Shown here piece by piece: positions 1-64,000 of a DNA stretch of 64,000 nt. Numbering within the stretch: position 1 is the stretch's first letter; each line of letters begins with the position of its first letter. The notes under the pieces were generated by a model that was not told the DNA's origin, did not search any database, and saw only the letters and a list, made by a program, of their open reading frames with translations. Position numbers and translations under genes: made by a program. This DNA comes from Amoebophrya sp. A120 (Eukaryota > Protista > Dinoflagellata): NCBI GenBank assembly GCA_905178155.1, contig CAJINV010000002.1:3474757-3538756 (forward strand), given 5' to 3'.

Positions 1-1544
1 CGGCGGAGCTACAACGAGAACGCAATGGTGCAGAGTACTTACTAGTACGTGCAAGAAATAACGTGAGCAGTTTCAGTATCAAAGGACGGAAAAAGCACAT
101 GCTGTACTAGTGTGCGAGCTCTAACTTCTACTCTAGCTAAACCAATCATGGCAGCACTGTAAATCTCATCTTTTGGCGCATATAGTTCTTTCTACTAGTA
201 GGTCAATTGTATACGAGAATTGGAGATATTTATTAATCATTTGCATACTTATTACGGTTTTAGTACCATCACTACTACTCTACCAAGAAGGCCGAGCACG
301 TACAGCGAAGTTGATGAGGCTTGATAGCTGCTTTTTCTTCGCTGTACTAATATTGGCGCTGCTCTTTTTGTGATGAAGTAGTACAGCTACCCTTTCATGT
401 GTGATCAAGAAGCAAGGATCACGCTGGCTTCTGTACAATACCCTCAACATTTTTGATTTTGTGGACAAGGATGCAAATGCGTGATAATCATCAGGATAGA
501 CGATTAGATTTAGAAGATAAAAGCAGAAAACAAAGACAGAGAAGACAGCGTTTTTCATCTCATGTCTGCCCTTATGAACAAGATGACACCCCTTTGGTAT
601 GTAAATGAGGCATACTGCTGCTTCTTATTCCTAGAAAATTCCGCGAACAGCGCTTCTCGAAGAGCCGCACAACTCGTGGCTCATCTCAGGAAGTGCAAGT
701 GGCCCTCGCATACCGATCGTAGCACCTAAGGTGAAAACAACAACATGTCATGCATTTCTTTCCAGTAAATATTTTACTACATTTTTGTCCTCCCGGAAAA
801 CAAGAAAGTGGTTTTTCTTCAACGACAGGAGGGGAAACTCGCCGAACAAAAACACTACACGAGGAGGCGACCCGCTGAAGAATCAGACCGTTTGAATCTT
901 CTTTTACACGGGTCTACAATGACGAGAGCAGCAAGTACGTCCTTGTGAGTTGTGAAGAAACTACATTTTATTTTGCAGCGAAGGGGCGGCGATGTTGATG
1001 CAGCAAATACAGGTGCTGCGTTACGGTTTTGGTGTTCTGTTCATCACGAGGTGGGAATAAAGACCAAGACTATGTAGGAAGTCAGGACTTTCTCCATGTG
1101 CATGTTTGTCATGACATCAGGTTCATCTGGCTCCGTCCACCGCCCGCAATGTCGAAAGAGCCATGACGTTCCCATTAAGAAGTAGTCGGTCAACCACGAA
1201 TTTTCAAAATTTTGTTTTTATGATCCCTGCAAATCCGCGAAATTTCAAAAATTTATTTTTATCGTTCTGCCCAAACAAAAAGTTTTGGAAGTGTGCAAAG
1301 CTCGAGGACAGACACCGTTTCAAAAATGTAGTCGTCGTTATGAAAATTCAAATTTTTTATTTTTATCGCGTCGTCTGTATTAGCGCCACGCGTCGTGTGG
1401 GGTGCGGAATTTGCCTTCTGTCTTACGCGAAATTTCAAAATGTTCTTTTTATTTGCTTCGCGCATCCGCGAAATACTAAAATTTTATTTTTATTGAACTC
1501 AAAGAGACGTTAAGCTCATTAGTTTGCGCGCCGCCCCCGCGAAT

Positions 1545-2010
1545 CTATTTGCGCCTCTGGATGTGAGCCTAAATTTGCCCCCGACACATGGGCTTCCCCA
1601 TGGTATGGCGCATTGAAAGTTGCCCCCGGTGAATGTTTTTGCGCCTCTGGAGAGGAGCCTAGATTTGCCCCCGGCGAATGGGTTCCGCGATGGTATGGCG
1701 CATTGGAAGTTGGCCCCAGCGAATCTTTTTGCGCCTCTGGACGAGAGCCTAGATTTGCCCCCGGCGAATGGGTTCCCCGATGGTATGGCGCATCGAAAGT
1801 TGGCCCCAGCGAACCTTTTTGTGCCTCTGGACTGGAGCCTAAATTTGCTCCCGACGAATGGCTTTCCCGATGCTATGGTGTGTTAAAAGTGCGCCCCGGC
1901 GAATCTTTTTGCGCCTCCGGGCGGGAGCCTAAATTTGCCCCCGGCGAATGCGTTTTCCGATGGTATGGCGCACTGAATGTTGGTTCCGTCGGATATTTTC
2001 GTGCTTCCGG
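1545..2010. repeat. 90-bp tandem repeat, about 5 copies
   Basis: Unit TTTGCGCCTCTGG...GAGCCTARATTTGCCCCC...TGGTATGGCGCA recurs at about 1548, 1638, 1728, 1818 and 1908. Confidence 0.9.
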
Positions 2011-2614
2011 ATACGGTACCAATGTCGGTTTTGTCGTATGCTCACGGCTCGAGGACGAGCAGCAGTCATCGAGTCAGCTTTATTGAGTAGGTAGATCTAG
2101 ATGTACGTAGCACCATGCTCGTTCCGAAGCAACACGCTGTCGCGACACTGAAGTATTTTCAGTCTTAATCGTGCAACAAAGACTTCGCTCATCGTCGGTA
2201 CAGCAAGACTCAGAAAAATCGTCCATCAACCGTGACAACATTCGATCGTTCCGCACTAATCTGTCGTACCACAGCAACAACGCAGACATCCCTGGCTGCA
2301 ACGGAGCGACGTTATTGTGAATTTTCTCTATTGTTTTTGTCATTAAACATGCTTGCTATTCTACTGACTTTGAAGAGCATCCACCTCGTGTTTATTCAAC
2401 TCACCAGCTGCAGTTCTCAACCACAAGTGGGTTGCGCCTTACCAAGGCTTCTATTCCGTACGTCCAGCTTTGAACTGATTTTGTGTTGTCCCCCTACACT
2501 ACAAGCATACGTCTTTCCGTTTTCCCCCACCTACCTGACGGCTCTTCCCAAAGAAACCTAAAACTCTCTTCTTTCAACGTAGCACATTTTCCTCCACCCT
2601 CACCACCAAACAAG

Positions 2615-3619
2615 ATGCCCATCCTCGTTTCCGAACCGCTTCTCCAGCCCTGGACGCTGCGCAAACCCCGCCCGCAGGATACAGTCGAGGAAAGGAGACG
2701 CAAAATCGATGCCGATCGGTCCACCTACACCACCCGTTACATGGACAGCAGCAGCAATACCCCCACCGCTGCGAAGTATTCCTGCCGAACGAGAACCAAC
2801 TTCGGCGTCCCACCCGGCCTAGCGGAGGAGAAATATTTCATCAAGCGAAAGAAATCCTACGCCGACCGCCGGTCCTGGGCGGGATTCCCGGGGGACAACG
2901 TCTTCAACGGGAAATCTTGTCGGGTCTGGACGGAGCAGGGGGTGAAAGAGTGGGTGACGTCCGCGATGCTCAGGCGGGGCTTGATTGAAACAGGAAATCA
3001 AAAAACCGAAGAAGAAAATAGTCCAGCCGATTCGGATAGTAAAAATCCAGATTCGATTGAAAAAGAATTGGAAAAGCAACTTCAAAAACAAAAGTCCGCC
3101 CTTTACGACTTGTCCAATTTCCAACCTGTCCCTGGGCAGACACTCGAAAATTGGAAGCTGCACGACTTCGAGCAAAACATCCCCGGTGGGGGCGAAACCT
3201 TACCGAGAGAAATCGCGGAATCACTTTTCAACGAGTTGAAATGCAAGGAGATTGAATACCAGGCAAACGCCGCGTTCGACGACAGCATTGTGCGAGGGGT
3301 AAACTTCACTCTCAAAGCCTTCCCGAAGTTCAAGATCCGGGAGAAATTCCCCTTACCAGAAAACAAGCAGAAAGTCCCCGGGCCTGGCCACTACCGCCAG
3401 CCGACGACGTTGGGTATTGGGAAGAGCGGAAAAGGGCATCCGCTGTGGAAACAGGACGGCAGGCCGGTGTTCGGGATCGACGTGAGATTTCCGACATTTG
3501 ATTCTGCTGGACCTGGGCCGGGGAAGTACCCCGCGATTGCGTTGGCAAAAGATCCGACGCTGGAATGGACGCCGAAATGGTCACTGGGGGTGAAAAATAG
3601 TTACGGGGGCGCGTTTTGA
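2615..3619 (+). CDS. Sperm-tail PG-rich repeat (ODF3/SHIPPO-like) flagellar protein, intronless
   Basis: ORF from MPILV; C-terminal PGPGHY and PGPGKY motifs plus TPKWSLG. Confidence 0.7.
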   Translation: MPILVSEPLLQPWTLRKPRPQDTVEERRRKIDADRSTYTTRYMDSSSNTPTAAKYSCRTRTNFGVPPGLAEEKYFIKRKKSYADRRSWAGFPGDNVFNGKSCRVWTEQGVKEWVTSAMLRRGLIETGNQKTEEENSPADSDSKNPDSIEKELEKQLQKQKSALYDLSNFQPVPGQTLENWKLHDFEQNIPGGGETLPREIAESLFNELKCKEIEYQANAAFDDSIVRGVNFTLKAFPKFKIREKFPLPENKQKVPGPGHYRQPTTLGIGKSGKGHPLWKQDGRPVFGIDVRFPTFDSAGPGPGKYPAIALAKDPTLEWTPKWSLGVKNSYGGAF

Positions 3620-4187
3620 TGAGGATAGTAGACCTCAAATTTTGTCAACATTTTCCGTGGTGGTCGACATCTTTATGCCATTTAGGTAAATCCTTGTTTT
3701 CTGCCCCTGTCTCCGTCTGGAATCAGAATAGCCCTGCTGTTTTCATCTAGAAGTAGTTCAAAACTACCTCAGATGAACGAATAAAAAATCCGTACCCCGG
3801 TTGTACTCGCCAATTCGGTGAAAGACGCAATCACATCCATGACGAGTAGAGCGGAACATCAGGCATGTTTGTAGTATCATCAGCAATCATAAATCCATAG
3901 TAGTAGTACCCACCACCAAAAACTTTCTCGCGCTACGTCACTCACCAACCGAACACACACAAACACCCACCATTCATCACGTTCCAAATCATACATGACA
4001 ATCACTATATTTTTTTGTCGAGAGGATATAGTTGCACACATAAAAACGACGCCACTGCATCGAGCTTCATCTGCTGGCTTCACGTCGTGGCATTGCAGAG
4101 TTGCTGTTCATTTTTTTGTCGGACATGTGGTGAAGTACACCGAGGTTATTTCCCAGATTGGCAGGAGTCGCTCTTCGATCCAAAAGT

Positions 4188-5313
4188 AAATGTATGACCG
4201 GGCAAGCAAGGTCTTGCGAGCCTGTGAGTCAAGGCCGACGTTGGTCGGTCTATATTTTATGGGCGGGACAAACCCGCTCTACTTCACGGTAACCAAAACT
4301 TACGAAGCACGATATGCAGCATGAGGGACGCGCATTCGCGTTAATTTTCCTCTAGTTTACTGCAGTGCTTTCTAGGTTTTCAGGGACTTGCGCCCCTGCC
4401 GATGGTAGCTCTAAGCTCTTTTCTCCATTGGAGTTTCAAGTTCGCCATTTTTGATCTAGGGTTATTAGAGCGCATTCCCCGCTCGGCCCGAGGCTCAGGC
4501 AATTTTTGGACCTTGTCCAACGTGCTCCTAGTTTTCCGGAGACGATTTGAATTTGATTTTGTCTGGTGTACTTTCCGGCACCAGCACATGACTTCCCCTT
4601 GGTGTACTTTCCGACACCGAAGTACTTCTATCTTGGTTGAGTTCCTCAAGGCATTCGAGGACTTTTTGACCTTGGTTATTTTCATCTCAAACTCGGTGGG
4701 GCGGCTTTTCGGTACCCAAATTCATCTCCAGTCCTTCGTTTAGAGGGTTCTTTGGGTCGCGTCGTTGCTTTGCGTCTCCGCCGGTGGGGTAGGCTCGCCC
4801 ATGCTTTGTCTGCGAGCGGATTCACCTCCTGATACCCGGGACGCATATCCAAAGTTGATCATCCACAGGATGATCTATCCACGGAAGTATTTGACAAGTG
4901 CATAAAATGTATGACCGGGCAAGCAAGGTCTTGCGAGCCTGTGAGTCAAGGCCGACGTTGGTCGGTCTATATTTTATGGGCGGGACAAACCCGCTCTACT
5001 TCACGGTAACCAAAACTTACGAAGCACGATATGCAGCATGAGGGACGCGCATTCGCGTTAATTTTTCCCTCCCTCCCAGCCCTTATTTGTCATGCTGATT
5101 TACTTTGGTTTGAAGTGGATGGATCATGAGGCTTCGCGCCACTTCGCATCAGGAGTGTGACAGAAGCCCATCACTTGCTTTCGGGAAATTGGGGTAGGCT
5201 CGCCCATGCTTTGTCTGCGAGCGGATTCACCTCCTGATACCCGGGACGCATATCCAAAGTTGATCATCCACAGGATGATCTATCCACGGAAGTATTTGAC
5301 AAGTGCATAAAAT
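4188..5313. repeat. Interleaved direct repeats A (4188-4348 = 4905-5065) and B (4785-4908 = 5190-5313)
   Basis: Apparently identical 161-bp and 124-bp blocks read directly from the sequence. Confidence 0.85.
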
Positions 5314-5604
5314 AAAGTATTTCGAAAAATAAATAAATGCACAACGATCATTTGGGAATAGGAGGTTATCATGTCTGTGTCTGGAGTTGGAAAACCACAC
5401 AAAATCAGCATCGATCATCCGAATGAATGTCAAGATCTGAAAGTAGCTGATCATGACCTCCATGACGACCTGTTGTAGATCATTTGGATAGTTCCTGTTC
5501 TGAAAAATGATTTGGAAGCTCGCCAAAAGACGCGTTATGTGGTTCTTGACTGGATCGTACGAGTTTTGAGTATTTTAGGCACTGAACCACTTCGACAAAG
5601 TAAA

Positions 5605-6860
5605 AAAGTTGAGATTGACTTAAGACCCGAGTTGAGATCGAGTCGAAATTTGCATGATCTGGGCATTCATTAGCAGCGACGTTTCTAGTGCCCAAAATTT
5701 CCAGAAGCGTGTATGTGGATAGGATAGCTGTGCGAGGTGCTTTTGTGCGTCCCCATTGTTGCTTCTGTCCAAAGCGTGAGGATGAGCTCCCTCGTGCTCG
5801 ACCGGGTGGGCAGTAAATCTGGATCTTGCATATTCAGGGCGAGCTTTTTTTCGGGTGAAAAAAGCTGCAATGTTTCCACTCCGTCGAGATCGAATCAAGA
5901 GTAAGTTGAGACCGAGTGGACACGGACGGAGTTGAGACCGAGTTGCGATCGCGCTCGCTGGAATCGAGTTGAGACCGAGTTAAGATCGACTTGACATCGA
6001 GTTGAGATCGAGTTGAGATTGAGCCATCCTCGAGTTGAGATTTTCACCCTTTTTTCACTGAAAAAAGGAGCAAGCTTTTTTTCAGCTGAAAAATCACGCG
6101 GCGCTTTTTTTCAGCTGAAAAAAGGCACACTTGCGTTTTTTTTCAGCTGAAAAAAAGCTCACTTGCGTTTTTTTTCAGCTGAAAAAGAGCACATTTGGGC
6201 TGCGCGCCTCTTTCCAGCTGAAAAAAAGCATTTCCGCGGTTTTTTCCAGCTGAAAAACTGCGCCTTGTAATTTTTCAGGTGAAAAAAAGTACAAGGGCGC
6301 AACTTTTCAACTGAAAAAAAGCACAAGGGCGCAATTTTTCAGCTGAAAAAAAGCGCAAGGGGGTAAGTTTTCAGCTGAAAAAAGCGCCGTATGAGGTCAC
6401 ACCTCGTTCGATTTTTCAGTGACAAAAAAGTGAAAATCTCAACTCGGTCTCAACTCGGTCTCAGCTCGATGTCAACTCGATGTCAACTCGATGCCAACTC
6501 GATGTCAACTCGATGCCAACTCGATGCCAGCTTGCTCGATCTCAACTAGATCCCAACTCGGTTCCAGCTTGCTCCCTCTCCGCTCGATCTTGGTTCAATC
6601 TCGATGTGTTGCTCATCATCTGCGCACTTCTCGAGTCTCGTCGAGGCTGGAAATTGAGCCATGAATTCCCGCTCGAACAAAGCGTCTTGGCGGTTTTTTT
6701 CAGCTGAAAAAGTGCGCCTTTCCTTTGCGCGCTTTTCAGCTGCAAAAAGCACAGCTAGGGTGCTCGTTCTAGCAGGACCAGGAGTAACTCTGAACATTTA
6801 CACGAACGCCCGCGACACATTTAGCCACAGCGCCAGCACTGTTTGAACTCGATCTCAACT
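5605..6860. repeat. Foldback-like modular palindromic element
   Basis: GAGTTGAGAYC arrays on the left, inverted GATCTCAACTC arrays on the right, central TTTTCAGCTGAAAA palindrome array. Confidence 0.7.
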
Positions 6861-7122
6861 GGGCCAAAAGACGCGTTATGTGGTTCTTGACTGGATCGCA
6901 CGAGTTTTGAGTATTTTTCTTCCAAACAAACTCGACTAGCGTTTTTTTCCTCGAACAATTTCGCCAGATTCTATCTGACACAACTTCTAGACACTGAACG
7001 AGAACGTTGCGAAGCTCCTTTCGACCCGACCACGACACTAGGAAGTATTACCTAGCTTTCTGAACTTTTTCTAGAGGCTCTTGGATATAATTTTCAGCAA
7101 TTTCATCCCGCCAAGAAACAAA

Positions 7123-9706
7123 ATGAGCGCTCCTGCCGAAGAGCCGAAAGTCCAGGAACAGCAGCAGGCCACTGTGGCCCCCGCTGAGGAGAAGAAGGCT
7201 GAGGAGCAGAAGGTCGCTGCCGGCACGGAAGAAAAGCCGAAACAAGCCGAAGAAACCACCGCTAGTACAACTACCGCGGCTGCCGCTCCCGCTACCGAGG
7301 AAAAAGTAGAACAAACCACCACTTCCAACAAGCGCCCCGCCGAAGATAGTGTTGTGGCTGCCGAAGAGAAAAAGGAAGAGAAAAAGGATGGCGAACAAGA
7401 GCAGAAACCTGCGGCCGAGGAACAAACTGCTGCGGCTAGTGCCCCGCCGGCGAAGAAACAGAAGTTGAACAACAATAAGTTAAATGTCGCGACTGACCAG
7501 GGAATTTTGATCACGGCGGCGAACTCCCACGCGTTGAAGCCGGCCATTCACGATTGCTTGAACATTTTGAAGCGCGCTTTTCCGGACACTGCTACAGCAG
7601 TATGCATTGCAAAAGTATCGTACTCGTATAAATGCATTACAAATTTCCTCAGCATGAGAAATAAAATTTGTAATGCGGATTTACCGTAACAAAAGGATTT
7701 AATGCATGATTGCAATACGAGTGCGATGCTTTTGCACAGGATAAGCAGGTGCCGACGACAAGGCTGGAAAAAGATTCGAACTCTGCAACGATCACAAGCT
7801 GCCGTTCGGTATTGATGAGAATGTTCCTTTTGCATTTGCTGTTGGTTGTTTTCGCATGACAGTCACAGTAATTCTTCCACTTCTTCCTCCTGAACCTGAT
7901 GTCAACATCGCATGCCAATCTGTTCATGCTCACTTGCACTACTTACAAAACCGCACAACAAATTCTGCTAGGTATCGGCTTCGTGAAGTGCAATCAGTCT
8001 CCTACCGCTCCGTTAACCGCGTCCGCCTGCTGCAGCCAGATGTTCGAGAAATTCCAAAACAAGCAGGAAAACTCCCACCATATTTTCCGGCTACTGCCGT
8101 GCGACTTCCTCTGTAAGCCGGACATTGAGGAGTTCAAAAAGCTCGCGGAGAAACACATCAAACCCTTGTTCCCGAAAACGGAAAAAGCGGAAGACAAAAA
8201 GTTGACGTGGGCGCTGAACTTCAAAACCCGGGCGGTGGTATGGAATGTGAAATAAATTTTTCGGAGATTGTTTGCAATTTTTACGCACAGGACGGGGCGC
8301 TTTTTCGATTTAATAAGTGCCTGCATGCGAAAGACCATTCGAGGACAATTATGCTGCGGCTTTTCCAAGGATGTCGAACGGCCAGCTTTTGCAGCCTTCA
8401 CGCAAACTAGCAAGTTTTGGCTCAGACAATCAAAAAAATCGCAGCACCATGGTGATGCATGATTTTTCTGATTGAAAATAACATGCGCTTGCTCTATGTG
8501 ACGCAACAATGGTGCAATTTTTTTCGATTATGAATCTATTTGACCCGCCGTCCTAGTACCTCAAATTGTCTCCGAACAATTTCGACTTTCCCACTCCATA
8601 CTTGAAGAAGATCAACAAGGACCTGATCCTGCAAGTGATCGACCAGTGGTATCAAATGCAAAAATGTCTGGGTCTGGGAGATTCCGAGATTTGTCATGCA
8701 GTTTTTCCAAGCTCCCCCACGTCTGGAATGCAGGGCCTAGCATCACAGGTTCTGCAGCTCCTTGGTGATGCGTATTCTGCATGAGAAATGCTCTCTCAGC
8801 ATGGCCAGAAGTGGGCACCTTTTGCACGTTATGCATCACAGATCTTTGTAGGATCCGAAACACATATCACAAGTTCGGATCCTTCCAGACCCAGACATTT
8901 TTGCGTTTGATAAATGGACCGATGGGTACAAGGTTTCCCTGGACAACCCCGAAGTGTGCATCCAGATCGAGGTGAACCCGGTTTTCATCGGGTTGGCTTT
9001 GATTGACAACCACCAGTGGGGGAAGTTTATCAAGTACAACGTGCAATCGGTGTTGAATCCGGCGCAGGCCCTATGGGGAGGAAAAAGTTTGTTACAGTCA
9101 CTATCTATCTTGGCGGTTCTGCATTACAAATTTTTTGCATCATCACAGCTTTTGCTTGTATTGCTGGAACACCAAGGGAAATCCCGTAGGAAGTTTGGCT
9201 GTGGGGCATTTTTATGCATGACAGTCAGGCATTTTTTGTATTGCAACAATGCACATGAATGATCGTGGTGAGCTTTTTTCTTTTGATAGGCCGCGAAGGA
9301 AGCGGAAAAGCACCGGAGCCGGGAGAAGGCGAACCAGGCGAAAAAAGCGGAGAAGGCTGCTGTATGAACTGCAAAAGTATCGCACTCTCATAAATGCATT
9401 ACGCATTCTCTCAGCATGAGAAATAAAATTTGTAATGCGGATTTACGTTGAGAAAAAAATTCGTAATGCATGATTGCAATAGGAGTGCGATACTTTTGCA
9501 CAGGATATGCCGCTGCGAGTAGTACCACGGGAGTCGAGAAGAAGGCGGAGGAGAAGAAGGAGGAAGCTGCGGCTGCTTGTGCCACTGCAGAGACGAAGAC
9601 CGAAGCTCCTGCGCCCGCCGTTGCCGAGAAGGAAGCCGCTAAGGCCGTTGTTGAGGGAGAACAAGCGAAGACCGCCACGGAGAAGGCGGTGGAGGCTGGA
9701 GCGTAA
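7123..9706 (+). CDS. THUMP-domain protein (Tan1/THUMPD1-like tRNA modification adaptor), 7 exons
   Basis: Spliced: GILITAANS...RLLPCDFLCKPDIEEFKKLA...TWALNFKTRA...NKDLILQVIDQWTDGYKVSLDNPEVCIQIEV. Confidence 0.8.
7601..7743. mobile_element. Introner, family C (TGCAAAAGTATCGTACT TIR)
   Basis: TAT..ATA, TSD AGCAG/AGCAG. Confidence 0.9.
7810..7974. mobile_element. Degenerate introner
   Basis: TCGG repeat on both sides; removal gives KLPFGFVKC. Confidence 0.6.
8239..8600. mobile_element. Degenerate introner
   Basis: TATGGAATGTGAAA / TTTCCCACTCCATA TIR; TSD eroded. Confidence 0.6.
8650..8912. mobile_element. Introner, family A (TGCAAAAATGTCTGGGTCTGGA TIR)
   Basis: TSD AGTGG/AATGG. Confidence 0.9.
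9072..9288. mobile_element. Introner, minor family
   Basis: TAT..ATA, TSD GGCCC/GGCCG. Confidence 0.75.
9363..9507. mobile_element. Introner, family C
   Basis: TSD TGCTG/TGCCG. Confidence 0.9.
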
Positions 9707-10454
9707 AGGCAGAATCGTCGACATGAGAAGGCTATATGTAGTGTTGAATGTGGAAAAATAAAGGGAAACATGAAACTTCCGTTTGCGAATGACACCACTA
9801 CACTTACGAAACCTCCGCGTTTGTCTCTTCGCGACTCGATGACATCGCTTCTCTGGTGTGAGGAGTATGAAGACGAGCTCCTCTATCCAGGTCACAGATC
9901 AGAACCATCACTAACTTTGCTTTTGAACAGCTCAACCTCGAATAAAAGTTAATATCACGCAAACAAGTTCTCGAAAAATTCCATCGCCAAGTAACAGGGA
10001 AAGCATTCTAGGTTCTAGAAATGATGACTTTTCTTTGATGTGATCAAGCCGCTGGGTGGTGGTCACCTCTATCTGTGTTCGAGTTGTATGCAGTACTTGC
10101 TTCTATCCCCCGAGTGTAGTCTCAACTTCTACAGCCTCTGTTTGTTACAATCGGTATGGTTTTTTATTTCGTGTGCTGCCAAAGTTGTGGAGAGAAACGC
10201 GGCTCTGGAAGTTTCACAGGAGCTTTTTTTAGCGCTACTAAGTCAGAAGACAGAAACGAAGCGAGAGCCGATATTCATTGCGCAAAGAAAACGACAGGAA
10301 CAGAAAAAGATTCTCCAAAGGAAAATATCCTTTCCCGTGTCGCAGACGACAGGAGTGCTGCAAAATTAATTGCAATTCAAATCGACCTTTGGTACCTACT
10401 ATAGTTGATTGGAAATTATAAAGTCGCGATAGAACAGAAAAAATCACGAACAAC

Positions 10455-13422
10455 ATGCCCTCCGTCCTGATTGTCTGTACTTCCGCGGCCGAGTTCGGGC
10501 CGGAAAAGTCCCCGACGGTATGAACTGCAAAAGTATCTTAATCGTAGGAGAAGAAATACAAATTAGCTCAGGAAGAGAAATGGAATTTCTCATGCTGATT
10601 TAGGTTGAAAAAGAAATCTGTCTTGCATGACTGCGATTAGTACGAGTGCGATACTTTTGCACAGTATAGACGGGCGTCTGGATTGAAGAACTCGCTTCTC
10701 CGTATTACGCTTTCTTCTATCAAATGCAAATATGTCTCGGTCTGGAAGAGTCCGAACTTGTGATGCTGCATTTGGATTCCAAAAAAATTTGTATTGCATG
10801 AGCAGCAAAGGGAATGCAATTTTTGCTACGCGGAGAGGACATTTGTCATGCGGAATAGGCATCAAGAAGCCCTGATAATATATGTGATGCTAGGGCATGC
10901 ATCACAGACATCATGGCTAATGCAAAACGTGCATGACAAACTCCCCAAATCTTCCAGACCCAGACATAGTTGCAATGCATATCTTAGACGCTGGGTTCAA
11001 TGTGACCGTCGCGAGTCTGGCGGGAGGCGAAATCCCCGTCGACGCCGCTTCCCGCAGTGAGGGGTTTTACACGGATGCGTATCAAAGTGAAAAAAGCCTC
11101 CACCCCATAGCGGAAACGGAAGATGCGCGAATTTGTGATGCTGTATTTGAGTACACAAATCGACTTGTATTGCTAGAAGGCCAAGAGACGAAGCTGCGGC
11201 CTAAATTGCAGGTAATCTGTCATGCTGTTTCCCGCTTCCAGTTGCCTCCTGTCATCCTGGAGCTGCAAGGCTGTCCCACGCTAGACAGCACTACAGTCCG
11301 CACCTTTTGCCTTCTAGCATCACAAAGCTGACTTGTGACCACAAATCTGCATCACAGATTTCCGTTTTGATATGGGGAGGGGGCATTTTTCATTGTAATA
11401 ATGCGGCGAAGAAATTTGATGCGGACGAAACGGCGACGGGTGTGCTCAAGACTAGCAAGAACTTGGCGGACGTGGTAATATTGTATGTTTGAAGTAGAGC
11501 TTGCGATGCAGTTCTGCATGAGAAGTAGAGATATGCGAATGATGCATGTAGCTTGTACCCATGACAAATAAAGCACAGCAGTTTCTCATGTATGTAACGC
11601 ATGCCAAAATAAAATTTCTATCAGGCCGGCGACGAATTTGATGCCGTGTACCTCCCCGGCGGGCATGGTTGCTGCACGGATTTTGTTAGGCATTGCAAAA
11701 GCTGTGTTGCACGAGAATGCCAACGAAGAAATTGCGATTTGTTTGAAGTAGATGTAGCCCTGTCACTATGAACACGACCCGAAGAATAAAGATCTGTCAT
11801 GCAGTATTCCAAGATAGAGTTTGCGCGTTTAAACTTGCGACGCTTTTGCTTTTGCTCACCATAGCTCTTGCGCACGACGGTTTGAAGGCTTGCGTCGAGA
11901 AAATGTACGCTTCGGGAAAGGTGGTTTCTGCTTGCTGCCACGGCCCGGTCGGACTCGCGCAGTGCTGCAAGCCAGACGGTACTTTTTTCGTTTCTCGCGG
12001 AGGCAGCTCTTCTTGCAAGGAATGATACTAAGCTTGTCTCCAATCTAAAACAAAAACTAGCATTAGTCCGTGCAGTTTTTCATTACATGTTTTTGCGCGA
12101 ATCCACCCCAACATATACCCCCCTTCAGGTACCCCCTTGGTGAAGGATTTGAAAGTGTGCGCCTTCATATCCTGAGGAAAAACGTACCCACACCAGAGTT
12201 GTAGTGCAGATTTGCCAAGACAGGAAGACTTGTAATGCGCATCCCCATAAGAGCCATTTCCAATCGTGTTTTGGAATTTGTGATGCTGTGAACAGGATGA
12301 GCCGATGAATCTGTGATGCGGCTGCTCTTGCTAACCTGCACTACACTGCAGAGTGCAACTTCTCATGCTTGACTCACAAAACTCCTAGGTTTGTCTTGCA
12401 AAATCCCCATCCTGACTCTGGTGTGGGTACGTTTTTACTCAGGATACTTCAAGGACACCGAGGAAGCCGCTGTTGGGCACACGGAGAAGGTTGCGTGGCT
12501 GCTGGAGGCCAAGATGAAAGAGCTCGTATCAAAAGCAAATATGTCTGGGTCGGGAAGGTTGCAACTTGTGATGCTGTTTTTCGATTCTAGAAAAATCTGT
12601 AGTATTGCATGACCAGCAAGAGGAGTCCAGTTCGTGCTGCGCAAAAAGGGCGTTTCTCATGCGGGATAGGCATCAGAGAGCTATCTAAAAATCTGTAATG
12701 CTAGGTCATGCATTCGCATTGCAGGCATCATGTGTAATGCAATATGTGCGTGACAATCTAAATCTTCCAGATCCAGACCCAGACATATTTGCATTTGATA
12801 GCTCGGGTGCAAGTACGAATCCGCTGACGATTGGAACTCCGTATCCTGTGCAAAAGTATCGTACTCGTATTGTAATCATGCATTACAAATCTTTTTCTTA
12901 AGGTTAAGGTAAATTCGCAAAAAAAAAATAGTAGCTGGAGATTTCAACTTGCATCGTTATAGAAGCTTGTGTCTGTTCTGTGTTGCCTTAAAAGTTTGCA
13001 TCTGCGCCATGCATCTATTGAAGATATGTTTTTTTGTTGCAGATAGACGACCTTGACTATGGGGCGTGGGCACGAATTCTGGGAGAGTGAAGATTTGCGT
13101 TGCAGATAGATGACCGTGGGGACGCTCTCGGAGATCCGGGATCCGGAGCCGGGTGGGCGAGCGACGCGGACAGGCCAACCAGGCCAACTTCTCATCCACC
13201 CGGCCGGGTGGATGGGAAGTTGGCCTGCAACTACTATTTTTTTTTTGTTACCCCGCTCTTACAAATTTTATTTCTCATGCTGAGAAAATTGCATTTATAC
13301 GAATACGATACTTTTGCAGTTCATACTCCGCGGCGGTGTGCGATGGGCAGTTAATCACGGGGCAAAACCCGCAGTCCTCCGAGGCGGTGGCCAAGTTGAT
13401 CGTCGAGGCATTGAAGAAGTAA
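10455..13422 (+). CDS. DJ-1/PfpI (Hsp31/glyoxalase III-like) protein, 10 exons
   Basis: Spliced: TGVWIEELASPYYAF.DAG...FDAVYLPGGHG...VSACCHGP...LITGQNPQSS. Confidence 0.92.
10519..10668. mobile_element. Introner, family C
   Basis: TSD GACGG/GACGG. Confidence 0.9.
10718..10981. mobile_element. Introner, family A
   Basis: TSD TCTTC/TCTTA. Confidence 0.9.
11080..11400. mobile_element. Introner, family D (CCCCATA/TATGGGG subterminal TIR)
   Basis: TSD ATGCG/ATGCG. Confidence 0.85.
11475..11624 (+). other. Canonical GT-AG intron (150 bp)
   Basis: GTAATA...ATCAG; joins LADV|AGDEFDAVY. Confidence 0.8.
11686..11863. mobile_element. Degenerate family C-like introner
   Basis: GCATTGCAAAAGC / GCTTTTGC..CATA; junction ambiguous. 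Confidence 0.55.
11979..12128 (+). other. Canonical GT-AG intron (150 bp)
   Basis: GTACTT...TTCAG; joins KPDG|TPLVKD. Confidence 0.8.
12168..12446. mobile_element. Introner, family B (TATCCTGAGTAAAAACGTACCCACACCAGAG TIR)
   Basis: TSD CTTCA/CTTCA. Confidence 0.92.
12527..12800. mobile_element. Introner, family A
   Basis: TSD GCTCG/GCTCG. Confidence 0.92.
12842..13325. mobile_element. Introner, family C, with nested insertion
   Basis: TSD CTCCG/CTCCG. Confidence 0.88.
12918..13247. mobile_element. Nested MITE inside introner
   Basis: TIR CAAAAAAAAAATAGTAG / CTACTATTTTTTTTTTG. Confidence 0.7.
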
Positions 13423-15098
13423 AAGCTTTATTGCAGACAAGACTTAGAATTCTATTTTTACTACGCGCACTGGTTGCAGCCGGCGCGGCCTCTTCGCATG
13501 GTCAAGATGTCCATCGGTGCGGGTGCTAGCACTGCACCACAAAGAAAAAGATCTTCATCTTCCCTAGCTAAAAATAGTGGTTTTAGTTTATTACGTCTAG
13601 ATGAATTTATCGAGTTTTTGGCGAACGAAAGTTTTCGTTTCTATCAGCTGAACAAGGACAAATTTTTGGCATCTTGCAGTGTCGGCTAGTAGAGAAGACC
13701 AACGAAGATGCTTCGAACATCATTATGTCTCTTCACAGTCTCACGACAGAATCACGAAATGAAGACTTGATAAATGTAAATTTTCCGCGACAGGGCACGT
13801 TGAATATTATGCCGCTACAGATGAATAGAATCCAGGTTGTACAACTAGCCATCTACAGGCGAAAGCAGGCGACAGGATCGCTGTTGAGAAGTACTAACTA
13901 TCGCGAAAAACTTTTTCAATGAGCGTCGAAAAATCTTACGAAAATATTTTTGCTAGCGCGAGGAAGGAATCAAATTCTCAACAACAACTTTTTCAACAGT
14001 CATGTATCGCAGAAATACAATAATTAACTTGCGACGCGATTATATCGTCAGTCTTGTTGAAAATGCGAGAAAGGTCGGTTTCGCCATCCCCATCCGTGTT
14101 TTGTTTCTCCTGCAGTAAGCACGCATGGGATCACGTTCCGTTGTTTGTGAAAAAAATAGGAAATTTGTCGTGCGGTCTGAGCTGCAATGGATGCAAGCAG
14201 TCCCTTCCAGAATAGCTTTTCGGTCCTGCCACACTTAATCTTATTTTTCCCTCGGTCCTCTTCTGGAATGGAAAATGTCATCGATCTGATAGTCGGTCAG
14301 TCTGGGTGCAGCTCCTGCTCATCTTCGGTCGAACCTCCTTGAGGTACGACTGCAAAATCTGTTGACAACTACAAATTTGATCGAAATTCAGACGCGAATT
14401 CATGGTCGGTCAATAGATCGAGCAAAATCGAAAAAAGTCGGAAGTGAAGGTTACCATGAAATAAAGTACGTTGTCGGTGCAAAGTACTATGGAAGATCAA
14501 CAACTGCATTTGCAGCCGCCGGGTCGGTTTAGAGCAAGTGCATGAGTTTGTTTTTCCGCTTCACTAGTGAAGATGTCGCTGGATACAAATACCGACAAAA
14601 CATGTTTCATTGAAATCTCGGACCATGCAGCCTGGGCAAAAAATACCGCGAGAAGTAGTAGGTATTTAAACGATTCTTGGAGACGCCTTACAAACTAGAA
14701 ACTTCTTATGAACACCTTATCCTATCATTGAGTAGTCCTTTTGGTAGAACGAAAAGTTAACTTTTAGTTTCGGGCGAAAAAAATTACACAACCACGTTGG
14801 GGGAACAAGATAAACGTAAACAAAACAAACAAGATTATAGACACAACCACAACAAACAAGATAAACCACCCACAACAAACAATCAAACAAACAAACAAGA
14901 TACACGACGTAAAACGATTTGTACAGAAACTGAACTAGGAAAAGCAAAAAATCAATTTTCGACACTTTCCAGATTTATTTCATTTTCATCATCAAAAGAT
15001 TTCTAGCATCCATTATTACTCTACTAGTACTACAAGTGCTTAGGCTATAGAATTACCCGTACCCCGACGTAATTGTACACAAAAAAAAACGAAGCAAA

Positions 15099-18000
15099 AT
15101 GAGGTCGGTTCGCGTATTCGCCACCATAATTACCGCTGCCCATGGCGCGGATATTGGGGCGCTTATTTCCGGGCCGACGCAAGCTCGCAAAACAATCGCC
15201 GCGGAAGAAGCGAAACAAAGGGCCGAGCAAGATGCGAGAGCTGCCCAACTAGGTCCGATCCCAGTTGCGCCAGCTACCCAAGGGCTGCTTCCGGCCCCGC
15301 CTGTGGTGCAAGAGGTCCAGGAGGCTGAACAAGTAGATCCGGGGGCGCCCCAAGATCATGCCGTCGTGGCCAACGGGCCCAGGCAGGTGACGGAAAACAA
15401 GAACCGGAAGTGGTCCCCGATTGCCGCCTTTACAAAGTGGGCGGGTTGGATATCAAAAGGAAAAATGCCCCCTCCCCATATCGAAACGAAGTTTCTGATG
15501 CTCGATTTCCGTACACGAATCGGATGTGTCTTGCAGTAGAGCACTACTGCAGACAAATGCCAAACCTGAGCTGAGGGGTTTTGACTAAGGCGCCTAACAT
15601 GGCAAATGTCTATGCTGTAAGCCGAGCAGCATCACAAACCGCCTGTGTAATGCGGCGCAGTCTCTGGGCTTGCCCTCTTGCAAGAGAGACAGGATTTGTG
15701 GACAAATTTTCAGAGGGGTGCGCTTTCAATATGGGGAGAAGTGATTTTTTCTCACAATATTGGACCTGGGACAAAGTGCCGGACGACAAAATGCAAGACC
15801 GGTTGGATAAGTTGCAGTTCTACGTGGACAACATGATGGCGCTCCGCTACGCCAGCGTGGAACCCGAAGCCGAGCGGCAGAAACTGATCCAGCGGCGGAA
15901 ATTGCTGCATGAAAACGAGAAAGTGTATTTTATGTTCGAGTCCGCGGCGGATCAAAATGTCATGCTGTGGACCAGCGAGCAGATTCTGCACGTGCAAATC
16001 CACGAAGGTTGGTCCTACTACATTCGCGGACTGAAGTTTATCGGCACAGAGCAGCCGAAGACCGAGTTCCGGGCCATCCGGTGGGCGAACATTCTCGCGT
16101 GGAGCTTCAAGCCTGTCGCGAAACACCTGTCGTGGTCGACCACTTTCACGTTGCAAACGGAACGGGACGAAATTGATCTCTTATGCACTGCAAAAATGTC
16201 TGGGTCTGGGAACTTGTGATGCTGAGTTGTGAATAGTATAATGCTCTGTAATGCTCAGCCGAGCATGAGAAATATTTGCGCGGCTCCGTGTTGCGTTTTC
16301 CGCATGGTAAACGCGTTTTTGCATGACACGCAAAAGGGCCTCGTCTTGGACACGCATCACAAACTCTTCAGTCATGCCAGACAAGCATGACAAGCCTTGC
16401 ATTTTTCCAGACCCAGACATATTTGCAATCCATATCTCTCCGTGTCGTACAACAGCATCGAGGGGGGGGCCGCGTACGACCTGTTTTACTTCCTCTCTTG
16501 GCGCATCACCTCGGTGGCCTCGCTAAACTTGAAGGCGCCGCGAAAGTATGCGGAAGAGTTCGCGCAGTTTCAAGAAAACAACCCCTGCGATGAGGGCAGC
16601 CCTGAGATGGAGAAGTTCAAGAAAGGTGGGGAAAACCAGGGGATTCTTTCCAAGACGCAGCTGCTTCCCTGGAAAACCCGGCGTGCGATCGTGAACCCGG
16701 TTTGCGTTCAAAACATTTTGTTGCGCGAGAAGGTTTTGATGACGGTATCAAATGCAAATATGTATGGGTCTGGAAACTTGTGATGCTGGGTGGCGTATCA
16801 TGAGGAGGCCACAAGTGCTGGCTCAGCATGACAAGTTTCGGAGCTTCTAGGTCGTGTTGCCTATTCTGCATGACAAACTGCGTTTCTGCATGACAGAAAA
16901 ACGAGGCTCTTGGGTAACGTGCATGACAGATTTAAGAGTCATGCCAGACAAGCATGACAAGCATGCATTCTTCCACGACCCAGACACATTTGCAATGCAT
17001 AGATGGACGAGAATGTGGATTTGGCATTGTCCGCGACCGGCGGGGCGATTGACAAAGACATTCACATGCGGGATTCGATCGTCTTTACCCAGTACTATCC
17101 TGAGTAAAAACGTACTCACACCATAGTTGTCATGCAACTCTGCATGCTTAAAATGTTTCTCATGCGGAGCCCCATGAGAAGCATTTTCTAATGCGGTTTT
17201 GAAATTTGTCATGCTCCATTAATCAGCATGAGATACTGGATCTGTAATGCTGCTAAACTAGCTCAAACAGCACTACACTACGCGTCGGAATTGGTCATGC
17301 CAAACAACCAAAGCTGTGTGATTTGTCTAGCAGATTTCCCATGTTGACTCTGGTGTGGGTACGTTTTTACTCAGGATAAGTACCGCATCATCGTCATTGA
17401 AGTGCCAAACGTCGTTGGCAACTTCCTTGGGACCTCGAAGGCGCTGTATTCTTCCTACACTTACCATTCCATCCGCGCGTGGACCCTGTATCTGCCGAAG
17501 AGTTATCAACTGTAAAAATGTCTGGGTCTGGAAGATTGCAACTTGTCATGCTAAATCCGAACCATGCAAAAATCTGCGTTGCATGAGTGCCAAAAGCTGT
17601 CCACTTTCGACCAAGTTGGGAGGGAGTTTCTCATGCAGGATAGGCATGAAAGTGAAAGAGACCTGACAGACTCTGTCATACTAGGTCCCGCATTCCAGAC
17701 CTCAAGGGCCATGGAAAACCTGCATGACAAGTTCACACTCTTCCAGACCCAGACATTTTTGCATTTCATAACAGTTTTTTCGACATGAAAGGTTCGGTGA
17801 TCAAGCTTTACACCAAAGTTATGCAATGCAAAACAAAGTATCGTACTAGTATGCATTGCATTACAAGTTAGCCCAGCATTACAAATTAAATTTGTAATGC
17901 TGATTTCCCTTGAGAAAAAGATTTGTAATGCATAAATGCAATTACTACGAGTGCGATACTTTTTCAGAGCATAAAAGTCCGCGAGGAGCAATATGTCGAT

Positions 18001-21000
18001 GGCGGGCTCGCGTGGGGGCCGATGGCGATGAATTTGAACGTGAATGGGCAGGTTGACGGCGCCGGTGCAACCTGGCTGTACAACCGGATTTGGGGAGAGG
18101 GCACTGATCCGACGGTGATCACGAATTTACTTGCCTGGCGGGTCCTGGGGTTGCGCGAGGCGCCGCCTTTGGACCCAGCATTGGAAAATCTCCGGGGCGC
18201 GAAGAGTGAAATCGACAACGTATCCTATGTAAAAACGTCCCCATCACATAGTTGTCACTCTCTCTGCGTGGTAAAAATGTAAATGTTTCTCATGCGGAGC
18301 CCCATGAGAAGCATTCTTTGCTAGTCGTGTTTTGGAATTTGTGACGCTCGAAGCAGCATGATATGCTAGATCTGTGATGCTACTTGAAATAGCTAAACAG
18401 GATTACATACACGAGGCCAAACTTGTCATGCGCAGCAACCAAAGCTAGTAGATTTGTCTAGCAGGTTTCCCATCTTGACTTATGAGAATGAGGTGGGGAC
18501 GTTTTTACAAACGATACACCGAAGACGGAAATCCGGTGAACTGGTTTGACTGGATTCTGCAGTCGCGCAACAACGTGGAGCTCCACATCGGAAAAGACAA
18601 CGTTCCAATTATCCTGAGCAAAAACGTCCCCACCCCAGAGTTGTCATGCAAATCTGCATGCCGAAAAAGTTTCTCATGCGAAGCCCCATAAGAAGCTTCT
18701 TCTATTCGTGTTTTGGGATTTGTGATTCTAGAAATAGCATGATATGCTAGATCTGTGCTGCTGCTGAACTAGCTAAACAGGATTACACTACGAGGACGAA
18801 CTTGGTATGCGAAACAACCAAAGTTGGCTGATTTGTCTAGCAGATTTCCCATCTTGACTCTGCTATGGGGACGCTTTTACTCAGGATACCAATCTACAAT
18901 GCGTTGACGGACAAGTACCTCGTGCTGGGCGACGGCTTCGAAACCGTCGAGCTGATCTTCGAGATGTCCATTGGCCTGTGCGTGTTCACGAACCGCCGTA
19001 TCGTTTTGATTCGCAACAAAGGAATCGGCTTTAAACTCGGAGCAGGCCTGGAGTTCCTCGGGGGTAAGCGCTACGTGACGCTGACGTACGACGCGATTCA
19101 GAGTTTCTATGACCGTGCACAAGAACTCCCCCTCGTTCTCATTTCTCATGCAAAATCCCAAACCCAAGTGTTTCCCTTGTATCTCTATTATGCATGACGA
19201 ACCCGGAAGCCCAAGCAGTACTACACTAGCCTCATGAATTTGTCGTGCACAGACTCCATGTGTGTTGGGGTTTGTATTGCTGTTCATGCAATACAAATGA
19301 GGGGAGCTGGGAGTTGTGCACTCTCATAGTTTCAAGGTGAAAGATATGACAACCGTGGAGCAGAAACTGCAGGGGATCGCGAAGTCCTTCGGGAGTACTT
19401 TTTTGCAGCTGAACACCGACATCCCGGATGTTTTTGTTCCGATGCCGGTTGTATCAAATGCAAAAATATCTACTGGGTCTGGAAACTTGTGATGCTGAAA
19501 TTGAATGATAGACGTACTGCAAAACGCAGCGATGCGTGACAAATTGTTTGGCTGCCATGTGTTGTTACGTATTCCGCATGGCATCAAACTGCGTTTTTGC
19601 ATGACAGGTACTAAGAGGGCCTTTTCGTGCCTATGCAACACAGACTCTCGAGTCATGCCAGGCAAGCATGACAAACTAGCACTCTACTTCCGGACCCAGA
19701 CATTTTTCCAATGCATAGGTTGCCGCGGCTACTGCGGACGGTGCGGCGCGCGCCGGGAGGGCTGGGGGTAGTGATGGCGCAGAAGCTGCGGTGATCGCGG
19801 CCGCCATCAATGTCGCATTCATATCAACTGCAAAAATGTCTGGGTCTGGAAGGTTGGAACTTGTGACGCTAACTTTGGACTCTAAAAAAATCTGTATTTT
19901 TGCATGACCAGCAAGAGGAGTCTAGTTTGTGCCACGCGGGGAAGGCGTTTGTCATGCGGAGTAGGCATCGAGAAGCCCGCTAAAAATCTGTGATGCTAGG
20001 ACGTGCATTAGAGACGTCCTGGGTCATGCAGAACATGCATGACAAGTCTCAGAATCTTCCAGACCCAGACATTTCTGCGTTTGATAACTCACGACCACCT
20101 ACAACTATGCTCAAAAACGGGCGCAGGTAGACGGCGGCGTGGAGTCGCATTGCGACACCTTCTATCAAATGCAAATATCGATCTGGGTCTGGCAGCTTGT
20201 GATGCAGGTCAGTGAATAATTAAAGTGAACAACTGTAATGCGCAGCCAAGCATGACAAGTTTATTTTTCGTGCTTCTGTGCTGCGCATTCTGCATGAGAA
20301 ACTGCGTTTCTTTTTGCATCATGACAGGCGAGAGAGGCTGTTCCAACGATGGCCCCACGCAATCCAGAGCGCAGAGTCAACATGCCAACCTACTACAATC
20401 TTCCAGCCGAATGACAAGTTGTCTTGCAATCTTCCAGATGACGCAGATCGATATTTGCAGTTGATACCTTGTGGATCTGTCAAGCCTTTATGCAGTGGGG
20501 TAAAAGCCCGGGTTTAAACAGTATCCGGATCCAGTTTGCCGGCCAGCAAGCGCTTACCAAATGTAAAAATGTCTGGGTCTGGAAGATTGCCAGGTTTGTC
20601 ATGCACATTTTGCATGACTCCTGATGTCTGTGATGCATGCGTTAGCATCACGGATTTTGTGAGGGCTTTGTGATGCCTATATTACCGCATGACAAATGCT
20701 CTTTCCGTGTAGCAAAACTTGGACTCTCTTTGTCCCTGCTGCTCATGCAATACAGATATTTTTAGAATCCAAAATCAGCATGACAAGTTGGATTCTTTCA
20801 GACCCAGACACTTTTACAGTTGATAGCGCTGTTTAAATTGCAAGCCTACCTCACTTTTCGCCTCACCCGGATCGGACACGCAGGCGGGAACGTGCTGCCT
20901 GTATGAAATGCAAAAGCATCGTACTCGTAGTAATTGCATTTTTGCATTAGAAATGTCTTTTTCAAAGTAAATCAGCATTACAAATTTAATTTGTAATGCT

Positions 21001-24000
21001 GGGCTGATTTGTAATGCAATTTATACTAGTACGATGCTTTTGCAGTTCATAGCCTGCTGAGGCGGACAAGAACACGGCGCTCACGTTTCAAAACTTGCCG
21101 CAGTGCAACCCGGGCAAGATCTGGCAGAAGAGCGTCTCTTGGATGAAAAACCAGTACTACCAGGAGGACCCCGTGGAAGTCACGGACCGTATGCATTGCA
21201 AGTATGTCTGGGTCGTCTGGAAGAAAGCAACTTGTCATGCTAGCTCTGGAATCGTGCACAAACCTGCGTTGCGTGCTTACCAAAACAAGGTATCCATTTT
21301 TGCCAAAGTTCTTGCGACGCAGTCTCTCATGCAGGAGAGGCATGACAGAGATCCCACAGATGAATCTGTCATGCTAGGTTCGGTATGCCAGACCTCACGG
21401 GTGGTCATGGACAACCTGCATGACAAACTTTTTTGGAATCCACATGCAGCATCACAAGTTGCATTTTTCCAGACCCAGACACTTTTGCATTTGATAGGCC
21501 GCTTGCTCACGCATATCATGCACAAAATGGGAGGCGATGAGATGGTGAAAAAGGGCAAGGTATCAAGTGCAAAAATGTCTGGGTCTGGAAAAATGCAACT
21601 TGTGATGCTGCATTTGGATTCCAAAAAAATCTGTATTGCATGAGAAGCAAAGAAGGGAATGCAATTTTTGCTACGCTGAGAAGGCATTTGTCATGCGGAA
21701 CAGGCATCAAGAAGCCCTCAGAAAATCTGGATTGCTAGGGTATGCATCACAGACATCATGGCTCATGCAAAACGTGCATGACAGGTGTCAGAAGCTTCCA
21801 GACACAGACACTTTTGCAATCCATACAAGGAAAGCGGTTACGCCCAGATGATGTTTTTGCCGGGTGAGGAAGTCCACTTTGCGTTCACTGCGCAAAACCG
21901 CATGGACATCGTGCTGTTTACCAACTACCGCATCGTGTATCGCGACTACACGAACTGGTGGTCCCAGTTCCTCCGATCTGGGCCCTTGTCCAAACGGCAG
22001 GGCAGCAGCAGCTGGACGGAATCTATTCCCTATGAGGAAATCCACTACTGTATCCTATGTAAAAACGTCCCCACCCCAGCATAGTGATACATAGTTGTCA
22101 TGCAAATTTGCATGCTCAAAATGTTTCTCGTGCGGAGCCCCACGAGAAGCATTTTTTACTCGTGTTTTTTCGTAATTTTCCATGCTCCAATCAGCGCGAT
22201 ATGCTACTTCTGGAATGCTGCTGAACTAGCCAAACAGGATCATTACACAACGAGCCCAATCTTGTCATGCGCAACAGCCACAGGTTGCTGATTTGTCTAG
22301 CAGATTTCCCAACCCGACTATGGGGTCGTGGGGACGTTTTTACTCAGGATATACTGGAAGTTACGCACCCCCGGCGGGTTGTCGCGGGCCTTTGCCACGG
22401 CGGAATCGGTTCTGACCATCAATTTCGGGCTCCGCACGGAGCGCTTTCGGCTGAAAGAATCCTGCGCGGCCGCGTTACCCCTGTACCGCTTTCTCTCCTC
22501 CGCGATTGTGGGCAAATCTGACGATACTTTATCGCAAAGCGTCGATTCTGGCGCGGCTGGCGCTCTGTCGCACAACGGCTGGCGCGGGCAGTGGTCTATG
22601 GTCGACACAAGCTATCAACTGGAAATATGTCTGAGTCTGGAAGAATGCAGATTTTTGTCATGCTGTTTTTCCTACTTGACCCAGAAGGTCTGGCATGCAA
22701 GGTCTAGCATTACAGGTTTTGTTGAGAAGCTGCGTCGATGCCTAATCCGCATGACAAACCGCCTATTTGTTCGGTGACAAAATTACGCAACTCTTGCTGT
22801 CTATGCATGAGAAATTTTTGTGTGGTGTGGGATGTGCATCACAAGTTCCGTCTTTAAAGATTTAGACATCTTTGCACTGCATACAAGCGACCAGTTCTCC
22901 AAAGTCTCGCAGGCCGAGGCAAAGAAAGAACTGTACGAAGCACACCCTCGGTGCATGCTCGGACACGAAGCGAATACGGACGGTGCCCTTGCGTTCCGCA
23001 AGCCGCGGGATTGGCTGTACTTCCCGAAGCCGCAAGAAGCGGACGGTATATCATATTGGTGATTATATTTTGATCCTTTTGTGCATGCTTTTTTGCTTCT
23101 GATTGGAAAGCGCTAGCGTGTTACTCACTCACTTTCAAAGCTTGCTTTTCTTAGAGCCCAAGCATTGTCGAAGCATTGTCGAAGTATTGGCATACAGTGT
23201 CAGCGAGAAGTAAGGAAAAGATGATATAAGCGCTCGGGGATGAAGATATACTCGCGATACTTTTCGCGGTTCTGACCCTAGATCTCCTGCGTCCGTAGCT
23301 GCTTGCGGCGACGGTGCAAAGGTTTTTCTTTTTGATGAGGTGCAGTCGGGTATGCGTGACATATTCATTGATATCTAAATCTATCACATTGCCGTGTTTA
23401 TTTTTTCGTAGTGTTGTTTGGCAATGGGAATGGCATGATGACGATCCACCTAAAAATCTGCTGCCCATCAGGTGGTCAAACCCCGACGGGCCGCTTCTTC
23501 TACAAAAACGTGATTGGGCCTCTGGGATACGCGATGGAGCTACATTCCTGGCGGTATGCATAGATTTTTCAATTTTATTTCTTTACCGTTTGTCATGTTG
23601 TTCTACTACGTTTTCAACAAAAAGCTAAAGTTGAACTTTTGCAACCATAGACAGGTTTCATGGTCAGACGTGGTTGAAACTGAAGGACTTCGGTTTATAA
23701 ATTCGCTCTTGCATGATCACAAATTCATCACACCTCAGGTACGACAAGATTGTTGGCTGGGAAATGTACACGCAGATGCGCAAGCGCCGCGTGCTTTCTA
23801 TCCTGCGTAAAAACGTGCCTGGCATTAAAACCCCATGCTTCGATCATGCAAATCTGCAACTCTACAGGCGTGTTTCTAATGTTGCGCAGCCATATGTTGT
23901 TGAGGAGCGTGTTCGTGTTGTGACGCAATCATCTGGGAGTAGTTTATTGTTGTGCTCTAAAAAGCAGGATAAAAATTCGCTCGACTTAGTATGCAGTAGG

Positions 24001-25075
24001 TACTAAACATCGGATTGTTTGTACCCTGCAAAGAGCCCAAACTTCGTTGTCATGCGCAAATTATAACAATATTAACGCCAAACCCAAAACTTGCTATTAT
24101 TTGTGTAGCGAGATAAGCGCCATGAGCATGATCTTCACACTGGGGTCGCGTGCTGGGCTCCGTTTTTTTCACACGGGATACTGTTCGGCCGTCCGGGTTT
24201 GCTCGGCGCTCGCGAGTATTTCCGCGTGCTCGGGACCCGTTTCGAGGCGCCGGACCCCATGCAAGATTCGCAGCAGCCGTTCACGGGGGACACCTTTTTC
24301 AAGTTCAAGCCGCCGAAGACCGGCGCGTGGTTTGCGAAGAATGAGAAACAAGAGGGGGATATCCTATGTAAAAACGTCCCCACCCCACAATTGTCATGCA
24401 ATTCTGCATGCTCAAAATGTTTCTCATGCGGAGCCCCATGACAGGCATTCTCTAGGCGTGCTTTGGAATTTCTAATGCGCCAATCAGCATAATAGGCTAG
24501 ATCTGTGATGCTTCTGAACAAGCTGAACACGACTACACTACGGGGCCAAGTTTGTCATGCGCAACAGCCTAAGCTGGCTGATTTGTCTTGCAGATTTCCC
24601 ATCTTGACTATGGGGCGGGGACGTTTTTACTCAGGATAGGGGACGTGTTTGACGCGTTTCACTTCTTTGAAAACCATTTCATCAAGCCCCCCGCTGACCA
24701 GACGATTGCGCAGCACCTGTTGGAAGGGCTGCACGTGCAGGGACTGCAGCCGTCCGCGCCGCCCGCGGCGGAAGTCGAGATGTTATCCTGAGGGCCAAAA
24801 CGTCCCCTTTCCAGAGTTCGTCAGGCAGACTTCCAATTTTTGCAGGAGCACTTGTAATGCGAATCCCCAAGAGGAGAGGCATTTCCATTATTTCCAATCG
24901 TGTTTTTGCATTTGTAATGTTGCAAATAGAATGAGAAAATGGTTTTGCGATGCTGCCCTCCATCTCCTTGCTAACCTGCTGCATCACGAAACTACAGAGA
25001 GGAACTTGTCACGCACGACTTCTGGGATGGGGACGTTTTTACTCCGGATAGATGGCAGCCTTACCGCCGCCTTGA
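15099..25075 (+). CDS. Large protein with repeated bacterial-type PH-like domains, 24 exons
   Basis: Frame open across 23 introns; repeats such as RDSIVFTQYRIIVIE, LCVFTNRRIVLIR, MDIVLFTNYRIVYRD..SIPYEEI. Confidence 0.75.
15451..15759. mobile_element. Introner, family D
   Basis: TSD TTGGA/TTGGA. Confidence 0.88.
16182..16434. mobile_element. Introner, family A
   Basis: TSD TCTCT/TCTCT. Confidence 0.92.
16746..17001. mobile_element. Introner, family A
   Basis: TSD GACGG/GATGG. Confidence 0.9.
17096..17378. mobile_element. Introner, family B
   Basis: TSD AGTAC/AGTAC. Confidence 0.92.
17504..17770. mobile_element. Introner, family A
   Basis: TSD AGAGT/ACAGT. Confidence 0.9.
17820..17973. 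mobile_element. Introner, family C
   Basis: TSD AAAGT/AAAGT. Confidence 0.9.
18221..18516. mobile_element. Introner, family B
   Basis: TSD CAACG/CACCG. Confidence 0.88.
18610..18888. mobile_element. Introner, family B
   Basis: TSD CCAAT/CCAAT. Confidence 0.92.
19108..19328. mobile_element. Introner, family E (TATGAGAGTGCACAACTC TIR)
   Basis: TSD GTTTC/GTTTC; related to 58331-58556. Confidence 0.88.
19452..19717. mobile_element. Introner, family A
   Basis: TSD GGTTG/GGTTG. Confidence 0.9.
19822..20086. mobile_element. Introner, family A
   Basis: TSD ATTCA/ACTCA. Confidence 0.9.
20163..20466. mobile_element. Introner, family A variant
   Basis: TSD CCTTC/CCTTG. Confidence 0.88.
20555..20825. 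mobile_element. Introner, family A (TAC start)
   Basis: TSD GCGCT/GCGCT. Confidence 0.88.
20902..21051. mobile_element. Introner, family C
   Basis: TSD GCCTG/GCCTG. Confidence 0.92.
21190..21496. mobile_element. Introner, family A
   Basis: TSD GACCG/GGCCG. Confidence 0.88.
21561..21825. mobile_element. Introner, family A
   Basis: TSD CAAGG/CAAGG. Confidence 0.92.
22051..22351. mobile_element. Introner, family B
   Basis: TSD TACTG/TACTG. Confidence 0.92.
22613..22883. mobile_element. Introner, diverged family A
   Basis: TSD CAAGC/CAAGC. Confidence 0.85.
23046..23471 (+). other. Canonical GT-AG intron
   Basis: GTATAT...ATCAG restores the frame. Confidence 0.65.
23554..23738 (+). other. 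Canonical GT-AG intron
   Basis: GTATGC...CTCAG; joins HSWR|YDKIVGW. Confidence 0.7.
23799..24180. mobile_element. Diverged family B-like introner
   Basis: TATCCTGCGTAAAAACG / CGTTTTTTTCACACGGGATA; TSD eroded. Confidence 0.7.
24360..24638. mobile_element. Introner, family B
   Basis: TSD GGGGA/GGGGA. Confidence 0.92.
24784..25050. mobile_element. Introner, family B variant
   Basis: TSD GATGT/GATGG. Confidence 0.85.
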
Positions 25076-27232
25076 GGTAGAAGGACAACGAGGAGCCGAG
25101 GGGTATTAAGATAAGTACTCGTATAAAAGACAAAGTACTATACCAACCACAGAAAGATGAACAACATCAGCAGACGAGTCGAAATAAACCAAATGTAGGC
25201 GTCGATATTCAAAATTTTTCCAGACGCAGAAAAGTAAACGAAGTTCATGTATTCAAAAGCCTTTCATCAGTTCATTCGTTTAATTTTAAGTAAGTCTTCA
25301 CAGAGAAAGTTCACACTAACAGTTTTACATCATAATTTTCGATCCACTCATGTCTGTCGACATGAACCAACACGTTTAGCCTCATAATTGTCATCATGTT
25401 GTGATACTCAAGCATTTAGCGTTTTTTGGCCATAATTTTTCTACATATAAGTATTGTACTCACAAGTGAGCTCGAGCCGAACAACAATTCTATCGCGACA
25501 CCAGCCTGAAGAGAACTCCACTCTCCAGCACAAGGTCGGGAAGAGTGAGTAAGTCTATGTCTAAGTAGAGTAAGTACACCATCATATTTTTTCTCCCTTG
25601 TGGTCTCTTCCTTAGAGACCTGCGGGGGAGTTTATCTCGATCTCCATTTTTGGGGCGCAGTGGTCTGTCAGGCGCACGCGCAGTAGTCTATCATCAAGTT
25701 TGATGAATAAGGAGCCAAGAACGCCCAAGGAGAACATAGTTTTTAACAACGCCCATGATGGAGAACAGCGGAGGAGTAGGAGTAAAGTAATGTATAAACA
25801 CCGTGTATGATTTTCTTTTTCTATCAAAGTAGAAACCGCGAGCTACAGAGCCGAAGTCCCCTATTGGCGATGGGAGAGAAGAAAAACCCTCCACGGGGGG
25901 GGCCCTTACAACAGTCATCGGAAGAAAACAAGCAAACCTGCTGCACACACAAAAACTCTCCTGCCCGGAGCGTGTCTTGCTAAGGTCTCCGCCTACGCGG
26001 CACACGAAGAACCCACCACCGATGAAGTAGAGCTCTGACACCCCTCGCATCGTCTAGGAATTTTGTATGATAACGCTCCCGGTATTATTTATTACCCAGG
26101 CAGTAGCATCATCCGCTAGCGGGCCGCAGGATGCATGATGCGAGGTGCAGCAATCAGCTCGCAGCTGAAGCTTCCTCGTATCGAAATAAAACCGTGGTAT
26201 CTATATAGTAAAATCAATCAACACGACGACCACGACGTCGCTTAAAGCGCAACACGCACTGCCACTGGAGCTCCCATCAGAAACAAGAAATTATAGAGAG
26301 ATTGCCGGCGCGCTTGAAGACGCCCGCCCCCGAACAGGATGGCGCAAACGCGCCTCCTGGCTCCGTTGTTCACCTCTGGAGATGTTGTCCACCATGATCA
26401 CCAGGTCTTGGAAGATCAAGAACACAGAGGGTCGCACTACACTCTTGCTTGTCCGTCAGCAATCGACGATTTTTGAGTGGATCACTTTCCAGGTGTCACG
26501 ATCAAAAAACCCAGCACCACGACGCACCGGGCAAAGTGCAAGCGTATGTATGTAATTACTAATAGCCCGGTTTCTTGGTCGTCGAAAGGCATGCAGGTCT
26601 AGTTAGCCAATTGCGGTCAACAGATCCGAAGAACGTACACATCTTGGACGAGCAAGCACAGTAGAGGATTGCTATGGATTGGAGCAGCTCCTCGTGGCGC
26701 GGCCTGTGTCTCGCTGCAAAGAATTCGTGGCGTTGGCGTGTTGTAGATCAGTCAAAAAAAGATCGGATCTTCATTGAGGGCGTTGTGTAGTAGAGTAAAC
26801 TAACACTAGGAACACGAGGATCTTCATTAGAGCAGCCGAGTTGCTGTTGAGCATCTTCAGCTAAGATCCATGTTGACACCACAAGGTCAAGGAGAAGGTC
26901 TAGTTACAATAACCTATTTCGTCGAACGCATTTGGTTGAAGCAACATGTAGTCGTTCCTTTGCTGCTGTATTTACTTACTTCTGGCGGCACACCGTGGTC
27001 GACTAGACATCTCTAATTCAGAAAAAGTTCGCTAATTTTTTCCTGACAGAGCGCTGCGCGGCACATCAGACCTGCAACATTTTTCCGCTAGATGCCATCC
27101 TAGAAAAAGCTCGACATACCTAATCGAAACACGATTCCAGGCCGAGGCCGCGAAAGTGGTATTATATCGAGAACGATTGCAATTTTTGTTTTTCCACCAC
27201 ACGTCCGTCAGACTGACACGACAGTCGCAAGG

Positions 27233-30200
27233 ATGAGACAGCAAGTGCTCAACATGGGTGGGACAGCGACAGCTACTGTCCCTTTTTTATTTCTTGTGTA
27301 CATAAAGATCATACTTATTTTTAACACGACCAGCAACTGGAGCAGCACGCACACATCAATCGGGGTGAGTGCGTACCGGCTGCCTTTCAGCGCAACCGGA
27401 ACAACATCTTCCGGAGGAAGCACAAGAACTCCAGACGACCGGCCACATGACGTGGCTCGTGATGTCGCCCCGATAGAGGAAGCAGAAACTACGGGCGCTG
27501 AGACAGAAACTAGTCCAAGAACCAGCGCGCAGTTGCGTGCTGAGGATGTTGACGCTTGCGAATCTTCCGTGCTATTAGATGAACAAACAGACACGACTGT
27601 GGTAGAAAACCAGGAGCGACGAGTCACTAGACCTGGTTATTTTGATCCTCGGCCTCGTGTGCAGCAGGAGTACGACCGTGTTCAACAAGAAGACTGGGGA
27701 CTAGTAGAAGATGAAGAAGAAAGAGACGACGCCGTACCGGACCTAGAGCACTACATGTCTATCAGCGAACACCGTAGAATTTTGCCTCCAGGAGTTGCTT
27801 CCAGCACTTCCACCTCCTCCGCCTTCGGTTATAGCGCCGACCTCTTCTATAATTATAGCACCGACTTCGGCAGACGTCCTTTCTTCAGCACGGATTTCTC
27901 GCAGCAGCTGCACGAGCAGCGCTCTCCGGATTTTTTGGGCGGGACAGGAAATGCAACGGGTTCTCGCCTCTATGAGGAGCCGTACGCATCTTCTAGCTTT
28001 CATCTTGATCTTCCCGAGCGTGATACTAAGTACATTTTTCCCAAAGCAGGGTCGCGCTCGCGCACGCTTATTTTCAGGGCTTGGCACAACTACGGCAGCC
28101 CCGCTGGAGGTGCCAACTACTGGCGCATCCGCTTCCTCTCCTTCCCGCCGCCTAGTAACGGAAAAATTCCTCCTCGACCGACTTGCTGCGGACAAGAATT
28201 TGCGGCTGCAGATTTTTTTCGAAAACGTAAAAACCGTCCACAGTGCTTCTACAGCAGCTGCGCCCGAAGTGCGCCGCGACGTTGTCAAGGAGCAGAACCC
28301 GCGGCTCCTTTCTCCACCAAAGCTGTTGAATCTGGCGCAGGCGAAAGAGTTTCTGCACGAGAACGGACGGTGGTTTTACCAAGAAAAACCTTCTACTTCA
28401 TCTAGCGGTAGTGATAATTACGAGCAGAAAACTTTAGACGGACACGACTTCCGGATCGTGCGGGTCTTCGAAGACGATGAAGCTGCTGCAGATGGAAACA
28501 AGTCGATGAACCCAGCAGAAGGTACTAGTACTCGTCCAGTAGACCTCGACCTCCGGACTCTGAAATTGAATGCAGCGCTGAAGAAATTCGGCAACCGGCT
28601 TGCTAGCACGGGCAACTTCTTCGCACCCACCGTTTTGGCACGAGCTAAAAAGGGTGGTCAAAATTCTTCCTACCAAGCCGCGTTCTGCACCGCGCCGTCC
28701 TACCACTGTAGCCTGCTAGCGGAGGAACTTTTTCTACTTCGAATGGAAGTAGTGGATAACGATGGAAGAATCACCGAAAGTCACTTGATTCTGCAGGAAA
28801 CCATGATGGGAATGCGATTTACCTCCGGGAAGAGGAGGTTCCGAGGTTGGAGGTTTTCGAAAAGGGTGGGCGAGTGGATTGAGGAAGAGGAAGAATTTGA
28901 AGAAGTTTTTTTGCCAGCAGGAGCTGCACCTACTTCACACGGGCAGCACGGAGCCACAACGCCGCAACATGTTGAAGACGGGAGCAGGCTTTCAACAGGT
29001 GCTGGCGCAACGACTAGTCATCGGGTTTTTGACCGCAGTATTAAAGATCCAGAAGAAAATTTCTACATTTTCAGTGATACAACTGCGACGTCGAGAGGCA
29101 GCGGTGCCTACATCTCCCTGCTATTGGAGAATAAGTTGGCGCAGAAAGAAGAAGAACAACTGAACAAAAGTGCTATTCTCGCCCAATTTAGCCCCATGGA
29201 GAGGGCACAAGATCTGATGATGTCCAGGCAGTCCGCTATCGACCTATCAGTTTTGTTGCCGAGAAAGCTGCACTTTCTGTGGGTGGATGCAGTTCCCGTC
29301 GAGGTGGCGGGTGATGTAGTTCCTGGTACGGCGGAGGACTTATTTGCCGGACGATCTCCACAGGAAGCTGCTTCTGATCGACGCGGTTCTGATGTCGATG
29401 TCGAGAGACCGAAAAGCCCAACGACTTTCAACCCAAAGAAGTTTCACGAGACTGTCTTCTATTGGGTCAAGAAGTTTCGCAAGACGCTGCTGGTGATGCA
29501 CCTGTGCAAGAAACCGGGCAGTGCCAGTGCCGACGAATTTCTGGACAATTTATCCTTCGAAGTGAACCTGTGGACCAATAATGAACCCGCTGTCCAAGAG
29601 GCTTTGATTAAGTTCAGGGGCGGGCGCGGGCGGGGCCCAGACGATTTCTTGTGGAAAAACAACAAGTACATGAAATTCTCGGTGCGACCGATCCAAACTG
29701 ATTTGCTCGAATCGGAGACGAGGTTTTTGAAAAAAGTACGAAAAGACGTCGAGCTGGGAGGACGAGTGCAACAAGTAGCCCAAGCGGAGCCCGGAAGTGG
29801 TCCACTTTCATCCAGCAGTAGTAGCGTCGCAGAAGAGCTGCAGCAGTCGAGATCCCGAGGGGGAGAATTGAAGAATAGCGCAGAAACAATTATGCATCAA
29901 TCTTTCATCGAAAAAAGCAGCTATGTTCGGAACGAAAACGAGAAGCACATTTCCTTCACCTCAGACCTCCTCGGCATGGAGGGCTTCCACCCGAAAATGC
30001 ACCAAGATTTGGTGCGCCAATATCGGAAAGAAGCGGAGAAAGTTGTCATGCGAAATGTGCAAATAGTACGTCGGGAAGATCGGGAACATCAAGGGGAACA
30101 AGGAAACGAAAATCTTCCGAAGCAGGGAAATAAGAAAACAGTCTACTCATCGACGTCAGATGCGAGTACCACACCCCTCCAACAGTGGCTGCACGCCATT

Positions 30201-30719
30201 TGCCCCACGCTGCTGTCCCGCGGGCCGGAACAGACGGCGTTTTTCTCGGCAATTGACGTCTTGAAGCACGCAATTGTGACGTTCGAGCAGGGGGTCATGC
30301 TAGATTTAGACGTGAAACTCCCAGACCGCTACGAGCAACAGTTCGGAGAAAGTTTGTTGCGATCTTTGTACCATTTCGGCTACACTCTTCCCCAGGGACC
30401 CCCGCCGAACTACTTTTACGAAAACAACTTTTTGGCGGTTGCGGATGTTGATTTAGCATCTTCTTCTGCTCCTGATGCGGGAGACGGAGAAGCTCAAGCA
30501 AAAGGAGAAGGAAATTTCGCAGCAGATAACGCTCGAGCGGCGAGTATGAGTGCGAAGTTGCTGTTTTACCGGTTTTTGGAGGAGATGGCTACTCTCCCGT
30601 TGGAGAAAGTGGACACAAAACGGAGTTTGGGCGTCTTTTACAAATACGAAACGGGGCTGCCGGTGCATCCGGAAGCCTTGAGTAGGCAGTTGATCTACCC
30701 GCCGAGCGGGAATTTATGA
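27233..30719 (+). CDS. GT32/DXD-type glycosyltransferase-like protein with N-terminal hydrophobic segment; apparent +1 frameshift near 28150
   Basis: PRKLHFLWV, AIDVLKHAIV..GVMLDLDV and ENNFLAV in ORF 27795-30719; N-terminal part in overlapping ORF 27233-28405. Confidence 0.6.
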
Positions 30720-33461
30720 TGACGTGGGGAAGCTTGGCTTTGGAGGATAGAACGAATCGAAATGGATGATGTTCTAAAGGATGGACAATTTAATAGCTAC
30801 GATAGCCTTGCGTAGGTGTAAGGAATTACTATCGGACGAGCTAGCTTTGACTTTTTGATTTTGGCGGAGACTTTGGATCGCCACAGATGAGTACGACTAT
30901 GATAATGATCGATATGATCTACATTATTTTATCAAGATGCCTTCATCTCGCATGGGGCATCACAACGTGGTCCGCGCGCTGTTATTCATAGAGCACATTT
31001 GTATTTCCCAAGTTCATCATCGTCCTCAGCAAATAGCTGCGATAAACCTAACACAGAAGCTAGATCAGAAAGAACAAATTTGAATATAGGGCGCCAGAAA
31101 GATAAAAATGAGCAGTTATTGGGTGAATCAGACAGGAATTATTATCATGCCAGTCAGTATGTTGAATGAATAATACGACCCAGGAGGCTAAACACTGTTG
31201 GAAAGCGAAGCCGCTTGTCCTTGTGTGGCGTGATCGGATAGACGCACTTTGTTCGAAGATGCTCATTTTCATGCCCTTTTTTCGTAAGTACGGATCAGCC
31301 AGGAAAGTGGCGATATCGTTACGAACAAGGCCGACGCGGGCGGTTTTTGGCAGGAGGCCGCGCCGTTCTATGTCGCGGGGCAAATCAAAGCGCGGCGGGG
31401 TGGCGGCTTGGCTTTGCAGGGGGCAGGTGGCCAGCGGCCTATTGGCGCCGAAAGCCCACCGGGGCGGCCCGTGAGGCGGGGGCCCGGCTGCGCCCATGAG
31501 CCGGAGGCGCCCCAGAAGCGGCAGGCGCAAAGAAACGCCCGCGAGTCAATTCGGGAGGCCAGCCCTGGGGAGTTGCAGACGCAATTGCCCCGTGAAGGCC
31601 GTCAGCGGTTATCGACGCGCCCCAGCTGCATCGCAAGGGGCCCCCAGCCTGTGCCGCCCCTTCGGGTTGTTGCTGCTCCACTTGTGTCGCGGGCCCGGAG
31701 TTGTGGGGCCGCTCGGGTGGAGCCCCCCCCCGGGCGTCGGGGGCCGCGCCTGTGATATGCCGACCGGCCGCCCACCCACCCTTCGTTCCAATGAAATTCC
31801 GTGGCGGCCGCGCCGGCCTCTTCGAACGATCGATGGGCCGCACGCCGGCGCGCAGGAAAAAAATGGTGGGCCGGCGCAGGAGCTTCCACGGCCGCGCGGA
31901 GGCAGCTCAGCCGCCGGGCGCCGGCTAGGTGTTCGCCCCTCGGGAAGGCGGAGGGCCCGCACTCTGTGGCCCGGCCGCCCCGCGGAGGCTTTGATTGTTT
32001 GTTTGGGCGTTTGGCCCCGCCACCGGCAAGCATGCCGGCGGGCCCGGGCCGGCGCCCGTGCCTCCGCCCGGGCGGCAGCTTGCTCGCTGCGTGGCGCAGG
32101 GCCACGACTTGGTGGCCGTGGCGACGCAGGGAGGGAACGAAGGGCAGGGCAAAGGCCTAAGCATGCAGATGCATACCGTAGGGAGGCGGGCCCCCGGTAT
32201 CGCCAGCATGCCCCGCGGGGTTTGGCGGCCCCCCCCCCTGTCTTTTTGTTGTGGGCTGTGGTCGCGGACGCCGAGGGGGTTCGCCTTCAGTTCACGGTCT
32301 GACTGCCGCCCGCCGAAGACGGCGGGCGTGCCTGCTCGGGCGGCCCGAGGGTGACGGATTCGGCCCGGCAACCCGCGCCGAGGCGCGAGAATTTTTGGGG
32401 AAGAAGTTGGCCCCGAGATGGCGCAGCTCTGCCCGCGTCCGCCGGCGGCATGGCAAGTATGCAGCGGTGGGCGCCCGGGTTGGTTTTGACCGCAGGCGCC
32501 CTCTCGGTGGGTGTCCGCCCCGGGCCGCCCCGCCGGCCTGGTTGTGTCCCTCCCACCTTCCTCCTCGCCCTGGCCTGGCGCCCCCGGCTGTCGTGTTTCT
32601 TCGCCGTCCCGGGGCCGCCTCTGGCAGCCTCGCTGCGTTCCTAGCAGCCTCCCCGCCCCCCCGCGCCTTGGGGCCCCTCGTTGAAGACAACGCCCGGTGG
32701 GGTGGGCTTGCTTGGGCGCCCTGTGTTGTGTCGTCCCACCCTCCCGCGGGCATGGAATAGTGTTGGCACGGATGACATGATCGATGTCTTCCGCACGCCG
32801 GCATTTTTGCCGCGCACCGCTTGCTTGGGGTTCTGTCTCGCGCATCTATATTGCATTGACAGGGAGGCGCCGCGCGGCCTGCTCGCAAGTAAGATGTGAT
32901 GCCAGCGACGTGCACTTCACTCTCACTGACACACCGTGGGCCCGGGAGGTCCTTCACGCACGCTCGGCAGCATGCCCCATTTGTGGCCGACCGCAGTGTT
33001 TGTGCCCCGACAGACTAGGTTGGGTGTAGTTGCAGTGTGTGATGTTCTCGCCATAGCACTAGGACAGTTCCCGCCGAATGTTAGAGCTGCAAGCACAGCT
33101 AGCACAGTTACCGCACAGCTAGCACAGTTGGAGCTGCAACAGGATCGTCTCCTCTCTGATGTCTTCCCGCCGAATTTCTGATGAATAAATCCAGGGCCAA
33201 GACTTCCAAAAAGATCCCCCTTTTGTGACAAGGTCATCGGATCGATCTTCCTTCTTTCCACTGACAAACAGACCAGGTTCGCGGAAGAAAGGACTGTTCT
33301 GCTGGTGTACTACTTAGTTTTGATGAGTAAGACAGGGCACACGACGAGCTTTTTGGAGCAGAGTCGTGCTTCGGTTTTCATTGGCGCCGATGATGTAGAT
33401 TGTCGTTATCCGTGATAAGCCTCGCTACTTTTCCCCGATCACAAACCAATCTATTCCAACA

Positions 33462-34961
33462 ATGAGCGCCGCAGCATCTTCCGAACAAGGACCACAGCAG
33501 CCCAAGCGATCCCGGTGGGGTGGTGGTGGCAAGAAAAATAAAGCGACTACAAGTGACGCAACCACAGGAGCCTTGCAACAGCAGAATAGCGGGACAACTA
33601 CCTCCAGCGTAATCGCAGGAACTACATCCATCACTGGAAGTAGAACAGGCGATCACTCACAAAATGGCTCATCCATGTCGACCCTGATATTGGATGACAG
33701 CATTCACAAATCCGGTTCCCTCCTCCTCTTCTTCCACCACCTCCTCAGCGACCAGAAGCGGGAGTTCATTTGCGACTACTGCAAGACAAACCACATTTTT
33801 GGCTTCGCCAAAGCGGGCCATCCGGGATTTTTGCTTCTACTCGCCGCGGATTACAGAGTTTTGCACGAGTTTGTGAACAGGGAAATCCGACAATTAAGGT
33901 GGCAAACGATGGAGATTTTGGTGGAAGTCAGGGGGACGAGAGAGTGGTTTGGAGATTTGGTCGAAGAGCTGCAACAGAATCTGTCTTGTAAACCATCAAG
34001 CGTTGTCAACAATACGACGAGAGACAGAACAGGCGGCAATGCTAAGCCTTTCTTCCGGAATTTTAACAATCTAACCGAGGAGGACGTTTTGGCGGTGTGC
34101 CGGTATGACAAGCAACGCGATGAACGGTCCGCTGCTAATTCAACTTCTGCTGGTCGGGGGGAATCATATCACGACAATACCAGCGAGATGCTGACCCCCT
34201 TGCTGGCTCATGACCTTTCCCCAGAGGAGTTCCGGCTGCAAGTGCTTCACGAAGTAGCACAGGGTATGGACGAACAAGGAAGAAAAATGAATTTCACCAC
34301 CAACGCAACAGACGACCACCTTTATGACCGAGAAGTTGAGCGAAAACAGCAGGAGATCATGCGGAGGATTTTCTGGCAGGACTGCGAAACCTGTGCGCAG
34401 GAAGTGGAGCTGTTGGCAAATTACGCTTGGCCGAATATTAACATGCACCACAGCTCGTCGTCGTCCCAACAAGTACAAGTAGAACCAGCAGTCATTGCGA
34501 CGACAGCCAACGCGACGACCACAGACGGAAAGGCGACATTCCGGAAGATCCAAAAGTCTTTCATCGATCTGGGCAGGTGCAACAGTTTGGAGCCCATCCG
34601 GCGATTCTGTCCGCAGGGATTGTTGCAGTTCGCTGGCTTGAGTGGAGGTGGACCGGTCCTGGGGTCGAGCGTTAATATACGCGGAGGGGCGTCTTCATCT
34701 TCAGCTACTGGTGCAACACCTGCCTGTAATAACGACGATGCCCACCTCCTTGTTCCTCTGCTAAAGCCAAAGTGGGAAAAGTATCAAACCCACCCGGAGA
34801 GACGCCAGTATCATGTCGCTTCGAGTTTATCATCTTCCAGAAATCAAGGCAATAAAGTCCACAACGTTTTCGTCGGGGTCTCGGAGGATTTGTGGCGGGG
34901 CATGAAACCGCCCGAGAAGAGGGCGATTGAGGAGCGGGAAGGGGGGAATTCCGGGTATTGA
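33462..34961 (+). CDS. DUF1115/RWDD2-like domain protein, intronless
   Basis: FFHHLLSDQKREFI...FGFAKAGHPGFLLL...EIRQLRWQ. Confidence 0.7.
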   Translation: MSAAASSEQGPQQPKRSRWGGGGKKNKATTSDATTGALQQQNSGTTTSSVIAGTTSITGSRTGDHSQNGSSMSTLILDDSIHKSGSLLLFFHHLLSDQKREFICDYCKTNHIFGFAKAGHPGFLLLLAADYRVLHEFVNREIRQLRWQTMEILVEVRGTREWFGDLVEELQQNLSCKPSSVVNNTTRDRTGGNAKPFFRNFNNLTEEDVLAVCRYDKQRDERSAANSTSAGRGESYHDNTSEMLTPLLAHDLSPEEFRLQVLHEVAQGMDEQGRKMNFTTNATDDHLYDREVERKQQEIMRRIFWQDCETCAQEVELLANYAWPNINMHHSSSSSQQVQVEPAVIATTANATTTDGKATFRKIQKSFIDLGRCNSLEPIRRFCPQGLLQFAGLSGGGPVLGSSVNIRGGASSSSATGATPACNNDDAHLLVPLLKPKWEKYQTHPERRQYHVASSLSSSRNQGNKVHNVFVGVSEDLWRGMKPPEKRAIEEREGGNSGY

Positions 34962-35674
34962 AGAAGACTTGAGATGAACACAACGTCGAAACTTCAATCA
35001 TACAGCTTTTCCGTAAAACCAAATAATGTTTCCAGAAGTAGAGCTTTAAAAAGATCCCCGTTTGTTTCTCTTCTACGAGTGAACTTTGTTGGCAAGCAGT
35101 AATCGACTTCCGTGCTCGTGCAGTGCTCCGTCGAAAAAGGGGCGTCGAAAAGTGCCAAGACACCGATGTGCAACAGCTTGATATGATTCCTTTGTTTCGT
35201 ACCCCGGACGGTCCTGAATCACGAGTAGACATCGCTGAGTCAAGAGCATGCTCCTGTCGACCGAGTTTTTATTTGTATCAATAAAGCATGTACAATTACA
35301 ATTAGGCCACGGTGGCATGATGGCCTTTCTCCACAGTCACCGTGTTGATTCGTTCTGTTCATTGTTGATCTACCTCACGACTGTCAAAAATGCATTTCTT
35401 TGAAGTTTAGAACCGAAACGCACGCAGATCATGCATAGAGAAGTACCGACGATCCGCAGATAGCCATATATTCTTTCAATTTTCAATGTTCATTTGTAGT
35501 TGGAAACGGATTTATTCGTGTTGTTGGAAGTGGTGCAGAAGCAGATGAAGAGCAACATTTTGCGACCTTCTTGGAGAAAATATTGGGATTCTTGTACGTC
35601 GTAGAGTAAGCGTTTGCTTCTTGATGGTCGTTGGTTATTAGAGATAAGAGCAAACCAAATAAACCGTCGCAAAG

Positions 35675-38149
35675 ATGGCGAAAGAACACCACTCCGTTTC
35701 TGAACAGATAGAGCGCGAGAAGACGCTCCCCTTCGGCCTCGGTCGTATCCGGCCGCAGCCGGAAATCAAGGCGCATGATTGGATGCTGGATGAAGATGCG
35801 ACGATGGTGCCGCGCAGTTTTTTCGACCTGTACATCAAGCCCAATCTGAAGCCCCCGGCAGAGTGCGAGGAGGGTAGTGTCTTTCCCGATTTCGAGGCTT
35901 TCTGTGCGAAAGGAGCGGCACATGAGAGGGCGAAACGGGCGAAAGCGAAGGAGGACTACAAAGTTGCTAAGCCGGAGCTCGCTGGAGATGAGAACGCGGA
36001 CATAGAATCAGCGCAGCGATCGTCGCAAGGATCGAGTAAAAGCAAAGCACTTCTTTCAGATTCAGAAGATGCGCAAGCTGATAATAAAAAAGACGATGAG
36101 CACGGATCTCAAGGCGCCGGCATCTTCTACCAGGGCTCCCTCCTGATTCTCACACAGAAACCAGAAATCGCACGTGAAAGTCTCAACCAGCGCCGGAGAG
36201 AGCTGGAAGAGCTACCACCAATTGACGACAAACTTTCCGATCAGGAGTACGTGGCTGCGCTCCTCGACCGAACCAGAAAGGTAGAAAACTTTCTTTCCGA
36301 ACTGCGAAAGTGTTCTGGTGTGCTCAGCTACTCCAATTTGAAAAGGTTGATCGAAAAGCAGGAACGACGGTTAGAGAGATATGCCGCCGACAAGGATTTC
36401 AAGCTTGCTTACTGTCTTGTAACCGGTTTGCAAAAAGAATCAGCGTTTTTTCGGCCACTGTACCCGCAGCTTCTCCCCGGGCACAACAACTACACCGTGG
36501 ACACTAGTTCTCAGAACGCGTCTATTCCGCTGATCGACTTCGAACTCATCGATCTTGGAGGAAACACAATCGCCGGAGGCAGAGCGGAGTGCGTTGCAAA
36601 AAATCTTATCACCGGCTCCGCCTTCCACCTCGTGGCTGACGCTTTGTGCCTTAGTAGCCGTGCAGAAGAAGAACTGTTCGAGCTGTTCGACGACTACACC
36701 AATGAATATTGGGAGGGCTATCACGGCTTTCTCCAAATTCCTCTGCGGTGGACCTTGGAATGCGCGTTTGGGTGTAAGATACTCCGGTCTCTGTGCAAGT
36801 TTCAAACAGCTGCTTTCAGACAATTTACCCAGGATCTAGAAATTCCACCAGACTTCCTCGAGGTCGAGCCAAAATGCGCGAGCGTTCTGTCGTTCTTGGG
36901 GTCTCCATGCATCGATCTTCCCGCGGCCGGCGGTGCCTCCGGCTCCTCTGCATCAACCGGAGCATCGAATCATCATACAACCGGCGGCAATGAGAATAGC
37001 AATCGTGCGGCCGCTTCCGCTGCAAGCAGTTGTGCTCCTTCTAACGTCTCGTCTTCGGGCCAGCGACAAACTTTCCGCGGGGTGCGACTGGCGTGGTCGG
37101 ATTTGAGACGCGCTACTCTGCGTAAGAGAGTGCACAGGTACGTTTGTCGTAGGCGTCACCGCCTCAGCTACCGGTTGGTAGACTTCTCAAACGGAGATAA
37201 GAAAGATGAACCTCTCAAGTGGCGCGAGTACAAGAACCTCTCTGTCTGCGCCCACCCGCTCGCTCTTGGCTTTACCATCGGGCCAACGGATGGCGCCATC
37301 ATCTCCGCGGGGCTCCGAAGGAGGCCCCCACCTGATCAGATCGAAGTCAAAGACGATCTTTATCATCTCGAGGCTATGTTCCTTCAATTGATTCAGCGCA
37401 CGAGCGAGGATTTTTGGAAACGACTTGCGATTGAGAAGTGTCAAGAGAAAATGCTACACACGCCACCGCTGCCCTGGAAGCTGCATCTTCCTGCAGGCCC
37501 TCCGTCCGGGCCCGGGACGTTTGAGTATTGCTTAGAGTACGACCTCGAGTGCTGCTTCAGAACAGAAGAAGAGGCGAAAGATTTTTTTGACGAGTTGAAA
37601 ACTATGATCACCGTCCTGCGCCGGTACAAATTCGACGCTGACCTGGAAAAACTGCGAGAGAGCATGCGATTTGACTCCGACCTTGCGCGAGGAATTTGTC
37701 CCTGGTTTTCCACAGTTTTTCCTGATCAAGATGCCCCCATCAGCTTCGAAAAAGCCCGTTTTTGGATCGACGGGTTGCCGGCAGACGCGCACCCGGACCT
37801 GCACAAACCGAATTTCGGGAACGCAACCTGGGTGGACTTAGCGAAAGCGGTTTTTCCAAACCGCTTGGAAAAACAGGAAAGGAGAAAGAGCAAAAATACC
37901 AAAGTTGTGTCGAAAGTTACAACCTGTTTGACGGAAGATGATAACGTGGAACATCAGGAAGTGAAGGAAGAAGACACTGCTTTTGAAAACGAAGAATTAT
38001 GCGCAGTGGACGATCACGACGACGAAGAATGCGTAGGAGTCCGGGATCCGATCCGGTTTTACTGCGTGTTTCCGGAAGAAGACGAGAATAAAGACGAGAA
38101 TGAAGATGACGATGAGAGTGAATACGGAGATGAATCGTCGGAGGAATAG
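35675..38149 (+). CDS. Hypothetical 824-aa protein, intronless paralogue 1
   Basis: Long ORF; shares many blocks with 39102-44397. Confidence 0.85.
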   Translation: MAKEHHSVSEQIEREKTLPFGLGRIRPQPEIKAHDWMLDEDATMVPRSFFDLYIKPNLKPPAECEEGSVFPDFEAFCAKGAAHERAKRAKAKEDYKVAKPELAGDENADIESAQRSSQGSSKSKALLSDSEDAQADNKKDDEHGSQGAGIFYQGSLLILTQKPEIARESLNQRRRELEELPPIDDKLSDQEYVAALLDRTRKVENFLSELRKCSGVLSYSNLKRLIEKQERRLERYAADKDFKLAYCLVTGLQKESAFFRPLYPQLLPGHNNYTVDTSSQNASIPLIDFELIDLGGNTIAGGRAECVAKNLITGSAFHLVADALCLSSRAEEELFELFDDYTNEYWEGYHGFLQIPLRWTLECAFGCKILRSLCKFQTAAFRQFTQDLEIPPDFLEVEPKCASVLSFLGSPCIDLPAAGGASGSSASTGASNHHTTGGNENSNRAAASAASSCAPSNVSSSGQRQTFRGVRLAWSDLRRATLRKRVHRYVCRRRHRLSYRLVDFSNGDKKDEPLKWREYKNLSVCAHPLALGFTIGPTDGAIISAGLRRRPPPDQIEVKDDLYHLEAMFLQLIQRTSEDFWKRLAIEKCQEKMLHTPPLPWKLHLPAGPPSGPGTFEYCLEYDLECCFRTEEEAKDFFDELKTMITVLRRYKFDADLEKLRESMRFDSDLARGICPWFSTVFPDQDAPISFEKARFWIDGLPADAHPDLHKPNFGNATWVDLAKAVFPNRLEKQERRKSKNTKVVSKVTTCLTEDDNVEHQEVKEEDTAFENEELCAVDDHDDEECVGVRDPIRFYCVFPEEDENKDENEDDDESEYGDESSEE

Positions 38150-39101
38150 TGCGTGAATCCATCGGACAGATACAACTTACTTCCGCCGCGTTTTTGATTG
38201 AACGACGTGTGTAAAGAAGTTTTCGTTGCGATGAGGATCCTCTACTCCTTGTCCTTCCTCATTTGCCTTGCTCTCAACATTTTTATATCCACGATCCATG
38301 TGCCAGTATTCGGCTATGCTGGTCTGCGCTAGTCCGGAAAATCGCTTTAGCGTTCTGTAAAAGGCTCTGATGTCAAAAGTTTGTGTTCTCTGAAGGTGCT
38401 TCATCTGTCGGATCAAGCAACTCTGATAGTTGTTCCAGTGTCGAACGACAGATATAGGAAGATGCGATAGGGAGCACAACTTGAACCGCCCTGCAAGTAG
38501 AAGGAAGAAAAAAGATCTGTCGTTAGATCTGAGCGTCGTGGCGCCGGATCTTCAAGGCAGATTTCATGAGCCCTATTAGACATTTGTATTGTCGCTCAGC
38601 GATCCATGCAGTTCTGTTTCAGTTCTTCTCGCAGCGCTCCTTGGTCAGCTACCTCTCTTAGTAGTTCTCCGTTGAATTTCTTGAGGATCCTCGTTCTCAC
38701 TCGGTGTGTTTTTCTCCAAACACTCAAAAGATCAAGACCCGGCCACAACAGGCGGAGGAAATAAAGACCTCAAGCGGATTATGTACATCTTGCGCAGCGT
38801 TTTACAATTTGGACTTGCGTACTATATCGATTGTCCGACTCCGGTTCTTTATCCCTAGTGCACAACAAAGTCGTGGTCAACAGCAACAAACTTTTTATTC
38901 AGAAGCAAAATTAAGATAGCGATGAAAAGCAAGATAGCGATGTAAAGGACCGCGAAGAAGCACTACACCACGCAGCGCCACGAGTTGCGCCTAAACTTCT
39001 ACTTCGACAATTCTATACATCGGCACTGTTGCAAGAGCAAGAACTGCTCCAATTACACTACTAGAAGAAATACAGAATCTCACCAGCAGAAACAAAACTG
39101 C

Positions 39102-42100
39102 ATGAAGATGGCCTCCTCAGCATCGATCCACAAATTTTGTCCTAACCCCCCGCCGGAGTTGCGACAGTGCAACTTCTACCTCGAAGAAGATGCCGTGGTG
39201 ACGTGCCGCAGCTTCTTTGACGCGGAAATCAAGCCCTTTTTGGGAAATCGGCGCGGAAGTCAAAGTGGTACACCAGATGATATTAATGACCACACGCACG
39301 GCAGTTCTAGCAATATCAAAACCTGTCCTATCACAACCTTCGAGGACTTCATGGAAAAAGCGAAGGCGCATAGAAAAGCGTACTGGGAGAATATGACTTG
39401 CTCAAGCGTTACAATCTCAAACGTTACAATAGAGTCTGAGATTTGTCTTGCATGATGAACATGACAGACTCGGACAGCATTCCACTTTCTGCAATACAAA
39501 TTTCGCCATATTGTAGTGCGGATTAGGACTCCAGAACTTGTCATGCGCAATCCTATGAGAGTTGGCCAGATCATGCGCCCATGCATCACAGATTTCCATA
39601 TTCTATTGTAACGTTTGAGATTGTAACAGCTGAGCAGGTCATAGAGAAAAAATTGACGTCGTTTTACCAGAAAGATGCTGGTGGCGACACTTCTACAAGT
39701 AGAACACCAGGAGAAACAGGCACAGGTAGAAGTACTTCTTCCTCTTCGACCCCCGCCGCAGCGGGGGCATCGGTTAGTATTCCCTTTGCGAGGCAGGAAC
39801 AGGTAAAACAGCGCGTAGTGGAACAAGATACTCCGCAGGCTTCCAAGAAGATCGCCCTTGACCACTGTGAAGCCGATTCGGCATTAACAGCGTGGCCGCA
39901 GCACGTTGGAAATGAGGTGGTGCTGTGGCGCGGCTACGACCTTACCGTCGCGCAGCATCCGATAGTTGGGCGTGCGACCTTGGATCAGCAAGTGGAGCAG
40001 TTGCGGAGAGAACTGGTGGTAGAAGTCTCGCCGACGTCAACTGCACAGCGCGCGACCACAACTTCAACGACAGCATCTTCGAAGATCAGCAGCTGCACAC
40101 AGAACAAGGTCTTGACTGCTGGTGACGAAGAGTTCTTCTACGCCTCCGCCGTTATGGACCGCTCCGACAAGGTCCAAGGCCTGCTTTATAACGTCTATCA
40201 ATTTTACGCCGCAGCGTGCGGCGATCGGGAGTGGTCGGTTGAAGATGTAAACTACTATCTTCACAACGATGTCAGTGCAGCGCAAACACGAGGCAATAAT
40301 GCTGACAGTGACACGACATCAAGAGAAAACGATCTTCAGTCCTCTCAGACAACTGGCACTGGCAGGAACGTGAACAGTTGCCCGACGAACTACAACACTA
40401 GGGATATCGGCGTGTTGGACCAAAGTATCATTGACCAGAAGCGGCACCGAAACATCTCCATGACCCAAGAACTCCAGAACATGCAATTCATTCACGCCAC
40501 TTTTGCTTCAGTCGCGAACGATATTTTCGGCTGCAAAAATACCTCCCTCCCGCTAGTCGACTTCGAAATTGTGAATCTCGGTGGCAATCGCATGGCTAGT
40601 GGGAAAGCGGAATGCGTCAGGACAAGCTTTTTGTGTGATTTGCGGCGGGAAATTACCGACAGGTTGCAGCTTTTCGAAGAAAACGCAGCGAACACGCGCG
40701 TCTTATCAAATGTAAAAATGTCTGGGTCTGGAAACTTGTGATGCTAAAATGTGAACGATGGAAACAGTTCAGAATGCAACTTAGCATGACAACTTTCCAG
40801 AACGCTTTCTCATAGGCAATCCGCATGAGAAACTGCGTGTTTGAATGTACAAAAGAGGCTGCGACTTTTGTTGGTCTTGCAATACAGATTTCCTAGGAAT
40901 GGAAAGCTAGCATTACAAGTTCCAACCTTCCAGACCCAGACATATTTGCAATACATACCTCTTGCAAGACTACGTGTTCCTCAACGTTCCGATCGTTTGG
41001 ACGCTCGAATTATCCAAGAAAAAAACTGTGTAAGTGTAACTTTGTGTTGCAGACGATGCAAGACACTTACAACTGGCATGCTGGGCATGCGTCAGAGGCT
41101 CCTTTCGTACGTGTTTTCAGCCACTAGCTACGCATCACAGGTTTTCTCCGTCATGCAGAGCAAACTTGTGATGCTGTTCCTCCAAGAAAGTTACACTTAC
41201 ACAGTTTTTTTCTTGCATACGAATGCGCCCTTGCTCGCGAGGTGGCCGCCGCACTGCATGCGTTCAGCAAAGCGTCACTTTGTGCGATGGAGAAACACCT
41301 GGACTTGGGTCCTGGTGTTCTCGAGTGTGATCCGCTTTTCACGCTTCTTGCTGAAGAGAACGACGACGAGGAGGAGGACTTGTGCATAGTAGGCGCCGAC
41401 GGGGAAACGAAACAAAATAAACCAGCGACCTCAACGGGAGGCACTACGTCCTCATCAGGAACAGGACAACGACTTGTTCCCTCATCAACTACTACTGCTA
41501 CTACTGCTTCCAGCGCATCTTCTAGTTCTAGCAGTGCTCCTCCGAACTTGAAGATCCCCGCGGATGAAATGGAAAACTCTGGAACGAGTCCTAGTGCCTA
41601 TCGCAATGTGGCCAGGCAGTTGGCGAATCAGCGTCGGAAGTTAGCTCAGTCGGAGGTACTGCGTTTCACACTCTGTCGCCGGCACCGGTTGTCTTTCCGG
41701 TATTATTTCAGTTCATTTTTGGAACCTGAGGACTGCATCCGATACGAGAAAATGTATCCCCAAAACGACGTGCTGGGGAGCCACGGGAAGTGTTTTTCCC
41801 TCGGATTCAAATGCAACGCAGCGAGCGTATCAAATGCAAACATGTCTGGGTCTGGAAGAATCCAAGGTCTGTCATGCCCTGCTAGCATGACTCCAAAGTC
41901 TGTCATGCACAGTACCCAAAAGCCCCATTTTTCTGTCATGCAGAAACGCGCTTTATTGTCATGCAGAATACACAACACGCAGGTACTCAGAAACTTGTCA
42001 TGCTGCGCTGCCAATTGAGCCGTCCTCATGATTGTCCTACCTGCATCACAACTTTTCAGACCCAGACACATTTGCACTCCATAGAGCGGGGTTCTGGTCG

Positions 42101-44397
42101 ATTGCGGTCTGTGCTACATTAAGATGGAGCACAACAAGAAGAAATCCGGGACAACTACTTCCTCAGCAACTGACGAGGACGTTCGCGACCAGTACAGCTT
42201 AAAGCAGGCGCAATTCAAGGCGGGCGGGTACTATGGCCTGAACGAGATTCTGCTCACTTGGTATTTCCAGGGATACGCTGATGTGGATAATTCTCGTCTT
42301 TCGGGGAGAATTTTCAAAGACAGTACGGGCGGCGCTTATGCATTGCAAAAGTAACGTCCTAGTATATATTGCATCACAAATTTTGGCAAGAAGAAAACTG
42401 GAATTTGTAATGCTGTTTTACCTTAGAAGGGAGATTTGTCATGCATATTTGCAGTTGCAATTAGTACGAGTGCGATACTTTTGCGCAGCGTAGCACTGGC
42501 GCGACCGCAACAAGAGGCGAGATCGAAAAAGAACATTTCGAAGCTTTTCTCGACTCCATTACCGTCAAGAGATGGGACGATATCACACAGAAAAAAACTG
42601 GCAGGTCATATTTGTAACGCAAAAATAAATAGACAGAGAATTATATAAGCAATGCGACTCGCATTGATCGCAAAACCGGCAGCGGTTTGTCGCATTGCTC
42701 GCATTATAGAATAAAAAAATACAAATTTTTTTGTCTATTATAGACAAAAAAATTTGTATTGCATATCCTAAATAGCATGCTATGAGGCCGCCCATGACAG
42801 ATCTCTCTGTGTATCTGTATTTATTTTTGCATTACAAACATGCCCTGCCAGCTTTTTTCTGTGGGATAGACGATCTGAATTACGCAGAACCGTTCCCAGG
42901 CCGCGTGTGGTACCTGTTTCTTCGCTATGCCATGGAAGTTGTTGTAAAGGGTCGCACTCGCTGTGGAAGTTGCAATTGTGTAGAAACCTGAAATGGAGGA
43001 ATGCATCTTGTGGTGCTGATTTGATACATTGAGCTTTAAGTTTACCGGCGGAAGAAGATCTGTGATGCCTGGCTGCAAGTGCAATTTTTATTCGAGCCGG
43101 GTGCGACATTTTTCCTTTAGCGCAGGATATCCTTGCGCGAGCGGCGAGTGACCCGTGCCGGGCCGATATTTGGTTCGGAACGGAACAAGAAGCAGTAAAC
43201 TTCCTAGAGGATTTGAAATTGTTCGCGAAAATGTTGTGGACGTACAAGAGAAACTTGGGAAAGACGATATCCTGTGCAAAAGTATCGTAATCGTATTGCA
43301 ATCATGCATTTATACAAATCTTTTTCATTTTCTCAAGTTCAATCAGCATTACAAATTTTTATTTAATTTCTCATGCTGAGGAAATGATAATAATTTGTAA
43401 TGCATTTATACGAGTGCGATGCTTCTGCACTGCATAAACGACGCTTAAGAACAACTTTTCGCTTGATGGCGCCCTTGCGAAAAGCATCTGTCCGCCGTGG
43501 TTGCCGTGTGTCTGTGTGGTCTCCAAGTATAATCCGCGGGAGGCAGACTTCACAGAAGCCAAATTCTGGGTGGAGGAACTGCAAACCGTCGTGGAGAAAC
43601 CGACAAAAAGAACCACCAGCAACTACCCGACCACGAAACTGTCTTCAAACTCGATCTCGCAGATCCACCCCGATTTGCAAAACAAGCCCGATTTTGGCCA
43701 CGCAACCTGGGTGGATTTAGCGAAGGCGGTGTTTCTATCAAATGCAAAAATGTCTGGGTCTGGAAACTTGTGATGCATGTCAGTGAACAGAAAGCGCCTT
43801 GTAATGCACCGCCAAGCATGACAGATTTTCTCGTGGCTCTCTGTATCTGTTGCGTATTCCGCATGAGAAACATCGTTTTTGCATGACAGACAAGAGGAGG
43901 TCTTCGTGGCCACGCAATACAGAGTTCAGAGTCATGCCAAACTAGCATGAGAAATCTCGAAATCTTCCAGACCCAGACACTTTTGCATTCCATAGTTTCA
44001 GACCCGACTGGAGAGGCAGGAAAGGAGAAGGAAGAGGCAAGAGGTGAAAAAACTCCTGGTTGCGGATGATCATATGGAGGAGGAGAAAGGAATTAAAGAT
44101 GAAGCAGCTGATGGACCCCGCTTGAATAATATTGGAGCCGACGTCGACGTTGATGATGATCCGATGGAGGTCGTGGGAGGTACTATGGACTGCAGTGGTC
44201 AGGCTGACGACCGCGAAATAGACTACATTGGAAGTGATTGTGAGGAAGCCGGCGAAAATGAGTCGGACGAGGAATTAGAAGTGCCGGGCGTCCGCGATCC
44301 GATCAAAATTTACTGCCTGTTTCCGGAGGAAGAAGAGGATGAGGAAGAGGAGGAGGATGGGAAAATGAAAAAAGACGCAACTCTTGCTGGAGCTTGA
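39102..44397 (+). CDS. Hypothetical protein, paralogue 2, 10 exons
   Basis: Spliced product shares RSFFD..IKP, DFE...LGGN..A.G.AECV, WTLECA, RHRLS.R, G.ATWVDLAKAVF and GVRDPI..YC.FPEE with paralogue 1. Confidence 0.82.
39392..39643. mobile_element. Introner, family F (TATGACTTGCTCAAGCGTTACAATCTCAAACGTTACAATAG, about 40-bp TIR)
   Basis: TSD GAGAA/GAGAA. Confidence 0.9.
40704..40957. mobile_element. Introner, family A
   Basis: TSD CGTCT/CCTCT. Confidence 0.9.
41011..41219. mobile_element. Introner, family G (AAGAAAAAAACTGTGTAAGTGTAACTTT TIR)
   Basis: TSD CGAAT/CGAAT; removal gives WTLECAL. Confidence 0.92.
41828..42083. mobile_element. Introner, family A
   Basis: TSD GAGCG/GAGCG. Confidence 0.92.
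42337..42492. mobile_element. Introner, family C (GTA end)
   Basis: TSD GCGCT/GCACT. Confidence 0.82.
42581..42868. mobile_element. Introner, family H (CACAGAAAAAA.CTGGCAGG TIR)
   Basis: TSD GACGA/GACGA. Confidence 0.9.
42926..43129. mobile_element. Degenerate introner or canonical intron
   Basis: TAT..ATA with GTCGCACTCG/CGGGTGCGAC inverted repeat; junction ambiguous. Confidence 0.5.
43268..43436. mobile_element. Introner, family C
   Basis: TSD GACGA/AACGA. Confidence 0.88.
43736..43994. mobile_element. Introner, family A
   Basis: TSD GTTTC/GTTTC; removal gives KAVFQTRLERQERR. Confidence 0.92.
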
Positions 44398-45454
44398 AAA
44401 AGAAAGTAGTCAAGGTGACTGTGCTACTTGATCTTGACAAGAACTGTACTGCAGACGTTGATGAAAAAATTGTGGCCATACTTACAACTAAAGACTCCTG
44501 TTTTGGTGCTTCTTGCAACAACCGAACACCATCGCTTGTTGACTTCTTGACAAGTGCTTGCTTGATGCAGGCTCATTTGTAGTTTCGTGTTCGTCCTGGG
44601 CAATACTCCCAGATATTTAATTAGCGGCCCTTTCATAAGTCCGGACCTTTCACCTCTTGTCACATACCCAACGCTGAAGAAAAAAAAAAGAACTTTAAAT
44701 AGGTCGGAACGTGGCCAGGAGCTGCGTCTGCAGCTACTCGCTCTTGTGCAGCAGGCGCGCTTCCTTTAGTTCCGTACAATAAAAGAAGCAAGAGGCTTGT
44801 TTACAAGGAGCCTACGCTTTATCAGTGGCGTAGGCTTCTGAAGCAGCTTGCACAGGGAAATAACGTGATGGAAGAAGTAGAAACAGCCAGCCAAAGAAAG
44901 CTCTCGACAGCTCGGAAACTTTAGTCCCCGTCGGCTGCCACCCAATGCAGTGCGCCGGGCGGCTTTGGTGTTTGTGTTTCCGTATAATAAACCACGCAAG
45001 TGCGTTGCGCATTTGCGACGCCTGTTCCTTTGTCTATCGGCGCCGCATCTGCAACACCTTGCACAGTGTAGGCATCAGGAATACACAAACACGACAAAAC
45101 AAGAAAACTGATAGTCCGCACATTTCTACAGGTTGTGACTGTGTAGGCGCGCGCAGTGTAGTAACTAAGCGGGCAGCTCTCGTTCTGGACCTGGATGCGC
45201 CACGCTGCGCTGTACTGACTAAATACTCAGGTGAGCGCTTCGGAGTGCTACGCGGGGGCGGCTGCTCTGCGGGGGGACTGCTGGATGGAAGCTTAGGAGA
45301 AAAATTTGCGCGGGGAGTATTGGGGCATGAACTTCGAGTAAGCAGCCCTCTGAAACGCACCAAAGCAGTGCGCGCGTACTTAGACGTAGAAAATAGGTGG
45401 GCAAGCGGCGTAGATAGGTTGCAATGCTCGGGGGCTCGCACTGTAAGCAAAATA

Positions 45455-46335
45455 AAAAAAGCCCGGGTAGGAAAAATGCATTTTGCGTTTTTTCCTACCC
45501 GGGGTTTTTATTTTCAAAACCCCGGGTAGGAAATATTTATCCGCTGCTCTGCACGTCTGTGAGGGTGATAACAGCTGATAAATATTTCCTACCCGGGGTT
45601 TTGAAAATAAAAACCCCGGGTAGGAAAAAAATCAAAACTCATATTTCCTACCCGGGCTTTTTATTTTCAAAACCTCGTATAGGCCCTCCGAAATCTGGGC
45701 GGCGCGGCAGCGCCGCGAATTTTTTTTTTTTTGGATCGCGGAGAGCTATGTGAGGTTTTGAAAACCAAAACCTCGTATAGCCCCCTCGAAATTCGGGCGG
45801 CGCGGCAGCGCCGCGAAGATTTTTTTTTTTGGGTTCGCGGAGGGCTATGTGAGGTTTTGAAAGCCAAAACCTCGTATAGCCTCCTCGAAATTTGGGCGGC
45901 GCGGCAGCGCCGCGGAGAATTTTTTTTGGTTCGCGGATAGCTATGCGAGGTTTTGAAAATCAAAACCTCGTATAGCCTTCTCGAAATTTGGGCGGCGTAG
46001 CAGCGCCACGAAAAGTATATTTCCTACCCGGGCCTTTTTTTTTCAAAACCTCGTATAGCCTCTCCGAAATCTGGGCGGCATATTTTTTTTTTGGTTCCCG
46101 GATGGCTATGTGAGGTTTTGAAAACTAAAACCTCGCATAGCCCCCTCTAAATTTGGGCGGCGCGGCAGCGTCGTGAAGAATTTTTTTTGGTTCGCGGAGG
46201 GCTATGCGAGGTTTTGGAAGCCAAAACCTTGGATAGCCCCCTCAAAATTTGGGCGGCGTGGCAGCGCCGCGAAGGAGTTTTTTTATTTTGGTTCGCGGAG
46301 CGCTATGTCAGGTTCCGAAAACCAAAACCCCACGT
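45455..46335. repeat. Array of about 100-bp hairpin-forming repeats with CCCGGGTAGGAAA/TTTCCTACCCGGG palindromes
   Basis: Unit AAAACCTCGTATAGCC..GGGCGGCGCGGCAGCGCCGCG..GCTATGTGAGGTTTT repeated about 6 times. Confidence 0.85.
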
Positions 46336-49300
46336 AAGCCTCAGGGGGTCGCATCGGGTAAGTCGCGCCAACGCGCGGGCGCAGGGGCTGCAGCGCTGCA
46401 TTTGGTTTCTACCGTCAGTGGTGTGGGCCAGAATGTGAAAAGTCATTTGACCTGTGACCTTTATGAAAGGGCCGCTAATTACGTCATGTAGAGTAGCTGT
46501 ATTCTCGGTGTAGTTGCAGCAAAATTTGGAATCGTGGAGGCTTTTGCCAGAAGTATGAAATACTTGCTGAGCCTGAAAGGACCACGGAAAGGCGCCCACT
46601 CTTGCCAAAATCGGGCACGCAGACCGCCGAAGGATGGCCGCCACCCAATGCATAGGGCCGGGCGCGCTTGCCCTGGCCCTGTTGTTTGAGCTGCTAAGCG
46701 GCGCGCCTTCGGGGCCGCCCGAGAAAGAAAGGGGCCGCGGCTTTCTTTTTGGACCTACCTGCGCGGCGGGTCCGCCGCCTGTTACAGCTTCGGCGCCGCC
46801 AGCAGCGCCGAGCCAGCCCGGCGAACTGTTAGGCACAACTTCAGCCAACCACCCAGCCAGCCCGGCGGCTCTACGCCATTGGCGCCAAGTTTTCGCTCCG
46901 CCCCAGGCCGCAGGGCACGCGGAGAAGGAACTGCCCGCGGCAAGTTGTTTCGTGTGGGCCCCCCGCACAAAGCAGCGACCGGCGGGCCGGCGCAGGGCTT
47001 CCGTTGGTTCTTTGGGCCGAGGGGCGCTGCCAAGCTTAGGCGCCCGCGCGCGCGCTGGTTGGGGCACGCCGCGGGCCTTGCAGGTTGCGCGTCGCGGCGC
47101 CGGCCATCATACAATTGGGGCGGCGCGGGGCGGTAAAAGCCGTGGCGCCTTGTTGGCAGCCAACAAGGCGCCGCCCTGCGGCGCCGGGAGTCCCGGCGCC
47201 GCGCTGCCGTGCAACGAAGTCGCAAAACGGTTTTACGGCGCTGGGGCGAGTTTCAGCGTCTGGCGCCTCGTCGGAAAAAGCGAAGCCCTGGCGCAGGCCC
47301 GCGGGGGCCAGATTGGTTATTGTGTTGGCTCGTCCGTGACGCAGGGGGGCGGGCGAGGGGGCCGTGGGGGGTCCCATGTTGGCGGCAGGAAGACGGAGGC
47401 CGTTGCGCGGGTATTTTGAAACGGGCTGGGAAATTTTGCCGGGCCGGCGCCCGTCGGGGCCGGCAGGCTCCAGTAAATTCAAGCAGAAAACGGAGGCCCC
47501 GCGCCCTCTGCGTGTTGTTTTCTTGCCTGCCTGCGTCGGCCGCGCGCCGCCGGCGCCCCCACGTGCGTCCGTGGCGTGGGGTGGCCGCCAGGGCGGACCC
47601 GGTCGGCCCGGCCCCGTGGGTCGGTGTCCAGGCTGGCTTCTGCCAAAGCAGTCCCTCCAGACGATCGAACGCTTTATCTGCGAGCGGGTCGTCGGCGTCT
47701 AGTCAGTCGCGGGCCGGGAATTTTACGCCGCCCGCGGCGCGGTCCCACTTCCTTGGCCGCTTCTTCGATTGCTAGCCTAGCTGGAATGTGCGCACCGGGC
47801 GCCGGGGGCGGCGCGCGGGCCTCTCCTTCCTTGTGCTTGGATAGGCATAGTCTCGGCCGCTCCTGCGCGTCGTGCGTGGGCGTGTGGCGCTGGCCCCTTT
47901 CGGGCATCCATGTTTTCCTCCGCGCCGCCTCCGCGGCGGGCGAGGCTGGGCCGGCCGGGTCGGGGCGCTCCCTCGCACGTGGTGGATGGCGCGCGCGCGC
48001 GCGCGGCGAACAGGGCCCGCGCCTTCGCCTCAGCCCGATCGAACGATGGATCATTTGAAACCATTGGCACTGGCGCCGCGCGCAGCTACTTGTGCTCAAT
48101 CATGGTGCGCGGCACCTACTTACGCCACGCAACCTTTCTAGGCCAACCGAACGGTTGCGCGGCCGGTGTGCCTTGGCCGGACGCTGTCCCTGTCCTGCAT
48201 CTGGCTGTTAGCATTTTGAAGAGTGGGTCCTGCGGAAGCCTGCTACTGACATGGCTGCCCAGTGTCGCTTGCTGTCAGCCTGGAAGTGTTTTCCGTGCGA
48301 AGTTCTGGGACAACAAGCGCGGTCCCGTACCACGTGAAAAATGAAAAAGTAGTGCCTTCCCTATACTAGTATCAGCCCCAAGCACAGTGATGAGAGGTGC
48401 GCAGGTCGCGATGAAAGAGAGAAGCTGCGATGTGATTGCTTGGAGAGCGCGTTGTCTTCTATACAACCTCAGTCTACTTACAATTGAGTTGTGGACGATC
48501 CGTCTCACGAGTAAGCAGGAGAACAGTTCTTGTGTATATGAGCATTCAAAAAGCGCAACAACCTAAAGTGCCTTGCCAACATTTTAATTTTTGACTTTGG
48601 TAAGAACTATCGGTGTAATAAAATCAAGCAAGTTCGATCAAATTGTTGATGTTTATGGAGCAAAATTTGATGAAGTCATGATCTCTTTCGCCAGAGGTAC
48701 GAAAATCTGAAAGGATCATAGGTAAAGTCAAATGAGCAAATGATTGCACAACTACTTACGGCGATCAAAATTATGGTCCGAGATCAGCATTGTCAACTTC
48801 TCGGGCGCTTGAACAATTGGTCAAATGTTCTTCGGTCGCTTAAACAACTCGGTCCTCCTCCTCGCAGAAATTTTTCTTCGCGTTGACACTCTTCAGACTC
48901 AGAGCTTGGGATCACAATCAAAGCAGGAAAGTAGAGCAGCACTCGACTTCTATCAGTCTCAAGAAACACAAACTGTAGCATCAAGTCCGACTTATTATTT
49001 TGAAACTCAACAACGATATCGAAAATTTACGAGTACTAAAAGCCTAAAGAAGAGTCAAGTACCTCGTAACGACCGCACGAGCCGCCTTTTCAAGCTTGCG
49101 AATAAAGCCGGAAAGCAGATTTTTGAAGACCGAAAAAACCCTCGTGCACGCGCTTTTTTGTATAGCTCATCTTTGCAGTCATTCAACACATCACCATAAG
49201 TCCAACGATTTATAGTATTTCGTATTGATCACAGAAAAGGTAGGAACAAAGGCTTCCAAAATAAAAGCTTCGACATATAATCTTTGCTGCACCACCAGGA

Positions 49301-49526
49301 CCAGCAAAGTTGTCCTTATACTGGAAGTTGTTGCACCACTACTCATCTGTGAAACATAAACGTAGTGCTATAATTCACTTTTTTTTATAAACCCATTGTT
49401 ATTCCAGGCGCTTACTAGCAACTTGGCAAGTTTCTTCATCTACTCGTCAAAAATTTTTACCCCCACAGTCACTATTTTTTTTTCTTCGATATTTCGATCT
49501 GCAATTGTATCTGTCTCTGTACCAAC

Positions 49527-52500
49527 ATGGCCTTTCACAAGAACTCGAAGATGGTTTTCTCCAGCGCAGGAAGCACCCGCGCTCCGATTCTTGTTGCTGC
49601 CATTGTAGTTGTGTTGCAGTTGACGGCATTGATGTCCACCTCCTCGTCCACAGGTTTCAATCTTTTCGCAGCAGCCGTGCAAGTTCAGGCTGCAAAGGGT
49701 AGTAGTTCAACGAGCACAAGAACGCAGGATGCTCGTCTGGTGGGTCAGTGTGTTGTGTACGCGTCCGAAATTCAGGAGTGGTGTCACAATGCTCAGGTGG
49801 ACTCGCTTATCGCAAGGAAAAACTGTTTCACTGTAAACTTGTGATGCGTAGTAAAATGGAACAGTGAAGTATTTATTGTCTTGCTGCACATGCAAGACAG
49901 TGGGTTTTCAGCTGGGTTTTCCCTTAAGAAGCTTGCATGGAAAATTTTCTCGGTCATGTAGATTAAACTTGTGATGCAAAACGTGCCAAACCCTTAGTTA
50001 CAGTGAAACACTTTTTTCGTACGATATCGCTGGATAAAGTTCTCGGAGATATGACTTCATCTTCGAACCCTGGTGCAGCTCCTGCTCCCGCGTCGGTGCA
50101 GCAAAAGATCACTTGGGTGAAAGACTTTCTGGGTCAGTTTAGCGAACACCTGACAGTGAAAGTTAAGGAGGTGTTTGAGGTAGGAACAACTGCAGTAGAA
50201 GGAGAAAAGCATGGTCAGGAGCGAGTCTACTTTCTGGAGACGTGGCAGGAATTCCGCAGCTATGTCGAAGCAGAATTCGGCATTAAGAAGCGGAAGTCTT
50301 TTCGTGGCACCTTTGGGGACTACAAGCGCATGTGGGCCAAATTTGCGGAGCTGCTAATGCCCTTCGTCCTTGACGTCAACTTAGCATTTGGCCTTCACCG
50401 GGTCGTCTCCGCCGCCCACAAATGCCTGGAGCCACGCACGATTTTCGTGGATAAGGAGTGTAAAGAGGTTTTGCATCTGAAAGAAAACAGAGACCACGAC
50501 TGGGCTGACTCACAGTTTACAGACCGAGACCTGCTAGACAATTACGTACGCGAAGCGGAAGCAAAAAAGCGGGAGGTCGAGGTGGAATTGTTTCAAGAGC
50601 TCGTGAGGCAGGTCCGGAAGCGCCAGCTGGCGATGGCCGTGGAGGCTTCTGCTGCTCGTCCCGCGGTAGTGCAGCTGCCCGAAGGAGGCCTCACAACTGG
50701 TGTGTATCAAATGTAAAAATGTCTGGGTCTGGAAGAGTCATCCTGTTTTTGCATGACACAGAAGGTCTGGCATGGAAGCTGTAGCATCACCGGTTTCGAG
50801 AAGCTTCCGCAATGCCGAATCCGCATGACAAATCCCCCAATTTGGTGACAGAAAGTGGGTACCTTTTGCTACCTATGCATGAGAGATTTTTCTGTGTTCT
50901 GAAATGCGCATCACAAGTTTGCATTCTTCCAGACCCAGACCACACTTTTGCAGTTCATAGTGTGGACGATCCAACTATCTCCACATCACCGGACGACGAC
51001 GAGCTATCAAATGTAAAAATGTCTGGGTCTGGAAACTTGTGATGCTGTGTGGCGTATCATGAGGAGGCGACAATTGCTGGCTCAGCATGACAAGTTTCTG
51101 AGCTTCTAGGTGTTGCCTATTCTGCATGACAAACTACGTTTCTGCATTCTAGCAATCGATAGCGGTTTTGCGGCTGCGGCCGGGTGGTAGCTAGGACGTG
51201 GAGCAAGTATCCACCTAGGGGTATCGGCAGAGGCTAAATCTGTTCTAACGCCCAAGGTATCGGCAGAGGCTAAATCTGTTCTAACGCCCACCCGCCAGGA
51301 GTGAAATGGTCACTACTACTACTACATGCATGACAGAAAAGTGGGGCTCTTTGGTAATGTGCATGACAGATTTAAGAGTCATGCCAGACAAGCATGACAA
51401 ACTTGCATTCTTCCAGACCCAGACATTTTTACATTTGATACGAGCTATCTGACTCTGATTCATCGGGGGGGGAAAACACCAAACACTCCGAGGAAAGGAT
51501 TAAGCAAGCGACGAAAAACAGGATTGACGATGAGAAAAAAAAGCTTGCTAACGCGGAAGAACGAGAAATGCTTGAAAAAATGCTGGAAGAAGGTCGAGAA
51601 GAGGCCGAGATGTTTCTGAAAGAGCAAAAAGAGATACCGGAGTGCACGACACCTCCGTCCCCGCTTCTCGTTTCATTTGTGATGGTGCAAATTAAGTAAG
51701 TAATATTGAACGAACACCGCGTAATATGGCACACCTGGTTTTTCTCTTTTGGCATTTTTTGCATGGCAAGTTATTCAACATGATCTAGATGATATTTATT
51801 ACCAATGTTGCCAAAAAGCACTGCATTCGACATGGAGTAGCTTTGTCGTTAGGAGGCGAAAGCGTTGTTGTTGCTTGTGTTGCTGAAGACGCCATGCAAA
51901 TGAGGGGACGAGGGGGACGACGAGTAGTTTTCCACTCTGATAAGACAAGGGCCTGACCCGGAATTTTTTGGAAGAGGCTAGACACCAAGACCAGCAGAAG
52001 GCGAAGCGCAAGCTCTTCAAAAGTAAACTGGACAAAGCCCTGGTGCAACGAATTGCGGAAGCGATATTGCAAGGCCGGCACCGACGGCCACAAGCCTGGC
52101 GGCGCGTAGAGGCAGACATTCGGCGCCTTGAGATTATCCTCTGTGCAAAGTCTTGTCTGTTCTAATTGCAACAAGAAGGAAGATAAAGGCTCTCTTAAAG
52201 TTTATTCGTAATGTATGTCTGGATTTTTTTGAAAAAGAACGAGAGCCTACTGCTGCGATAAGGAGTCTCACATGCAGACAGGTATTAAGACACAGCTTTT
52301 GCAATGCATAGCGACGCGTTTAGAGAAAGCGCAGTCGGACGATGATATCGTAGTCGGGGTGCTGAACGATTTGTCGCACACCATGAAAAAGAATCTCATC
52401 CGCATCTGTGGACAGGAGGAGGCTGATGTTGCGCCCTCGCCTAGGGGTGCTCCCGTATCCTCAACAACTCCTTGCGTGCCGACCTTGTGGAAGAACGAAT

Positions 52501-55114
52501 TTGCCGAGCGTCTGCAGCAACACAATTGTCCGGCGGTAGGGTTTGAATATGATAACAGGAACAGGCTTCAGTCCCTGAAGTTTGTCTTCCGACCGAATTG
52601 GCAAGAAGAAGTGGAGCGAGGCCAGTTGAAGATTTTCTACCGAGAGAGGCAGCAAGACCGAATCACCCTTGACGAAGCGGTCGAGGTGTCTATCGATGAC
52701 GCTTTGTGGACCTTCCTCGAGAGCAGCGCTTTTGGTGATGCACCAGATGAAAGGTTTGACAAGTTTAACGACTGCCTCGCGCACACGTATCGAGGTGCGC
52801 GGGTTTCCTACCTTGGTAGCCTGCAGCTGCTGGACCTAACACTGACCAGCCAACGGCACAACCTTTCCGAGCTCCTCGGGACTCGCACGAGCCTCGGCAA
52901 CCGGCTGCGGGAGGCGGTGCTCAGTAGCCCCAGTTACAAAAGGGCGATGGAAGTTCAGGCACAGTGGATCAGGTTCCTAACGGAATGGGAGGTGGTTTGG
53001 CGCCAGGAGGTTTGGACATGGCACTTCCAAGTGATGAAGGATTTTGTGGGGTTGGAAGCTGATGAACCGAACTACCAGATGCTGGACACTTTGAAACGAG
53101 AGAGCAATCTGCGCGCTGCTGTTTTTAAAGCGTGGGAAAGTGTCTCTTTTGCGGTTCGTGTGGCCCACCTGCGGGAAGATAAGCCGGACGCCTGTCTCGT
53201 CGGTCTCGCGGGCAGCACCAAGGCCGCCCCCCCTGCGGTCTCCTGCGGGCTGCCTGTCTCCCGTCGCCTCCCAGGCGGCATATCTGGTGCCAACGAGCAC
53301 CCGCGAAAAAAGTTGGAGGCGATTATGACCAATGAGATCCTTGTCTTCGAGCACTTGGACCCGATCAAGAGCATCGAGGAAATGGTGAGCGAGGGAAAAG
53401 TGGGGGCCACAATGCTTTCATCGGAACGGCTGCTGCTGCTTAGCTTTGATATTCCCAAAGCTGCAGCCCCATCCGCCAAGTGTAGCGCTAGTTCTGATGA
53501 CAAGCATCTTCCTTCGCCAGACGGCGCCATCGGCAAACATGATTCGCCAGAAGGGCGGGAAGCATTCTCGTCCGGGCTACAACTTGGGGCACTACTCGAA
53601 GACGAGCAAAAAAACGATGAAGCGCGCGCGAAGGCAACGGGTGTGAATTTCACAGTTGACTATCAAATCGACAGTCCCGCCTTCATGGCCAATCTTCTGG
53701 ACTTCTTTATCAAATAAAAAAAAACCTCCGTTTCGCGGTACACGACATATTGTGATCATCATGCAAAGAAATTTATGCAACTACACGGGATGTTAAACCC
53801 CTGCTGGAACTGCAAAATAAACTATCTTCCTACTCAATATGGAAGTTGTAGACACCAGATTTGTAGCTGTGGCGTCTTCTCAAAAGAAAACGCACTGCGC
53901 ATGGCAACAACAAATAAATTTTTCATCTTTATTGGCATGTGGCGCTGCAGAAGGCTCCTTCTACACAAGATTTATTTGCCTACCGTGCATATGATAATTA
54001 AATAAACCCCCAAGCAAAGTCCGTCGTGTGTAATGAAATCGACCACTTTTTCCGGACGATACAGATACTTTTGAATCTTGGCTTTTCGAAGGAGGTCGGG
54101 AAAAAGAAGAGCCCATCACCACGTTCCGTCCCGAAAGCCGAGTGGGAAAAATTGAAAAAGCAGTTGTTGGACGACTTGACAGACGCGCAGGTGAAAGAAA
54201 AGTTGGAGGAGCATGACGAGAAGCGGGTTTTGCACCGCAGAATCATGATGGACATCTTATTCCAGGAACCCGGAGCAGATGCATTGGAATTCCTGAAAAA
54301 TCGCACGAAACAATTCGACAAGGGAGTCCCGAAGCACAAAAAACCTCTTGCTGCGTTTGTGGGAGGAGGTGGTCAAGGAACAATCCCTGAAGCTTCCGTC
54401 AAGGATATCCTGAGTAAAAACGTACCCACACCAGAGTCAGGATGGGGATTTTGCAACACAAACCCAGGAGTTTTGTGAGTCGCGCATGACAAGTTGCACT
54501 CTGCAGTGTAGTGCAGGTTAGCAAGTGCAGCCGCATCACAGATTCGTCTGCTCATCCTGTTCACAGCATCACAAATTCCAAAACACGACTGGAAATGGCT
54601 CCCATGGGGATGCGCATTACAAGTCTTCCTGTCTTTGCAAATCTGCATTACAACTCTGGTGTGGGTACGTTTTTACTCAGGATAAAGGAAGGATCGGGTC
54701 GTGCGGGCCAGGACGTCGACGACCTGAAGAAGATATGAAATGCAAAAGCATCGTGGTACTCGTATAAATGCATTACAAATTTTGTCAGCATGAGAAATGA
54801 AATTTGTGATGCGGATTTACCTTAAGAAAAAGATTTGTAATGCATGACCGCAATACGAGCGCGATACTCTTGCACAGGATAGAAGAAGTCCCCTTCAGGT
54901 CAAGGCCGCCGACGTGGTGGAGCTGCACGGAGCCCTTCGGCTAGCCGAAGGAAAAGCCGAAGTCCCTCACCGCACAGCAGGAAGAGCCGAAGTCCCTCAC
55001 CGCATATCGTCCGCACAGTGGGAAAAAATAAAAGGGGCAAGAAACCTAGTAGTAAAAAAAAGTAATGCGACAAGATCTACTACTAAATTTAAGGGTAAGG
55101 AACATCTGACCTAG
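49527..55114 (+). CDS. Hypothetical protein with N-terminal hydrophobic segment; multi-exon (extension beyond 53717 tentative)
   Basis: Frame open after removing elements and one GT-AG intron; removing 53708-54067 gives LLDFLNLGFSKE. Confidence 0.6.
49808..50026. mobile_element. Introner, family I (TGTTTCACTGTAA TIR)
   Basis: TSD TCGCT/TCGCT. Confidence 0.88.
50705..50959. mobile_element. Introner, family A
   Basis: TSD GTGTG/GTGTG. Confidence 0.92.
51005..51440. mobile_element. Introner, family A, with nested insertion
   Basis: TSD CGAGC/CGAGC; TIR of about 30 bp. Confidence 0.92.
51148..51326 (+). mobile_element. Nested insertion with (CTA)n tail, possible non-LTR/SINE fragment
   Basis: Flanked by TGCAT/TGCAT; absent from sister copy 16746-17001. 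Confidence 0.6.
51696..51944 (+). other. Canonical GT-AG intron
   Basis: GTAAGT...ATAAG restores the frame. Confidence 0.7.
52135..52310. mobile_element. Degenerate introner
   Basis: TAT..ATA, TSD GAGAT/GCGAC, in-frame join. Confidence 0.6.
53708..54067. mobile_element. Tentative highly degenerate introner
   Basis: TATCAAAT..GATA; removal links two ORFs in frame. Confidence 0.4.
54406..54684. mobile_element. Introner, family B (inverted relative to 12168 and 59403)
   Basis: TSD AAGGA/AAGGA. Confidence 0.92.
54734..54881. mobile_element. Introner, family C
   Basis: TSD GAAGA/GAAGA. Confidence 0.92.
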
Positions 55115-57687
55115 GCACGCTTATGCGCTTCACCTTACGCTAGTTTTGGCGTGGTGTTACAGCTCGCGCGCAACACTGATATTATTTTTCCCAGTGTAGT
55201 CATAATCGATGTGAGTTGGCTAAATTACGAACGCGCCACGCCCTCCCCAGTTCTTAAGGTAATGCGCTCCTTTGACACAACAAGCATGTCGGGCTATTTT
55301 GACCCCGATGTGCCACAACTGTCGGAGGGCGTGGGTAGACAATCCTATGCTAACGCTTTTGCATGTGCCTGGCCTCGGTCTCATTTTTCGCCTCGCTTTT
55401 CTGTGTGGAAGGAGTGCAGTTGAATGTAATTCCTTTGCACCTTGTGGTTGGAGACAGCAGCGCGGCGAAAATAGTGACCTTTCTTTTAAGTTTGTGACAC
55501 ACATGATCTCGTGTGAGCTTTATATTTACATCTACTTGATCGCGTTGCAGACTTTTACGGCCTAGCTCTCAATCCATTTCTTTACAGCAAATTCCGCAGT
55601 AAGTTCCCTAGAAATTTAGTCACTTCACCAGTGCGTTTTGCTTGACAAATTCATATTGAGGCTAGTTGTTGGCACTTGCATTACTCGAACTCGTCGCGGA
55701 TAGCCCTGGCGCTAACGCGCACGTTCTCCCGAACCCCGCATAGACTCGTCTACGAATTTCTAAGGTTTGTCAGAAAGCAATTGAATTCAACTCCAATACA
55801 GCGACCTTGTGCCTTGCATATCGTCCGCATATCGTCCGCACAGTGGGAAAAAATAAAAGGGGCAAGAAGAACCATAGTAAAAAAAAGTAAAGTTCCACAT
55901 CGCTCTTGAAGTGCGACGACGTGTATTGGTACTTAATGAATCTTATTCGATGAGGAACGACCAAGCAGTTTGGTGTATGATGAATCTCTTTTGTTCGTAC
56001 TATGATGAATCCAAATTTCAACCGAAAACTAACAGGGTCGGCACTACTCATTTGACATTTCTTACGTCTATGTAGAAGTCTGTCCACACAAACCTGACGA
56101 GTCACCAAGGCTCGTCGAGTGTGACGACTCAAAGACCTTGATGTGATTACGCATTTCTCATTCTCTGTCGTGTAACTCACTCTCACAATATCTGACCAGG
56201 TTTATGATCTTTACTTTCGAAAAACTTGCAGTTGTCTTTCTCTTTACTTTTCTATTATCCTTTGGCCCAACAAGGCCTCGTTTGGAAAACTAAAATTCCT
56301 GCCGAGGTGCACCAGTGGTGAGGGGCTCATTGTAAGCGTATAAAGATCGAAAACGAAAAGTGCATGCTTGAAGGACTTGCACATCAAAAACAGGAGCTTA
56401 AACACCAGCCACAAGCAGTGCAAAGCTGAAACTTGATCTTCATCCTTTTGGACAGTACTATTAATTTGATGTGTTTATTTTGATCGAATCGAATCTATTA
56501 TATGAAAATTGTGCATTCATTTTCATTCTACCCGTAGTCGTACTAAACCCGAAGTACAAAAGCCCTACTTCTAGTAGTAAAAGTTGATTAAATTAAGCGG
56601 TACTTCGCATTGCGTCATTTTGTTTTGGGTCCTTATGGTCGTGAAATGGCCTAGGCTTTTTCTCTATTCAAACTTTCGGAATTTGCGTCGTATGTAAAAT
56701 CAATTTTCGGAAAAAACAGGTTCTTGACATTTCCCGCAGAGCAAACAAATGAAAAAACGATTCGTAGGGAAAGCAAGTCCTGTGTAGATTTTTCTATCGA
56801 GAGCCATAGAAGATTGAATGTGAATCACCTTTATTAACCACTTATAGAAGTTGTACGCTGGCGCTCCTTGTCCTTTGTGACACAAGATAAAAGTGCCATA
56901 AAGTACAAATGCACAGTTGTGAAACGATATCTGTAGTTGAGAGCACAAGAAGTTCCGGGATATCGAGTCGACATCACAGAACTCCTTGTGTTCTCAGCTG
57001 CAGATCATACCCGACATTATGTCGAGTAGCGTAGTGAAGTGACGTCTTTCGTGTTGCGTTGATGGTTGTAACGGGCATGATCAGTGGCGGCTGCACTGAT
57101 TCTGATGTACATGATGCACGACCTTTGCGGCAGGTTGTACCTCAAGAAGGCTAGTGCGCGCTGCAGTTTTGGCAAAAACTAAGTACTACTCCCCAGTATT
57201 CAGAGGTGAACATTGAAGAAGGACGCAACTGCAACTCCAGCTCCTAGAGATACAATTGCAACAAGAGGGAGGTGCTGAAGGTGTGGCGTTAATACTAGGA
57301 TGTGGCACATGTTGTGTTCCGAGGAAGACGGTTGGAGGAGGAGAGCTTGCGTTTGTGTGAGCAGTACGCTTCTACTTTACAACCACGAGCGAGGCCATTT
57401 TCAGAGAGCCGTGAAAGCCGGGCTCTGAAGATGACATTTTGCTCATTTACTAGCGCCCGGTATACTCTTTATTGTCAGTCATGTCTTTAGATACAGGAGA
57501 GGCGTCGAGAGGTTTGGCAGGTTCGTTAAGTACAACAGAAGAGGTATTAACTATTTGCCCACACAACTCTTCAGGGGCCCGGCTGCAGGCAAATTTACCA
57601 TACAAAAATCGAGAAAAAAAGGCACGCACAGTGAGTGCGAGAACCCAAAGGCGCCGTCTTGCCACGACCAGCGAATAAACTTAAACG

Positions 57688-60600
57688 ATGTTCGGTGGTG
57701 GTGATCCCTTGCTTGCCGCGTTGTTTGCAAAAATCGAACAAGCGCCCGTTGCTGCGTCGCCTGCTGCGAAACCGAAAGAGGACAACAATCTGCCTCCCAC
57801 ACGAGGAGCATGTGACGGCGCGGACGAAACTGGGCACGGGAACGACCTTCAACATGAAGAAGCCGTTGCTGGGTCGAAGCGTCCTGGCCACGGCGAGGCG
57901 TCAGCGGGTGTGGGGAATGATCTCGTGGAAGTAGACGAGGAGGAATCAAAGTTTTCTAGTACGACCGTCGGAAGTTCGAGCGAGACAGAGGGGCAAGAGG
58001 TAGAGCTAGAGGATCACCAAATAGTGCGAGAACAGTCAACAAGGCAACCACCGGCCGCAAACAAGCCAACCGCCCTTCCTGTCGTAGAAGATGAACCACC
58101 TCCGCGGCCACGACCTCGTCTCGAAAAAGTATCCGAAAGTACTGGTAGAACCGTCTACGAGCCGCTAAGAAACAACCGCGCCAGCGTGAAGACCACTAAT
58201 AGTGCCAGTGCCTCTTCTACAACTACCTCTGCGAACATAAATCCATCCAGCCTAAACATCCCGCCAATCAAGCTAAAACTACAGGATTTGATCGAGTTTT
58301 TGCAACAGAAACCAAGTGTATCTCCGGGTATATGAGAGTCCGCAACCCCCCCTCCCCCTCCTTTGTCATGCAAAATCCGAAACCCAGTCGCTGCCCTGTG
58401 GCACTTTTCGCGTGACAAATTCCGGAAGCCCAAAGGGTACTACATGAGGCGCATATTTTTGTCATGCATCGGTTCCATGTGTGCTGGTGTCAGTGTCTGT
58501 ATTGCTGCTCATGCCATACAAATGAGGGGGAGGGGCGGGAGTTGTGCACTCTCATAGGGCAGCTCGTCTTGTCAGAAAAGCGCGTCGTCTCCACCAGCTT
58601 CGTCGTCCCTCTCCGAATCGGAGCGATTAGTGTTCGTCGCCCGACTATGAAATGCAAAAGCATCGACATCGTACTAGTACAAATCGCATGACAAATTTCC
58701 TCAGCATGAGAAAGAAAATTTCTAATGCGGATCTAACCTGAGAAAGAAATTTGTAATGCTTGAATGCGATTAGTACGAGTACGATACTTTTGCACAGGAT
58801 ACCGGCTTTGTGAGGAGGCCGTCCCGCAGTTCCAGCATCTGTGGCAGATTTTGTCACGGCTGTTATGCATTGCAAATATGTCTGGGTCTGCATTTGTGAT
58901 GCAGGACTTCAAGGACAACAAGATCTGTAATGCATGAACACGATTTGCCAGTTTTTTTGGCATGCTGGATGGCAGTTTGTAATGCTAAACACGAAAGAAT
59001 CTGCAAGGAGCCGAGTGAAATTTCTCATGGTGTCATGCCGTACAGGCAGCCAGTTTGCAATGCAAGTATTAGCAACACAAGTTTCCAGACCCAGACAGAT
59101 TTGCGTTTGATAACTGTTGTCGTTGAACGACCCGCAAAACGAGCAGGAAAATTTGACGGGTTTGAAGAAGAAAATGATAGAAGTTTTAAGAGAATTCAAT
59201 ACCAGCGGGAATGTGGAGATCGACGTGGCGGGAGTGTTGGAGAAATTGGTGAAAGAGCACGAGTTGGAAACAGGTGGAAGTACACGTAGTGGTGGTAACG
59301 CTAACGCTGCAAATAAAACACCGGCGACAACAACCACTTTCAGAATTCCGGAAATGCCGGTTCTTGGGTTGGGTTTGTGGAAGATGACAGAACAGGAAAC
59401 TCTATCCTGAGTAAAAACGTACCCACACCAGAGTTGTAATGCAGATTTGCAAAGACAGGAAGACTTGTGATGCGCATCCCCATGAGAGCCATTTCCAATC
59501 GTGTTTTGGAATTTGTGATGCTGTGAACAGGATGAGCAGACGAATCTGTGACGCGGCTGCACTTGCTAACCTGCACTACGCTGCAGAGTGCAACTTGTCA
59601 TGCGTGACTCACAAAACTCCTAGGTTTGTGTTGCAAAATCCCCATCCTGACTCTGGTGTGGGTACGTTTTTACTCAGGAAAACCTCCTGTATCGTCTTCC
59701 TCCAGTGCGTCGACATCCACGGGAACTACTCGGAAAAGAACAGCAGATATCCTGTTTAAAAACGTCCCCACCCCATAGTTGTCATGTAAATCTGCATGCT
59801 GACCTGAGAATCGAATGTTTATGTTCCGCATGCGGAGCCCCATGAGAAGCGTTTTCTAGTCGTGTTTCGGAATTTGTCATGCTCGAATCAGCATGACAGA
59901 CTAGATCTGTGATGCTCTTGAACTAACTGAGCAGGATTACACTACAAGGCCCAACTTGTCATGCGCAACAGCCGAAGCTGTTTGATTTGTGTAGCAGATT
60001 GCCTATCTTGACTATGGGAAGGGGACGTTTTTACTCAGGATAGCAGAACTCAAATCCCTATTGAAACACGCGATTCTCAACTGCACTTGCCGGCGTTTCG
60101 ACACGGCAGCGACCTACGACGATTCCGAAAATGTTTTAGCGGAGGTGCTACATGAGGTTTTGTCATGCAGCACCAGCACAGGAAATTTGTCCCGCTCGGA
60201 TTTCTTCATCCAGACCAAGCTCCCCGATCACGGGTGGAAAAACCCGCAGAAACACATCGACTATCAAATGCAAAAGTGTCTGGGTCTGGAAGGATGTAAC
60301 TTGTGATGCGCATTTCAGAACACACAAAAATCTCTGATGCATAGGCAGCAAAAGCTGCTCACTTTCTGTCACAAAAATGAGGGACTTGTCATGCGGATTC
60401 AGCATTGCGGAAGCTTCTCCTCGAGACCTGTGATACTAGAGCTTCCACGCCAGACCTTCATTTTGTGTCATGCAGAAACAGCATGACTCTTCCAGACCCA
60501 GACACTTTTACATTTCATATCGACGAAGCGTGTGCAAAATTTCCGGGTGGTTACATCGACTTGTATCTGATTCACCACCCAATCACGAAAAGAAGAGACG

Positions 60601-63600
60601 CGGTGGAGGAGGAGGAGGCGTCGAATACGAAAAATAAGAAACCGAAGAACAAGGCGCTCTACTCATTATCCAGTGCAAAAGTATCGTACTCGTAGTAATT
60701 GCAGTCATGCATTACAAATCTCGTTCTCAAGGCAAATCAGCATGACAAATTCCATTTGTCATGCTGAGCGAATTTGTATTGCAATTCATACTAGGACGAT
60801 GCTTTTGCAATGCATACTCATCGAACCAAGACGAGTTTCATCTCACGGCCGTATGCTGTGCAAAAGTATCGTACTCGTACTAATTGTATTTATGCATTAC
60901 AAATCTAGTTCCCAAGGCAAATCCGCATTAAAAATTCAATTTGTAATGCTGAGCCAATTTGTATTGCAATTTATACTAGTACGTTACTTTTGCAATTCAT
61001 AGGCCGAGGAGTTCTCGGATCACTTGCGAAGAGTTTGGAAAGTTCTCAACGATATCAAATGCAAAAATGTCTGGGTCTGGAAGGATCCGAATTTGTGATG
61101 CGAATTCCACAACACGCACAAATCTTTCATGCATAGGCAGCAAAAGGTTCCCACTTTCTGTCACCAAACAGGGGGATTTGCCATGCGGATTAAGCATTGC
61201 GGAACGTTCTCGAAATCTGTGATGCTAGGGCTTCCATGACAGACCCTCTAAGTCATGCAAAAACACCATGACAAAAATCTGCATTCTTCCAGACCCAGAC
61301 ATTTTTGCAATCCATAAACGACAACGTTTTGCAGAAGAAGATCAAATACATCGGAGTGTGCAACTTTTCCGAGAACGACTTGAAAATTCTAGCCGGAATG
61401 ACGTCCATGATTAGTCCGTCTATGTCGAAGGAGCTGTCCGACAAGCGATCAAACGTCGATGTTCTTGATGTTGAACCACCGCGAGACGATGAAGTCTACA
61501 AACCCGCCCCAGCAATACGCTTCCCTGACGTCGTGCAAGGGAAGTTTTCTCTGTTTCATCCCTGGAACGCCTACGCAGATCCGGAGGGGGAGTATCAGTC
61601 GGTGCTGGGGAGATATGTGGAAAGAAGGGACGACGAGAAAGAATCAGAATGTGAAGCGCGACAAAGTTACAGTACCAGCAGTTCTTTATCTCCAGGAGTT
61701 GTTTTCGACGGCGTTTCGCTAGTCCAAGAAGTGAATCACGAGGGTCTGTTCAGCGTGTTTAACTGCGGGAAATTGGTCGAGAAGATAGTGGAAGCTGTGT
61801 CCGCTTGTAGTACAACGACAGATGTCATGCAGCATTTACTGAAGTGGAGAAGCGACTGGCGAGGGTACTGCGGCTTGGTTCGGTGCCGGACGAAGGAGCA
61901 CTTGAATGACGTTTTTTCTCCTACTGCTCAAGGTCAAGGGGGACAGCATGACAAATCTCGATCACCTCGTCCGTCAAGCATGACAAATTACACGACCCTC
62001 TATCGCATCTTCGACAGCCTGCACCGGTTGATCACGCTGGAGACCTTCAACTTCAGTCCGGTAAACCCACTAGCTTCTCATGCGGAAATCGCTTTGCAAA
62101 GCAGTTCGACGTCATCCCTCTACCTTGAATCCCGCCGGAACTTTCTCCTGACCGAACTGTTCGCCCTTGAGGAAAAAACGCCCTTTTTCGACGAGGAGCT
62201 GGCGATGCAGCAGTTTCAATCGATCATGAACAGTAGCAAAGGCTTCCCTGATTTGATCGAAAAACTGAAGCAGCAATTGAAGAAGAACGGCGCCACGGGG
62301 TTGCTCTCGACAAAAGCCTTTGTCGCGGCGATCCGAAATTTCGTTCAGGAGGCGAAAAGAAGAAACTTTACCAACCGCGTGCAGATCTACGAGAAAGTAG
62401 AGCAGCTGTTGGTGGAGCTGTACGAAACGGAGAGGAAGTCCAGCTTTGAGAAGTTGAAAGAGTATTTGAAAGAAAGAAACGAACGGAAGGAGAAGGAGGA
62501 GAAAGATTTGAAAAAATCCTATAACTACAGCTGGGACAGCGCGCTGCGGGGGAACAGCTGGGTGTTCGATGGGTTCAGTGAGGAGAAAGGTAGTAAGGCT
62601 GCTGGTGGTGGTACGTCTGCAGGTAATTATGGCGGTAGCTCAGCATCCTCGTCTAGTTCCCCCGACGCCGTTGTGATCGACGCGGAGGATTTACCAAAGT
62701 ATTTCAAGGACGACGGCGAAAATAACGGAAGATCGGAATCTTACTTCAAACTCGCGTGGTCTAGCCCGAAAGAGCAGAAAAAAACGTGGGAGCAAATTAA
62801 CAAATCCTTGGACAAAAATCACTTCGCAATCATCGACAACTTCATGACGTTGCCCACTGCCACCAAAATCAAGCAGGAGGTGTTTGACTTGAATTTCACG
62901 CCCTCGGAAATTTGGGTCGGCAGGGATGGGGGGATCGGTGCGCACGTGCACAAGCTATGCAATACAAATTTCCTGTACATGTACAAAATGCATGACAAAT
63001 TTCGCTAATTCGGAGTGTCGAACTTGTCATGCTGACTAGGAACGAGAGAGAGTTTTGTCATGCAGAGACTGCATTTGTGCGTGTACGGGAAATTTACTGT
63101 GCATACAAGCCCGAGGTTCGGGGGGATGACATCATCTGGATCTGCGGCCAGCACAAGACGCACTGGAAGGTATGCATTGCAAAAGTATCGTACAACTAGT
63201 AGTGATTGCATTACAAATTTGCTTAGCATTACAAACGAAATTTGTAATGCGGTTTCACCTTCGGAAGGAGATTTGTCATGCATAAGAGCAAGAAGTACTA
63301 CGAGTGCGATACTTTTGCAGAGCATAGAAGGAGAGATTGTACGACTCCGCCGGGGTGCAACCGGAAAGCCATGGAATCGGAAAACAAGCCGGGTTGCAGG
63401 TGTGTAAGTTACCGGAGGAGAATGAGGATCCGATTCCGAATCTTCTTGTAGCTGGGTCTTCAAATGCCGAGAAGAAGAAAAACCCGAATAAGAAACCGCA
63501 CCAATCCGAGTTTCCCACTTTATCCAGCACGTTGAATACTTTGGATAGCAAAATCTACGAGAATATCAAATGCGTCGGCGAACTCGTGGAGCGCTCTGAC

Positions 63601-64000
63601 TGCATGATCGGGCGGTACTCGGGGCAGAAAAAGGCAAGATTTCAGAAGCACGTGGACAACACGCAGGAAGATGGGCGTAGACTCGCTTGCGTCGTGTACT
63701 TAAACGACCCGGAGTGTTGGAACGTGGAGGAAGACGGTGGGGACTTGAAACTGCATCTTCCACAGACAATTATCAAATGTAAAAATGTCTGGGTCTGGAA
63801 GAATGCATGTTTGTCATGCTTGTCTGGCATGACTCTCAAATCTGTCATGCACTTGACCCACGAGCCCCATTCTTCTGTGATGCAGAAACGCAGTTTGTCA
63901 TGCAGAATAGGCAACACCTAGGACCTCAGAAACTTGTCATGCTGAGCCAGCATTTGTAGCCTCATCATGAGACGCCACCCAGCATCACAAGTTTCCAGAC
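57688..64000 (+). CDS. Aldo-keto reductase fused to EGLN/PHD-type 2OG-Fe(II) prolyl hydroxylase; 3' end beyond window
   Basis: AKR: MPVLGLGLWK, FDTAATY, FIQTKL, YIDLYLIHHP, IKYIGVCNF; PHD: VRGDDIIW, CMIGRY..FQKHVDN..DGRRLACVVYLN..W....GGDLKL. Confidence 0.85.
58331..58556. mobile_element. Introner, family E
   Basis: TSD GGGTA/GGGCA. Confidence 0.87.
58646..58801. mobile_element. Introner, family C
   Basis: TSD CCGAC/CCGGC. Confidence 0.88.
58864..59112. mobile_element. Introner, family A
   Basis: TSD GCTGT/ACTGT. Confidence 0.88.
59403..59681. mobile_element. Introner, family B (end mutated ATA to AAA)
   Basis: TSD AACTC/ACCTC. Confidence 0.88.
59748..60042. mobile_element. Introner, family B
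   Basis: TSD GCAGA/GCAGA. Confidence 0.92.
60262..60519. mobile_element. Introner, family A (inverse of 50705-50959)
   Basis: TSD TCGAC/TCGAC. Confidence 0.92.
60667..60816. mobile_element. Introner, family C
   Basis: TSD CTCAT/CTCAT. Confidence 0.92.
60852..61001. mobile_element. Introner, family C
   Basis: TSD GGCCG/GGCCG. Confidence 0.92.
61053..61316. mobile_element. Introner, family A
   Basis: TSD AACGA/AACGA. Confidence 0.92.
62956..63105. mobile_element. Introner, family J (AAATTTCC.GTACA TIR)
   Basis: TSD CAAGC/CAAGC; removal gives HKPEVRGDDIIW. Confidence 0.88.
63171..63326. mobile_element. Introner, family C
   Basis: TSD GAAGG/GAAGG. Confidence 0.92.
63771..64000. mobile_element. 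Introner, family A, truncated by window end (inverse of 16746-17001)
   Basis: Left TIR TATCAAATGTAAAAATGTCTGGGTCTGGAA; right TIR begins at the window edge. Confidence 0.88.

Follow-up and report, generated by a model that had tools for sequence, protein, structure and literature searches.

Introner elements in the coding exons of Amoebophrya sp. A120: a probable single cut register and a candidate route for their removal

Invaded genes and their elements

The window analysed here, a 64,000-nucleotide stretch of Amoebophrya sp. A120 DNA, carries eight genes whose coding exons are interrupted by short elements with terminal inverted repeats (TIRs), together with six canonical GT-AG introns (Table 1). 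When every element plus 5 nt and the six canonical introns are taken out, open frames result in all eight genes, as across 21 elements in the 1204-aa gene and 11 in the last gene, and Pfam scores appear for DJ-1, aldo-keto reductase, 2OG-Fe(II) oxygenase and THUMP domains, the last at an E of 0.0012, just under its cut-off. The original prediction, that excision of an element with one repeat restores reading frames and the THUMP, DJ-1 and aldo-keto reductase motifs, is thus borne out. The 1076-aa gene is paralogous to an ORF at 35675-38149 that is itself intronless, and the RPB1 gene, in locus L029, is interrupted too.

Our curated set holds 58 complete TAT…ATA elements of 143-484 nt between 7601 and 63326, besides one element truncated by the window end and two inner insertions, close to the roughly 62 predicted. 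Every element lies inside a coding exon; the invasion predicted for 7601..64000 holds within such exons, and no elements occur from 25.1 to 39.3 kb. TAT opens 56 of the 58 elements and ATA closes 56, as had been claimed for nearly all of them, and the flanking direct repeat is exactly 5 bp, perfect in 36 (the number predicted), with one mismatch in 18 (about 19 predicted), two in 2 and three in 2, so that 54/58 have at most one; perfect repeats of 4, 6, 7, 8 or 9 bp were found in 0/58 for each length. A TIR scan of the window returned 66 pairs, 43 of them with at most one repeat mismatch, against a single pair in total from 30 order-2 Markov simulations. TIR positions 11-13 are A in 93-95% of seed ends, and a stem at positions 9-14 is predicted in 52/58 elements, with a terminal 3-bp stem in just 39/58. 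The strong folding predicted for the elements (-46 to -189 kcal/mol) would suit self-splicing RNAs, a reading that we consider very unlikely given that the cores are unrelated across the whole size range, both orientations occur, inner insertions are tolerated, and no Rfam family reaches its gathering score in the window.

The elements sort into six families (2-12 copies each) and 19 singletons, and 51/58 have matches of 69-96% among the copies in loci L001-L127; element 12168, for example, is 94-95% like 54406, an inverted copy, and 59403. Their longest open frame is 104 codons and they lack coding capacity, and no transposase family was found in 13 window proteins or in 115 long ORFs of the loci. 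TIRs, a duplication of fixed length, noncoding interiors and insertion in both orientations are the traits of MITEs, or non-autonomous TIR DNA transposons, and uphold the predicted DNA-transposon origin. By target-site duplication (TSD) length, the one feature compared, the elements agree with the 5-bp TSDs of hAT5, an agreement that places them in no superfamily, no transposase or autonomous copy having been found. They resemble IS3EU in its TAY…RTA-type ends, but the IS3EU families described carry 6-bp TSDs and TAYGG ends (PMC12730594), whereas none of the 58 elements has a perfect 6-bp repeat.

The elements are almost certainly the published A120 introner elements (Farhat et al., 2021), in line with the prediction of a known Amoebophrya class: the window is from A120, two of its proteins being identical to A120 deposits, and the host strain, inverted-repeat pattern, direct repeat, repeated families, ends other than GT-AG and, for the 14 elements checked, absence from RNA all agree. 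The cited parts of that paper describe 29,850 members with RNA-seq support, inverted repeats of TAT followed by seven freer bases and at least three A, direct repeats of 3-5 nt (one example has 5 bp), a mean length of 240 nt, a hairpin and no transposase (PMC7789003). A120 introners, at tens per gene, have also been ascribed to diverse TIR DNA transposons in work whose cited part concerns mobilisation rather than the junction rule (Gozashti et al., 2025, PMC12130899).

Table 1. Genes, canonical introns and elements of the window. Repeats are given as upstream/downstream copy; reg., cut register
Feature	Position	Strand	Repeat	Remarks
THUMP-domain gene, 421 aa	7123..9706	+		CAD7932989.1; 5 elements, 1 canonical intron
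DJ-1/PfpI gene, 227 aa	10455..13422	+		CAD7932991.1; 7 elements, 2 canonical introns
1204-aa gene	15099..25075	+		paralogue of bPH-domain protein (P0006); 21 elements, 2 canonical introns
1076-aa gene	39102..44397	+		no function assigned; 8 elements, 1 canonical intron
414-aa gene	49527..51698	+		3 elements
Open frame	51950..53717	+		start not fixed; 1 element
Open frame	54032..55066	+		start not fixed; approximate end; 2 elements
Aldo-keto reductase + 2OG-Fe(II) oxygenase gene	57688..64000	+		11 complete elements, 1 truncated by window end
GT-AG intron	7809..7971	+		GTATTG
GT-AG intron	11475..11624	+		GTAATA
GT-AG intron	11979..12128	+		GTACTT
GT-AG intron	23046..23471	+		GTATAT; inferred from frame
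GT-AG intron	23554..23738	+		GTATGC; inferred from frame
GT-AG intron	42944..43125	+		GTAAAG; inferred from frame
Element	7601..7743	.	AGCAG/AGCAG	removal shown
Element	8239..8600	.	GGTGG/CTTGA	informative, reg. 2-4; in-frame AG 8606-8607 unused
Element	8650..8912	.	AGTGG/AATGG	synonymous; removal shown
Element	9072..9288	.	GGCCC/GGCCG	informative, reg. ≤4
Element	9363..9507	.	TGCTG/TGCCG	informative, reg. ≥4; RNA piece start 9512
Element	10519..10668	.	GACGG/GACGG	removal shown
Element	10718..10981	.	TCTTC/TCTTA	informative, reg. ≤4
Element	11080..11400	.	ATGCG/ATGCG	removal shown
Element, decayed	11687..11863	.	TTTGT/GCTCT	TAG start; informative, reg. ≥4; GT at 11685 unused
Element	12168..12446	.	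CTTCA/CTTCA
Element	12527..12800	.	GCTCG/GCTCG	removal shown
Element	12842..13325	.	CTCCG/CTCCG	339-nt inner insertion ~12920-13258; removal shown
Element	15451..15759	.	TTGGA/TTGGA	314 nt (element+5) skipped by RNA contig
Element	16182..16434	.	TCTCT/TCTCT	258 nt (element+5) skipped by RNA contig
Element	16746..17001	.	GACGG/GATGG	informative, reg. ≥3; RNA piece end 16743
Element	17096..17378	.	AGTAC/AGTAC
Element	17504..17770	.	AGAGT/ACAGT
Element	17820..17973	.	AAAGT/AAAGT
Element	18221..18516	.	CAACG/CACCG
Element	18610..18888	.	CCAAT/CCAAT
Element	19108..19328	.	GTTTC/GTTTC
Element	19452..19717	.	GGTTG/GGTTG
Element	19822..20086	.	ATTCA/ACTCA
Element	20163..20466	.	CCTTC/CCTTG
Element	20555..20825	.	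GCGCT/GCGCT	TAC start
Element	20902..21051	.	GCCTG/GCCTG
Element	21190..21496	.	GACCG/GGCCG
Element	21561..21825	.	CAAGG/CAAGG	GT-AG at reg. 4
Element	22051..22351	.	TACTG/TACTG
Element	22613..22883	.	CAAGC/CAAGC
Element	23799..24180	.	CTTTC/CTGTT	weakly informative, reg. ≤4 (F kept in paralogue)
Element	24360..24638	.	GGGGA/GGGGA
Element	24784..25050	.	GATGT/GATGG
Element	39392..39643	.	GAGAA/GAGAA
Element	40704..40957	.	CGTCT/CCTCT
Element	41011..41219	.	CGAAT/CGAAT
Element	41828..42083	.	GAGCG/GAGCG
Element	42337..42492	.	GCGCT/GCACT	GTA end; sole exception to A-7 (has G)
Element	42581..42868	.	GACGA/GACGA
Element	43268..43436	.	GACGA/AACGA
Element	43736..43994	.	GTTTC/GTTTC
Element	49808..50026	.	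TCGCT/TCGCT
Element	50705..50959	.	GTGTG/GTGTG
Element	51005..51440	.	CGAGC/CGAGC	inner insertion ~51148-51326
Element, decayed	52135..52310	.	GAGAT/GCGAC
Element	54406..54684	.	AAGGA/AAGGA	12168 family, inverted copy
Element	54734..54881	.	GAAGA/GAAGA
Element	58331..58556	.	GGGTA/GGGCA
Element	58646..58801	.	CCGAC/CCGGC
Element	58864..59112	.	GCTGT/ACTGT
Element	59403..59681	.	AACTC/ACCTC	AAA end
Element	59748..60042	.	GCAGA/GCAGA
Element	60262..60519	.	TCGAC/TCGAC
Element	60667..60816	.	CTCAT/CTCAT
Element	60852..61001	.	GGCCG/GGCCG
Element	61053..61316	.	AACGA/AACGA
Element	62956..63105	.	CAAGC/CAAGC
Element	63171..63326	.	GAAGG/GAAGG	GT-AG at reg. 4
Element, truncated by window end	63771..64000	.

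Loss of the elements from RNA

RNA contigs and two deposited proteins reveal loss of the element plus 5 nt for 14/58 elements. Two contigs skip exactly this length, and the spliced models of the THUMP and DJ-1 genes are identical to their deposited proteins, which derive from transcript alignments whose data may overlap with run X3. The spliced contigs, at a depth of 55-99, come from run X3, whose identity as RNA is a guess; this run is without a canonical intron and also contains an element-retaining (unspliced) contig at a depth of 4. Members of one family are removed whichever way round they lie (8650 versus 10718 and 12527), and two copies whose repeats mismatch at three of five positions are still removed as element plus 5 nt. 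Retention in mature mRNA, the mark of pseudogenes and the outcome that the original prediction had set against itself, is refuted for the 14 elements checked. That the invaded genes are pseudogenes is barely conceivable, since nothing favours it except the missing splice signals, against which stand the spliced contigs, the deposited proteins, the open frames in all eight genes and the presence of RPB1 among the interrupted genes.

Precise, IES-like excision of DNA in certain nuclei or at some life stage would likewise yield loss of the element with one repeat, and the evidence on DNA comes from one DNA-like run, set beside an X3 whose RNA nature is guessed. In that run, however, contigs pass unbroken across five elements at a single-copy depth of 26-36, as in the flanking DNA, and a check for element-free genomic junctions proposed with the original prediction found none among the joints listed (15 of 1058; contigs only). 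Run X3 also misses a canonical intron and keeps the element-retaining contig, and decay of the element ends tracks transcript direction (see below), which links removal to the way the gene is transcribed and speaks against DNA excision. We regard such excision as extremely unlikely and conclude that the elements are very probably removed at the RNA level; where the original prediction had allowed either splicing or IES-like excision, removal by a non-canonical route stands and the DNA branch is not supported.

The cut register

Mismatches between the two repeat copies served to place the junctions, as the original prediction had proposed. Writing the repeat as N1-N5, register 4 denotes an intron N5-TAT…ATA-N1N2N3N4, whose 5′ cut falls 1 nt short of the TIR and whose 3′ cut falls 4 nt beyond it. 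This register fits 7/7 junctions with informative mismatches. The bounds come from both sides, through RNA pieces, proteins and a paralogue: the DJ-1 protein is reproduced identically only at register 4 and the THUMP protein at 2-4, one RNA piece end sets a register of at least 3 and one piece start at least 4, and the paralogue with F at the 23799 junction sets at most 4. RNA-derived registers assume leftmost placement of the joint, the behaviour seen at five other piece ends.

Nearby canonical signals are ignored, contrary to the second outcome that would have told against the original prediction: at one junction a GT lies 1 nt upstream (11685), at another an in-frame AG lies 3 nt further on (8606-8607), and both go unused. 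Sliding the junction across registers -2 to +7 cannot give GT/GC-AG in 53/58 elements, as the original prediction had it for the cases checked there; it can in 5/58, a correction to that prediction, two of them at the supported register; at register 4, 56/58 window elements are not GT-AG, and GT/GC-AG ends occur in 7/279 copies overall. Read at this register, 58/58 element introns start with NTA and 6/6 canonical introns with GTA, and the bases on either side of both cuts are mixed, with no Y|R border consensus.

Hairpin- and repeat-guided splicing in which the register differs among elements or molecules would give the same product wherever the repeat is perfect, and the Fig. 3 legend of Farhat et al. 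(2021) says that splice sites vary relative to the hairpin (PMC7789003). The chance of any shared register among seven junctions with independent uniform registers is about 0.10, and when 65 mismatched copies were compared by codon likelihood, registers 3-5 came out ahead but could not be told apart, 5 scoring best and 4 not being singled out. Against this reading, all seven junctions are compatible with register 4 and bounded on both sides, the two copies with 3/5 mismatched repeats still lose element plus 5 nt, and repeat mismatches by codon position (27/467, 19/438 and 39/490) are compatible with one free copy per position. We judge a variable register to be distinctly unlikely and a single fixed register for all elements to be likely. 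As far as we found, this fixed register is likely unpublished; the cited part of Farhat et al. (2021) leaves the position of the exon/intron border open and terms splice sites variable (PMC7789003), whereas in the window the repeats are strictly 5 bp and one register fits the informative junctions.

Constraint on the element ends and a proposed mechanism

At register 4, U+2 is present in 272/272 oriented copies, A+3 in 270/272 and A-7 in 271/272, whereas the mirror positions of U+2 and A-7 decay in these copies (p≈0.005). TIR position 1 shows 0 changes at the 5′ end versus 6 at the 3′ end, and position 3 shows 7 versus 1 (Fisher p=0.0047); the asymmetry comprises 14 events only, persisting at p 0.002-0.03 in 4/5 filter settings and reaching p=0.1 under the strictest strand filter. 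Position 3 tolerates a C-A mismatch and rarely has a U-G wobble, a base-specific rather than pairing-specific pattern, and its asymmetry is the opposite of that predicted from base pairing alone. The termini are less decayed than the repeat (4/348 versus 17/189 sites, p=1.6e-5), and the 5′ and 3′ ends are approximately mirror images except in the terminal three bases. The direction-dependent constraint on U+2 and A-7 is an addition to the published A120 description.

Other splice signals are weak or missing: G+1 is not enriched (90 seen versus 85 expected), AG occupies -2/-1 in only 23/279 copies, and no U2-type branch motif was found around A-7. Compared with U2-type introns, the elements mostly lack GT/GC-AG ends and share the U+2/A+3 of the donor. 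A spliceosome model might predict biases in G+1, AG and 5′/3′ composition, and such biases are absent.

A fixed register could also arise outside the spliceosome, through a structure-measuring endonuclease, cutting at the same two distances from the TIR stem, with an RNA ligase that joins the exons, or through machinery like that of euglenids that releases a full-length circle. Such a route would accord with the irrelevance of the +1, -1 and -2 bases, the symmetry of the TIR and its predicted stem at 9-14, removal in both orientations, and the lariat-free circles in which the euglenid nonconventional introns, with their TIR and repeat, are released (PMC11282704). It would not predict that two unrelated invasions, TAT in A120 and TTA in A25, share U+2/A+3, nor a position 3 pattern that follows base rather than pairing, nor a terminal stem in so few elements, and we hold it to be unlikely. 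The euglenid introns, with TIR hairpins, repeat-like borders and a proposed MITE origin, also differ in having Y|R at both borders and a TIR from +4 (PMC11282704), whereas the A120 TIR begins at +2 and a border consensus is absent.

We consider the spliceosome the probable agent of removal. The cited parts of Farhat et al. (2021) report that A120 keeps 83/89 spliceosomal proteins and U2, U4, U5 and U6, with U1 not found; that the nine commonest non-canonical A120 ends in Table S4 all have T second and the nine A25 ends are all TT, motifs that may in part come from aligner tie-breaking; and that A25 repeats begin TTA+RR, which gives U+2/A+3 again (PMC7789003). We lean, if narrowly, towards a model in which the elements are non-autonomous TIR transposon copies with a 5-bp duplication that a modified spliceosome removes in one register, using the repeat's UA as donor. 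A transposase encoded elsewhere would insert the element in either orientation and create the repeat N1-N5; removal of the element plus 5 nt would restore the original exon, a step shown for 14/58 elements. The intron would be N5-TAT…ATA-N1N2N3N4, for which the 7/7 informative junctions suggest that repeat identity, G+1 and AG are dispensable; U+2/A+3 may serve as a U1-independent donor, like the GTA donors of the same genome; and the stem that folding predicts for TIR positions 9-14 may draw the intron ends together. A-7 is a tentative candidate for the branch nucleotide, from which branching could occur at a fixed distance to the 3′ cut, the cut being measured from the hairpin end.

Comparable features are known from other lineages. 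Fritillaria borealis has MITE-derived introns with TIRs, TSDs and non-canonical ends, which an adapted U2 spliceosome removes (PMC11282704); their ends are mostly AG-AC or AG-AT, whereas an A120 element intron may end in any of the 16 dinucleotides, U+2 alone being fixed. Giardia combines a VTATGTT donor, free at +1, with a fixed branch-to-3′ distance, and long introns of Giardia and Trichomonas have internal pairing (PMC6679479); these introns, however, are few, are not transposon copies, and retain a CTRAC branch motif and AG (PMC6679479).

More speculatively, the Amoebophrya spliceosome may have been rebuilt as a reader of transposon ends, for which the terminal trinucleotide would act as donor (N-U-A) and, reverse-complemented, would supply the branch point A-7, a doubtful reading at present. 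If it is true, the 3′ cut would be found by counting 4 nt past the TIR, AG would be unneeded, and any exon insertion could thus be removed without trace in either orientation. A uniform removal rule would explain the tolerance of so many insertions by the A120 genome.

Elements, host genes and published identity

By scanning the window for TAT…ATA pairs that carry inverted repeats of 30 nt and applying an end profile and manual curation, we identified 58 complete elements, 143-484 nt long, and a further one truncated at the window end; the scan returned 66 pairs in the window against 1 in total across 30 Markov simulations. Direct repeats of exactly 5 bp flank the elements, perfect in 36, with one mismatch in 18 and two or three in 4, so that left and right copies differ in 22 of the 58, and none of the 58 has a perfect repeat of another length from 4 to 9 bp. 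These counts are essentially those of the original prediction. End-like matches at 43129, which coincides with a canonical acceptor, and at 53708, whose partner end was not found, were rejected as elements.

All 58 elements lie in 16.0 kb of coding sequence belonging to eight plus-strand genes, and neither 23.4 kb of other sequence nor 8.5 kb of intronless ORFs contains any, which suggests that some genes are targeted or that elements are lost rapidly outside exons. In line with the predicted restoration of frames, all eight become open once each element is taken out with one repeat copy (element+5 nt) and six GT-AG introns are removed; this recovers THUMP (just below the cut-off), DJ-1, aldo-keto reductase and 2OG-Fe(II) oxygenase domains. 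The spliced models match two deposited Amoebophrya sp. A120 proteins found by exon queries, CAD7932989.1 (THUMP gene) and CAD7932991.1 (DJ-1 gene), letter for letter.

The elements form six families of 2-12 copies each plus 19 singletons. Four of these families include copies in either orientation, and one family is excised in both according to the deposited proteins (8650 versus 10718 and 12527). Terminal inverted repeats (TIRs) are complementary at positions 1-3, 9 and 11-14 in 52-58 of 58 elements and at positions 4-7 in only 19-38, with a stem at positions 9-14 predicted in 52. An 8-nt motif, likely a transposase-binding repeat, is concentrated in the elements, with 162 copies in their 14.4 kb against 18 in the 49.6 kb outside. 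A search with a 30-nt end pattern yielded 127 metagenome loci, of which the 80 that were listed carry a common assembly prefix. The 127 loci hold 284 elements, 227 of them flanked by perfect 5-bp repeats; they belong to the families seen in the window, and their exons do not overlap it. On one contig, elements of this kind interrupt RPB1, the RNA polymerase II largest subunit (L029:1279-1570 and 3001-3262). No transposase was found among window proteins or 115 long ORFs of the loci. Across window and locus copies no clear target-site sequence preference emerged; insertion phase is uneven when junctions are placed by the register proposed below, with phase 0 in 120 of 279 introns (p=0.0007).

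The class, strain and anatomy are already published, as the prediction had stated for Amoebophrya; the junction rule below is new and testable. Farhat et al. 2021 (PMC7789003) describe these elements in A120 itself, with 29,850 members, RNA-seq support, inverted repeats starting TAT and direct repeats of 3-5 nt, including a 5-bp example, and leave border position and, as the prediction held, removal mechanism open. Gozashti et al. 2025 (PMC12130899) assign A120 introners to several transposon classes; a search of one of its datasets gave no match. Going by PMC12730594, hAT5 shares the 5-bp target duplication, and IS3EU shares TAY ends, its 6-bp duplication being absent here.

Register of the cut

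Defining k as how many bases of the upstream repeat copy are retained, we used repeat mismatches to place junctions, a check suggested with the original prediction. RNA readings, which cover a minority of junctions and come from one alignment of the runs, were interpreted with joints taken as placed leftmost, as inferred from piece ends 7595, 7971, 13325, 15445 and 16175; on that basis k is at least 3 from an RNA piece ending at 16743 and at least 4 from one starting at 9512, the remaining 297 letters of the latter's contig being the modelled exons 30+44+154+69. The deposited proteins require k of 2-4 at 8239, ≤4 at 9072 and 10718 and ≥4 at 11687, and the DJ-1 protein is reproduced by k=4 only. 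For the 21-element gene (15099..25075), no deposited protein was found among 40 candidates; HMMER returned an A120 paralogue 43% identical and a weak second match. That paralogue, which bears on one of the 7 non-synonymous junctions printed, supports k≤4 at 23799.

Because k=4 fits all seven informative junctions, the other fifteen mismatched elements having no informative reading, the data are suggestive, though not proof, of a single register with the intron N5-TAT…ATA-N1N2N3N4. If registers were independent and uniform, the probability of all seven fitting k=4 would be 0.016, and that of all fitting some common register 0.10. We consider a register varying among elements improbable. Codon-likelihood and stop-codon tests both disfavour only k of 0-1, the former leaving 3, 4 and 5 unseparated. 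In Table S4 of PMC7789003 the nine commonest A120 non-canonical ends have N-T starts only, and strain A25, with inverted repeats beginning TTA+RR, shows only TT starts; both agree with k=4, though aligner tie-breaking may contribute. Neither a fixed register nor the terminal asymmetry below was found in the literature surveyed, which took in parts of PMC9860276, PMC11453091 and an Entamoeba preprint; Farhat Figs 3 and S19-S25, Roy et al. 2023 and Henriet et al. 2019 lay outside it and may bear on the point.

Two elements with three of five repeat positions mismatched are still excised as element+5, one bypassing a GT 1 nt upstream and the other an in-frame AG 3 nt downstream. This makes the direct repeat a footprint, the cut probably being set by distance from the TIR. 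Canonical readings were rejected for 11685-11864, which is out of frame as a GT-AG intron while the DJ-1 protein fits element+5, and for 8238-8607, given an extra lysine present in the THUMP-gene protein. The predicted failure of junction sliding to give GT-AG holds except in five of the 58 elements, which can be slid to GT/GC-AG.

Terminal decay and the level of removal

Codon-based classification gave an orientation for 221 of 276 copies, and a version of the classifier trained on intronless ORFs only called 51 of 58 window elements correctly, none wrongly and 7 not at all. When the detection step ignored the three terminal bases, 214 of 267 copies could be assigned a direction, and the 58 window elements were added. 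In this combined set, changes at positions 1, 2 and 3 number 0, 2 and 7 at the 5′ end and 6, 4 and 1 at the 3′ end (p=0.0047); for the loci alone, p is 0.002-0.03 under four filter settings and rises to 0.1 under the strictest one. Mutational strand bias cannot yield opposite directions at two positions, and at position 3 C-A is seen more often than U-G, contrary to the order expected from base pairing. With junctions placed at k=4, protection falls on U+2 (272/272) and A-7 (271/272, the exception being 42337-42492). Terminal sites in the window changed in 4 of 348 cases versus 17 of 189 repeat sites at first or second codon positions (p=1.6e-5). That selection on terminal bases follows transcript direction points to removal at the RNA level.

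Four sequencing runs aligned to 7050-25250 bear on the same question, of which X9 and X10, raw-read RNA, gave 2 reads each. The DNA-like run X1 (depth 24-36 in unique stretches, summed depth up to about 1e5 in elements) has contigs unbroken over elements 8239, 9072, 11687, 23799 and 24784, and no element-free junction appeared among 15 of its 1058 joints. As contigs prove presence and not absence, and only one run is DNA-like, these contigs alone make DNA excision unlikely; taken with decay that tracks transcript direction, they tell against the IES-like excision from DNA that the prediction had offered beside non-canonical splicing, which excision we regard as scarcely credible. Contigs of X3, a run only guessed to be RNA, skip 314 nt (309+5) and 258 nt (253+5) and lack one canonical intron; one contig of depth 4 retains an element. 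That the genes are pseudogenes whose mature mRNAs keep the elements is almost certainly wrong.

Candidate machinery

U+2 and A+3 coincide with the GTA of canonical donors in the window (6/6). A U+2 requirement and a branch A are textbook spliceosome chemistry. Precedents appear in PMC6679479, which describes a VTATGTT donor and a constant branch-to-3′ distance for Giardia, and in a review (PMC11282704), where MITE introns of Fritillaria are excised by an adapted U2 spliceosome. On these grounds we lean, by a modest margin over even chances, towards removal by a hairpin-guided spliceosome that is relaxed and probably U1-independent; PMC7789003 reports that A120 U1 snRNA was not found.

An endonuclease-ligase route, with a euglenid precedent and in keeping with the lack of G+1, AG or branch-motif bias, is the strongest competitor, although we consider it rather unlikely. 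Among 279 copies there is no G excess at +1 (90 versus 85 expected), 23 have AG ends and 7 GT-AG. We reject both selection favouring G+1 or AG and a drift towards either in the intronic copy of the repeat, and repeat mismatches by codon position (27/467, 19/438 and 39/490) fit one unconstrained copy per position. Self-splicing, in which the transcript would remove its own elements, is very improbable; an Rfam search gave 0 hits.

Non-canonical introns make up about two thirds of introns in the A120 genome, and a single register, if true, would settle the annotation of roughly 30,000 of them. Together with the invariant U+2 and the candidate branch A-7, it makes the question of border and mechanism directly testable. 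If spliceosomal, removal would reveal a spliceosome that needs neither G+1 nor AG and perhaps works with no U1, and would bear on the limits of relaxed splice-site recognition and on transposon-made introns.

Further features of the window
Coordinates	Feature	Detail
1-7100; 25100-39100	Element-free stretches	
2615; 27233/27951; 33462; 35675	Element-free intronless ORFs	
1533-1983	Tandem array	90-bp
4185-4345/4905-5065; 4785-4905/5185-5310	Local duplications	120-160 bp, near-identical, non-coding; by eye
5963-6526; 45668-46329	Tandem arrays	Palindromic units (11-, 32-, 96/99-bp) forming larger inverted repeats
12920-13258	339-nt insertion within element 12842-13325	Another element type, sheltered in intron; A-rich/T-rich inverted ends, internal near-perfect hairpin
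31300-33000; 46300-48200	GC-rich islands	62-71% GC; no Pfam match in ORFs tested, no mutual similarity
51148-51326	Insertion within element 51005-51440	TGCAT repeat flanks; 36-bp tandem duplication inside
35675-38149; 39102-44397	Adjacent paralogues	Intronless versus 8 elements + canonical intron; blastp E 1.7e-22
57688-63770	Long gene	Degenerate aldo-keto reductase domain + C-terminal 2OG-Fe(II) oxygenase domain

Follow-up and report, generated by a model that had tools for sequence, protein, structure and literature searches.

A helically phased internal motif shared by introner-like elements with different ends in Amoebophrya sp. A120

Results

The short elements that interrupt genes in a 64,000-nucleotide stretch of the Amoebophrya sp. 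A120 genome (the window) carry a common 8-bp word, TGTVATGC, which is concentrated within them, better conserved than its surroundings, and spaced with the period of the DNA helix. On balance, these sequence-based observations lead us to favor the reading that the word is a double-stranded DNA binding site for one shared, putative mobilization factor, rather than an RNA splicing mark.

The two strands of the window contain 180 exact matches to TGTVATGC, against a mean of 7.03 ± 2.92 and a maximum of 17 across 100 dinucleotide shuffles. The 59 elements of our list, which was curated by hand, cover 14,589 bp (23% of the window) and hold 168 of these matches (11.5 per kb), whereas the remaining 49,411 bp hold 12 (0.24 per kb), such that the motif is 47-fold denser in elements. 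Strict matches were present in 55 of the 59 elements and matches to the broader T[GC]TV[AT]TGC in 58. Among the individual words, TTGTCATGC occurs 61 times in the window (56 within elements), TTGTGATGC 33 times (32 within), TTGTAATGC 33 times (all within), TCTCATGC 28 times (26 within), and TGTTATGC once. In six further repeat regions of the window, totaling 7,679 bp, there was a single strict match. When the window was combined with a related assembly (602 elements), the motif was found in 11 end-groups, at 2 to 6 sites per element and with an extended form of about AAYT-TGTV[AT]TGC. A preliminary description of this DNA had proposed that the motif is common to families with different ends and interiors and scarce elsewhere; the placement of the matches bears this out, and their number is far above background.

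The elements are distributed as follows. A plus-strand gene in 7601..9507 contains two group C elements (7601-7743 and 9363-9507), one group A element (8650-8912), and one element without a group (9072-9288), with 8 strict motifs in total. Seven elements lie in one gene at 10519..13325, namely, 10519-10668 (C), 10718-10981 (A), 11080-11400 (D), 12168-12446 (B), 12527-12800 (A), 12842-13325 (C plus extra DNA), and a decayed element whose ends are approximate (about 11688-11864). One gene with 21 elements occupies 15451..25050. Its group A elements are at 16182-16434, 16746-17001, 17504-17770, 19452-19717, 19822-20086, 20163-20466, 20555-20825, 21190-21496, 21561-21825, and 22613-22883; group B is represented at 17096-17378, 18221-18516, 18610-18888, 22051-22351, 24360-24638, and 24784-25050, with a B-like element at 23799-24180, and the others are 15451-15759 (D), 17820-17973 and 20902-21051 (C), and 19108-19328 (E). 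Eight elements from five end-groups share one gene at 39392..43994: 39392-39643 (H), 40704-40957 (A), 41011-41219 (F), 41828-42083 (A), 42337-42492 (C), 42581-42868 (G), 43268-43436 (C), and 43736-43994 (A). Seven more lie in 49808..54881, at 49808-50026 (F), 50705-50959 (A), 51005-51440 (A plus an insertion), 54406-54684 (B), and 54734-54881 (C), together with two decayed elements, 51635-51942 and one with approximate ends and no motif (about 52136-52310). The twelve elements of 58331..64000 are 58331-58556 (E), 58646-58801 (C), 58864-59112 (A), 59403-59681 and 59748-60042 (B), 60262-60519 (A), 60667-60816 and 60852-61001 (C), 61053-61316 (A), 62956-63105 (C-like), 63171-63326 (C), and 63771-64000 (A, cut by the window edge).

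All 31 distinct consensus ends start with TAT, and A is found in 24 to 29 of them at each of positions 11 to 15, while positions 4 to 10 vary among elements. The elements are TAT...ATA-ended, and those of the window are flanked by a 5-bp target duplication, which in the larger element set is part of the detection rule. Their insertion targets show no sequence preference. They have the features of MITEs, i.e., terminal inverted repeats, a target duplication, no coding capacity, many copies, and an empty site. Most masked interiors do not align across end-groups, although weak matches were obtained for E-H (z 10-11), E-D (5-7), and B-D2 (5-6). The families had been described as otherwise unrelated; this holds for most of the masked interiors, but the word is too strong, since the TAT ends and the 5-bp duplication are common to all.

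The position of element 60667-60816 is empty in L085, a locus of the related assembly, where a single copy of the 5-bp target is found at the matching place; on the basis of this one empty site, the elements are mobile. In 0.83 Mb searched, no transposase or integrase was recognized in the 94 frames examined of 219 open frames of at least 230 codons, and no long coding element was detected among long terminal inverted repeat pairs. Three such pairs considered as an autonomous element (L023, L045, and L054) appear to be short elements that enclose foreign DNA. The group A end had 0 matches in viral contigs. Decay of the target duplication proved a weak clock (Spearman 0.15), and low scores may reflect misplaced ends.

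The spacing of the sites follows a grammar that is new here. Counted from an element end, the first site comes at about 37 or 47 bp; in the window, it falls at 36-41 or 45-50 in 74 of 102 ends and never under 34. Ten of the 11 end-groups have a same-direction pair 30 to 33 bp apart, whereas the null gave a mean of 1.7 and no more than 8 in 20,000 draws. Over 125 unique group-distance pairs, the best period was 10.45 bp (bootstrap range, 10.30 to 10.56) and the mean cosine was 0.51, compared with a highest value of 0.22 in 400 null trials; the spacing windows and a 3-bp offset between orientations were picked after the data were seen. Phasing persisted without the dominant spacings (cosine, 0.39; 87 pairs; null maximum, 0.24) and without group A (cosine, 0.38; 60 pairs), and the window alone gave a period of 10.4 (151 pairs). 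Group B showed no overall phasing (cosine, 0.01; 9 pairs), the offsets from ends of sites reading GCATBACA did not fit 10.4 (best, 9.1), phased A-tracts alone gave no signal (71 pairs; cosine, 0.04), and the gaps between neighboring insertions lacked a helical period (R ≤ 0.05, 317 gaps). Site layouts vary between subfamilies while the phase is maintained. In 41870..41941 (plus strand), for example, three same-direction copies of TGTCATGC lie at 41870, 41901, and 41934, at distances of 31 and 33 bp and with spacers that are not alike, and in 59875..59915, sites at 59875 (plus), 59891 (minus), and 59908 (plus) have centers 14 and 19 bp apart, 33 in total.

Identity to the consensus was 0.948 in motif columns, 0.839 in other non-CpG interior columns, and 0.918 in the terminal 28 bp, with motif columns better kept in all 20 subfamilies with 6 or more copies. 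Within subfamilies, motif divergence was 0.33 of that of trinucleotide-matched neighbors, so the motif is more conserved than its neighboring bases, and this conservation is limited to the 8-mer, falling immediately in the spacers. At the V position, only 26 of 505 changes go to T. The motif/other substitution ratio was 0.18 on internal branches versus 0.44 on terminal branches (Fisher p 1e-17) and 0.61 between near-identical copies, and it was flat across copies with decaying target duplications (0.31, 0.31, and 0.33). The extra constraint on internal branches implies a filter at copying; given that the terminal ratios are below 1 and do not rise in copies with decayed duplications, constraint after insertion is also possible. 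Two elements, 60852-61001 and 61053-61316, occupy the same places in L085, and in this two-element comparison, motif cores account for 4 of the 8 interior substitutions (by eye), sites have been lost in orthologous copies, and one orthologous end has 5 differences within its last 14 bases.

Both element orientations relative to the inferred gene strand were observed in all 23 subfamilies. An orientation bias reached p < 0.05 (uncorrected) in 2 of the 23; the pooled bias (240 versus 196, p 0.04) was discarded because it depends on an arbitrary consensus direction.

All seven elements of the gene at 10519..13325 are skipped in RNA-like contigs, six of them by exactly the element length plus 5, as are 11 of the 15 joints listed; these joints come from contig sets X3 and X6, the RNA status of both being a computational guess. 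Five elements of the gene at 15451..25050 are among the listed joints, and once nine listed skips are taken out, the gene at 10519..13325 has a stop-free frame of 226 codons. Raw RNA runs X10 and X12 gave only 6 and 20 reads and X9 gave 22 contigs, and these carry no evidence. A gap-free X1 piece, 51418-54431, crosses two elements, the joint table there being swamped by repeat cross-matches. Removal of the elements appears to be from RNA.

Discussion

The double-stranded DNA reading is favored because the sites do not covary as base pairs, elements lie in genes in both orientations, and constraint is strongest on variants that are copied onward. In this reading, the motif, a conserved 8-bp word in helical phase within nonautonomous introner transposons, would be read by one shared protein, a transposase or an accessory DNA-bending partner, that brings the two ends of a short element together for copying. 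Several protomers on one helix face may bend or wrap the 110- to 320-bp element so that its ends meet, and an integrase-type DDE enzyme would make cuts staggered by 5 bp just past the terminal TA; removal of the element from RNA would be a separate step. Since the sites together with a minimal TAT...AAA end would be enough, the remaining end and interior sequence could drift freely, and one system would look like many families. The preliminary description had the motif as the binding site of one common factor, a cis code read by a transposase or an intron-marking protein. The 47-fold enrichment and the reduced divergence support a cis code, the protein itself is putative, and the phasing at 10.4 bp, together with the three observations above, points to mobilization at the DNA level over intron marking. 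Candidate leads are an ApiAP2-like TGCATGCA reader and 6mA at VATB.

A less probable, though still serious, reading is that a host DNA- or chromatin-binding protein recognizes the phased sites and tags introns for cotranscriptional removal, alone or besides mobility, with code-bearing elements spreading because they are spliced and so harmless. The DNA geometry fits such a mark equally well, as do the constraint that persists on terminal branches and in copies with decayed target duplications and the noncanonical nature of the introns: of 403 elements, 18 could have a GT-AG register, versus 16.0 expected, and according to the available text of PMC7789003, these genomes yielded no U1 snRNA. The excess constraint on internal branches nevertheless calls for a filter at copying, and a host mark sits poorly with the loss of sites in orthologous copies, with the decayed element at about 11688-11864, which has one site and is still skipped, and with motif density being equal with or without a canonical register (1.73 versus 1.72 per 100 bp in 18 versus 385 elements).

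It is improbable that the motif acts in RNA, with its two orientations pairing as stems or being read by an RNA-binding protein that unites the splice junctions. Hairpins have been proposed for these introns (PMC7789003, available text), consensus interiors have more stable folds than their mononucleotide-shuffled versions (z -0.9 to -12.5), some site-site pairing is predicted in at least one strand of 21 of 23 consensus sequences, and sites slightly favor the inferred transcript strand (791 versus 695). However, V letters at facing sites covary at chance level (94 versus 88.4, 136 versus 134.5, and 438 versus 448), within copies, left and right ends showed no covariation (largest excess at the 30 positions, 0.056), T is avoided at V even though T-A would pair, elements are used in both orientations, and a 10.4-bp period would have no evident cause in single-stranded RNA. 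Least likely of all, the motif may lack a present function and be the remnant of an ancestral repeat unit (about 32 bp) or a product of gene conversion among copies. Shared ends and weak cross-group matches such as E-H make common ancestry likely, and the diverged orthologous end hints at conversion; against this, spacers are not kept, most masked interiors are unalignable across groups, and subfamily layouts differ yet stay in phase. The conservation, trinucleotide-matched, and V-position results already largely refute this last explanation.

By their anatomy and family lengths, the elements appear to match the published introners of A120. The available text of PMC7789003 and PMC12130899 describes TAT followed by seven variable bases and three or more A's, short direct repeats (3 to 5 nt), noncanonical introns, and many families, all as here, and the lengths given in PMC12130899 (about 106, 148, 209, 220, 234, 252-261, 278, 305, and 320 bp) match our consensus lengths. 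The ends in strain A25 are different. That text covers ends, direct repeats, and hairpins, with the families called diverse or of unknown class, and in it we found no shared internal motif or phasing.

The closest functional parallel to the favored DNA-binding reading may be maize Ac/Ds (hAT), especially Ds1, which is likewise nonautonomous, with an unlike interior and several short internal sites; according to the portion of PMC3260210 available, Ds1 and Ac share only their ends and a few transposase-binding hexamers, and binding by one factor is putative here. Ac/Ds has an 8-bp target duplication and fixed 11-bp ends, in contrast to the 5-bp duplication and variable positions 4 to 10 that set our elements apart from hAT; in addition, the sites here are spread over the entire element on a 10.4-bp lattice, the elements also serve as introns, and no cognate transposase was found in the 0.83 Mb searched. 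Paramecium IESs, too, are short inserts in alveolate coding sequence that derive from transposons, end in TA, and bear a helical-repeat signature, and short DNA loops depend on helical phase (PMC3464196, in part). Periodicity in IESs lies in their lengths, and they are removed from DNA, whereas here the internal sites are periodic, removal is apparently from RNA, and element lengths, unlike those of IESs, show no period of about 10 bp (P 0.39, 20 distinct consensus lengths). Ginger transposons end in TGT...ACA; our elements, TAT...ATA-ended and without a coding frame, do not belong with them. An 808- to 810-bp A120 family with integrase-like homology (family 38, Ginger-type) resembles the elements here in its annotated 5-bp TSD and TA/TA termini (PMC12130899, available text) and may be a lead for the missing enzyme.

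PMC7789003 leaves open how introners move when no transposase is known and how they are spliced in the absence of GT-AG or U1; its available text reports no transposase in A120 and argues against general mobilization by one. It is conceivable, though unlikely, that the tens of thousands of A120 introners are one system defined by the phased internal code rather than by its ends, in which one protein wraps the elements, unites their ends for transposition, and also marks these noncanonical introns for removal in a cell where U1 snRNA has not been found, a domesticated transpososome that defines introns on DNA. A short conserved word with fixed geometry is a bait for pulldowns and a signature for an autonomous element, and point and half-turn mutants of the motif could separate mobility from splicing. 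A shared code would fold many "diverse" introner families into one system.

Concentration and conservation of TGTVATGC in the elements

The window contains 180 matches to TGTVATGC, relative to 7.03 expected from shuffles, and none of 100 shuffles attained this count. The 59 window elements were collected by searching, without reference to the motif, for inverted ends bordered by repeats, and were then curated by hand; 168 of the 180 matches lie within them, giving a density of 11.5 per kb in elements versus 0.24 per kb outside. This agrees with the scarcity in exons and intergenic DNA that had been judged by eye in the preliminary description. Six other repeat regions, totaling 7,679 bp, yielded one match. 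Other repeat classes that lack the motif were noted at 1500-2000, 5530-6900, and 45440-46340; they comprise a tandem array (about 104 bp), a fold-back region made up of CAGCTGAAAAAA and TCGAGTTGAGA repeats, and an inverted repeat of 96 bp containing tandem units.

In each of the 20 subfamilies that have at least six copies, conservation was higher in motif columns than elsewhere in the interior (0.948 versus 0.839, with ends at 0.918; Wilcoxon P = 1.9e-6). The excess drops at the motif edges, and the motif/neighbor divergence ratio is 0.33 after trinucleotide matching. The fourth position exchanges freely among A, C, and G, with only 26 of 505 changes leading to T; the flanks carry a weak upstream AAYT and a partial inverted half-site 13 to 14 bp downstream. 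The motif is a real feature and is under selection.

Three strict motifs, two in the same direction and 32 bp apart, lie within a long open frame at 61823-61985; they may mark a relic element that has become an exon, or may have arisen by chance. Single or degenerate motifs were also observed in GT-AG introns at 7750-7971 and 42945-43126 (both approximate, by eye) and at 11474-11623; these introns are perhaps old elements whose ends have become canonical.

Identity and kinship of the elements

Decayed copies excepted, every window element starts with TAT and ends with ATA, and a 5-bp direct repeat without base preference borders it on both sides. At 11 of the 15 listed joints (53 more lie beyond them) in contigs from X3 and X6, two sequencing runs whose RNA nature is the tool's guess, the skip equals element length plus 5 exactly; the other four are one decayed-element skip, two GT-AG introns, and one long repeat joint. 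Removing nine skips in 10457-13420 produces a 226-codon open frame, and element 60667-60816 is absent from the matching locus L085 of a related assembly, where a single target copy stands in its place. Since their anatomy agrees with passages of PMC7789003 and their consensus lengths with families among part of the 58 A120 rows in supplement 8 of PMC12130899, we infer that these are the A120 introner elements, which are themselves already known. Neither passages of PMC7789003, PMC12130899, PMC9860276, and PMC11282704 nor searches of the openly accessible literature were found to describe the internal motif or its phasing. Motif-string searches of the PMC7789003 supplement text and of 12 of 14 PMC12130899 files likewise brought up no such description.

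Scanning metagenomes with the end of group A gave 128 stretches, and the sample comprised 127 loci (768,559 bp) in which group A is over-represented because of this choice. A motif-blind rule identified 602 distinct elements, of which 48 lie in the window; 200 kb of shuffled DNA yielded none. Of the 602, 522 could be assigned to 23 subfamilies with at least three copies each, and these were sorted by their ends into 11 groups. When motifs were masked and z was computed from 25 shuffles each, interiors aligned strongly within groups A, B, D, and H (z of 9 to 63) and were mostly unalignable between groups (z mostly below 4), with weak matches such as E-H (10 to 11), E-D (5 to 7), and B-D2 (5 to 6). 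Families described as otherwise unrelated therefore do differ in most of their interiors, but given their shared ends, a remote common ancestry is likely.

Gaps between neighboring elements in the window and loci measured 40 to 89 bp in 181 of the 403 cases under 700 bp and fell below 30 bp in only 9, a distribution that may reflect either a minimum exon size or insertion beside an existing element. An 828-codon open frame at 35663-38146 is element-free; its neighboring paralogue (about 39100-44400; 34 to 69% identity in four blocks) carries eight elements.

Possible selection at transposition and the level of recognition

On parsimony trees, the motif/other substitution ratio was 0.18 on internal and 0.44 on terminal branches, and it reached 0.61 between near-identical pairs (19/697 versus 97/2153). 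Since a change inherited by several copies has been through transposition, these ratios suggest an extra filter on the motif at that step. Counting against a role in mobility alone, terminal ratios remain under 1, owing perhaps to host selection or to active lineages missing from the sample, and copies with decayed target duplications retain ratios of 0.31 to 0.33. In two orthologous elements compared by eye, 4 of 8 interior substitutions fell in motif cores, and a deletion covered a variant site. One orthologous element differs from L085 at 5 of the 14 bases that close its right end (61303-61316), while its interior is about 97% identical; conversion between ends of different copies is possible.

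Each of the 23 subfamilies is found in both orientations relative to the inferred gene strand (the method called 48 of 48 window elements +). No covariation was detected between facing sites or between left and right ends, even though interiors fold better than shuffles. A GT-AG register was no commoner in elements than by chance, and motif density was unchanged by its presence. These results favor a protein recognizing double-stranded DNA.

Helical phasing of sites

The first site lies mostly 36 to 39 or 45 to 50 bp from an end. Using windows fixed after inspecting the data, we found a same-direction pair at 30 to 33 bp in 10 of 11 groups (null mean, 1.7) and both first sites at 36 to 39 or 45 to 49 bp in 9 of 11 (null mean, 0.5). 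A free period scan, which sidesteps these post hoc windows but uses a 3-bp offset between orientations that was itself fitted, gave a best period of 10.45 bp (bootstrap interval, 10.30 to 10.56), with a cosine of 0.51 over 125 unique pairs and a maximum of 0.22 among 400 null draws. The signal persisted at 0.39 (87 pairs) once the dominant spacings were taken out and at 0.38 (60 pairs) once group A was; the cosine exceeded 0.2 in ten groups, and group B showed no overall phasing (0.01). Twenty-two weaker, previously unused sites gave a period of 10.35 (77 pairs, no null computed). Length changes of at least 2 bp were rarer within the 30- to 33-bp pairs (3.7 versus 5.8 per 1,000) and commoner between end and first site (7.2 per 1,000). 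Counting against phasing, neither element lengths nor end offsets of GCATBACA-reading sites were periodic at 10.4.

The most likely mechanism, which we hold to be somewhat more probable than not, is that several copies of a transposase, or of an accessory factor, would bind along a single face of the helix and bend the short element, bringing its two ends together. Comparable arrangements are the subterminal sites known from Ac/Ds (PMC3260210) and the looping principle put forward for IESs (PMC3464196). Membership tests did not place the elements in the hAT, Ginger, or IES class. No transposase was found in 94 of 219 open frames (the 90 longest plus four more from the window), nor any long coding element in the window and loci. 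A120 family 38, annotated "5-bp TSD, TA/TA termini" in PMC12130899, offers a lead to the missing enzyme. Short elements at L023:4631-5602, L045:765-1461, and L054:10115-11690 contain 0.4 to 1.3 kb of foreign DNA, apparently other mobile elements nested in introners.

Three-nucleotide insertions in element interiors

Interiors in the window and loci L001 to L127 carry 203 distinct 3-nt insertion events and 62 of 6 nt, far above those of 2, 4, and 5 nt (41, 44, and 18, respectively); 3-nt deletions are rare (11). Of the 203, 140 conform to XY-N-XY, in which a 2-nt duplication flanks a single new base; the chance expectation is 16%. Since these insertions occur in noncoding DNA, they may be a repair footprint, and the process could contribute to the rapid protein evolution that has been reported in this lineage.
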